Assembly: GCA_016748015.1 (NCBI GenBank)
Contig: JAAOMT010000128.1
Coordinates: 1,991,538 to 2,055,537, forward strand
Origin: Geosiphon pyriformis uo1
Taxonomy: Eukaryota; Fungi; Glomeromycota
Length of the DNA stretch: 64,000 nt
Reading direction: 5' to 3'
Shown here: positions 1 to 64,000 of the stretch, one piece after another
Layout of the letters: each line of letters begins with the position of its first letter
How positions within the stretch are numbered: the first letter of the stretch is position 1
The notes under the pieces: model-generated
What the model saw: only the letters and a program-made list of their open reading frames with translations
What the model was told of the DNA's origin: nothing
The model's database searches: none
Made by a program: the position numbers and the translations under genes

Positions 1-3000
1 ATTTAACAAGTGTAGCCCAACCACTACCTAAACTATAACAATATACAAAATCCTATATTAAGTATGATTCATGCACTTTCTATATATGACAGCCACTTGA
101 GCCAATCAAGGCAACACTAGACATCTAGACCACTAATTACTAAGAAGTTACTTAAAAAACTGAAGTGTGCACTGAGTAGACAAGAATGTAAACCATAACA
201 TATGTGAATACCTAACCTGATACCAAAATCAAAGATCACACTGGGAGACCACAAGAAAGCCGGACCAGATACCACCAATATTATGAATTCATTATATAAC
301 AAAAGACCATGTTTCTTATAAAGCACTCTCAATTTGGTAGTTGGCAGCCACATGGTGAATCTATGACCCTCAGCAAAGCTTCAGACTAAACCAATTACTA
401 GAAACTTATTATTAGAGCCACCATCCAGCAGACAGACCATATTATTTATCCAATTCTTCAAAACAAAGCCCTTGGCTAAGGACATATATAAATAATCCAA
501 CAACTCAGCCTCTTATAGAAATCAAATCACCATACTATCAGCAGCAAGAACACCAAGCAACTTAATCCAACAATCAATAGTTTTTGAAATCAACTCATTT
601 TTAGCACCAGCATTATGAATGCAAGAGAACATGTGATTAGAATTCTCAAACAACCCACACTGGATACATAGCATGCTCAGATAATCTGAATCATAAAGCC
701 TCTTCCTCTTGGCTACAAGAAGGCAATTGTGCATGACTTTCATGAAATAGAATTGAAGACACACAGAAGAGTAGCTGGTAAAGCCTGATTGAAACTGACT
801 ATTAGGATGTCATACACTAAATATATATTGCATATTAATTTCATTGTGTAGTGTACTTTCTACAGCATAAACCACACATTTGGCTTCCCAACCAACAAAG
901 CTTACAGCATCAAAAAGACACTTGACAAAATAGTAAGCATTTTCAGAAACAGGTTTTTCTTTAATAAACAAAAACCAGCAGGACATTTCAACAAATAACA
1001 CAATGTCAGAACCAGTGGCAACATTGGCCAATAAATCAATATACTCATTGTTATAAACCCAGAGTGGCCCTTAACTTTGTTCCAAGCTACTAACAAGTTC
1101 TTTAATGCAATGATCTGCTGGATTTATTCCCTTTCAATCCAATATTTATCACAAAAATTGAGACCAGTAAAATTTTTATAAAAAATACAAGCATCCAAAA
1201 ATGCCTAACTGTCTATAAAAAGAGTAACCAAACTGAAAACAAAAATGCACTTTAAAGCAAAGGTGATAGCATATAGTTCAGTCAGGGTTGACGAAAGCAA
1301 ATCATTCATTCCAATTCCCATACCATCATCAATATTAGGAAAATAAGCAGCAGTACCACTGTAAGCACCTATAGAACCCAAATTTTTAACTGAGCCATTA
1401 GTATAAACCACCACACTATCTGAAGTATTCTCAAAAAATATTTACTGATAGAACTTAGATTAATTCAGGAACTATCAAGAGCTGGATCAGAAGCTAAGAC
1501 ACAACCATCAACTAAACCACCATTCCCAATAAATATCATTAACACACTAAACTAACCAGGAACCAGACCTTTCAAATTCAGTCTTTTCCATCTACAAAAA
1601 TTACTTCACATAAAACACATGCTGTAACAGTCCAAAAGCTGGTTTGTAAAAATAATGCCAAACTTCTTTAGCAAATTAACCACACTTATATACTGATCCA
1701 AACCCAAAATGTCAGCAACAGATATGCCACTACCAGTCCAGAAAACATTCAGCAAAACATTGCCCAAGAAGAACTTGCATGACACCAAAATGTTGGTTAT
1801 ACCAGCTAAAAATGAGTTTACAGAATCCAATAACAACACAACCAGAAAACTAATAGGTTGTTGAAACATTCAATTGACTGCCTGCAGATCCATCATCCTG
1901 TGTTTAAAAAATCTGCCAAGAACGTCTTTTGAATTGGCAAACAGTACCAAATTAGCCAAAAAGTTTTTGGCTTGCAATTGCCTAAAAGTCTTGAGGTTAT
2001 ATAACTCAGGATGTGAAATGGCTTTATTAGAGAAATCTTTGGGCAAGTTGGCCTTAAGCTTCAGACTTTTTTTTAGCAGCCTATTCCATTTTTCACAAAT
2101 ATTCACAGAAGCATAACTAAACTGCAATCTATATTCAATTATAAGTTGTAAAACAGCAAACACCAAATAGAGAAATTGTTTATCAGAGACTGCTTTCCTC
2201 AGGACCAAGTTGACAAAAAATTTCACATCTAACTGGGCTTTGGCAAGGCTGGGCTTTAAAAGACCATAGGTAAATAAAAAAATTCTTAAGTATCTATAAG
2301 CCTTGTCTTTCTTAGCAATTAAAATATCTGAACCACTAATTGTCAAATAAGAAGCCTCAACTCTGTGATTAATAAATATAGCTACCATCTTTTCAGTATT
2401 AATTGAAATGTTATTGAGATAAAAAAATTTGCTAGCTATGTCCAAAATATGCTGGGTAGCAGTCATGCTATTTCCAACCCAAATAGTATTATTCACAAAT
2501 GCCCTTACAGCCAAATATAATATTAAACCACCCTTTTAATCTCACTTGTCAGTTCATGTAAAAAATTTTGAGTCTAGCCAGTATCTAAACAAACTCTTAT
2601 GTCTCTTAATCTTATACAGCAAAAAATCATAAAAAATTCTCCATAACAAAGATGAGAACACCTCATCCTGATCCAGACTATCGTGAACAATGTATTTATC
2701 AGTGAATCCAAAATCTGTCATCATTTAATTAATGCAGTTATTATGTATACTCCCAAAAAACTCAATGAAATAGGAACACATTTTAATTTTAACCAAGTTA
2801 TCCCTTAAGTGAGACCACCCAACTGAGTCATAGGCTTTATGCATATCCTGAAGAACAAGCCACAGCTCGCAATTCTTCACTAGTGCATTTTCAATAACAA
2901 AACCTACAGCAAAAATTGGGGTTTAAGTGGAAGTATCCTTCAAAACTGAAAAATTATCTCCACGCAGCATATCATAATTGCTACAAGCCAAGGAAATCCT

Positions 3001-6000
3001 ATCAAACAGAATTTTGGACAAAATCTTCCTAGCCATTTCTACCAATGTTATTGGTCTTATATTAGTAAGAATCTCCTCCCAATCATAAAACTTTGGTATC
3101 ATAGAAATCCAGGCTCTTTTCCATTGTTTAGGAATTATACCAGATTTTAAACACTCATTCAAAATGTTTAACAAGCCACTGAAAACCTGCTGGTCACCAT
3201 GTTTCCAAAGCTCATTAAGAAAACCAAAAAGACCAGCAGTCTTCTTATCAGGCAGAAACTTGACTATCTGCAAAAACTCATCAAACCCAATATCACACAT
3301 AATGTCTGAAAAAACCATATTATTGATATAATTAAAAAGAGCATATTGGTTGAGCCAGCAAGCAGGAATGAAATTAGGCACCAAATACTTTCTTATCCAT
3401 CCTTCCATGATATTATTGACCAATAATTTGACTATCTAAGGTTTCAAAACAAGCTCATCATCTACTACTAAATGATTAAGTATTACTTTTTAAACAGAAC
3501 AATCCAGAACACTTCTAATCATTCTATTCTTATCAGAACAAAAATTTTCCATATATTTGTCAATAGTTTTCCTAATGGAATTATCTCTGGCAGCCTTGAA
3601 TTCATAGTATTTGGACTTGTGATAACTTTTCTTAACACTTAACAGATAATGTAAGACAACACCAGAACAAACACTACTCTCAATCAGGCCACAAACTTTA
3701 ACAGTTTTCCCTTCATTAATGGTAGCCCATGTGTTGATAAGACAAGCAGCTCTCAAAACTTGATTAAAGCTTACATTTCTCACTAGCTTTGCCATCAACA
3801 ATTCAAGTCTAACAAACTTCGATGACTGTTTATTTACTGAGACATTGGACCCAGAAAATCACAACTTAGAAAAAACCTCATCAGCAAAAACCACCACCAT
3901 CTCTTTTAGAATCTCTCACATTGAGTCCAAATTTCTATAACACTTAGCACTATTGAAAATGCCTATTCTCTTCAAAAATATGTCTAAAAAACAACTTCTA
4001 AATTGCAACCAATTCTTATCATTAGCATTCTTGATTCAGAATTTCTATCTATCTCTGTTTGCTTGTTTGCATACACTGTTAAGATATACATTCAGGAAAC
4101 CACCCAAACCAACTGCTATTAATACCACTTTGTAATTAATATCAAAAAATTCAGAAACTGGCTTTACTTTATGGCCAGCAACAGCAGATGTCAAACTGTG
4201 AGTAACAAAAATGAAGTTAATAACCTTCTCCATGCTTTTAAAATTGCTCCAAGTATATGATTTGGCTAATGAATGTCCATAAAAAGAGTTGACCAACTCC
4301 AAATTCATGCAAAACTTGAAACTTGCACTTCTTTTAGTACTATCTTTATTGAAATCTCCATCCACTACCACAAAAGTGCTGGAATTGACAACTTTGACAA
4401 TAAAAAAATTAATCTTAAATGCTTGATCATATCTTGTCTCAGCAGATGCACCAACATATAATCCCAAAATTGTAACAGATAATTTCCTCTTAAATAAAAG
4501 CCTAATAGAAATAATTTGTCCAAAAACTTCCTTAATTTTAGAAATATGACAGACCAAAGAATTGTTCATAATAATAGCCACTCCAACACCAAAAAAACTC
4601 TTGTCCAAACCAGAAGAGAAAATTTGCGCCCCTTCAAATTTGTTTATAATCCAAGGTCTAATACTAGGCTTTAATTTTGTTTCTGTAACAATTGAAATTA
4701 TGTTACCTGAATTCACATGCCAATGCACAATATTATCTTGCTTAGTTGGAACATTAATGCTGTGAACATTACATGTAGCTATTTTCCAAACCAAATCATT
4801 CATTGAGACAAAAAAGACATCAGAGAACCTGAGCCAGCACACAACTGATCTAATTTCACCAAAACTGAATTTACAAAGGCCTCAAAAACCACAAATTTTG
4901 ACTCTAAACTGCTCATCTTGGCTGTCAAAACTTTTGAACTATTAGGAGACATTAAAAACAGCATGAAAAAGAGATGAAAAGACTAATTCAGAACCATTCA
5001 AAATTATGCCTTGGCCCAAATCCAAACTAATAGTTATTAGAACAGCTGATACATTAGGATGAAGAAGGAGAGCCAAGGGCACTAATTTTATGCCACTTAA
5101 TTTTTGCACAATGCTAAAAACTTGATCCACTAAAAGCTTCAAGGAATATTTCAAAGAGGCCAACCAATCATTCAAAGCTAAATCATTAGCCGAAACAAGA
5201 AGGAAATTACCATCCAAACCAAAAGTGCCAGTGGGAGGAAACCAAAACTGGACCCAGAACCAGAACTAAGAGAAGAGCTACCTGAGGCTGATTTGAGTAA
5301 AACTATCTGAGCCCAAGACTTGCCACCAAAGACAGCAAGATGAGAAATTGGAACATACTTCTTAACATACAATCTAGCAAGCTAAAGATGAGTTTCTTCC
5401 AAGATAACTCTTTTATAAGATCTTTGAAGAAATAAAACTAACACATCTAAAGAATCACATTCAAGAGCAGAATGCCCAAAATGGCTGTATCTTTCACAAT
5501 GAACCAAATCTATCCTAGCCCATGAAAATCTGACACCACCAAAAATTGGATTTATGTGAAATGCAGATTCCAGGTTCTTATCTGAATTGAAACCAATTAT
5601 AGCACAGCAAACCCAGTTGTCAATAACAAGAAAGTGATTGATAACACATGTTTTTTCATCAGTCTTTTCCAACAAAATTCCTAAATTATAAGCTGTTGTT
5701 TCTACAGACAGAGTAAACAAAAACACCTTAAAGCAATTCTTAAACATCCAAGTATCCTAATCTCTCATGACCATAGCCACATGCACTGAGTCCTTTCCAA
5801 TAAAAAAAAACCATTTTGATGCAAGTTGCTTTGCCTGCTCCAATTTGGCAAATTCCACTACAGCCTTCTGCCACATCCCAATCAGTTAGATCTTGATCAA
5901 CTTAATATTACCAAACTCAAATACTATAGCAATGATCATCTTCTTTGGCATATTCATGGGAATTTTTTTGATTACTATGGCCCAATTTGAATGAATTTTT

Positions 6001-6795
6001 TGTTTTTTGAGATCATTGTTTACAATAATCTCTTTTTCTCTGGCCAATGCTATAGCCTTAATTAAGCTCTCCTCAGAAGTAAATATCAATCAGATAATTC
6101 CTTCAAATTTTAAGGGGGTAGTGGCCTTTCCAAAACCATTGATTGTTGAAAAAAATTTTCTGATGAGTTGGGTTTTTGTCATTACCAATTTCCCTTCTAT
6201 AGCTGAGAGATTAATGTTCAAAGCAAATGATTTCCTAACTGAGACCTCCACCTGAGTCTTGACAATTTTGGAGTCAACCCACTTTTTATCCAGAGAAATT
6301 GAAAGACAAGAAGGAAGTGATACTTCTTTATCATTATCTATATCAAAGTTAGAAAAACCAAATAAGGAACCAAAAACAGCACCAGTATTGACATGCTTTG
6401 CTTTAGAAGTATTGGCAGCCAAATCCAGAAGAGACTCAGCATTGATGTCAGTCATATTAGTATTTTCTTTATCACCAAACAAACTATTCACATCAGAAAA
6501 CACATTGTTACCAAGTTCAGACTTGTTTAAAGAGATATCTTTTTTATCACCAAAGTATTTAACATTCCCAAGCACAACTTTCTTTTTCTGTAAGAAGAAA
6601 CCACCTGCAAAACCATGAAAAGCACTTTTTAATGCCTTTTTTTTAGATATGTTGCTATTAAAAGCAGCTTCCAAGTTTATGAAAAAGGGGTTATTAAAAA
6701 GAGAAATTATGAAATACTAACAAGGAGAAAAAAAATAAAAAACTTCTTCAGAAAAGTGCTTTTTGAGAATTTGTGGATGTAAAAAAGAAAGAAGT
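1..6795 (-). mobile_element. Non-LTR retrotransposon (LINE) copy 1, near full length, inactivated; poly(A) tail cut by the window edge
   Basis: ORF1 fragments 4.8-6.67 kb with degenerate Zn knuckle CERYSHFGHSALEC. ORF2 from ATG 4803: APE (KIATCNVHS, TETKL, GDFN), RT (RPITLVE, AFVNN for AFVDD), RNase H (VYTNGS, KVKGHSG), Zn finger (CIQC..NHMFSC). 3' UTR at 1-116 and 5' end motif at ~6740-6795 match copies 2-4. Confidence 0.95.
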
Positions 6796-6935
6796 TTTTT
6801 TATATTAAAATAATTTATTAAAATTTATATTTATTTATAAAAATTAATAAATATTTTAATAAAAACAAAAAATTTAATAATATAAAATAATATATAATAA
6901 AAATTTATATATTTTTTACAATAAATAAATATCTA

Positions 6936-6938
<3 letters not shown>

Positions 6939-6976
<38 letters not shown>
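6939..6976. repeat. (TAA)n microsatellite, about 12 units
   Basis: Read directly from the sequence. Confidence 0.9.
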
Positions 6977-7206
6977 TTTTTTATATTTGAAATAAAAATT
7001 TTTTTTATAAAAACAATTTTTTTCTTTAAACTTAAAATAATTAATTCAAACCAATTTTTCTTATTTATTATAATTTTTTTTTTCTTTTATTTAACGAGTG
7101 AGATCCAAACACAACCTAGCACTATACATCAAGGAATCGATCTAAATTAGGCATAAATCATGTACTATCTACACATGACTAGCTGCTCAGGCCAATCAGA
7201 ACAACA

Positions 7207-10200
7207 CTATGCAGCTATATGAACTAATACCGAATTACCTATACCTGAAAAGAACAAGCAAGACTTGCGAAAACCAAAATAAACATCTAAAGCATTAGTA
7301 ACACCAAGTAACCTAACTACTCCTGCAGAGAACCTCGAAGCCAAACCATGAACTGAGATGACGGCTGAACCATCTAGTAGGATCAGTCTATTTTTCTCCA
7401 TATATGCACAATGTTTAGCACAAACTGACCAGACATCCTCTTTGAAAGCAAGACCAAAAGAGTGCACAAACTTGACAGTCTCCAAAACAGTAATCTTGGG
7501 GTCATGAAAGATGGAAACAGCCTCGCAAAACCACCCATTGAAAACAAAGCCCTTAAAAAGAGCCATGGACACAGAGGAATCAGAAACACTGGACGATAAC
7601 AGCTGCAATATACCTGAGGAAGAATGAGATGAACCAGAAATTGCCTTCCAGGACCCTACATGAGACTCCAACAACTGGCGTCTAACAAACCTGTCAACTT
7701 TGTAAGAGAACACATGATTTGACACCTCCACCTCACCACAATACAAGCACAACACACTAGGATAATGTCTATTGTAGAGGCGCTTTCGAACAGCAACTGG
7801 CAGCCGATAGTGTAAAGACTTCATAAAGTAAGAACGTACACTGAACGTAGATCTGCTGGTGAAACCTGCTGCCATGTGCAAATCAGGATGCCATACCAAC
7901 AATGAGCGAGGCCAATCAACCTCAGAAGACAAGCTGCCCACCAAAACCCCAGAATCAGAACCAACCTTCTACTGTGCATGACAAATAAAACAATAAATAT
8001 CACGTACAAAATGTCTCGAATTTCCAGAAACAATACCACCATCAGCTGACAAGAAATGCTCACTCAAGCGAAGAGGAAAATACCAATTGGAGAGAGAAGT
8101 GGCACCAGCAATCGCATTAGCACACTTGTTTCCTGAAACACCAGAATAACTTTTTACCTTGTGAAAGCTAACCCTCAACTTCTTACTGTAAATCACGTTG
8201 ACAATATGACAATGTTCGACCCAATACTGATTACGATAATTGGGATACACCAGATCCAACTCTGACCTGCAAGCATCCAAAGCCGATTGACTATCTGAGA
8301 ACAAACAAACCAAGCTTGATGAGAGAACACACTCCATAGCCAAGACAATGGCCTGCAATTCCGCCAAAATAGACGACATCAAACCCAACACACTGACGCC
8401 CAAACCCAAACCAATGTCTTCAAAAAAAACAACAGCACCTGCTCTACAGCCAACTGTGCCTAAATTACTAAGGAACCCATCCGTATATACTAACAGGCTG
8501 CTAGCACTGGTCGCCAAGAGACGATCACAAACAGAAACAAAATCACCAGACTCAAGAATGTTCAAAGGCCCACTATCACCCAAAACTAAAGACTGAGCGT
8601 GAGAAGATCCCACACTATTGAGAAACAAAACAGAAAGCTTGAACCACTTAGGAACTGGGCCACAGGGGTCCAATCTCTTCCACCACTTGAAAGTGTACCA
8701 ACTAAAGACAGCACCATGATGGTCACAAAGTTGATCCACAAAGGCAATACCATACCACCAAAGGGAAGGGAGAAACCTGAGAAATTTTGACTCGTCCAGA
8801 ACTTCAGACATAGGCACTCCACCATGAGACTGAAAGGAACTAACAAAAGAGCCACCCAAAGACACACTGCAATCGAGAAAAACACGAACCATGCCTGCCA
8901 GAAAGTTATTAGATGCACTGACACAAATACAAACAGGAGAACTCAACGGATGAACAGAGTGCCAACACAGAACTTGCAAGTCATGAGATCTGTAGGAAAA
9001 CAAATGATCCAAGATACCATCAGAGTTTGCAAAACTGACAAGAGAAGCAACCTTGCTCTTAGATTGAACTTAAAAAAATGACTTCAAACCATAAAATGAA
9101 GGGTAATAAATTGCATCATTAGGGAAATCAAGTGGCAAACCAGACTTGAGCTTCAAGCCTTTACAAATTAGAGCATCCCACTTGTTGCACATGCTAACAG
9201 AAATAAAACTGAACTGAGTTCTATAGCTGACTATTGGATGCAGAACTGCTGACACCAAATACAAGAACTGCTTATCTGAAACTGCCTTCCTCAACACCAG
9301 ATTGGTAAAAAAGCGAATGTCTGAATGCGCCTTAATCAAGCTAGGCTTCGAAAGACCCTCAGTCGATATAAAAATGCCCAGATATCAATAAGATTCTCCC
9401 TTTTTTGCAATAGAAATAGGTGAACTGCTGATAGAAAGAGAGGGATTGCTAACCCTGCTATTGATGGAAATGGCTACCGTTTTGTCATTATTAATAGAGA
9501 TGTCATTGACACGAAAAAATTCACTAGCAACATTGAGAATATGTTGAGTAGCCATCTGACTGCTGCCAACCCAAATCGTATCATCAACAAAAGCACTAGT
9601 GATGAAAAAAGAAGAAAACCCGGTCTGGGATTCGAAATAACCATTCTTGGAAACAAAGTGAGAATTCAACCTATACCCACATATACTCTCCTGTCTTTTA
9701 ACTTCGCACAAAAGAGGATCATAAAATATGTGCCAGAGAAGAGGAGAAAAGATCTCTCTCTGGTCCAAACCATTGTGCACATGATAACCACTAGTCAATC
9801 CAAAATCAGTCATGACTCAGTTGGTATGATCCCCATGAATACTACTAAAAAACCGAATAAATTTGCTACACATCTTAACCCTGACCAAATTCTTCTCGAG
9901 ATGCTCCCAGCCAACTGAGTCATACACCTTCTGCATGTTCTGTAAAACCAGCCAGAGCTCCCTGTTTTTTTCCAAAGCATCCTTAACCACCGAATCAACT
10001 GCAAAAATAGGAGACTGGGTTGTTGTGTCCTTAAGAACCAAAAAATTGTCCCCCCAAAGTACGTCAAAAGTACTGCATACCAAAGAAATCCTGTCAAAGA
10101 GGATCTTGGAAAGAATCTTGCGAGCCATTTTGATTAAGGCAATAAGACGTGTGTTTGTCAAAACATTTTCCCACTCATAAGGTTTGGGAATCATTGAGAC

Positions 10201-11895
10201 TCATGCTTCCTTCCAAGGGCTGGGCACTGATTCACTAGACAAACAAGAGTTCAAGAGCACCAACAATAAATCTAAAACCGACCTATTACAATGTTTCCAA
10301 AGCTCATTTGAAATACCCGACAAACCAGCCGCTTTACTATTCGGAAGATCAGAAACCACTCCAAGGAACTCATCATACTCAATCGAACACATGACACCAG
10401 AAAAGGCTCCATCAAAAACATACTCCAATGGCCAATATTAGAGGTGCCAATCATCCGAGACATTATTAATTACCCAACACTTCCTCATCCAACCTTCTAT
10501 GATTTCATCTACCCTTGATTTGACAGATTCAGGCTCTAAAACCAACTCATCTCCCACAACCAGATGATCTAAGACCATCTTGCAAAAGGAACACTCCAAA
10601 ACACTCTTAATAGTGTGACTTTTGTTTAGTTCAAAACTCTCCATCCTCTTACTAATAGCCTGCTTGATTGAAGATTCCTCAGCACGTTTAGATTCCAACA
10701 ACTTAGAAACACAGTACAACTTTCTTGCTTTGGCCAGCGCAGAACGAATGTGATCAAAACCAGAACCTGAAAGGAACAGGGACTTCACCTCTGATGAACC
10801 AGAAGAATCAAGCTTATCCCATGTCTCTAACAAAGAAGCAAAATTTTCACCAGAAACCAAGTGAGAATTCCTAACCAGCTTAGACACCAGAAGCTCCAGA
10901 CGATGAAACCTGAACGAAATTTTATTAAAAACACTATCATAACTCTTGAACCATTTTTTCTTGAATGTCCTACCAGCAGAAAGCACCACAACCTTATGAA
11001 CAATATCCCACATTGCATCCAGATCTGAAAACTGTTTAGCCGCAACAAACTCATCCAAGAACATAACAGCATTAGCAGCCATAGCATTCCTGAATTCTGA
11101 CCACTTAACCCCACTGGCATTTTTGATATCATACTTCCAACGATCCTTATTGGCCTGCTTGCACATTGAGTTCAACTGAACATCGAGCAGGCCACCCAGT
11201 CTCACAGAAACATAAACAGCCTTGTGATCAGTATCAAAATATTCCTCAACACCATCCACATCACGATTCACCACTGCACCAACCAAATTAGAAGAAACAA
11301 ACACATAGTCAATTGTCTTAGTAATACCATAAGAATTGCACCAAGTAGGTGTCTTTACAAAAAAGCTCCCTCCCAGAGAGTTAACCAAATCCAAATCAGA
11401 ACATTTCTTGAAACTGGCATATTTGTGGGAACCATTCTCATTAAAATTACCACCAAGAATAACAAAGGAGAACTCATTAACGGCTTTAGCAATGAGAGAG
11501 TTGATCTCACCAGCCTAAGAAAACCAAGTTACCACTGATGCACCAGCATAGATCCCAAAAATAGACACCGAGAGTTTATTTCTAAACAACAACTTGATAG
11601 ATAAGAGCCAATCAGACATCTCAGAAATCTTGCAGATGTGCTTTGCTAAAGAAGAATTCATGACGATTAACACCCCAGCACCCAAAGAACCAGAATTCAG
11701 ACCAGAAGTAAAAACTCAAACACCATCAAATTTGTTGGCCAACCACGGACGAACTTTCCCTTTAAGTTTTGACTCAGTGAAAATAGAAACTAAATTGTCC
11801 AAATTCCTATGCTACCGAATGACATCATCTTGCTTTGCAGGATTGTTCAATCCATGAACATTACACATAGCAATTTTCTACACCAGACCACTCAT
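7207..11895 (-). pseudogene. LINE copy 2 ORF2 (APE endonuclease - reverse transcriptase - RNase H - C-terminal Zn finger), about 1560 codons, broken by nonsense codons
   Basis: Track ORFs starting at 11394, 10428, 10194, 9813, 9339, 9012 and 7944 all share the frame of ATG 11895. Motifs: IDYVFVS, FDTDH, LQNMQKVYDSV, AFVDD, VYTDG, ELQAI, FSDSQSA, CLYCGEVEVSNHVF. Confidence 0.95.
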
Positions 11896-13700
11896 TGAGA
11901 AAAAGGTAGAGAAAGAGCACCACCTGCCAAAGCCAAACCATTCAAGCACGCTGATAGGCTTATGACTGAAGCAGAAAGACCTTCCAACATGTTTTCCAAT
12001 TTCACAACCTCAGGTGAGACAGTTGAACCTATAACGGCAGCAGTCTTGTCACTAGTGGCATCATCTAAATCCACTCCCATCACTATATCCTCCCCTTGAT
12101 TCTGTGATAAGGGGGTCATCGGCAGCTGACATCCAGGACTAGGCTGGGAAACTGCCAGCATGAATGAGTCCAATCTCTTAGCCAACTCACCAATTTGTCC
12201 CGCGAGGCTGACAAGACTGCTTTCAATATTCTTTAAACAGTCTTCCAATTCACTACTAACAGTCGGGAGAGATTTACCATAGGATACAGAACCAGATTGA
12301 GCCAAACCACTAAATGACACTAATGGAAGTAGTTTACCAACCACGGAGGCTCAGGTTTTTCTACCGAAAGCCAAAGGGCGGAAAACGGGTGCAGATTTTT
12401 TTTTATATATCTTAGCCAGAAGGAGCTGATCCTGAGCTGAGAGAGGAGCTCTCTTGCACCTAGGACTTGAGGACACACCAGCAGTACGACAAGCGAGAGA
12501 AGTATGACTGGAATTTCTGCAAATTGAGCACAGTACAGCAGTCAAATGAGACCAATGGAGACCAACACCTTTTATAACAGGAGTGTTTGCCATTGTCTGA
12601 ATAAGGCTACCCTCAGAATCAAAGCACACAGTGGCACAATGTGCTCGGACATAACTGACAGAGCTGCAGTCAATAACACATGTTTTCTCACCAACTGAAC
12701 CAATGAAGTCTTAAAGATCATGAGTGGTGGTGCCTATAGAGAGAGTGTAAAGCAAAGCCCTGAACTCATCTTTGGTGTCTCATATTTGTTTGTCAACATT
12801 GGCCCGGGCCACACGCACTGCATCTTTCCCAATAAAGACTAACCACTTAGCTGCCAAGAGATCAGTCTGAATTTGATCCTCCAATTCGATGATCACCTTT
12901 TGCCATAGACCCACCAACTGCATTTTGATCGACTTAATAAGCCCAAATTCAGAAATGGCTGCATGCACTGCCTCGATGGAAGTTCCCACAAGAATTTTTT
13001 TTAACACAATTGCCCAATTCGTACGATTGTTGATGGGGTGTTTAAGATTGGTATTTACCATAACACCATGATCATTTGCCAATTGAGCAGCCGTCATCAT
13101 CGCCTTTTCGGAAGTGAAAGATGCCCGGATGATTCCACCAAATTTTGAGGGAGCAGAGGCCTCTCCAAAACCATTCACGCCTGAGAAAATTTTTCTGACA
13201 AAGTTCAATTTCTCTTGAGATGATTTTCCAGCAACACCCACGAGATCAATATCCAAAGCAAAAGACTTGCGAACAGGCATTTGAACGGATGGTTTAATAG
13301 GCAAAGGGGGTGGGAGAAGGAAGGAACCATCTAACACATCATCGTCTATATTGACAGTACCATAATCAATCACACCCAGAGGCTTCCTTAACATCTTTTT
13401 GGTCTTTACACGCAAACTCTTAGGCATTTGATCAGGATTCCCTTCTGCGAAAGCACTATTCTCACCATAGTTAACACTGGTCTCCTCAACCAAGCACTCT
13501 TCCTTCATGTCAATACTCTCAGATTCAGTAGTATTACCCACTTCAGAACTCTATGAACAATTACCAAGAGTCTTATCAGCAACCTTACTACTATCAACAC
13601 TCTCTGCCAATACACCACCCTTCCTCTTTTTTCTCGATGCAACCATCTTAAAACCACCCTCAGAACCAGAAACTTTGATAGCCTTCTTTATAACAGCAAT
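11892..13700 (-). pseudogene. LINE copy 2 ORF1 (RRM-like region, CCHC-like knuckle, C-terminal coiled coil); start approximate
   Basis: Track ORFs starting at 13541, 12629 and 12344 are in one frame. CSICRNSSHTSLAC knuckle; heptads LEDCLKNIESSLVSLAGQIGELAKRL. The TGA stop overlaps the ORF2 ATG. Confidence 0.88.
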
Positions 13701-13840
13701 AACAGAATCAACAGTGGTCTCATAATCGAAAAATAGTTTTGATTTATCGTATTGAATGATAAAAAACTTCTTTTGAAAAAACTTTAGACTCTTTTTTGGG
13801 AATTTTGGACAAAGGAGAGAAAAAAGTTTTTTTTATTATA

Positions 13841-16800
13841 TTAAAAATATAATAAACTTTATTATTGTTTAATTATTAATTATTAATATATTAATTAAAT
13901 TAAAATATTAAATAAAAAAAAATATATTAATTTTTTGAATTTATAAGACTAAAAAAAATATTTATTAAATTTTGTTATTTAAACAATAATAAAAAAACAG
14001 AAAAATAATAATAATTTAATTATTAATTTATAATTAAAAGTTTTAAAATTTTTAATAAATAATTTAATATTAAAGTAATTATTTAAAGTTTAGTCACAAT
14101 AAAAAACAATAATTTTAATAATTTTAATACTTGAATTAAAATTTTAATCAAAAAAATAAATATTATTATTATTATTTATAATTTTAAAAAAATCAATATT
14201 TTTTAATATATACAAATAAAAAAATATAATAAATTAAAATTAATTAAATTTTATTTAACTTTTATAAAATTTAAAAAATTTCTATTTATTATATTATTAT
14301 AAAATATTATAATTAATAAATCAGATAATACATAAATATTCTTAATATTATACTTTAAAAATTAAATTATTTATTAAACTAAGTAAGAATTAATTTAGAT
14401 AAATCAAGTTTTTTTTTAATATTAAAATATTTTTTTAATTAAAAATTAAATTTTTTTTATTTATATACTAATTAACAAAAATTTTAAATATAAAAATTTT
14501 AAAATTATTAGTCAAAAAACATTTTAATAAACTAATATTTAATCTAATTAAATAAAAAAAAATAATTTAAAAATCTCTATTTTAAAACATAAAAATTTAA
14601 AAATCTGTATTTTAAATTTCTATTTAAAATGTTTTTAGTATTTAAAAAACATATAATTAAAGTTTTTTTATTTTATTTTATAATTGTTTAAAAATTTTTA
14701 AATTATATAACAAAAAATAATATAGTAATTTATTAAAAAAAATTTTAAAGAATATGTTTTTAATTTAAATTTTTTTTAATAAAAAAATCTTATTTTTTAT
14801 ATACATACTTTAAAATATAACATATATATAAACAATAATTAACAATAAACTTTAAAATTATTAAAACTAAATAATAATATTATTTATTAAAAATAATCTT
14901 TTTTAAAATTTTGTTAATAAAAAATTTTATATTTGTTTAAATTTGAAATAATTTAAACTTAATTAAACAAAAATTTTCTAATTTTTATACTTTTTTTAAA
15001 TTTTATTGTAAAAATAAGCAAATTATTAATGTTTAAATTAACATATTAAATCTTTTAATTTATAAAAATTGTATTTATTTTGTTATAATTAATAAAAATA
15101 TTATTAATTTAAAAAATATTATTTACAAAAACTTTATTATTAAATAAAAAGTTAATTATGTTTTATTTTTGAATTTTTTAATCTTAATTATTAATTTTAA
15201 TTCTATTTTATAATTAAATAAATATTTATATTTTTTTATTTTATACAAAAAAAATTATAAAATATTTTTTAAAACAAAAGATAAAAAATTTTGTTTTAAT
15301 TTAAACTAATATATATTATATAATTAATTATTAAACCAAGATTTTTTATAATTTTATTAATTTTATTGTTATAAATATAACCAAAAATTTGATAAACTAT
15401 TTTTATATTTTTTTTTATTACAGTTTAACGAGTACAGTTCAACTGCTACCTAAAGCGATAGATTCAAATAAGATTTTAAATTAAGCATGACTCATGCATT
15501 TTCTACATGTGACCAGTCACTCAGACCAATTAAGGCAGCATTACACACTTAAACTACCAACTAAAGAAATGCCATGCAAAAAACCAAAGCCCAATTTGGA
15601 AAGACAGACATATAAGTCGAAGCAAATATGGATACCTAACCTAATACCAAGCCTGTGAATCATAACAGAAGTCAACAGAAATAAGAAACCAAAGACTGAA
15701 GAAATAGCCACACTATCATGTGGCAAAAAGTTATTCTTTTCATAAAAAGATTTTAACTTAGTTGATGACAGCCAGATAGCAAACCTGTGACTTGCAACAA
15801 TGTCTCTGACCAAGTTAACAACCAGTGTGCTACCATCAAGTCCAGTGGTCAAACGGCCCACCACGTCAACCACCCAACTTTTCAATACAAAACTCTTTGC
15901 CAGTGTGATATACAAACCACTAGAAAATTTGGCTTCACACAGAAACCAAACCACCACATCATCACCAGCAGAGGCACCACTTGATACAACTCATTTACAA
16001 ACAATATCAGATAGTAGATTTTTCCTGGCATCACTATCTAATGCACACAAAAAAATGTGGTTTGAATCTTTTACTTCTCCACAACGAATACAAACCACAC
16101 TAGGATAATCAGGATTATACAGTCTTTTCCTCTTAGTTACTGGCAAGTGGCAATATAGCGCCTTCATGATGTAAGAACAGAACACTGCTGATGAAGTGCT
16201 GGTATAACCAGAGTGAATATTACCATCAAGATGCCATATCTTAAGAGTTTTGGCCATATCTAAACCACCATCAATGCTTGTATCCACAATGCTGTCAATG
16301 CATTTGGCTTCCCATCCAATAAAGCTGATTGTATTAAACAATGACTTAACGAAGTAATGAGCATTCCCAGAAACCATCCTGTCCTCAACAGTGAGAAACT
16401 GATATGAAATTCTAAGAGGCAGCAAAAAACTGGTAGTAGTAGCAGTGTCAGCAAAAAAATCAGCTCATTCATTTCCAACAACACCTAAATGACCTTTGAC
16501 CTTTTGCCAATTAACTGATAAATGTTTTCTAGAAATGATTTGATAAATATGTTCTTTCTTGATCCAACAATTTCTGTGAAAGTCAGGAACAGGCACACTA
16601 CTGTCAAATTTACAAATATTCAATGAAGTCTGACTGTTTGTGAACAAATTAACAGAAGAGGAATCAGGAATGCACTCTAAGGTAAAAGCAATGGCCTGCA
16701 TTTTTGCTAAAGTTAAGGACAGTAAACCATTCACCTTGACTTCAATACCAAGATCGACATCTGGAAAGTAAGCAGCAGCACCACCATAAGTATTCACCAA

Positions 16801-19800
16801 TCCAAAATCTTTAACAGAGCCATCTGTATAGACTTTCACAAAACTAAGACCAGAACTCAGCAAACATCTCCCAATAGAGCCACAGTTACAATAGTGTTCA
16901 GAAGAAAGAAGTTGAAAACCTACCACCCCATTATGTAACAAACCACCCCCTTCTATAAAACTGACCAATGAGGTAAACCAAGCAGGAACTGGACTTCTAG
17001 GATCCAGTTTCTTCCACTTGCGAAAAGTGGGCCACATGAAACATACACCACAACAGTCCAAAAGTTGGTTAACAAAAGCGATGTCATATTTCTTGAGAGA
17101 TTTAATCACACTTAAATAACTGTTCAATCCCAACACCTCTATCATCATAACACTTTTCTCCACCTGAAACACATTTGGCAACACACCTCCAAGAAAAAGA
17201 TTGCAAAAAGCAAGAATGCGTGTAGCACCCACCAGGAAACAATTCAAAGAATTGATTGACAAATTTATTGGATACTGGAGGGGATGCCGGGGCATCCAGC
17301 TAGCAGCTTGTAAATCCATAGCCCTATGCTCAAACAGATTACTGAGAATTCCAGCACTATTGAAAAATTTGATTAGGTTAGCCATCAGATTCTTGGCCAG
17401 CACTTGTTCAAAAGTCTTCAAATCATATAATCCAGGATAATATAAAGCCTTATTCAGAAAGTTTTTAGGCAGATTAGCCTTGAGCTTCAAACCTTTTTTC
17501 AACAATCTGTCTCATTTCTCGCAAACACTACTTGATGCACAACTAAATTGCAGTCTGTAATTAATAATAGGTTGCAAAACTGCAGAAACCAGATACAGAA
17601 ACTGCTTCTCAGTAATGACCTTCCTCAAGACTACATTCGAAAAAAACTTAACATTTGAATGAGCTTTGGTCAGACTTGGTTTAGATAGGCCATTATTTGA
17701 AAGAAAAATACCCAGATATCTATGAGATTCACCCTTCTTGGCAATTGAAATCTTAGAGCCACTAATAGACAGTGAAATATTCTTGACACTCTGGTTGATA
17801 AGAATGGCAACTGTCTTATCCATGTTTATGAAAATATTATTAATAGAAAAAAATTCACTGGCAATGTCTAGAATCTACTGAGTAGTAGTCATGCAATTCC
17901 CAATCCAGATAGTATCATCAACAAAAGCTCCTACAGTAAGGAAAAATGTTTTGCCGCCTTTAGGGTCAATCCTACCAGTTTTTGTAAAGAAATTTGAATG
18001 TACTCTATAACCAAGTAATTGTTCATGTCTTTTAATCTCACAAAACAAAGAATCATAAAAGATCCTCCACAATAGAGGTAAGAACACCTCCCTTTGATCC
18101 AACTCATTATAGACAGTATACCCATCAGTGAACCCAAAGTCAGTCATCACACTATTAAATCTATTATTGTGAATACTACCAAAAAACTCCACAAAACGAG
18201 GACACATTTTGATCCTCTTGAGACAATTAAGCAAATAAGGCCAACCAACAGAATTATATGCCTTTTGCATATCTTGGAGAACCAACCACAGCTCTTTGTT
18301 CTTTTCCAGAGCATCCTCAATTAAAGAACCAACAGCAAAAATTGGGAACTGAGTGGATGTGCCCTTCAAGACTGAGAAATTGTCACCACATAAGATATTA
18401 AGCTCGCTACAGACCAAGGAAATTTGGTCTGAAAGGATCTTTGACAAAATCTTCCAGGCCGTTTCAATTAGAGCAATTGGTCTGGTATTAATAAGAGTCT
18501 TTTCCCAGTCATAAGACTTCAGTATCATAGAAATCCAAGCATGCCGTTACTGTGTCAGAACCTGACCTGATGCCAAACATACATTGAATATGTCCAACAA
18601 ACTGCTTAAAACTTACTTATCACCATGTTTTCAAAGTTCATTGGGAATGCCTAACAGGCTAGCAGCTTTGCCATTAGGCAGGCTACCAACAACTTGGAAA
18701 AATTCATTAAAACTGATATTACACATAATTTTCACAAAAGCATCATCATTGACATAATCCAAGGAAGCATATTGGCTGAACCAATGTCTAGACCATACTT
18801 TAGGCACCATGTGAACTCTAGTCCATTCTTCCATGATCTTATCGACCATAGGCTTAATCTCATAAGGTTCTAAGACCAATTTATTATCAATTACTAGATG
18901 GTTTAAGACAACTTTCCGGAATGGCCAATTCAAAACACTCTTGATCATTTTACTTTTATCAGAACAAAAGTTTTCTATACACTTGTTTATGGCTTTTCTG
19001 ATTATTTTATCTCTGGCAATCCTGAACTCAAAGTATTTAGACCTATAATATCTCTTTTTGACCATAGACAAATGACCCAAAACTTTATCCAAAGTCTCAC
19101 AATTATCAATCATGATATGTACTTCAGAAGCATCTTTCATATTAATGGCAAACCAAGCATCAAGAAGACATACAGTTTCTAACTCTTAGAAGGAACTCAC
19201 ACTTTTTATGAGTTTGGCCACCAGGATCTCCAGCTTGTAGAACTTAGATGATTGCTTATTTCTAGAACAATTAAACTCACTGTACCACTGCCTAAAAAAT
19301 ACCTTATCAGCAAAATCAATCGCTACACACATTTCAAAGTTTCTCACATAGTGTCTAAATCACTGTTATCTTTTGCATAAGTAAAGTCACCCACCAAATT
19401 TGTGAATTTGCCTGCTGAATACTCTCTGAACTGCGACTACTTGGTGGCATCAATATCTTTGATTTTAAACTTCTATTTGTCCTTATTGGCTTGTTTGCAT
19501 TTGGAATTAAGACTGATATTTAAAAGACCACCCAAACCAACCAAGACTGAAACAGATCTGTGGTCAGTGTCAAAAAATTCCAAAACAGATTTTATCTTAC
19601 AGCCAGCAATTATGGACATTAAACTCTGAGTCACAAAAATAAAGTCAATGATTCACTTAACACTCCTAAAGTTGCTTCAAATAGAGGATTTAGCCAACGA
19701 ATGTCCATACAATGAATTAAATAAATCTAAGTCTACACAAAATCTGAAAGTCGCATTCTTCTTTGAATCACCCTCATTGAAATTCTCACCCAAAACCACA

Positions 19801-22800
19801 AAAGTACTGGAGTTGACTGCTTTGGCAATAAGAGTATTAATATTAGCTGCCTGACCAAATCTTGCCTCAGCAGAGGCACTAGCATACAAATCCAGAACTG
19901 CAACAAACAACCTCCCTTTAAACAAAAGTCTAATTGAGATAATACGACCAGAGATTTTCTTGACCTTAAACACATGACAAGCCAGAGAGTTATTAACAAT
20001 GATAGCTATCCCAACACCAAGAAAACCTTTATCTAAACCAGAAGTAAAAATCCGTATACCATTGAACTTGTTCATAATCCATGACTTAATGTTAGACCTC
20101 AACTTTGTCTCCATAATTATTGAAATCATATTCTCTGATTCTTTGTGTCAGCACACAACATCTTCTTGTTTAGTAGGCACATTGATGCCACAAATATTGC
20201 ACATAGCAATTTTCCAAATTAGATCAGTCATTGAGGAGAGGAAGATACCAAAAAACCCAAGCCAACACACAACAGATCTAACTTTGCCAAAACTGAACCA
20301 ATAGAGGCCTCAAGAGCCATCAACTTTGACTCCAAACTGCTCATCTTGGTGGTTAAAATCTTAGAACTGCTTGGACCCAAAAACAAGACATCAGAGACAA
20401 CAAAAGGAAAAGATGGGAGCATTATTCTTGGCCTATCCAGAACCATACCCGAACTTAAATCCAAACCATTATCCATAGAGGTGTCCAACTCATAAGGTAG
20501 AAGAGAAGAAGCCTGAGCTGTGAAAACCATGTTATTGAGCTTTTGCATCATATCAAACACTTGATCTGTCAAAAGTTCCAAGGAATGTTTCACAGTGGCC
20601 AACTGAGCACCTAAAGAAGAGTTATTAACAGAAACAGAAAAAATACTATTACCTACACCCAAGGCATCAGAAGAAGAAGAACCAAGACCAAAATCAGAAT
20701 GAAAACCACCAGGAGGATAAGTAAGTAAGACCAAAACTTGCCACCAAAGGCAGCAGGATGGAGAATAGAAACACTTTTCTTCACATACAACTTTGCCAAC
20801 TGAAGGTGGCAGTCATCCAAAACAGTTCTTTTAAATGATTTCAAAGATCCAGAACTAGATGCAACTAATGTATCATACTCTAAAGCAGAATGTTCTAAGC
20901 ACTCACATTTTCCACAACAAACCAAATCTATCCTAGCCCAAGAAAGTCTCACACCTCCAAATATTGGTTCAGTGCAAAATGCAGATTTAAGCCCATCTTC
21001 TGATTTAAAACCAACAACAGCACAGCAAATCTAATTGCCAGTGTTTAGCAAATGATTGATTATACAAGTTTTTGTCCTTTTCAAAAGAACACCAAAATCA
21101 TGCACAGTTGTTCCCATAGGCAAAGTAAATAAAAGCGCCCTAAAGTGATCCTTAGACATCCAAGTATCCCAATCTCCTATGGCCATAGCCATATGCACTA
21201 AGTCTTTACTAATGAGAAAAGACCATCTGGATGCCAGTTGCTTAGTCTGTTCTAATTCAGTGAATTCCACTACAGCCTTCTGCCACATTCCAATCAGCTG
21301 AACTTTGATTGACTTAATATTACCAAACTTAGAAACTGCAGTGATGATTATCTTCTTTAATGTATTCATGGAAATTTCTTTAATTACCACAGCCCAATTT
21401 GATTTCATTCTTTGTTTCTTAAGATTACTGTTTACATTGATCCCTTTTTCTTTAGCCAATAATATGGCCACCTCTATGCTTTCTTTTGAAGTAAATGTTA
21501 AATAGATGATTTCTTTAAATTTTGAAGAGATGGTGGCCCCCCCAAAACCATTGACTGCTGAAAAAATTTTTTTAACCAACTGAGTCTTTGCTGTAGCAGA
21601 TTTGCTTTCCACTGCTAAGAAGTTGATATCCAATACAAATGACTTTCTAACAGAAACTTCTACAGGAGTTTTCACAATCTTAAAATCTACTCACCTCTTT
21701 TCCAAAGATATGCTGAGGGGGGGTGGGAGGAGCACCATTTTTTCATCCATGTTATAATTGGGGAAGCCAAGAGGAAACCTAAAAATCACACTAGTATTCA
21801 CCTTTTTTGCTTTAAGAGTATTAGTTGCTAAACTCAAAAGAGACCTGACACTTTCTATGTGTATATTGTCTTCACCACAACTAGACTCACTATCCATGTC
21901 CGAGTACGTACCACTAGAACCAAGTTTGACTAAAGAAATATCTTTTTCATTACCAAAATGTTTAATGTTACCAAGGGCCACTTTTTTCTTTTGGGAGAAA
22001 GAACCACTAGCAGAACCATGAAAAGCACCCTTAGGTGCTTTTTTCATAGACATACCACTACTAGATGCAGCCTCTAAATCCATGATGAAGGGATTATTAG
22101 CTAAAGAAATGATGAATTAAACTAACAAAAAAAATAAAAAATAAAAAACTTCTTTTTCAAAAATGTGCTTTTTGGGAATTTTTGGAAATAAAAAAGAAAG
22201 AAATTTTTTTTTTATATTTTAATTTTAAAAAAACTATTATTAAAATAATATTAATTTATTAAATTAAAAATTTCATACATATTTTATAAAATTAATTAAA
22301 TTTTACAATTTTTTTTAAAGTATTTTTAATCATTAATTTTATAATATAAATAAATATATAAATAAATATGTTTTTTAAAATAAAAAATTGTTTTTATATA
22401 AGATATTATGTTTAAAATAAACAATTAAATAAAATTTTTAATTTTTTTTTATTGTTTTAATTAAAATTATAAGTTATATATTAATTAAAATATTTTTTTA
22501 TTTATATAGTTTAAAAATTATAGATTTTTAAAACTTTTCACTTTTTTGAAATTATTTTTTTAAGCAAATAAAAATTTATAATATTTAATAAAAAGTCTAA
22601 AACTTTTTTATAATAATGTTTTTATATCTTATTAAATATGTTATATAAATTTACAACTTTATTATTTAATAATAATAGTATTATTTTTAAAAGATTATTT
22701 ATATTAATAACTTTTATTACATCAAAAAAAGTTTTATTAAAATTTTAACTTAATCTATTTTTATAAAAAAACTATTTAATTTAATATTGTTTTTCAAATA

Positions 22801-22900
22801 AAACATATTTAAAATTTTTAAAATCAACTTTTTTAAAAAACTTGAATATATTCTTAAATTAAAATTATAATAATAAACTTTATTAAATATCTTGTTAATT
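13841..22900 (-). mobile_element. Ghost LINE A (extremely AT-decayed host element), exposed at ~13841-15400 and ~22221-22900 and interrupted by copy 3; 6800-7063 may be its 3' part
   Basis: 14880-15400 aligns by eye to the copy 2 RT region (~9270-9870). The alignment resumes in register at 22221 (copy 2 ~9870-10650), on the far side of copy 3. Confidence 0.8.
15412..22208 (-). mobile_element. LINE copy 3, full length, inactivated, nested in ghost LINE A
   Basis: Poly(T) at ~15408-15416. TSD TTTTTATATTTT at 15400-15411 and 22209-22220. ORF1 22083-20228. ORF2 20231-15541 with LQDMQKAYNSV, GAFVDD, YLGIF, VYTDGS, KVKGHLG and CIRC..NHIFLC. Confidence 0.96.
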
Positions 22901-23927
22901 AATATAATTATAATTTTTTTAAAAAAAAATATATATATACAATATTAAGATTAAAAAACTTTTTAATATATTTAAAAATATATATACTATTTATTATATT
23001 AATTAATAATTTAATTTTAAATTATATTTATTGGTTAGTATTTTTTAAATTTATATTGTACTTTTATTGATTTTTATTGATTTGTTTTTAAATTATATTA
23101 AAGTGAATATTTAATAAATATTAAATTTGATTAATAATTTATCTTAAAAAATTTGTTTATATTTAAAACTTTTTGTTTAATTATTGATTATAAAAAATAT
23201 TTATTAATCAAAACAAAATTTTTAAATCTTAAAATTATATTATGTAAATTTTTAGCACAAAATCACAAATTAAAATATTATAAAAATTTATATTCAAATA
23301 TTGCTTAAAATTTATACTTTATTTAAAATTATTTTTAATTATTATAAAGTACATTTATTATTTATTTTTGGTAATTACTCTATATATTTTTAAAATTTTA
23401 ATTAATTTTTTACTTATTAAAGTCTTAATTAAAATTTTAAAATTTAAACTAATTGTAATTTTTTAAAAATTTGTTTTAAATTAAAATTTAAATACATTAT
23501 AATTAAATATTACTTAAAAAAACAAAAATTTTTGTTAACACAAATTTTAACAAATAATTACAACAAAAAATATTAATTATTTTTATTAATAATATTTAAA
23601 AATTAAAAAGATGATTAGTTATATATAATTTGTGTACAATTTATGTTTAATATATAATAATTGAATTAAAGAAAAATAGTAAATAATTAAATTATACTTG
23701 ATTTAAATAAAAAAATAAAAAAACAGAATTAAAAAAAGCAAAAATTTATTTTTAGCTTTAAAAAACAGAAATTTATCATTGTATTTTAGTCATTAAACAT
23801 ATGTCTATTTGGTTTTATTATTAAAAAAAAGCTTTTTTGGTTGTTTTTCCAATTAAAAAAGTTTTTTTTTTGTATGCATATATTTACATTATATATAATT
23901 ACTTTTATCTGAATTTCTGAAATCATT

Positions 23928-23958
23928 TTCATGTGATGTATGCCGAGATTCATGTGAT
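23928..23958. promoter_or_regulatory. Tandem TTCATGTGAT (E-box-like CATGTG) sites upstream of RPL40
   Basis: Identical 10-mers at 23928-23937 and 23949-23958, 21 bp apart and about 170 bp upstream of the ATG. Function is inferred only. Confidence 0.35.
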
Positions 23959-24120
23959 CTTCACTAAAACTTTTTAAACAGCCAAGTTTTGCTTAGTTTT
24001 TTTTTAATACCTTTCTTCTATCCATCCAGAATACTTACGTTCACAACTGGGTGATAATAATCGAACAGGTGGTTTGTGATAGACACAAAAATTAATTTAG
24101 TCCACTAGAAATCAACTGCC

Positions 24121-24844
<724 letters not shown>

Positions 24845-25005
24845 TAGCAAAAAATGGGCAATTTATTAGTTATCAGACTTTCTCTTGTAACTTATGTCGT
24901 TATAGGCTCAGTTATTGTTGCTACAGAATGTGTTTTAGTATATTCTACAGACTATAAGGTTACTATATTTGTTGCTGTTACTGTCTGAGAAGTTTCCTGG
25001 AATTT

Positions 25006-26715
25006 TCATACCGACATCAATTCTATTAAACCCAATTCACGTTTGACTTGATCACCAGTCATGATTGGTGGGTATTGTTGAAAATTATCTTGGAATGGTG
25101 GAAGTGGTTTCAAAATTTTATCACTAGCAATATGAAGGAAGAATGTCGAAGATATTCGCCATAGAGGTCGAAGAGGACGAGTTATTTTGGCCTTTTCAAT
25201 TGCCTATATATATATTAAAATATGTATTAAAATTAAATGATTAATATCTAGCTTTTAGCAATGTACCTTAACCGTATCTTCGGTTACCACCACCTCGTGG
25301 TATCCTGCCTTCACTTGGCCGCCAGTCAGCCATTCAAGTTGTTTCCCTGCTTGTACCAGTAAATGCCCATCAGGTACACGAACTGCCACTTTTTCATTTC
25401 CGTTGTGTGACCAAATATTTAATCCGGGAAAACGGGATTTACCATGAATAGTTCTTTGAAGTAGAAAACTATTTGAGAAATGATTGATTGTGAAAAAAAT
25501 GATGTAGAAAGAAATGATAGCTTACAAAAAGTTGAGATCATAATGAAACCCTGAATACGAAAAAATATATTGAATGTTGAGATATTTAGAAACTAAACGC
25601 CCATTTTAGAAAAGATTCACGACAATACCGGCCAAAACGGTTCCGTTTTTTCCAAATTTCTCTAAATCGCTTGCGGTAGGTGCCAGCAAATGAGGACCAT
25701 ATTTGATTAAATCAGTTAAAGTATCTGCAGCCATTCCAAATCCTATCGATGTCATTTCCGTGACCAGGCGAATCGCTTCATGCATTTGGTTGCCCCAAAT
25801 ATTCATCGTGATCGCCCAAGTATCTTTGAATGCTTTTCAATTTTTTCAAGAAAAGGTTGTTAGCTGATATTCATCTTCATAGTACTTTAAGTGACAAGAA
25901 AATGGTTACCAGCCGGAATCACAGGGTCAGCATTAAGTTGTGAAAACTTTGTTTGTTTCGGTTGTTCACCAATCCGCCAAAAGAATCGCCATTTAGGGTC
26001 AGGACCCTTGGATTCAAGCGGTCGATTTCCTTCAGGGATCTACAATGGTATGGTGCATTCATTAAATTATTATGATGTCATAACAGATAGGCAATCGATC
26101 TTTGATGTTGCTACCGAAAACCCCGACTGCCTAATTTTCTCGCTATTTATATAGCTCTAATTACCTGAGCGATAACATCCTGACAATGAGGATCTTTTTT
26201 GCATTTGGGTTCCTCCGTGTACTCTGGGGTGACTCCTACCTGGTATCCAAATTCAGGACGGGCATCTTGGATTTTAATCTTTTTATAAAATTAGTTGAAC
26301 TACCTTTTGATTAAAAACAAAATCCTTTAATTTGAAAAAAAGGGTAAACCTCATGAGGTTGCGCGAAATAATCTTCAAGCAAATCCTAAGAAACGAAATA
26401 ATCTTAAAAATTCGATTATTTTAAAAAGAGATCATCTTTGTTGATGCTGTAATAGGAAACAAACCAGAAAACGTCCATTATCAGCTTCTGTAACACGCGG
26501 ATCCTTGACTAGTAATGCGCCATAATCACGTAATGCATTTGCAGCCTATTAAATCTCGACATGAGTACTTTGGATGAAACGCCTTTAATCATTTTCAGTA
26601 ATATGAAATAAATTATAATATCAACCTTTTTACATTCTTGGATCACCTCTGGTGTATCTTTGGATTTGAGATATAGCTCAAGGTTAATAATTGGCAGGGT
26701 AAACGGTGATGCCAT
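25006..26715 (-). CDS. 2-oxoglutarate/Fe(II)-dependent dioxygenase (IPNS-like fold), multi-exon
   Basis: Spliced translation MASPFTLPIINL...GPDPKWRFFWRIG...GPHLLAPTASDL...GFHYDLNFLTIHGKSRFPGL...QAGKQLEWLTGG..KAGYHEV...WRISSTFF. It has the HxD...H metal triad and the RxS motif. Confidence 0.92.
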
Positions 26716-27129
26716 TGTGATTGAACAAAAAACCAACCTTTTTTAATGGACTGACATTTTATATATATAATTATGTCGATGAATTGGTGATCATGGGATT
26801 AGGTCTGATAATCAAAATGGGGTAGAAACGGGTTTTATAACAATTAAAGTGAAAGCTCCTTATAGTAACATGATCAGGGAAGGGATTTGGTCTTATTATA
26901 ATGAGATGTTATTTATTGAATATAATAAATAATTTTATTAAGATCCTAATTATTAGTGTTACTGTATCAAAATTTTAGTTATTGTAACGAGCTTCCACTA
27001 TACGAATATTTAATTTAGGGTTGTAAATTTGAAATAAGATCATGGTTTTAGCATTATCATAAAAACATTTCTTTCTTTAAATTTGTAAACATTTTATTTT
27101 AGATTTATAAAATACGTATTTTAATTATT

Positions 27130-27250
27130 TATCATTATTTTTTTATTTGCTTTTAACTAAGTGTGTCGAATCATAATCTACTATTTGGTACATATACATG
27201 CCCAAAATAAACCTGAATCAAGGGCTTTCTACATGTGAACAGCCACCCAG
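27130..27250 (-). mobile_element. Mini-copy of the LINE 3' UTR (about 120 bp)
   Basis: T-rich tail, then ttttaactaagtg...ctttctacatgtgaacagccacccag, matching the copy 3 3' UTR (ttttctacatgtgaccagtcactcag). 11-bp TSD TTTTAATTATT at 27119-27129 and 27251-27261. Confidence 0.78.
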
Positions 27251-27736
27251 TTTTAATTATTAATAGTAAATTTTTAAAATAATTATTTTTTGTCATAAAA
27301 TGTTTCAATTTATTATATAAATATTTAAAAATAAATAATAAATAATAAAAATTTAATATTTATTTTTATATTATTAAAATGATAATTTTAACTGTTATAT
27401 TGCAATAATTTATTAATTAAAATATATTATGAATAAAAACAGTTAAGAAAACATAATAACTTATGTTTTGTAATAAAATATATATTAAATAATTAAGAAA
27501 TTATTTTGTGATTATTTAACATTTTTATGTTTTAAAAAAAATAACCAAAGTACAATTTTAAGTTTTTTTTTTTTGGAAATCAAAAAAAAATTTCAAAATT
27601 TCAAAATTGGCTATTTTGGTTACTCAGATCTTTCAAATTTACAAAAAAGATCATAATTATAAGTTGAAACTTTTCTCTTTTCGGCTACTTATTTCTTGCT
27701 TTTAACATTTCATTTGTGCTGAAATAAGTTGTTTTT

Positions 27737-30700
27737 ATGTCTACTCTAGATGAAAGTCAACAATACTTGGCCACGCTGGCCACGCTTCTAAAGCAAACTA
27801 TTGACCCGCGCACGAGAAAGCAAGGTATAGAATTTTCTCTTTGTTTTGCAATGTTCTTTTTCACTTGATCTTGTAGACTAACACTTTTTATGACTCTCTC
27901 TCTCAGCCGAAGCAGAATTAACAACTGCAGAGCAACAACGGTTAGACTTTCCCATTGCTGTTCTCCAACTTGTTGCGTCTGAAGGCTCTGAACAAATAAT
28001 ACGACAGGCCTCTGCATTATTTTTCAAAAACTATATTAAGAGAAACTGGGTTCCGGTAAGCAATGTTTTAATGATATTACATCGTGTTTAGTAACCTCAA
28101 TAATAATAATGGATTTTTACACTTGATCTAGGAAGATGATTCCAACAAGCTCACGGACGAAAATCGAGAGTGGATCAAGGAAAACATTGTCAATATATTA
28201 GTCGGTGTACCTAATTATCTTCAATATGGACTGATCGATTCGGTGGTTATCATAGCTAAAAATGATTTTCCTGAAAATTGGCCAAATCTGATTAAGGTAG
28301 GTTACATTTTTAAAAGATAAATCCGATATTGCTAGTAATAATCTTCTTTGGTATGTAAATTTAGCAATTGATCAGCAAACTATCAACTGAAGATTTTAGT
28401 CGCAATAACATCATTTTGGAAACGGCACATTCGATATTCAAAAGGCTTGTGGCTAGTTCTACTTGAAATCTTTCATAAATGACATACTAAAATTATTATT
28501 TCTTATAATTAAAAAGATGGCGACATGAATTCCGCTCTGATCCCCTATTCAGCGAAATCAACTATGTGTTAAGTCAGTTTTGCGAGCCATACTTTCAATT
28601 GTTTCAGGCATGATTTCTTTTCTTGAATCTTGAAAAGATTATTGCAAAAAATTTAACTTCTAATTTACCGTCCCAGACAATTGACGTGTTGATCACTCAA
28701 AATTCTGCCAACGGCTCGTTAATCGGCATATTAACCCAGACCCTTCTCTTCTTAACCAAGATTTTTTATGATCTTAATTGTCAAGATTTACCGCCGTTTT
28801 TCGAAGATCATATCGAGGAATGCATGAATATTTTTCATAAATATTTAACTTATTCCAACCCTTTTCTGGAATCTTCGGTGAGCTGTTTTGCGTATTTTCG
28901 TTACAATATTTGCTACCTTATTTGAAGATAACACTCTTATGTTATAATATATTTTCTCAGGATGAGAATGAAGCTGGGCCATTAGAGAAAGTAAAATCTT
29001 CTATTTGCGAGGTTGTATCTCTTTATACCGGAAAATATGAAGATACATTTACTATGCTGCCGAAATTTGTCGAAACTATTTGGACTCTACTTACCACAAC
29101 TAGATTAGAACAAAAATACGATGTCGTGGGTATATTTTAAATTCGTGTTTTCGACAATCTTGTTATTTATTAATGAATTTCTATTTTTTAAGTTGTTATC
29201 TCGAGCCATGGGGTTTTTGACAACGGTTGTAAAGCTAGAAAGATATAGGAATCTCTTTGAAAATACAGAAACTTTAAAGCAATTTTGCGAAAGAATAATT
29301 CTTCCTAATATGTCTCTGAGAGGTTTGTTGCTGATAATAGCGCAATCTGGCCACGCTGGAAGAATTAATCTTTCAAATCTCAAAGCCTCTAATTTGGATT
29401 AACAAACAGCTTCTGATGAAGAATTATTCACAGAAGATCCAATAGAATATATTAGAAGGGATCTCGAAGGCTCGGGTGAGTAGTGTCTTTTTACTTAGAT
29501 GCACTCGTGTATTTATTTGTCGTCTAATTTTCGCACATTTTACATTTTCTTCAGATAGTGATACCCGGCGAAGAGCTGCAACTGACTTCGTCAGAGGCCT
29601 TATGATTCTTTATTTGCAACAAATTACTCAAATTATAGGATCATACATTACACACTATCTTCAGGTTTGAACTCTACAATCAAGTATTCACAAGCCAAAA
29701 ATTTGTCTTTCACTTTAATTTATCACGATATCATGGATAGCGATATAAAGAGAACCCGGCTCTTTGGAAAGAAAAAGATACAGCGATTTATCTTTTGACG
29801 TCGATAGCGGCGCAAGGTTCTGCTACCAAAGTAAGTAATGACATCCGAAAATTGGTTGCTATTTGTGATTTATTGACTTCTAATATCTTTTTGCCATTTC
29901 AGCATGGTGTGACTCAAGTTAACGTGTTTGTAAATGTTGTTGAATGGTTCTCAACCAATGTTCTCCCAGACTTGCAAACACCTGTTGATTCAGAGCCTGC
30001 TGTGTTGAAAGTAGACGCTATCAAGTATTTGTATACCTTTAGAAATCAAGTAAATCTCATTTATTGATACAAGTAACCACTTTAATGTACCAGTCACTTT
30101 TTTTTACTTATCAAATGATTGCTTGCAGATGTCCAAAGACCAGTTGATTGCTGTATTTCCATCACTCATTAAACACTTATCATCCACAAACTACGTCGTC
30201 CATACCTATGGTGCCATCGCAATTGAACGAATCTTATTCATGCGTAAAGACAATGTGATGATGTGAGTACATAAATTTCTCGCATTTCCGATCATCGTGC
30301 TCGAAAGATGTGTTTTTGAAACGACATATCCGCTAATTTTTAAACAGATTTGGGCCCTCAGATATTCAAGAACACGTTCAGATCCTCCTCGTGAGTCTCT
30401 TTCGATTGATTGAAGCTGGGACTACACCTGAGACATTGGCAGAGAATGATTACCTAATGAAAAGTAAATTTTCACTTCTCTATCAGATTTTTGAGGCGAT
30501 TTTTTTCCTAACATAAAAATTTGTATTGGCGTAGCGATAATGCGAGTTATTTTCACATCTCGTGAAAGCATAGCACCTCTGGCACCCGAAGTAATTGGAC
30601 ATTTGAGCAAGATATTAGGGGAAATCAGCAAGAACCCAAGTAACCCTCGATTTAATCATTACGTTTTTGAATCGATTGGTGCTTTAGTTAGGTAGAATAG

Positions 30701-32296
30701 GCTATTCCTCGAACAGAATTATTTTATTATCTACCTGGGTCTTGATAAATAAATACCTTCACTTTCTAAATTCAAGGTTCTGCTGTCCCGATAAGCCTCA
30801 AGCATTGGCTCTCTTTGAAAACTCTCTTTTCCCATCATTTGATTTCATTCTTCGTCAGGACGTAGTAGGTGAGCATCCATTCATTTCACTGTATCATTAT
30901 CTTTTCTTGGTGAATAATTTTATATTTGTTTCAAAGAGTTCATTCCATACATATTTCAAATATTGTCCCAACTACTGGAATGCCATACGGAACATGATCT
31001 GCCTCAAATGTATCGTGACATGCTGCCTGGAATTTTGATGCCGAATATTTGGAATTCACCCGGTAAAAATTAGAATTTGGAAATGCACCTTTCGCGATAA
31101 AGATTGATTATTTATAAATAACAAAATAACAAAACCATTTACAATGTAGGAAATGTTCCTGCGTTGGTTCGATGGCTCCAGGCCTATCTCTATCGTGGGT
31201 CCGCTTCCATAGTTGCCGAAAACCAACTTGTACCAATACTGGGAATCTTTCAAAAATTGCTTGCCTCCAAAGCAAATGATCAATACGGTCTTGAACTACT
31301 TACTACTATAGTAGAACATGTGCCCATGTGAGTTGAAAGATGTGTTGAAATAGATTTCAAGTATCTTCATGAAAAACACTTAATAATATTCCTACTTGCC
31401 TACAATCAAGAGGACATTTAGATCAATACATGCAACCAATATTGACACTCATCTTGAGAAAGATTTCAAGTGTTACCGGCCAAAAAAACAAAAATGAGAA
31501 ATTCATAATGGGCTTTGTGAATTTCTTTTGTTACTTCATTGCTTTGGAGAAAGAAGGCGGTGGTCCTGATTACCTTATATCTGCGACTGAGAATATTCAA
31601 TCTGGGTATTAATCTTAAAGTAATTGTGATAAGCAAAGAAAAGTAAAAATTTTACTAATACGCTTCTTAATAATCTTTAGGTTGTTTTCCCAAATATTAA
31701 ACAACATCATTATTTCGAATTTACAAAAAGTTCAAGGTGAACTGCCACGACATATATGTGCTGTGGCTATGACGCACCTTTTGACGCATAGTAACACGAT
31801 GCTAACGACGGAATTCATTGAGCACTGGTACTATGTATGATTTTTTTGTTCAAATAATTCTTCCGATTTATATTGTAAAGCTTAATTTTTATTCAATTTT
31901 TAGGCCTAATATTTTAACTGCTTTGATCAAACTCTTCGAGGCGCCTGTTGAGATTGACAACGAAGTAAAAACTGAGGAACAATTCTACGATTTTGATCTG
32001 GAAGAAGATCGAGAATTCTCTGCTGCATTTGCCAAGCTAGCAACTGCAAGTAAACCAAAGCAGGATCCAACGGGAGTTACTAATGCAAAATTCTACCTGG
32101 CGCAATCAGTGCAAACTTTGAGTCGAACGCATCCTGGGAAGGTAGTTGTATTTTACATTTACAAATCACTACACTTTAAATCTAACCATAATAATCTTTT
32201 TAGATTTCGGATATGGTTGAAAAGGAAATTCCAACAGAATGTAATTTGTACCTTGGTCAGTATATGGCAGCTGCAGGTCTAGGTTCATTACGTTAG
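27737..32296 (+). CDS. CSE1: Exportin-2 / importin-alpha export receptor, about 21 introns
   Basis: Motifs [123 protein letters not shown]. Confidence 0.98.
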
Positions 32297-35294
32297 AAAT
32301 GGAAATAAGAAAGTCGATTTTACTTCTCATCAAAATCTCTGATTAAAAAAAGTGTCTTTAGATTCTTACTATTAATTTCTCATACTAATCCTTCGATATC
32401 CAGCCACTATGTAACTCCTTTTAGTATTTATAGTTATTTCATATAAGAAAATATTACACTTGAATAAAATCCTCCGAATCTAATACCAGATTTAATGAAT
32501 ATAACAAGTTAAATTTAATTTCCAACAAAGTTGATCATTATATGTTAAGGATCAAGGAAATTTCCCGGAATCTCCAATATTAAAGTTTGGTTCCTTCAGA
32601 TATGGTACGTCAAAGTTGAAAACCGCACACAATAATCAAAATTGGAAATTTCAGCTATTCATAGAACGAACTTTCTGGAATTGCATGACAGGAATAATGG
32701 ATCATGATCTTCGTCGACTCCTTAATCTACAGTACTACCGGATTGTAAAATTTCGGCAAATGTTTCATCGCCCTTTTCCACACGGTGACATCTTTTTACA
32801 AAAAAGGCAATCGGTAATTGACCACATGCAAATTCTTGGTGCCAAACAAGTTTTCTTGACCGCGAAGTGGGGTAGACTAGTTATGCTGAATCGATTGGTG
32901 ATTCAAAAAAATTCTCAATGTTTGTGATACTCTCCTGGCAACCTTTTGTCTCACCAAGGAAACGGAGTTTTATATTATTGTGATAGAACCAACCGATTTC
33001 CATTATTTACTGCCAATTATAACACTGTATAACAGTAAAGGATACAATGCAAAATTAAGTGTAACACAATGTAATTTGTTCCCATAAGCGAGCAGAAATC
33101 CGGGGTAAATTGATTTGGTTGGTTTATAAAGAGAATGCGTTGTTTGTTTATACGTAGATAGATTTCTTGCATTATTTTCTGATTTTTAGAGGTTGAAGGA
33201 CGAAAATTTTGAATCCCAGGTGGAATTCAACCAACTGAAGATTTAACGCCAGTCTTGCGACATTGTGATAGCCAATGTTCTTTGGATTCTGATCCATGGT
33301 ATTAATTTGCCGCTTGGGACACAATCAAAAATCAAAATTTTTTTTTTGAATGTGTAGATCCTAAATTTTAGTTAGCCTGTAAAGCATAAACATATGATTG
33401 TTTTTAATGAGAGATAACAACTGTCATCATCATCTCGATGGGAAAGGAACGAAACAAATTGTTGATTCATTCTTTTTTAACTTGGTCACTTCACAATGCA
33501 GATAAATGTGCATAAAAAGGACCGAACTCTTTATATAGACTAATAGAACAAGGCCCTGATAATGGAGAAGATCCAATGAGAATGTAATTTAAGGTAAAAG
33601 ATGAATTCGTGTTAGCTGATGAGTGGATCACTTTTAATATTTTATGAATCGTTAAGACACAATGATCGACGACAAGAAATAAGCCTCAACATTGATTGGT
33701 ACCCACCTGGATGGCGTGAGAGGGTATGCTGAAGATGGTGTTTATCATTCAAGAATTGACAAAATAAAGGATCTTTGAAAATTAAACGGAATAATGTATC
33801 GTGTGTAAAGAGTTTCTAAAGGTAGTTTGTTTATCATTAATATTTTCAATCAATATCTTGGGGGAAATATAACAAGAATTTTACAAAACAGTTTCGAAAA
33901 AGGCCCTCATTTTAACGTGCATACCAGGTTGTTTTAAGTGGAACACAGTGGTTATTTTAGTGCAACGGCTAAGAACGTTTTATCGAAAACAAAAACTTTG
34001 ATTCTCTAAAAGGTACAGTGCAGTATATTTGTTTCTTAAAGCTTTATAGAACTTACGATAACCAATAGGAGAAGATTTTTAAATATGTTGGATATTTAAG
34101 ATTGAATTTTTTGTTCCAAAATTTTTACCTCATTTATTTAAAAGTTTGTATTTGTATATGTCAAGGATGCAGGAGATTTCATCACTCTAAATAATTGAAA
34201 AGCTCTGTTCATATTTATCTTTTGTTGTATCGTTAATTGAATTTTATTAATATCGTGATATTTATTAGAAGTTAAATACTTAATTAGTGAATGAATGGTA
34301 CAATTTTTCTTGGCCGAAGCATCATTTGGTTTCGATATCAGTAATTCATAAAAAATGAGTCATCAAGATCCGACACAATTCTTGGTTTATTCAGGTTTAG
34401 AATGTAGATTTGAGCCCATTACGTTTCTCGGAAATATATCATTACCTATTAATAAAAGATGATTCGCGATGTCAAAATTTTTTCGGTAGTGTGTTGCTCG
34501 GGTATTTGTTTGTGTTCCAAAGGTTATGGGACCGGTAGGGCGATACATGTTTTTTGTGTTTGTGCTCAGTCGGTAAAAATTTGATTTTCCTTAACCCCAC
34601 ATTTTTGTGAAAGGCCCAAAAGTGACCACCAGATCATAAATCATGATGTTACAAAAATTTTCCTTGAAGATATACTTCTAAGAATAAAGATGTTGTCATC
34701 ATTTCAATTTACCCTCCTCTGAACCGGTTTATATTAGTTTTAGTATCTTTATTATGGTAAATTTCTTTCTCCTTTTTCAATCTTTAGAGATCGGATAAAA
34801 CTGATGAGTAAAATTTAACTTGTCTGTAAAAAGAAACAAGTGACTCTCTCGATTTGAACAACCCCAAATTTTTATGTGGGAAAACGGTGTGTAATTTCTA
34901 CATACCGTTTCTGTTATGTTGGGTTTCTGCATCTGGTGTAACTTTGTGATACATTCAGTTTCCTTTTCGGTGTCATATTTGATAGCATGACGTATACTTC
35001 CCTTACTATTTTTGATATATCATAAGGTAGTGCAAACATTGTTTAAGGGCTCATAACGTTATCCCCTTTTCTTGAGAAACCATCCTCCTCCCCCTAATTG
35101 AAATAAATCGGTACTACGCCGCTTGTCACTCATCCCCCAAACAGCAAAAAACCAGGTGAAAAAGGTATCTCTCACTGCACAGTTACCACCCAAACCCAAC
35201 TTACCAGTTTACCTCACCGTACAGAGTAAACAACACAAACTTAGAGTGTCCGGCAACCGACTGACAGACTAACACTCAAAAAATAGACAGCACC

Positions 35295-36713
35295 ATGGTG
35301 AACAACCAACCACCAAGCTTTCAAACGACAGCACCAAACTTGCGCTCGCAAACTATGCAATTCCCAAACAACTTAAACCCTTCCATCCCACCTCAGTCGG
35401 CTCAAACCAGACAAAATCTGCAGGTATGTCTCGCATGTGAAAACGTGATGTTTTACACGTAAAAGACTATTGGAGTGGGTTTTACCAAGAATATAGACTC
35501 TATGGAGAGAGAGGCTACGAAAAATAGAAAGTGGAGGCTATGAACTAAGAGTTTTCAAAGCAACTCTTTTGGTCAAAGTACAGAGGATTATGAAGAAACT
35601 GCTGAAAAAGGGTTGACAAGGGACTGTTGAGCACTTTAGCAAAAGTATAAACGTGTTTAGCAGACAAACGCATAAATTATATTCCTGGAAGCTGGTTCAA
35701 CATTGAATTGAACAAATCAATTGAGACTTGATCAAACATTTTATACTCAAAAATCTCAAGACGCAATTTTTTTGTCTTTTTATTCCTCTTTAAACCCAGT
35801 ATCAGCCTAACACCGAGAAGAGACGACAAAAAATGTCACAAAATTCACAGAGAAAAAATCTTGTGGACAAGGACCCTAAGGCAGACTGTGAAAGGGAAAA
35901 AGTACGTATTTAATTTTCAAGAAACGCGTCTCCGTATTCACTTATCTCTTCATATTTTAAACATTTTTGTCCTCATTTGATAGCATCAACTCAAATCCTT
36001 AATGGAAAAGTATGGATCCAACACAAAAGTCTCGGAAGATTTAGACACCCAGGCAACCTTAATCCGTCGCAAAATCGAAAAGCTGACTGCCCATATCAAA
36101 AGCAAAGTTAGTAATCCTCTCAGCAGCATAATTTTTGGAATTTGCATTTTATTTTTGCACATTTAATCATTTAAATTGCATAATGACACTAGGAATTACA
36201 AGTATCACCAAGACCGCAGCAGCAGCAGCAGCAAACTCCACCTCAACCACAAGTTAAACCAGTTCGAAATCCAGCTGAATTATCCTTATGGCAGAGTTTC
36301 TTCACTTTGCTTTGGATACCTTTCCAGATTCTGTTTCAACTCCTCAGAGTAATATATCGAGCCTTGAACTGGAATCTAATCTTAATTTCACTGTTATTCG
36401 TTGAACTCGGAGTTATTGCTCTTATTTGGGGGTTAGTGATGAGAAATTTTCCTCTACATCGAAATTCCCGTTGCTGTTGCTTCATAAAAAATTTCCTTTT
36501 CCCGTACACAGTGTCCGAAGATCTTCATATAATTCCGCATACTCTGACCCTTATGAGGCAGTTATACACGGAACCTATGGCATAGAACAATCATCCTTAT
36601 GGTCTACGTTATTTTGGTCATCAATGGAAATAATACAAGATTTTTTTGGTGAAGTAATAAGTGGTGGTCGAGGATTTGGCAGCCCCAACTATAGCGGTCA
36701 TGTCCCCATATGA
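35295..36713 (+). CDS. Hypothetical coiled-coil protein with C-terminal transmembrane segment; exons ~35295-35422, 35800-35901, 35984-36106, 36192-36431, 36512-36713
   Basis: Consistent GT-AG spliced frame. Q-rich linker, hydrophobic stretch LILISLLFVELGVIALIWG, tail ending GHVPI*. The start codon is uncertain. Confidence 0.72.
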
Positions 36714-37958
36714 TAATCAGCGAGGTAGAGAGGACGATGAATTCTTGATCTGGGTCATTTTTCAACACATCAATACCCGGGACAATATCAGTGCGCTAAT
36801 TTAATTCCTTCGATAAAGGATAAAGGAGTTATTACTCTTCATAAATTGGATGGCTCACAAGCTTTCCCTCTTCTTTACGATTGTAAATATTGCTTTTCTC
36901 TCTTTGTTGTACTTTTTTTATTACCTTTCTTTAGATTGTTTTTTTACTTGTTTTTTAGTTTTTCCCCTATAATTTTTTTGCACATACACTTTTCCCCGCA
37001 CATACATACCTACACATACACTTTGTCAATTGCACAAACACACAACACACATACACAAGCATTCGCAATGGTTCTCCTCTGTTTTGCTTTTACTGCATTC
37101 TTTTCGACTGCAGTAATTTGAAGCAACAAAGAACATCAACTTTTAAAATTTTAATGTTCGAAATTTACAAATCCCTTGTGCAAGAATCGACAAAAATACA
37201 CCTCTGTTTTTGGAAGAAGTCTCAACGAATCCGTCAAGTGCTGGAGTTGATTAACTAGATTTGCTGTCGTTACGCCAAAGACTCTCACCTACTTACGCAC
37301 GCCGTATATCCATTGGGCTGGCCGGAGGTCAGTTTGGTCAATGAGAGGATATGGCTTTCGCTTCAAGGATTATTTTAAAAACTGAGCTTTTGGATTACTG
37401 GTTAGTCTAGTTATATAAATTCTCCAGATTTTGAAATTTATTTCCAACTAATTTCCTTGGAAATCATGCTTATTTGTTTTTTGAAAATTAGAGAATTGCT
37501 GCTTCGATACCATATTGAGCCTAAGGGAATATTATCTTTCTGTGGAAAAGTTTTCATGCGCACTCCACGATTCAATTTATTTTACTATCCATGGTTATGA
37601 GTAGAAACTGTTGGCTCCTTATCGTGTCTTGGCAACCTATAATTGAGGTTGATCCATCTATACAGCAACATCGGTTTTCATTTCAAATAATCTTTCGCAC
37701 GGATTGCATTTTTCCAATAACAGTAACCCTTTTTTATTTAAATCAATCGCAAATAAATTTGCATAAAGAAGCATTTTGCTTCTGTTTCTCTTTGGTGATT
37801 AATTTTAATTATTTTCGTGAGGTATCGTGGTCACAATGATCGGCTTTTTAGTAATATTTGCTCAGATCATGATTTACATTATTAAAGATCTGAATATCGA
37901 TTGATAAATCCCTTGTATCTTGTGTGTGTATATCACAAGTATAATAAGATAGAAGACC

Positions 37959-38137
37959 CTCCTTAACATCCTAGCCCGCTTCATTTGAGCAAAATCGAAG
38001 CTAGGGCTTTATCCGAAGGAGTAAATTAAAGGCCAATGGGTCAAAAATGGAACTGCGTCTGAAGAAAATTCTTTAGACAATAAGATCCAATTTTGTATTT
38101 CAAAATGCTCAACATTAAAGAACCCACCATAACACGT
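37959..38137 (+). ncRNA. Candidate H/ACA-like structured RNA
   Basis: Stem CTCCTT/AAGGAG, an internal loop, then stem CCTAGC/GCTAGG. ANANNA (AAATTA) at 38023-38028. Second folded domain with a 10-bp stem (38057-38078) and ACA at 38132-38134. No target identified. Confidence 0.3.
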
Positions 38138-38797
38138 GGTGTTTTTTTGGTTTTGATTGACGCTCTCATCAATTCCAAATGAACGGGAAAAATAAGACAA
38201 TTTTAGTTTTTCCCCGATGAGAAATTAAAAAAACGTGGTGCTCAACCCGTCAAACATGTTGTGTTTGATCATGCACTTTTAATTTAATTAAGAAATGTTT
38301 TTTGATGACACTTGTGTAATAACGTAGTGTCTTCTTCAATCATCGTATGTACCAAATTATAGTCTTATTGTAATTTCGTATTTAGCTACTAGTAAATGAA
38401 CGAAATCTGATTTGACGAAATTAGACAGATATATATCATATTGTCCTATGAATGAAAGACATATTATTTATATCTACTTTTTTGGTGGATGGGGAATTCT
38501 ATATTTACAAAATCAACTAATGATTTTGATTCTTTGAATAAAATTAATTCTTTACTCCAGTTTAATCCTTCCGATATTGATATTTTTGTCAAATAGTGCT
38601 GCTATGTAACATAATCTTTTCTTTGGGAAGTTGAGCTTTTAGCTGTAAAAATTTTTGTTCCAAAGTATTAGCTCAAGTATTACATGATTTCCTTCTCTGT
38701 CGCTATTTTACTTTTTGTCTTTCTTCATCACTATTTTAATATTCACTGATTATCGACTCATTTCCTCTGTTGAAACTTGTGGTCACTCATTACCATT

Positions 38798-40336
38798 TTA
38801 TAACTTCCCAAATATTTTATCTATTTCTCTTAAACCAAATACGTATTCTTCATTGGTATTTTTTACTGTTTGTGATTGCTCAATATTTTGATCTTTTTCA
38901 TTTGGTAGCCTTTCTTCTTCAAAATTACATATATCTTTTGGGTTATCTACATTGTCCTTCAGCTCAAATGTCTCTTTTTTTGGATTTGTAGGGATTTTCA
39001 CCTCAGTAGATTTTTTTATGTTTGGTGATTTGTCTAATTGTTCTATTTCTTTTACTAGGGAAGTATCCGGTGCAATGTGCATATGATGCTTCAGTTTCAC
39101 TAAATCCACTATTAAAGAGTTAATAGGAGTCGGTATCCCATATTTTTGACCCAATCTTACAATATATCCATTAACATATTGAATGTCAGTTAACCCACCA
39201 TTTTGTATTCGATGGACCATTGGCGACCAATGTGACGGCTTCTCTCGGCATTCTTTATACACAGCATCAATTAAGCGCCTTATGCGCCATGTATTGAATT
39301 GAGGAAGCCCGATAGCTTGACGATGAGACTCCAACACACAAGAACATTCTTCGCAAATCGCTTGAATTAGACGGTTTGCAGGTGGACGATCACATAGGCC
39401 TTCATAGTTGACGTCAAAAATTGTTGATAGGGGATGTAAGCAACAGTCAACCGCGAGCTGCGTTAACATGAGTTTCTGCAGCTCAGAGAAGCTAACATGT
39501 TTTACATTTAGCTCCCATACTTGATCAAGCGCCCTTATGGTTTGGTTTACATTATGAGCTCGTATTTTGTTCAAGTCCTCGTCTTCGGAAAATACAACAT
39601 GGTCTGTTATTCTTATTATTGTTTTTGACCTATTATATAACGGTAGCTGGTTGAAAACTAATGGCTCATGGGAGGTGTATTGCACTTTTTCTTGCGATAT
39701 TTTAGGCGGTAAAGGTGAACCATATGATTTTGCTTTGGATTTTTCTGCTGATTTTTTTGTAATATCGCTAAAATTTTTGCTGTCAGCCAATGTAGGAAAA
39801 GCCAAGTATAATTCACCTTTGTTATTCTTCAAATCGACATGGTAATCTCCTTTTGAATAGACTTGATGCGTCAATTTTCCTAACAAGAAATTTGGCCTGG
39901 TAGCTTCGTCAACAAAGAATCCATTCAGTAATTCTTCATAAACGCCCATCCCTTCAGTCAACAGCACAATAGTAGTTTGTGGTCCCATTCTATGAAACAA
40001 ACGTTTCATTATATTGCGTACAGAGTAAGGCGCGATGGTAATTATCAGATTCTGAATAAATTTATTAGGCGTAACAGGGGCTTTGAGAAAATGAGCCTCT
40101 AGCGTATCTTCCACATCGTGAACATTAAGGTGTTCACAACTGAACTGGTAAGCGGGTCTGTTGACACCATCATGGTTCTTCAGTGTTATCGTTTTGTTAC
40201 GTCTGACGAATACTTTGACCGCTTCGTAGTCTTTTACCAATAATGTAACTTCATGTCGAAGTTTCTTTAAGTGATGGGCAAGAAAGTTTCCGGTAGCGGT
40301 AGACCCAAGCACGTGAAAGCGTTGCATCGTTGACAT
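38798..40336 (-). CDS. Ketopantoate reductase (PanE/ApbA)-like protein, single exon, catalytic motifs degenerate
   Basis: FHVLGSTATG (Rossmann), TTIVLLTEGMG, QLAVDCCLHPLS, SPMVHRI..GGLTDIQYVNGYIVRLGQKYGIPTPIN. First ATG at 40336. Confidence 0.9.
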   Translation of the reverse strand: MSTMQRFHVLGSTATGNFLAHHLKKLRHEVTLLVKDYEAVKVFVRRNKTITLKNHDGVNRPAYQFSCEHLNVHDVEDTLEAHFLKAPVTPNKFIQNLIITIAPYSVRNIMKRLFHRMGPQTTIVLLTEGMGVYEELLNGFFVDEATRPNFLLGKLTHQVYSKGDYHVDLKNNKGELYLAFPTLADSKNFSDITKKSAEKSKAKSYGSPLPPKISQEKVQYTSHEPLVFNQLPLYNRSKTIIRITDHVVFSEDEDLNKIRAHNVNQTIRALDQVWELNVKHVSFSELQKLMLTQLAVDCCLHPLSTIFDVNYEGLCDRPPANRLIQAICEECSCVLESHRQAIGLPQFNTWRIRRLIDAVYKECREKPSHWSPMVHRIQNGGLTDIQYVNGYIVRLGQKYGIPTPINSLIVDLVKLKHHMHIAPDTSLVKEIEQLDKSPNIKKSTEVKIPTNPKKETFELKDNVDNPKDICNFEEERLPNEKDQNIEQSQTVKNTNEEYVFGLREIDKIFGKL

Positions 40337-40482
40337 GGGAAGACAGTTTTGATCCACTTCGCAAGCATAATAAATTTATTTTCTGAGGATTGCAAAAAAT
40401 TTAATTTTGCAGATCTACATCTATGGTGATCAATACAAATATGAGTTTCGACCAATCTGTATCACCTTTTATTGGATCCAAG

Positions 40483-41797
40483 ATGCCTGTACAACTTCTT
40501 GACGACAAAGTTGCGCTGACCCATCACTCTGGCGCTTCTTCGGAAGGTTAAATTTTTGAGCGATATTCTTCATATGACTTAAACACAATTCATTATATTT
40601 GGTGGAATATTCATTTTCTGCTTCTACAGTATATTTCTTTGGGGCAACCGTCACCAGTTGGAAGGTTGGCGGTCAAGAACGTCTATTTTTGAGGTGGAAA
40701 TAAATTGGTCTTTTTATTGACTCAAGTTTCAAAGAGCTCAGTTAAAAGAAACATGGTTTAAATTTAGCAAAAAAGCTATTCTTGATGGGACGAAAGGCAT
40801 ACGTGGTGGTATTCCGATAGGTATAAAAATTATTAAAATACGGCCAATTCCACTTATTGTGATGTCAAATTAATGATTCGAAATCCATAAAGTTTTCCCG
40901 CAATTCGCAACTGCTAAGGACCCCAATGCAGCTACTGCAGCACTTCCCCAACATGGAACTGCTCGTATATCGAGGTGGGAATGGCTTGGAACTTCCACCG
41001 ATAACGAATCAGAAATATCAGTCAGATTTGGTAGGAACATATTTAGAAAGAATTTTAACCAAATTATTGTTCATTCGAGCCTGAAATTCTATTTTCTGTA
41101 GGTTTAACTGATTCTCAGATTCCGGAAAAGCTTAAAAAGGCCTGGCAAAAAAAATTTAAGCTAATTTTTATAGTCACCTTGACAATGGATACATTAAATA
41201 CTTCTTTGCATGTCAAAAACGAAGATTCAGATGCATTTGATTTTAATGTGCTATTTCACACCTATTTTGCGGTTCCAGTAAGAAAATTTTGAATTTGTCG
41301 GGAACTAACTGTATCGGACCCAATATATAACAGAATTAATCCTTATTTCCAATCTAGGATATTTCCAAAGTTTCCATTCATGGTCTTAGTGGCCTTACTT
41401 ATATTGATAAAGTTGCAAATAATCCTAGCATTTCGGACTCTCAAGATGTTATCACCATCGATCAGGAAGTCGATCGTATTTACCCTAAGGCTCCCAACAC
41501 AGGAATTCTAATTGACTTCGGTGGCAAAGAAAAATTTGCTCTCACAAAGACCAATTTGCATGATACAGGCAAGTTCTTGAATAATGATGAATCTAGAATA
41601 ATTTCCTATTAAGGCTAAAATAAACATTGAAAATAGTCGTATGGAACCCATGGATTGCCAAAGCCGAAGGGATGTCCGATTTTGGTAATGAAGAATATAA
41701 AAAAATGATTTGTGTCGAAGCTGGAACAGTTGCCACTTATATCAACTTAAAGCAGGGAGAGACATGGGAAGGAGGGCAAGCTTTGAAGATTATTTAA
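40483..41797 (+). CDS. Glucose-6-phosphate 1-epimerase (aldose 1-epimerase family), multi-exon
   Basis: MPVQLLDDKV...FGATVTSWK..GQERLFLS...AIRGGIPIVFPQF...LPQHGTAR...LFHTYF...EVDRIY...VVWNPW..KAEGMSDFG..EYKKMICVEAG. Confidence 0.96.
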
Positions 41798-42035
41798 GAC
41801 TTTAAATGGAGATCAAAGGGGAGCTCAAAATATAAATATTGATGATTTCAATCCTTTGATCCTAAACTGAATGAATCTATTTAATTACCCTAATTAAATC
41901 ATCTTAATTGTAATTATTAATAAAAAGAAACAGTTTTATATTTTGAATAAAATTAATAATTTTGTTAATTATTCACTTGTTTTAAAAAATATTAATGTAA
42001 GTTTATTTGTTTATTTGTTTATTAAATATAATTAA

Positions 42036-43176
42036 AGCCTGAAAAAAAAAAAAAAACTTTTTTTTTCATATTTTTTGTGATCACAATTAAAGCAAAGAGT
42101 AAAAAAGTTCCAAATACCATAGTACTTAAAATTACTGGTAGTATTTTTACCAAATACACATTTACAATTATAAAAACACTCTTTTTAAATAATATTATAA
42201 TAAGCCAGTTTTTTGTTAGTATTAAATGCTTTTTTTAATTTTAAATTGATAAACTAAAAAATAAACTTAAATAATTTAATCAAATTATTTAATTAAAATC
42301 TTTATATATAAATTAGTAAAATAAATTACCAAAATTTTAAAAGATTTGAAATAAACAATAACATATTACCAAAAACCAACAAACTTTAATTTAGCATAAA
42401 AATTTTACCAAAAACCCTATTTATTTTATTAAAAAAAATATAAAAAAATATAATAAAAAATCACAATAATAAAAACAAAAATAAGAAAAAAAAATTTTAA
42501 TCAAAGTTATATATAGAAACACAACTTATTTTACTTTTAAAAATAGCAATAAATAATTAAGAATTAACATATTAAATAATATAATTATATATTAATTTTA
42601 ACTAATTTTAACAAATATGTTGTTACTATTATTATCTAAAATAAAATAAAAATTATTATTTACAATCAGAATAAAACCAAATATTATAATTGGTATTATT
42701 ATAATAATATTAATAAAAAATATTAAAAAAGTTAAAGTTATATTTTTTAATAAAAAAATAAATTTTAAATTAAAAGTAATATTTTAAAAAACATTAAAAT
42801 AATTACTGTTTTTTCATATTTTAAGTTAATTGTATTAATTTTGTTTTTTTATTGTTTTGGCTAATTATTTAAACAACAATAAAAAATTGATAACAAAAAT
42901 TAATGTTTAATTATTAATCTGAAGTTTTTTTTAGTAATAATAATTATATTAAAACTTAAAAAAACACTTTTAACTAAAAACCAAAAAATGCTTTTTTAAT
43001 AACCAAAAACTGTTCAAATTTTATACTTTTATAAAATACTATTTAATTGTTTTTATTATTAAAAAAGCTTTTAAATAATTGTATTATTAAAGACTATAAA
43101 AATTAAAATTTGTTTTTTTTTACTTTTTACTTTAAATATAATCATAAAAATATAAAAAAAGTTATTATCTTAAATT
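42036..43176. mobile_element. Decayed non-autonomous TIR element (about 1.1 kb, long imperfect inverted repeats); ends approximate
   Basis: The reverse complement of 42056-42107 matches 43113-43162 almost entirely through transition differences. Weaker inverted similarity continues between ~42200-42280 and ~42910-42995. Confidence 0.6.
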
Positions 43177-43945
43177 AAATAAAAAAAGTTTTAATTAATA
43201 AAAAGTTTTAAATATAATCAAAATATTTTAAAATACTTAATTTATTTAAAATTTAAAATTTATTAATATTTTTTAACAACAAAAGAAAAGTTATTTATTC
43301 AAATTTTTTTAGCTTTTCGTTTTATTTTAATGCAAAATTCAAAAGTTTTTATTTTGTAATCAACTATTAAAATACCAGATTTTGTATTTGATTCATCATT
43401 TTTCATAAATATAACTCAGCTTAATCATAAATTGTGTCACAGAATCAGTTAAATTGGCCACAAATTTTTATGTGCTAAATTTACATGAAAAATAATTTTT
43501 TGAATTTTATAAAGTAATATTAAAATTAAAAATACATTGTAATTAATTACGTTTATTTATTATTTGATAATTTAAAATTTTGTTTATTTAGTAATTATCG
43601 TAAAAAGTATTTATATAAATTTTCAATGATACAATATACATTTAGTTTGTTTTCTGTCATGTGCCAAAATAAAGGTGAAGTTTTTGTCAAGTAAAAGATA
43701 TTATTTCGCAAGTCATAGTTTCCAACTATATAAACTGTCTAGAATAAGATCAACCTCGAAATTGAGAAAGATATCAGCAATCAATTAAAAGAATTCAAAA
43801 ACCCATTTGAAGAAAATGAATTTCAGTATTGAAGAATGGAAATTTTGCAAATTGTATCAGACGATATATAGATGAAGATTGTTGTAAAATACTTAACCCG
43901 CGATCTGCATAAACCTGACTCTCCCTTCCCAAGACATTTTCTGTG

Positions 43946-44740
43946 CTATAATCGTTCGCTGGGAGATGAAGCAGTGCTAGAACCAGGAAATGGTGTAGTA
44001 CCCTGTTGAGCTTGGGCAGCCTGTTGCTGCATCAATTGCTGATTCAATTCACCGAATCGTTGCCCGACGCGTTCATTGTATTTGATGAATTTTTCGGCGC
44101 ATCGGAGCACGCACGTTTCCTAGAAGTTAGTGCATTGAGGACATAACAAGCGAGAAGAAAGAGAGGAGCGTTGAGGGAAGTTTGATATGGAAATAGGTGT
44201 ATGATCGAAAGAAAGATGAAGGAAACATCATTTTTCGATGGCAAATTTACTTATTATGTTAATGGGATAAGGAAAGAAAAGTTGTTTCGACAAGAATGCT
44301 CTTGTATGGTCTTCTTCCATAAACCGCCATTATAATTTTGCGAAAATCAAATTAGTGACAAGTGAACACACGTTACTTCTTTTGAACTGATGGCCTTTGA
44401 TGTGAAATCATTAATGCAATCGTTGAAGCAACGTTCTACGAGACCTGTATAAAATTTCATTAATTCGCGTAGCTTTTGTTTTGGTATGTGTTTGTCATAT
44501 AAAGGGTTGGGATAGGCGAGTCGGACGTTAATGTCAGGAGATTCAAGTTATGTTTTTAATACAGAGATGATTTCAAAAGGTAAAAAGCAAGAAAATTCAC
44601 CAAAATCATAAATTAGTCTTTTATAGCATTCCTTTGTACAAAAAAGAGCAGGCAAATAAATTTTGGCTTCTTACCTGTTTCTGTTCTAGTATTTTTTGTA
44701 TATGTGCGCGCTCAGCATCATTTAACTGTGAAAAATCCAT
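43946..44740 (-). CDS. TIM9: Mitochondrial intermembrane-space chaperone Tim9; exons 44740-44675, 44472-44377, 44119-43946
   Basis: MDFSQLNDAERAHIQKILEQKQ-LRELMKFYTGLVERCFNDCINDFTSKAISSKE-ETCVLRCAEKFIKYNERVGQRFGE. Twin CX3C motif. Not in the ORF track. Confidence 0.96.
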
Positions 44741-44912
44741 TTCTTTTAAAATATTTGTCGTGATTTAGTTAAAGGTTAAGAGTTGTTGGTAGTTGCTAAA
44801 ATTCATTGAATAAGAAAATTATCCATGGGGATCTACATAAATAATCATTGGTGACTCACGAAATCCAAGATCTTTATGTGACATCAATTTTTTTTGATTT
44901 ATTGTTGATAAG

Positions 44913-47217
44913 TTAAAATTTTTTGGAACAAAAGCAAAAATGTTTTAATAAACTTTCTCCCGCCGTGATTTTTTCCTGCTCTATTCTTTTCCTACATATT
45001 CCCTCCCATTCATTTTTGTAACTAGATATTTGTGTCACCACAATATCTTGATATTGCTCGTTAATGATGCTGTTATGGCTACCTGTAAATTTGAGCTTTG
45101 CAATTGGATAGGATTTTACATTGGCTACAACAGAATAAATTTGTGAATCTTTCTTGGATGGGGGCAGATAATATCCCGAGATGTAAGCTAGATCGCCATA
45201 TTTGAATTCTGCAGGTGCTGAGGTATTGGGATGATTTGAATTGAAATAAAATTTCTGACAAACTTGTCCTACTCCTATAGACTCTATTTTCCTATTCATG
45301 TACTCAGTGGCAAGCTCAAGAATTTTGTTGATTATTCTCAAGTCATCAACTGATGTATTGTTCAACATAGTGTACTTGATGCACGGACAAAACTCGGAAG
45401 GTATGTGAATGCTATTACAAGTTCTTGTAGGTTCGATTGGATTCAAAAGTATATCCCCATATGTTTGAGCTGTAGTTTTGGTATTATGACGACCCTCGAA
45501 AAAGTTTGAAGGTTCCTTCAGAGCCTTTGAAATATCGATCAAATTTGTGTTGTTTTTACTTTTACCGAAAGCCAGATAAAGTAAAGTCATATGGAGATCC
45601 AAATGTGAAGTAAGTTTGTTTTGATTAACCAAAAATCCAGGTCGGTGAGAATCTGCCAGAGATTTGGGTAGGATAATATGTAACGGTGGTTGATGGTGAT
45701 GTATACTACCTTCGTATGTGGAAACTTCAGATCCATAGTGCATCCCATGATCCGATAAAATAACGATAACGCTTTTTTGATAGGAAATTGAGTTAAAATA
45801 AATTTATGACAAATTGATAGCCAAATTGATTTAATAAAACCTCATACCTATTCGGCTTCAAAAATGGTTGCTTGCCTTCTTTCCCTCTTAACAATTCCGT
45901 GAATAATTCCACCATTGAATCATCTAAACTTACAAGCTTTGTATCCGGCGAATGAGTATCCATTAAGGTGACAGTCGCAAATCTCTTGTACCCTTCTCCA
46001 TTCTCATTTGAACCATTGTAAGTTTGTAAAAATTGTTTTAAATAATCAAATTGTGCTTGGTAGACAGCCTTTTGACCCATGCAAAAGGGGGACGCCACTA
46101 TCATCCCATCTATCGTAAGGGAATCATATTGCGAATCTAGTCCTTGTCTTAACTTACACGTTCGGCCAAATTCTTGATCCTTGAATAGTTGAGCAGTATC
46201 ACACATTGATACATGAGGAAATTGATGATGCCCTGGCATTTTATCACGAGCTTTCTGATAGAAATAAGTGATCGCCCCATCCGCATAACCCCTATATCCA
46301 AATTCCCACCAACCACCACATTCACCGTCCGAATGCATTGTTACGAAGCCTTGCCTTTCGAACAATTCCCAGAGCCAAGTTCCTTGAGCATTTTTTTTTT
46401 CCGAATATAAGTAATCCTTTGATTGTCCGGAATAAATGAAGGCTTTATTTGGAGGTGAGTTAACTCCAAGTACATTATAACGGTTGAATGAAAAAGTCTC
46501 ATGCGTCCCATTCGTATGACTGTCAAGATCTTTGAAAAACGCAATGGTTTTTGGAAATTCTTCATTGAAATGTTCTCTAGAAACGGCATCGAGTAAAAGC
46601 AAGACAACGTCATCAACTAATGGAGCTTGATCTTTTAAAACACTATTTTGGGGAATTGGAAATTTCATATGATTTTTATTATCTTTGATGGGTTCACGAG
46701 TCAGAAAGTTGTTTTCATTCCCACATTTGATCAACACATATTCTTCTGTGAATTTCAAAGGACCGTTCTTGATTTGATCCCATAATTGGAACTTGTACAT
46801 TGATGGAAAATGATAGTCGAAAGGGATATCACAATCAACCTTGATTAATTGTTCTCCAGTCAATTGATCATGGTCGATATGAACAAAGGTTTTACCTGGT
46901 TCAATATCGATTACAGTGTCGTCTAGTGTCAAATTTTTCCAAGATGGAAGTTCACATATGCCGTTGCCACCAAGCATTTTTTCATATTCTATTTCGTCAT
47001 GCACATGGTTCAAAAAATATATTCCGAATATTAAAAAAAGAACTGTGACTGCTAGCAAAACTGTCAGGGGTTTTGGATTTCTCGTTAACTTTATCCCGCA
47101 TAACTTTAACCCACAAACTGTAAAGGGGGCGGAAGGTGAATTAAGCGGCCCATAGTTGAAAGAAGGTCGGTTCAACCAAACCCAAATGCGGTTAAGAAAA
47201 CTGACGATTCTGGCCAT
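44913..47217 (-). CDS. DUF229-like alkaline phosphatase/sulfatase-fold type II membrane protein, one intron (~45773-45847)
   Basis: N-terminal TM (LTVLLAVTVLFLIFGIYFL); motifs LLDAVSREHF..FPKT, YNVLGVNSPPN, MDTH, ILSDHGMHYG, NQNKLTSHLDLHMTL, RTC...IPSEFCPC. Confidence 0.85.
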
Positions 47218-48922
47218 ACTCTCAACTTCTATTCTTTAATATTTAAAAATGTATAACTGACTCTCTGAAATAAGCTACCCTTTTTTTAGGCTTGAAAAAG
47301 TACGGGAGCTCATGTTTGAAACTATTTTTGGATATTACATTTTAAACTTATAATCATGTGCTATTTTATAGAAGAAAAAGTTTTTATTAAATTAATTTGT
47401 TTGATTAAAATAAATTTTGTTATACTTTATTATTTTAATTATACATTAACCATTTTATATTTATGACTTAATTATTAACTTAATTAATAATTTAATTATG
47501 GCCTTTTTTTATAAAATTGCAAAAACTTGCTTTTATAGTTTATTAAAAAAATTTTATCCTTAATATTAATTAAAATTGCTGTTAAAGATTATAACAGATT
47601 ATATTTTAACTATTTGTAATAAAAAAAACCTTTTAATTCTTAAAAACATATTTATTTTTATAATTAATTTTATTTTGAAAATAGTAAAAAAATAATTAAT
47701 ATATGTTGTTATTTAAGCCAAAAATTGAATTAAAAATTATTATAGTATTAATTAAATAATTATATTATAATATAAAAATAGTTAAAAATAATATAATAAT
47801 TAAAAATAATATAAAACAACATAAAATAATTTAAAATAATAAACTATAATTAAATATATTATATTTTCTTAAAATAATTTATATTATTAAAAATGCTGTA
47901 TATATATATTTTAAATTAAATTAAAAATTAAAATAAATTAAAATAAACTAATTAAATATTTAATTTAAAATAAAAATTTAATTTAAATTTAATTCTATTA
48001 ATATAAGTAATAAAATTAAATTTTATTTTAACTAATAATATTTTAATTAATTTAATTATATATATTATGTAAATTTCTGTAAAACAAATATTTTTATATT
48101 ATATTACTCTTTATTAATTGTTAAAAATAATTTCAAATAAATCAATTTTATTTTAAATAAATATTTTAAATTTTTTATTTAATTTTAAGTTTAAAAACTA
48201 TTTTATTATTTTAAAAAATTGAATTTATAAACGTTTTTTATTATTAATAATTAATAATATTACTTATATAATAAATAAAAAATTATTAAAAATAATATGT
48301 TTAAAAGATTATATTAAAAATTACAATATATTAAATATTAAAAAATATATTAAATTTTAAGTTAATAATTATTTAAAATTAAAATAATAATATATATTGT
48401 GTTAATATTTTTTTAAAGATTATTGATTAATATAATCAAATATTAAAAGCTCTAATACAAAAAATTATTATTGTTTATTAATATTATATATTATATATTT
48501 AATAATTATATTCGAATTTTTGTCTTATATATAAGTATAAAATTTAAATACTTAAATATTTTAAAAATTAATTTTATAAATATAAAAACAAAATTAAATA
48601 ATAAATATAAATAAATTACACATATAAAAATTATTTTACTTAATATTTTATGTATAATTTATAAATAAAAAAACAAATATGTATTTGGTTTTTTTAATAT
48701 TTTTATTTAATTTAAAATACTTATAATTTTTTAATCTAATAATAACAAAGAATTTGTAACAAAAATTATTAATAAAAAATGAAAAATAATTTGGTTTATT
48801 GAATTATTATTTATAAATTATAAATATTGTATATTTTTAAAATTAAAATTATTTAATTTATATTTTATATAAAAATAATAAATACACAAATTTATAATAT
48901 TATTAAACAATTTTTTTATTAA

Positions 48923-49013
48923 TTTTTTTTATTTTTTATTTTTTTACAGAAACATACAAGAGAATCCAACTAAATGTGACTCACGCGCTTATTACATGTG
49001 ACCGGCCACTCGA
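48923..49013 (-). mobile_element. Mini-copy of the LINE 3' UTR (about 90 bp; lacks the last ~30 nt before the tail)
   Basis: Poly(T), then ...tgtgactcacgcgcttattacatgtgaccggccactcga. CpGs are retained. Weak candidate TSD TATTAAT. Confidence 0.8.
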
Positions 49014-49532
49014 TATTAATTAATTTTTAATTAAGTCTTATAAAATAATTTATAAAAACTTATTTAATTTTAATAATTATTATATTAATATACAGAAAAT
49101 TTTTTATAATATTAATACACAAAAAATTTAAGAAAAAAATAAATATTAATTTTAATTACTTGAATTTTTTATTATTATAAATATAGTTTAATTATTACTT
49201 ATTATAATAGAATTGTATAAAATTTTAAAATAAGCATAATTTATGCTTTTTATATATTTAATCAATTAAGTTAATCAAAACAATACTATAAATTTATATT
49301 ATACAAATATTATTACAAAATTTAAAAAACACTAAAAATAAAAAACATTAAAACTAAATTTAATTAAAATACTATAACTAAATTTGAATTTAAGAGCATT
49401 TATATTAAAATCACAAAATAACAAATTATTAATATTATATAATATCAAATTATTAATAATTATTAAATTTTAAGTTTTATAAAAAGTTTTAATTTAATAT
49501 TTAGCAACCAAATATTTAATCTGTTATAAATA

Positions 49533-52500
49533 TTTTTTTTATTAAGTTTTACAAGTATAATCCAATTATTACCTAAAAACAAACAATTAAAAAAAAATTT
49601 AGATTAAGTATAACTTATGCTTTTTCTACATGTAATTAGCAACTTAAACCAATTAAAACAACATTATATATTTATTTCACTTATTACAAAAAAATCTCAC
49701 ATAAAACCAAAATACAAATTAGTTAAAAGAGAGTATAATCTAAAACAAACATATATATTCAACTTGATACCAAAATTATAAATTATCTTGAAAGTCTATA
49801 AAGATAACAACTTTAAAACAAACAAAACAGCTGATTTATCACAAGACAGGAGATCATATTTTTTATAATGTGCTTTTAAATATGTGTTTAATAACCAAAT
49901 AGCAACTCTATAGCTCTTGGCAAAACTTCTGACCAAATTAATAACTATTGCATTATTATTAAATTTAATACTCAATAAGTGCATTGTTTTAACCACTTAT
50001 TTCTTTAATACAAAGTCTTTGGCCAATAATATATATAAGCAACCAGAAAATTTTGTCTTATGTAAGAATTAAATTACTTCATAATTAGCAACATAAGTGC
50101 TTAGCAAATTAATCTACTTTTGGATAATGTTTAAGATTAGATCTTTTTTAGTACAATTATTATAGATATATAAAAATATATAATTAAAGTTCTTAATTAG
50201 TTTACACTAAATGTATAATATACTAAAATAATTTAAGTTATACAGTTTTTTTCTTTTGGCCACAAATAAATAGTAGTACAGAGCTTTTATAAAATAGGAT
50301 TGAAATGCTATAAAAGTAGAGCTGATAAAACCAGATCTAATACAACTATTAGAATACTATATACTAAAAGTCTTTTGTATATCAAAGAAATTACAAAGTA
50401 TTATATCTACAGTACTATTAATACATTTGAATTCCCAGTTAACAAAATTAACAACATTAAAAAACCACTTAACAAAATAATAAACATTTCCAGAAACCAG
50501 TCTTTTTTTAATAACAAAAAAATAGTGCAGTATCTTAACAGATATAGTAAAACCAGATATAATAGTTGTATTGGCAAAAAAGTTTGTGTATTTATTATTA
50601 ATAATTTTAAAGTAACTCTTAATTTTATTTCAGTTAATTAATAAATTTTTTAATACAATAGTTTGATAAACATGTTCTTTTTCAATCCAGTATTTATTAC
50701 AAAAGTTGAAACTAATACATTTTTTATTTAAAGTACATATATCTAATAATGCTTGATTATCTGTAAATAATATAATCAAGCTAAACATAAGAATGTATTT
50801 TAGTACAAACACAATAGTCTGCAGTTTCACCATAGTTGAAAAAAACAAGCCACTTATTTTAATTCTAATATTTATATTAATGTTTAAAAAATACACAGCT
50901 ACACTACTATAAGCATTAACAGAACCAAAGTTCTTGGCTAAACCATTTATATAAATAACTATTTCTTTTGTCCTATTTCTTAACAAGCATTTTTTGACAA
51001 ATTTAAAGTTATATGGTTGGCCAGCAAGTATGAGATAGAAAGCTAGAATACTACAGCTAATTAGGCCATCATTCTTAATAAATATAACAAGTAAGCTAAA
51101 TCAACCAAAAATAAGATCTTTAAGATTAAGTTTTTTTTATTTGCAAAATGTGTTCCATGTAAAGCAAACTTCATGATGGTTCAGAAGTTGGTTAGCAAAA
51201 ACAATACTGAATCTCTTTAAAGATTTTACCATGTCAATATAATAATCTAAACTTAAGACATCAACAACAGCAATACTACTATCAGCCCAAAAAATATTTA
51301 GGAAATTGTTCTTTAAAAACAAACCACATAATACTAAAATATTAATTTCACCTGTCAAAAAACAGTTTATCAAATTGATTAACAATATAACTAAAAAATT
51401 AAGAGGATGCCAAGATATTTAGCTGAAAGTCTGTAAATTTATAATTTTATGTTTGAATAATTTGCCAAAAATCTTCTTTGAATTAGCAAAAATAACCAAA
51501 TTAGCCACCAAATTTTCAGTTTGCATTTATCCAAAAGACTTGAGATTATATAATTCAAGATGGGAAATAGCTTTATTAGGAAAGTCTTTAAACAAATTGG
51601 TCTTAAGCTTTAATTTTTTTCTTAGTAATCTGTTCTATTTCTTATATATATTTATTAATATATAATTAAATTATAGCTTGTTATTACTAGTAAAATTTTA
51701 GCTATTAATTAGCATAAAATTACTTTTTTAATTTTTATTATTAATTAGTATATATTATTATTATTTCAATTATCACTTATTATTTAATCAAATTATCAAT
51801 TATTATTATTCAATTACTAACTTAATTTGTACCATAGAAATTAAGATAATCAAATTACACAATACTCTGAACTATTTAATATTCAAAAATTCGTCGAAAT
51901 TAGCAGAAATTGGCCGAAATAATTAATAGTTTGTAGAAATAATTTGTAATTTGCCAAAATGTATTTTTAGTTTGCTAAAATTAGAGCAAAAAGAAAAGTA
52001 CAAATTCAAAGACTAGTACTACAACAAGTTGTATAAAAAAAGAGCTTCTTTTTTCAAAAAAATGTATTTTACTATAGTATCTTATCTTATTTTTAAATAT
52101 TTTAATTAGAACAAATCACTTTTTATACATTCTTACAAAATCAAATAAAAATTAAAATATTCAAAAACCAAATCTTTAATTATTATACTTAAAACTTTTG
52201 AAACCCAATTAATATTTTGAAATCGATAGCTACTAATTTCAATAATTTGTTAGTAATTCCAGACCTGGATAGAAAATATTTCTCTTAACAGAATTCTATT
52301 TCTTTTATATTTCTTTTATTTATTTTTTTCTTTCTTTTCTTATTATAATTATCAGAGTAGCTTACAAATAAAATTCTTGTAGAAAAGTTGACTTTCACAG
52401 CAAAATAACTACACATTTTTAGTGAGTTTTTAAATAAGCAATTTCTGGAAAAAAGTTGATGTTTACTACAATATAACTATATAAAATAACTGGCACAAAA

Positions 52501-55500
52501 TTGGTCATTCTATTTATAAGCCCAGCAGTTCAAATTATAAGAGATAATTTAAAGATAAATTCAGTTATCAAAGGTTCAACTACTTCCAGAAAATGCAAAT
52601 TCACAACAAATAAATATTAACAACATTTAAAAAAAGAGACCAAAAATCTTTAGTAATACTGTAATTAACAATAAACTAAAAAACTACAGATATTAGATAC
52701 AAAAATTGTTTATTTGACATAGTCTTCTTTAAAACCAGATTCATAAAAAATCTAACATCTGATAAGCTTTGACAAGACTCAATTTGGAAAGATCATTTGT
52801 AAACAAAAAAATGTTCAAGTATCTATAAGATTTACTCTTTTTTGCTATCAAAATATTAAATCTACTTATTAATAAATAGGGAATTTTTACTTTTTAATTA
52901 ATAGATATGACAACTATTTTTTCAATGTTAATTGAAATGTCATTAATTTCAAAAAATTTGTTAGCAATATTTAAGATGTATTATGTAACAAATATGTCAT
53001 TTTCAATCCAAATTGTATTATTCACAAAAGCTTCTGTTGTCAAAAAAGATGTCTTGCCACCTCTAAGATTCTATTTGCTAGTTTTTATAATAAATTTTGA
53101 ATTCAATCTATAATCAAACAAACTGTTATGTTTTTTAATTTTACAAAGCAAAGAATTATAAAAAATTTTCTACAGCAGTAATAAAAAGACTTTTTTTTAA
53201 TTCAAATTATCATGTACAATATACTTATTTATAAGTCCAAAATCTGTTATTATTTAATTAACTCTATTATTGTAAATGTTTTCAAAAAACTGAATAAAAT
53301 AAAAACACATCTTGATCTTATTTAAACTATTTTACAAATAGTACCACCTAACAGAATTGTATATTTTGCATATATCTTAAAGAACCAATTACAACTCTCT
53401 GTTTTTTTTCAATACATTTTCAATTACAAAATTAATGGCAAAAATTGAAGTCTAAGTAAATGTTTTCTTTAGAACTGAAAAATTATTACTATATAAAACA
53501 TCAAATTTACTACAAACTAAAAAAATTATATCTAAAAAAATCTTAAATAGAATTCTATAAGCTGTTTTAATTAAAGTTATTGGTCTGATATTTGTTAGTA
53601 TTTTTTTTCAATTATATAATTTTAGTATTATAGAAATTCAAGCCTTTTTCTACTGTATGAAAACTATATTTAACACTAAATTCACATTAAAAATATCCAA
53701 TAAATTTTTTAAAATCTGTTTATTTTCATGTTTTTAAAGCTTATTAAAAATACCAGAAAGGCTAATGGCTTTATTATTAGGCAGATTTTTGATTACTTGT
53801 AGAAATTTTTAAACTTAATATTATTCATAATTTTTAAGAATACACAATTATTAAAATAGTTTAGAGAAGTATATTATCTGAACTATTAATTAGACTAAGT
53901 GCTAAGTATTACATGTTTTCTTGTCTATTTTTTTATAATAGTATTGATTATAGACTTGATTTCACAAGACTTCAGAACCAGATTGTCATTTACTATTAAA
54001 TAGTCAAGTATTATTTTCTAAAATAGTTGTTTCAAAACACTTTTAATTATGTGCTCTTTATTAAAACAAAAATTTTCTATGTATTTTTCTATTATCTTTC
54101 TAATAAAATTATTTTTAACAACTTTAAATTCATAATATTTGAATTTGCAATATTTTTTTTTGACTCTTAACAGATAGCACAGAATTTTTTCCAATTTTTT
54201 GCTATTATTAACCAAAATATTTATTTTGGAGATCTTTTTTTTATTAATAACAATTCAAATATTAATAAAATAAATAGTCTTAAAATTTTTATTTGAATTT
54301 AAATCCTTAATGATTTTGGCCACTAACAGCTTTAGCTTAAAGAACTTAATGATTGTATGTTTTATAAACACTTAAAATTACTGAATTAAAGTTTAGAAAA
54401 AATCTTATTAATAAAGTTTACTACTATCTTTTTCAAAATCAACTATATTGTATCTAAATTACTATGATCTTTTATATTATTGAACCTAGCTGTCTTATTC
54501 AAAACTGTACTTAAAAAACATTTCTTAAAATATGACTACTTAATAATCTTAGCACTTTTGATTTTGAACTTCTATCTATTCTTATTAGTCTGTTTATAAA
54601 CATTATTAAGACAAGTATTTAAGAAATTATTCAAACTAATTACAACTAAAATAGTTTTGTGATTAGTATCAAAAAAATTAGCAATAATATTAATTCTATA
54701 ACCAGTAACTATAAATGCCAGGTTTTAATTTACAAAAATAAAATCTATGACCATTTTACTACTCTTAGAATTGTTCTAAGTAAGAGCTTTAGCAAATAGA
54801 TATCTATTAAATAAGTTAACCAAATTCAAATCCAAACAAAACTTAAAACTCATACTTTTCTTAAAATTGTTTTTATTAAAATTTTCATTTAATACTATAA
54901 AAATACTGGAATTAACTGTTTTAGCAATGAAAGAATTAACTTTAGACACTTGGTCAAACCTTGTCTCTACAGATATACCAGTATATAAATCTAAAATTGT
55001 AACCAAAATTTTGTCTTTAAAGAGAAGTCTTACTAAAATAACATGACCAGAAATTTTTTTTACTTTAAAAACATATCAAATTAAAGAATTATTTATAACA
55101 ACAGTCATTTCAGCACCAAAAAAACTCTTATTCAGGCCAGTTGTGAAAATTCATACTCTATTAAACTTATTTATAATCTATGATCTAACACTAGATCTTA
55201 ACTTTGTTTCCATAATAATAGAAACTATATTATCTAAACTTATATGCCAATAAACAATGTCTTTCTGTTTTGCAAAAACATTAATACTCCAAACATTATA
55301 TATAATAAATCTTTATACCAAGTTATTTATTAAGATAATAAGATTGTTAAAAAGCCTAAACCAAAACACAACTAATCTAATCTTACCAAAACCAAATTAA
55401 CAAAAACTTTAAGAGCAACTATTTATCTTAGTGGTTAAAATTTTTAATTTATTTAAACTAAATTAGAAGTCTGATCAATTAAAACTAAAAGAAAAGGGAC

Positions 55501-57277
55501 AGACAATATAAATGTGTTATTTAAAATTATATCTAATTCTAAATTTGAGTTTGAAAGTACAAACACAATAAAAAAGAGAAATTGAAAAATAAGTGCCAAA
55601 AATACCAAATCTACAAAGCTTAATTTTTTTACAATACTAAATACTTGATCTGGTAAAAGCTCCAAGAAGTGTTTTAAAAAGACCAAATGAGCATTCAAAG
55701 AAAAATTATTTGGTAAAGTAGAAAAAAATTTTCTATTGAAATCTAAAGCACCAAAAAAAAAACTAGAACCAAAACCAAAGAGCAAACTGTTAGAAATAAA
55801 AGCCACTAAGATTATTTGTGCTTATAATTTGCCACCAAAAGCAGCAGAATGAGAGATAAAAACATATTTTTTGGTGTACAATTTGGCTAATTGGAGACAA
55901 TTTTCATTCAAAATAATTTTCTTAAATACTTTTATAGACAAAAATATGAGAGAACTAGAAACATTATATTTAAAAAAAAAATATCCAAAACACTCACACT
56001 TTTTACAACAAATCAGATCTAATTTGGTCCAAGAAAATTTAACATCACCAAAAATTGGTTTTGTGCAAAAAACAGATTTTAGTAATTTATCTAATTTAAA
56101 ACCTATAACAATACAATAAACACTATTGCTATTCTTAAATGATTTATTGACAACACATGTTTTTTTACCAGTTTTTTTAACAAAAATATTAAAATCATAA
56201 ACAGTTGTTTTTACTGACAAGGTAAATAAGAGTGCTTTAAATCAATTTTTAAACATCTAAATATCTTGATCTCTTATAGTTTTGGCCACATATATTAAAT
56301 TTTTTCTGATTAGAAATAACTATTTTGAAGCCAATTAATTTGCTTAACTTAATTTAGCAAACTTCATTATAGTTTTTTGCCATATTCTAATGAGCTAAAT
56401 TTTAATTAACAAAATTTAACCAAACTTGGATACTACAACAACAATCATTTTTTTTGGCATGTCTATAAATTTTTTTTTAATTATTATAGTTTAATCTAAG
56501 CATCTTTTTTGTCTTTTGACATTATTGTTTACAATAATCTTTTTGTTTTTAGCCAATAATATAGTTTTCTTTATATTTTTTTTAGATGTAAATGTTGCTT
56601 AAATAATCTCTTTAAATTTTGAAAAAGTAGTTGTCTTCTCTAAAATTATTAACTAATGAAAAAATTTTTCTAACCATCTAAGTTTTTGTCATAACTAATT
56701 TGCTTTCTACTGCAAACAGATTGATATTAAGAGCAAAAGATTTTTTGATAAGTACTTCAAACTGAGTTTTAATAATTTTTAAATTAATTTACTTTCTGTT
56801 GAAAGAGATATTAAAAAAGAAAGAGAGAAGTCTTTTGTTTTCATTTATGCTATAATCAATTGAGCCAATAGAAAAACCACAAACCAGACTAGTATTAATT
56901 CTCTTAGTTTTAAAGATATTTGCTGTTAAATCAAGAAAAAAACTACTACTAATATCAAATAAGACATTATCATCTTTATTATTATCAAATTTACTATCTA
57001 TATTCAAATATATGCTACTGTTAGCACCAGATTTAATTAAAAAGATATCTTTTTTATTTTCAGAATAATTAATATTATCAACTGAAATCTTTTTTTTTTG
57101 GGAAAATGAATTTTCAATAGAACTATGAAGAATTTCTTTAAACACCTTTTTTTAAACATAATACCATCTAAGACAGTCATTAAGTCCACTACAAAAAAAG
57201 TTATTTGCTTAAGAAATATTTGTAAAAAATAACAAAAAAAAATAAAAAACTTTTTTTCAAAAATATGTTCTTTTTAT
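49533..57277 (-). mobile_element. LINE copy 4, heavily AT-decayed, slightly 5'-truncated, nested in ghost B
   Basis: Poly(T) at 49533-49540. TSD TTATAAATA at 49524-49532 and 57278-57286. ORF1 remnants 55.3-57.15 kb; APE, RT and RNase H remnants (IYINGL for VYTDGS, FTDNQALL). Confidence 0.93.
51682..52658. mobile_element. 977-bp insertion in LINE copy 4, probably a solo LTR
   Basis: It interrupts ORF2, which resumes in register. Terminal inverted 8-mers TATTACTA...TAGTAATA may be decayed TG...CA ends. 4-bp TSD TTGT/CTGT (copy 3 has CTGT at this site). No coding remnant seen. Confidence 0.7.
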
Positions 57278-58965
57278 TTATAAATAAATATATTATGTAT
57301 AATATTAATAATATCTATAATAACTTTTAAATTATTAATAAATATTTTAATAGTCTTTAAAAACCAATTTTTTAAAACAAAACTTTTAATAATAATTATA
57401 TATAAATAATTATTAGTTTTTATATTAAGTAATAGTTAAATAACCAAAAAATTTATAACTGATTAAACAAAAAATTATTATTATTTAATTATAGCATTAA
57501 TAATAATTTTTTTTATAATAAAATTAAATTTATACAAAAAAGTATGATTATAATTTTTTAACAAATTACAATATAAATAGATAATACTTAAATATAAAAT
57601 ATTATACAGTTTTTTTTGAAACAACTAATAATTATTTGTAAAAAGCTTTTATAAATAAAAATAAAAACAAAAAAAAACAAAAACCAAGCTAATTAAATCA
57701 ATATATATATATCTATTTAAGTATTATATTATTATAATATAAATAAAATCAAAATTACAAGCCAAAAATTTATTTACGAATTTTTTGTATTTAGATTTTT
57801 AATTAACAAAACTAATAAAATTAAACAAATTTTTAATAAAATAACAAATATTTCAAAAACAAATTAGTTTTTAATAACTAAATAATATTTACAACTATTA
57901 AAACACAAAATAAAAAGTGAATTTATAAAAACATCTATAATTATATTTATATAATTATTATTAAAGATATTAAAATAATTTTTAATTTTATTTTAGCAAA
58001 CCAATAAAGTTTTATTTATAATAATAATAATATTAATATAACTATGTTTTATTTAGTATTTGTTATAAAAACTAAGACTAATAATAATTAAATATAAAAT
58101 ACATATATTTAAAAAAGCTTAATTATTTAAATTAACTTATATTTCTTATTAAAATATAATTTAAAATTAAAACTATTATTTGTAATTCAGCAAATATAAA
58201 TAAAAAAAGACTATAAATATTTAGGTTTATTTTAAGACCAATATCTAAAAAGTAAGTAAAAATACTAATAGCAATATTATAAAAGTCCAAATTTTTAATT
58301 AAATTATTAATATATATAATAATATAAATTGTTTAATATATTTAAAATTAAAATCTTCTTTTTTAAAAAAAAGCATAAAGTCAATTTTTTGCCAAAAATA
58401 ACCACAGCAAAAATATTTTTTTTGTTTAAAAATTGCCAGTTATATTAACCAAAAAATTGTTTATAAGATTAATAAACAACTTAATAAATCCACAGTAAAT
58501 ATTATAATAATTAATTTGTAATTTATAAATTTATTCTTTTATAATTAAAAAGTTTTTTAAAAATATTATTTACATTAATGCAAACAATCAAATTGGCCAA
58601 TTTTTTTTGATTAAATTTGTTTAAAAGATTTAAAATTATATAACAAAGAATAATAAATTGGTTTATTAAAAATTTTTTTAAAAAGCTTAGTCTTAAACTT
58701 TAATTTTTTTTAATAATCGAGTTTTATTTAATGTAAATACTTTTAAATACAAAACTAAATTAAATTTTATAATTAATAATAAGTTATAAAACTGCCAAAA
58801 CCAAATATAAAAACTATTTATTTAAGATAACTTTTTTTAAAATCATATTTGCAAAAAACTTAATATTAAAATATATTTTTTCAAATTAAGCTTTAATTAA
58901 CAAAAAATTTCAAAATATTTGTGTATTTTTTTTTAACAATAAAAATAAATGTTTTACTAATATTT

Positions 58966-59076
58966 TTTATTATTAACGTTTTATGAGTGCAGCCCAATTA
59001 CTATCTAGTATACAGAGTCAAAACTATGGACCCCAGTTAGACGCAATTCACGCATTTACTACATGTGACCAGTCAC
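58966..59076 (-). mobile_element. Mini-copy of the LINE 3' UTR (111 bp) inserted into ghost B
   Basis: gagtgcagcccaattactatctag...cgcaattcacgcatttactacatgtgaccagtcac. Perfect 10-bp TSD ACTAATATTT at 58956-58965 and 59077-59086. Confidence 0.9.
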
Positions 59077-60718
59077 ACTAATATTTAAAGTAAATTTTTT
59101 AATTTAATAGTTAATAAAAATAATTATTATCTTTTTATTATTTATTGAAATATTATTAACTCTAAAAAAATTATTGATAATATTCAAAATATATTGTAAT
59201 ACAATTTAAAACTAATCAATTTAAATTATATTATTGATAAAATTTTAGTAATTAAAAATAAAATTAGGCCAATTTTAAATTTTAATCAATTAGTATTTAT
59301 AACAAATTTTAAATTAATTTTATAGCTATATAAATATTCTTATTTTTTAACTTTACACAAAAAAAATTGTAAAATTTTTTTTAAAGCAAAAATAAAAATA
59401 TTTTGTCTTAATTAAAACTATTATGTATTTTGTAATCACTAATTAAACTAAAATTTATTATAATTTTGTTAGTTTTAGTATTGTAAAAATTATTAAAAAA
59501 CTTAATAAATCTTTTATATATTTTAATATAAGTTAAACTGTTTTTTAAATAAGACCAATTTACAAAATTATATGTTTTATACATATTTTATAAGATCAAT
59601 CAAAGTTTTTTTTTAAAACATTTCAATTAAGTCAATAACAAATATAAAAGGTTGAATAAAAGTTTTTTTTTAAAACAAAAAAATTGCTATTATAAAGAAT
59701 ACTATATTTAATACATGTAAAAAAAATTTGGTTCAACAAAATTTTTAAATTTTTTTTTTGTTAGTCTTAATCAATACAATAAAATAAATATTAATAAAAA
59801 TATTATCTTATTTATAAGATTTAAAAATTATTACAATGTTTTTAAAGTTTATTAAAAATACTAGACAGATTTATTATTTTGTCATTAAGCAAATTTTTTA
59901 TGACTATTATTATAAAAACAATATAAATTAACTAAATATTATTTTTATATTAATATAAAAATAAAAATAATTATTATTTTAATAAATTTAATAATAAAAG
60001 TGAATTTAAATAATAAATTGCATAATATTTAACAAATTAAAATTTAAACTTGTTTAATATTACAGATAAAAAACAAAAAACAAAAGCTTAAACTTAACAT
60101 AATTTAAAAAATGCAAAAAAAACGGTATTATGTATTCATAATAAAAAATATATTAAATTAATTGCAAATTGTTAATGAACAATAATAACAACTTATTTAA
60201 TACAAATTACAAAAACATTAATTAAAACTAATAAAATAAATAAAAATTGTTTATAAAGTCTTAAAAACATTAATAAAAAAATAAAAACATTAAATGATTA
60301 TTAAACAGATATAAATACAACAATTATAATGAAAAGTTTATCAACTAAATAAATTAACAGTATTTAAAAAAACATTAAAAAAATTAAAGCCAATAAGCTA
60401 TATAAAATTAAAATTGCAAAAAAGTAGCTGTTTACAAAAACACATAAATAATTTTGCCACAATTAATTAAACTATTTTAGAAAATCTGTTAAAAAGATAA
60501 TAATTTTATTTTACAACTAAATAAAATAAAAACTAAACTAGATAATATTATAAAAAATGACTTGTAGAAAAAACTTTTGACAAGATTTTGATTTGATAAA
60601 AAAAAAATTAATATACGTAAAAAATAATTTATTTGCACAGTAAATAATGGTTAAATTACATTCAATAAAGCAGATTAAATAAAAAATAAAAAATAAATTA
60701 ATACAATATTTTTAATTA

Positions 60719-60941
60719 CCTTAGAGCGCCTATAGTACCCAGGGTATTATTCAAAATTTACTAGTCAGAAAATTGTATAGTACCCATGGGTATTATACAT
60801 ACATGGAGTACTAAATATGGGAGTTCCTTTAGAAAGGAATATTTCACATTCTTTATTAATAAATTTAGCTAGTAAAAGAATAATTGAACTGTATCTAATG
60901 TTAATTATGGGGGATACTATACTATATGCAGTGCTCTACGG
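60719..60941. mobile_element. 223-bp MITE, Tc1/mariner (Tc2/pogo-like termini)
   Basis: TA|CCTTAGAGCGC ... GTGCTCTACGG|TA (9/11 inverted match, TA flanks). Subterminal near-palindromes TATAGTACCCA(T)GGGTATTAT at 60731 and 60776. Confidence 0.72.
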
Positions 60942-61763
60942 TAGTTAAATAAGTTTTAATAAGAAAAAGATTGCATTTTAACAATATAATTGAGTTATAT
61001 TATATCAGGACATTTTTATTAAAAATTGAATGACATTAGTTTCTTGAACAAAGTCTTATGCTTAATAATAAGGAAGTTTTCAATCAACCAAAGTAGATTT
61101 CTTTAAAAACCACTGTTATTCTTGAAAAATGCTAGCATTTATTTCACTTTCCTCTTCTTTTAAAATTCATATTCATTTAACATGAATAACCAAGACAGAC
61201 CAAAGATCCAAAATAGTCGTCTTAAAAACTTGTTATAAAAATATTGACTTTTAAATAGGGTTTTCTGAATTATGTATTGTCTAAAAGAATAAATATTTCG
61301 TATCCAATATTTTCTTTCGAAATTTATCATTAGGAGTCCCTTATCTCTTGAATGAATCTATTAACTTGAACAGTTATAAAACTAATCCCAAAATATTTTA
61401 ACTGTTTTATTATCAGCGAAACCAACTCTTTTGTGATATCTTTGTATTTGTCTCCAAAAATCGTATGAAAAAGCAGGATTGATTTACTATGATTTTACAG
61501 CAGAATCTTCCATTGGGTTTTGATCCTTTGAGAAAGTCAAAAGGTTTTCAAAATAAAATTATAATCATACATAGAGAGCTTTGGATCTCATATTTCATCT
61601 TTTCAATTGCCTAATAAAAATTTTACATAATAAGATCCGATGAAAAAACGAGTGCGGGTTTCAAACTAATCAGAAAGTCTTTGACCACTGGCACTGATTA
61701 ACTAGTGATTCGTCTAGCGATATTTCTTTAAAAGAATTCCTTTTTTCATCCTGCTCGCCAGAA

Positions 61764-64000
61764 ATGTCTTCCCAACCATCAGGGCCGATAACCTTTCAAT
61801 TAGAAAAGTTTTCTCGTTGGCCAACACCTTATCATAATGATGTTTTCCAAACCGGAGAAAACTGGCACCCTGTTATAGGACCGAATATAATTTTAAAGCT
61901 CGAAAATATGGTCCCCCCTGGAGTGCCTCTTGGAGGAAGAGGGGAACCAGTTATCATAATTATGAAGGACATTTGTATATTGGTCTGTGTGAGACGCCTT
62001 TTTTTGAGATTATTGGAAAACCAAAGTATCCAAATTTTTTGCTTTCAACTTTTTATTAAACAGGAAAAATTAAACGTGTCATATCGCTACGCTGCGACGA
62101 CACAAGCCAGAATGGGCCTAAAGTACCCAATTATTGGGATCAAATATAATGAAAAAGACGCTGAGAGCTTTGGTGGAGTATGTATTTAAAAGGTTTCATT
62201 ATTAACATATTCAGCTTTTAAAACTTTCTAATTTATCCATGATTATAAAGGCCACTTGTCAAAGAAACGTTAAAATTCAACTTCGAATCCCAAATATGGA
62301 TGATTTCGAAAAATGTGTGGCCATTCTGGGAAGATATATCAATAGAGTAAACGAAGAAACATCCACAACTTCAAATACTCAGTTGGAAATACCTACTCAA
62401 GTGCTTAAACCATTACAAGAAAATGATCACGTCCAAAATAACCAGAGCCTACCCCCCACTAATTCAATGAACTCTTTGATCCATACACAAAGACATTTCT
62501 CGAACCCCGAAATAACAAAAAGGCAAAGTAAATCTCAAGAAAAATCCGATTGCTATGGTGGAGCTACAAAGGATCCTCCGTCACTAAATTCGTGTTTTAG
62601 GTCGCCCATAAAATGTGCTCCCTCATACGGGACATTCGACTCAAGCAGTCAAAGCAAAAATAATTTTGAATTAGCTCAAGATAATAAAATGAGAAATTCA
62701 AATGAAAATTCCCTAAACGAATCTACAAATAATAAAATTTTTCCATCAAGTAGATATGGAGTCTCTCATGAGACGCAAACACTTGCACCGGTGGCTCAAC
62801 AATTAAAAGTAAACGGCAGCCAGGGATCAAATTTGTGCTCAAAAAATCAGATTCAAATGAATCCCCTACAAAGTGAAAGACTTCAGCAATTTCAGAGCTC
62901 GCAATCATATTCAACTCCATTCCCAACTATTCCCAATCAAACTGGGCAGAACCAGACTATATCGTTACCATCAAAATTTTCTCAGCAGGGATATCAACCC
63001 TTGGAACATTATCCAGAAAAATGTTTTAGTTCTGAAACTCTTCACAGCTTCAATAACCAAAACCCACTATTCCACCCCCAAGCCAAGAACTCTCATTATA
63101 AAGAGTCGTCATCCGCATTTTCAAATTCTCCCTCTAATGGAAATGAAAAAAGTAATTGCTTTAAATTTTTTAATGCTTATCCACAATAAAAATAACAAAG
63201 TTTTACATCTTCTAATTTCAATGAGCACAGGGACTGGACAACCTTCAACTAATTCTATTCCTACGTCATATAATATGCCTGGGTCAGCTCAAACCAAATC
63301 CTCTTTTCCAAATGTAACGCCTGAATCACACGAAGATGTGAATTCATCCAAAACAAAGGCAATCGAAATTATTTCGCTTTCGTCTTCTCCATTAATTGAC
63401 TCTGTTCAAATCAAACAAGAAACAAAAGAAAAGAGCACCCCAGACCTAATAGACTTGACTTTAGAAGAGAGTATTGAGGAGAATTCTTCAGTTAATCATT
63501 GCTTTTCCCTTCGAAAACGTCAAGAATATTCTCAGACTTTACCAAAAAACGAATTTCAACAAACTCAATACGCTTTAAACAAGAATAATTTTCAGTATCA
63601 TACAAATAAAAAATTAAAATTTTCATCCAATACACGTCAAAATACAAGCCTGTCTCCACAAAATACTCACAACAAACCTCAACCATCCGAGACTCGTATA
63701 ATGGACGGCCATTTACCGGAAGAAACTCTATCAAAAAATTCTCACGTACAAGCCGTTCTAAAAGAATTCGACGAAGAGCCGATTTTCCAAACCCTATCAA
63801 ACCCGAGTCAGGTATTTGCTGCCACAGCGTCTCGGAAAAAAGAGCCGTCAAATATCCCAATAACCGAAATTCCTGAAAATAATCCTAAACTACCAATTGA
63901 CGACGAAGAACTCGAGAAATGGGTTGCGGATGTGTTAAAAGATCCAGAATTCCCAGAATTTGTCTCAAGGGTTGAGAAACTTTGGAAGGCTCGTTTTTTG
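61764..64000 (+). CDS. REC114: Probable meiotic DSB accessory protein Rec114, 3'-partial; exons ~61764-61982, 62064-62177, 62251-63151, 63231-end
   Basis: N-terminal PH-like block (FQLEKFSRW...YPIIGIKY...KIQLRI...FEKCVAILG), long disordered S/Q/N-rich linker, and C-terminal helix motif LEKWVADVLKDPEFPEFVSRVEKLW resembling the Rec114 C-terminal signature (L.D..FP.FV..VE). Confidence 0.75.

Follow-up and report, generated by a model that had tools for sequence, protein, structure and literature searches.

Short retrocopies of the LINE 3' UTR in the window

The 64,000-nt window analyzed here, a stretch of contig JAAOMT010000128.1 from the fungus Geosiphon pyriformis uo1, carries LINE copies on its minus strand together with three short copies of the LINE 3' untranslated region (UTR), here named minis (Table 1). 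According to Pfam, the LINE encodes RVT_1 and RNase H domains and a weak RRM (ORF1 being weakly RRM-like), and it has a conserved and structured 3' UTR of approximately 117 nt. The ORF2 stop codon occupies columns 14-16 of our alignment (A2) in 69 of 69 long copies. In the copy at 15424-15554 the stop codon (TAA) is found at 15541-15543, and the position equivalent to the start of the minis is 15524. The host fungal genome is AT-rich.

Table 1. LINE 3' modules, minis and target site duplications (TSDs) in the window
Feature	Position	Strand	Remarks
Third LINE copy, 3' module	2..129	-	cut by window start
Second long LINE copy, 3' module	7090..7221	-	element extends to ~14000
Long LINE copy, ORF2 end and 3' UTR module	15424..15554	-	element extends to ~22100
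Mini 1 TSD, tail side	27119..27129	.	11 bp, AATAATTAAAA in element sense
Mini 1	27130..27250	-	unit start CTGGGTGG at 27250, then A-rich tail
Mini 1 TSD, other copy	27251..27261	.	11 bp; adjoins 5' end of unit
Mini 2 TSD, tail side	48917..48924	.	8 bp, AATTAATA in element sense
Mini 2	48925..49013	-	start TCGAGTGG at 49013; first ~62 nt of unit, then A-rich tail
Mini 2 TSD, other copy	49014..49021	.	8 bp
Older LINE fragment, AT-decayed 3' module	49548..49671	-	continues upstream; not a mini
Mini 3 TSD, tail side	58956..58965	.	10 bp, AAATATTAGT in element sense
Mini 3	58966..59076	-	start GTGACTGG at 59076, A-rich tail
Mini 3 TSD, other copy	59077..59086	.	10 bp

Read in minus-strand sense, the minis can be aligned with the final ~100 nt of the long LINE copies. 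The initial annotation had described three tailed retrocopies of the LINE 3' UTR sharing a 5' boundary within about 4 nt, with clear TSDs of 10-11 bp for two of them. The copies and their tails were confirmed at these sites, the 5' ends fall on columns 33, 33 and 37 (mini 3 starting 4 nt downstream of the modal position), and TSDs were found for all three. The copies had also been noted to differ in sequence, and they are indeed only 60-70% alike. Mini 1 is old (~63% identity to long copies) and carries an A-to-G ('GGG') variant, while mini 2 lacks the 3' half of the domain, including the 3' arm of the helix that closes it.

Genome-wide distribution of 5' ends

Three starts out of three make a small sample, and the truncation points of LINE families have been described as variable (PMC3747384). 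Random 5' truncation combined with coincidence, or long copies split by nested insertions or deletions, could mimic a common boundary in a single window. The genome-wide census argues otherwise. Its length-blind part consists of the first 60 exact matches to a 17-nt core in contig order, which correspond to 59 independent copies. Among these, 38 reach past 2 kb and nine are AT-flanked truncations scattered over 2 kb, and four share one 3-nt start window (Poisson P = 1.4e-9; P = 1.9e-5 when tested against the local density).

Exhaustive pattern listings contribute ~27 further independent copies to the census, the counts based on them coming from short listings read by eye. The 390 exact-core copies include 16 places (12 independent events) that start at column 33 ± 1, as against approximately four starts in the next 22 nt upstream (P = 1e-8). 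The modal start is column 33, where the sequence opens with YYGRGTGGCTGGTCAC, 17 nt past the ORF2 stop codon. The GGG variant was fully listed, and ~21 of its 46 copies start at this site. Column 33 is T or C, matching the LINE, in 19 of the 21 GGG minis, yet the C that most long copies have at column 32 is found in only one of these minis. As the match to the LINE is present at column 33 and lost at column 32, the start is fixed to a single nucleotide. Such starts account for 4-7% of tail copies overall and for about half of the GGG variant.

The proposal of the initial annotation that the boundary is non-random thus holds in a stronger form than stated, with one-nucleotide precision in dozens of copies, and the genome-wide check of 5' junctions, carried out as a pattern census, revealed a peak and not a flat distribution. 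Among the matches listed, columns 14-15, 21 and 24-25 also seem to mark minor 5' ends; these were recognized by eye and post hoc, and as peaks they are only suggestive. Scans for ends farther upstream were swamped by AT runs within the LINE. A metagenome scan with the core returned four chance matches, the module being present in none.

Chance truncation is ruled out by the census, and nested insertion or deletion by the TSDs, which border the minis themselves. In addition, LINE sequence does not continue upstream of minis L005, L035 and L075. An artefact of either kind is extremely improbable. With a 5' end this precise, some step other than random truncation must act on LINE 3' UTRs, the candidates being RNA cleavage, arrested decay and a structure-triggered cDNA stop.

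Insertion hallmarks and origin of the minis

TSDs adjoin the unit and the tail in six of the nine minis examined, and among minis they are 6-11 bp in size. The minis are target-primed retrocopies of the 3' UTR minus its first 16 nt, with an A-rich tail and TSDs. Young minis are closest to different long LINE subfamilies: mini L017 shares 92% identity with long copies L006 and L003, and mini L035 shares 94% with long copy L019. Judging from these relationships, the minis arose repeatedly from different LINE subfamilies, which makes the site more probably a recurrent hot spot than the mark of a single SINE lineage.

The alternative is a self-propagating SINE-like family, in which master minis would be transcribed and mobilized by the LINE in trans and the common 5' end would simply be inherited. 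It draws on the A-to-G change at the fourth nucleotide (GGGTGG), which is present in 7 of 12 independent exact-core minis and in just one of the 83 long copies (Fisher P = 5e-7), an enrichment of about 40-fold. The share of minis among GGG copies, given above, and the sequence ACACACT near the 3' end, common to mini 1 and mini L043, point the same way. However, ~20 long LINE copies also bear GGG, so that it can be a marker of a LINE subfamily, and the young GAG-type minis are nearest to the different long subfamilies, not to one another. Mini L088b, which has a private internal deletion, is single-copy, the genome pattern search having recovered only itself, and four minis with common flanks turned out to be one insertion copied within a 300-bp low-copy repeat.

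Nor does the unit look like a Pol III gene. It has no tRNA, 5S or 7SL head, and ARAGORN found no tRNA genes in the window. By eye, only the first 6 of the 11 A-box positions fit and a B box is absent; the minis also begin with pyrimidines. T-runs terminate Pol III transcription, and the unit contains an internal one. Of the features that define a SINE, the tail common with the partner LINE is thus found, and the internal Pol III promoter or head is not. The established non-autonomous family suggested by the initial annotation is accordingly improbable as the main cause, given the diverse subfamilies, the single-copy L088b and the missing Pol III head, although a partial lineage component survives in the A-to-G variant.

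RNA structure at the boundary

The ~100-nt 3' domain is closed by a 6-bp helix in which columns 34-39 pair with columns 126-131, beside the tail, and column 33 is the nucleotide immediately 5' of it. Over 83 copies this helix is 89.5% paired. Its covariation is modest: a CG/UA exchange is clear only at pair 34/131, and the variation consists mostly of transitions giving G.U or A.C. Many double changes are seen in the hairpin at columns 68-115.

Two folds are predicted. The full UTR would form a four-way junction, with column 33 at the 5' stem-loop junction of its first hairpin. Within a mini, a new closing helix with the bases beside the tail would produce a self-contained three-way junction, and young minis are predicted to fold with this terminal helix. 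Across the 83 copies the two folds reach 93-94% pairing, far more than the shuffled and slid controls (25-46% of cells paired when the partners were slid). The boundary had been placed at the 5' arm of a helix pairing next to the poly(A) tail; such a helix is predicted, with column 33 just outside it, while mini 2, as noted, has no 3' arm for it to pair with.

How the 5' end could be set

The most likely mechanism, which we put forward tentatively, is that the RNA template already ends at column 33 and that the reverse transcriptase (RT) runs off. The LINE RNA would have acquired this 5' end before reverse transcription, either by an endonuclease cleaving at the hairpin loop junction or by the refolded domain arresting 5'-to-3' decay, perhaps with RT bound. 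As in LINEs of the 'stringent' type, the RT would then recognize the 3' domain, and it would copy the shortened template to its end. If any transcript containing the domain were processed likewise, minis could also seed further minis. Xrn1-type exonucleases are not normally stopped by simple helices, so that decay arrest would need tertiary structure or a bound protein. Some observations weigh against an RNA end of this kind. Mini 2 has a tail and TSD although it is without the 3' strand of the closing helix, covariation in that helix is modest, and young mini L017 starts 2 nt farther upstream, with GG microhomology to the target, which means that the template there extended beyond column 33.

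A stop on the RT side is less probable, though a serious contender. Here intact RNA would be copied until the 3' end of the cDNA snaps onto the cDNA beside the tail, the RNase H of the element having removed the RNA at the tail-side strand, or until RT meets a protein bound to the first hairpin; the end would then be joined to the target. The LINE does encode an RNase H domain, the boundary is the exact point at which the cDNA completes the complement of helix 34-39/126-131, and snap-back would place the cDNA 3' end beside the target junction. Such a stop also predicts minor ends at the 5' bases of helices, where the by-eye, post hoc minor ends seem to fall, and the GG microhomology at the L017 5' junction is in line with it. 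On the other hand, 19 of 21 ends at column 33, 1 nt past the helix, are tighter than pausing followed by microhomology joining predicts. RNA structures usually block RT at the 3' side of helices, not at the 5' side. Finally, the mini-enriched A-to-G change turns an A-U pair into G.U in the RNA helix, and into a destabilizing C.A mismatch in the cDNA snap-back helix. Since pairing is kept in the RNA and disturbed in the cDNA, a cause at the RNA level is favored. Sequence alone cannot tell cDNA fold-back from nuclease processing or arrested decay.

As to which activity could generate an RNA end, self-cleavage, one of the causes raised in the initial annotation, is unsupported for the known ribozyme classes. 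Rfam gave no match at the gathering score, nor for two modules searched with E values of up to 10, and within that search covariance-model matches to HDV-like, hatchet, hammerhead, twister and pistol ribozymes were all absent. The hammerhead and HDV-like cores fail as well: there is no NUH triplet before the site for a hammerhead (the bases are GGC or GGU), and in an HDV-like arrangement the partner of P1, formed by the first 7 nt, would be 3'-terminal, leaving no room for P1.1, P4 and P2. Other processing sites were rejected on similar grounds. An IRE1-type loop (CNG|NNGN) would have U at position 6 and be cut 3 nt further in, splice sites are absent from the boundary, and for an RT 'toeprint' caused by a ribosome at the stop codon the distance of 17 nt would be ~5 nt too long, the reaction moreover being nuclear.

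It is a long shot, but the domain may itself be a site-specific RNA-cleaving element, or recruit one, that cuts at its own 5' edge and releases a polyadenylated mini-RNA bearing the RT signal, which is then copied into the genome. Such an element could be a new class of self-cleaving ribozyme or a nuclease substrate resembling those that yield tRNA halves. It would offer a processing-defined, promoter-less route to SINE-like elements.

Implications and relation to known systems

The minis can be regarded as a natural experiment on the minimal RNA accepted by the LINE RT, namely columns 33-133 plus a tail. That tail-only retrocopies exist at all fits with this segment being sufficient for retrotransposition. 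Should the template RNA indeed end at column 33, tail-only non-autonomous retroposons would be able to originate and persist independently of a promoter, which would be relevant to the first capture of SINE tails.

Exonuclease-resistant RNAs yield the subgenomic RNAs of flaviviruses. There too (reviewed in PMC11499389) a structured 3' UTR domain defines, to a single nucleotide, where a stable 3' fragment begins, as the domain described here would. The LINE fragment differs in that it would become DNA and that its domain has no demonstrated ring-forming pseudoknot.

The non-LTR retrotransposons R2, RTE and L1Tc carry HDV-like ribozymes at their 5' ends, where an RNA structure likewise sets a precise 5' end at its own 5' edge, whereas the mini domain has no Rfam match and its first 7 nt pair at the extreme 3' end. 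The R2 SIDEs are short internally deleted elements of Drosophila that keep the R2 5' end with its ribozyme. Like the minis, they are non-autonomous and keep the LINE 3' UTR needed for target-primed reverse transcription; the minis, however, start inside the 3' UTR, whereas SIDEs retain the 5' end and arise by internal deletion. With 5'-truncated ('dead-on-arrival') LINE copies the minis share colinearity with the LINE 3' end, an A-rich tail, TSDs and an origin through the LINE machinery, yet their ends peak at one nucleotide ~100 nt from the tail and are not spread.

The tail-sharing SINEs of 'stringent'-type LINEs, such as eel UnaSINE1 with its partner UnaL2, are likewise short non-coding units with a structured LINE 3' end, and in such LINEs this structure is taken as the RT recognition signal (PMC3747384). 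The 3' UTR of the present LINE is likewise conserved and structured, and its 83 copies show compensatory changes. In contrast to UnaSINE1-type SINEs, the minis consist of the tail domain alone, without a Pol III-type head or body, and most of them appear to arise anew from LINE transcripts, not from master SINE genes.

Short LINE-tail copies in the window

The window belongs to an assembly of 128 Mb in 792 contigs and is very AT-rich, with 12-17% GC between genes and 35-40% in genes and repeats. It holds two host genes, one of which, the DUF229 ORF, is probably split by an intron, along with LINE copies of various lengths. The three short copies of the LINE 3' UTR tail (minis) described in the initial annotation are real, with TSD-delimited limits almost identical to those first proposed, and they carry the hallmarks of retrocopies. 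In element sense they read YYGRGTGGCTGGTCACATGTAG... and then an A-rich tail, which in mini 2 follows just the initial ~62 nt of the unit. As had also been noted, they differ in sequence (pairwise identity 60-70%); they are old copies. Since mini density here (3 per 64 kb) is far above that implied by the genome average, AT-rich regions of repeat decay may be where minis accumulate. Positions 48000-60000, at 12-22% GC, contain two minis and one decayed LINE end.

Features of the window, predicted helices of the LINE 3' UTR (alignment columns) and further loci fetched around LINE tail copies (L numbers)
Feature	Position	Strand	Remarks
Mini 1	27130-27250	-	Exact 11-bp TSD adjoining both sides
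Mini 2	48925-49013	-	Exact 8-bp TSD adjoining both sides
Mini 3	58966-59076	-	Exact 10-bp TSD adjoining both sides
Long non-LTR retrotransposon copies (n=2)	3' ends at 7090 and 15424	-	RVT_1 and RNase H domains, weak RRM-like ORF1
Third LINE 3' end	2-129	-	
AT-decayed LINE 3' end	49548-49671	-	
Ketopantoate reductase-like ORF (host)	38798-40357	-	ApbA and ApbA_C domains
DUF229 ORF (host)	44913-47217	-	In two pieces
Outer helix of full UTR	columns 15-18/126-129 and 21-24/119-122		
First hairpin	columns 25-33/39-47		CG/UA/GU exchange at pair 32/40
Second hairpin	columns 48-52/60-64		
Long hairpin	columns 68-115		Strong covariation
Mini in low-copy repeat	L075:1850-2150 (G000:C527:7445-7745)		Repeat at least 300 bp, also at four to five other places (C656, C629, C640, C504); 82-92% identity among copies
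Two GGG-type minis	L088:1618-1700 and L088:1992-2070		Same orientation, 370 bp apart; shortened internal regions, (ATT)n microsatellite between
Two other repeat families	L019:1400-1610, L039:1900-2050, L060 and L078 (whole loci)		Last ~150 nt LINE-like
Paired LINE tails	L018, L026 (cores ~1505 and ~1880)	+ and -	Tail-to-tail, ~180 nt apart, two unrelated loci
Inverted partial copy	L070:90-300	-	First ~20 nt of a short tail copy (…CACGTGATCAACCACTTGA), ~150 nt downstream; MITE-like inverted-repeat look

Anatomy and folding of the LINE 3' end

In 69 of 69 long copies examined, a TAG or TAA lies exactly 27 nt 5' of a 17-nt probe in the 3' UTR, CTGGTCAC (the core), and closes frames open for up to 656 codons. 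This codon ends ORF2 and occupies columns 14-16 of an 83-copy alignment of the LINE 3' module; the 3' UTR therefore spans column 17 to about column 133, followed by the tail. Minis, starting at column 33, are thus missing 16 nt at the 5' end of the UTR. A near-invariant GTCACRTG (columns 45-52; window 15505-15512 in a long copy) matches the E-box/CDEI type (RTCACRTG) and makes up the second hairpin's stem; a DNA-level role, e.g., as a promoter element, is putative.

Two alternative folds of the alignment are each 93-94% paired vs. 25-46% for slid controls, and none of 500 shuffles reached the observed pairing. The full UTR is predicted to form a four-way junction, and minis begin at the point where the 5' arm of the first hairpin's stem meets its loop. 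When the first 32 columns are removed, the released strand forms helices 34-39/126-131, with a CG/UA exchange at pair 34/131, and 43-46/120-123, and a closed three-way junction results with the 5' end 1 nt from its closing helix. The helix initially suggested between the boundary and the sequence beside the poly(A) thus holds for the mini conformation. Folded one sequence at a time, young minis and the matching long-copy segment took exactly the three-way shape (z-scores -0.8 to -2.6).

Genome-wide distribution of 5' ends

The core has 390 exact matches in the genome and 1357 at ≤1 mismatch, and the reversed core, used as a control, has none; in metagenomes the core gave chance matches only. 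The first 60 exact matches by contig order, a length-blind sample, represent 59 independent copies. Most of these (38/59) run past the 2 kb fetched, six are AT-flanked truncations at 340-1500 nt, three end 27-60 nt above the boundary and none ends at 70-340 nt. Four (L035 = L066, L043, L075 and L088) begin inside one 3-nt window (P = 1.4e-9 vs. the sample's own truncation density, P = 1.9e-5 vs. local density). A similarity-ranked sample gave two further minis among 30.

A listing of all exact core matches with a 10-mer of A and T only ≤30 nt upstream returned 37 places: 15 long copies whose AT run is internal to the LINE, 16 places (12 independent events) starting at column 33 ± 1, two starting 2-5 nt inside the boundary and ~4 starting within 22 nt above it. 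All 46 genome copies with GGGTRG (A-to-G at the fourth nucleotide of the mini unit; the GGG variant) were read by eye from a short pattern listing and comprise ~21 minis at the common site, ~20 long copies and four short copies at -7 to -12. Column 33 is T or C, matching the LINE, in 19 of the 21 minis, and column 32 is C in one of 21 vs. most long copies; these two columns pin the start to a single nucleotide. With overlaps and duplicates accounted for, minis number at least 30 independent copies. The shared 5' boundary is thus non-random, as first proposed: 5' ends peak at column 33 and do not follow a smooth truncation distribution.

Lineage or recurrent insertion

An established non-autonomous family had been offered as one explanation. 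The closest relatives of young minis are, however, long copies of different subfamilies (L017 is nearest to L006 and L003 at 92% identity, L035 to L019 at 94%), L088b, a mini marked by a deletion of its own, occurs once in the genome, and minis have no tRNA, 5S or 7SL head. These observations argue instead for a site hit repeatedly, and such recurrence indicates that some mechanism operates on the domain the copies share. A single finding points toward a lineage instead: the A-to-G change occurs in 7/12 independent exact-core minis vs. 1/83 long copies (P = 5e-7), and minis make up half of the GGG copies. As ~20 long GGG copies exist, the variant may mark a LINE subfamily producing minis very efficiently. 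A 300-bp low-copy repeat carries a single insertion that accounts for four minis with identical flanks; the L075 mini is an old insertion that was subsequently copied along with a larger unit.

Other loci share the LINE tail. The LINE-like part of two other repeat families is the ORF2 end plus the UTR module, their upstream sequence being unrelated and partly GC-rich; these could be further LINE families or non-autonomous partners using the LINE tail. Tail-to-tail pairs may reflect insertion beside pre-existing A-rich tails.

Origin of the fixed 5' end

We favor a template RNA already ending at column 33. Cleavage at the hairpin loop junction would generate this end or, alternatively, 5'-3' decay would be arrested at the refolded, perhaps RT-bound, 3' domain; run-off reverse transcription would then copy the shortened template. 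The main rival is a stop on the cDNA side: either the cDNA, once RNase H has acted, would fold back onto its own start, or a bound protein would act as a roadblock. Helix 5' bases are the predicted ends under both models, and minor 5' ends are suggested at columns 14-15, 21 and 24-25 (read by eye and assigned post hoc). The RNA-end model is preferred because the start is precise to one nucleotide, because the enriched A-to-G variant leaves a G.U pair in RNA but would put a C.A mismatch into a cDNA helix, and because any domain-containing transcript could also yield minis. Self-cleavage was raised initially; a known ribozyme is unsupported, neither minis nor module having an Rfam match, and a new ribozyme class acting at column 33 is conceivable.

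Comparison with known systems

A narrow literature search turned up no account of LINE tail copies whose 5' ends are fixed at the edge of a structure, and a transposable-element survey of these fungi mentions neither truncation nor non-autonomous LINE derivatives (PMC11952901); in a search of this scope, the lack of a match does not establish novelty. Minis have the same origin as 5'-truncated LINE copies but lack their variable truncation point. Compared with stringent-type LINE/SINE pairs (PMC3747384), they act like the tail of such a pair, without any SINE head.
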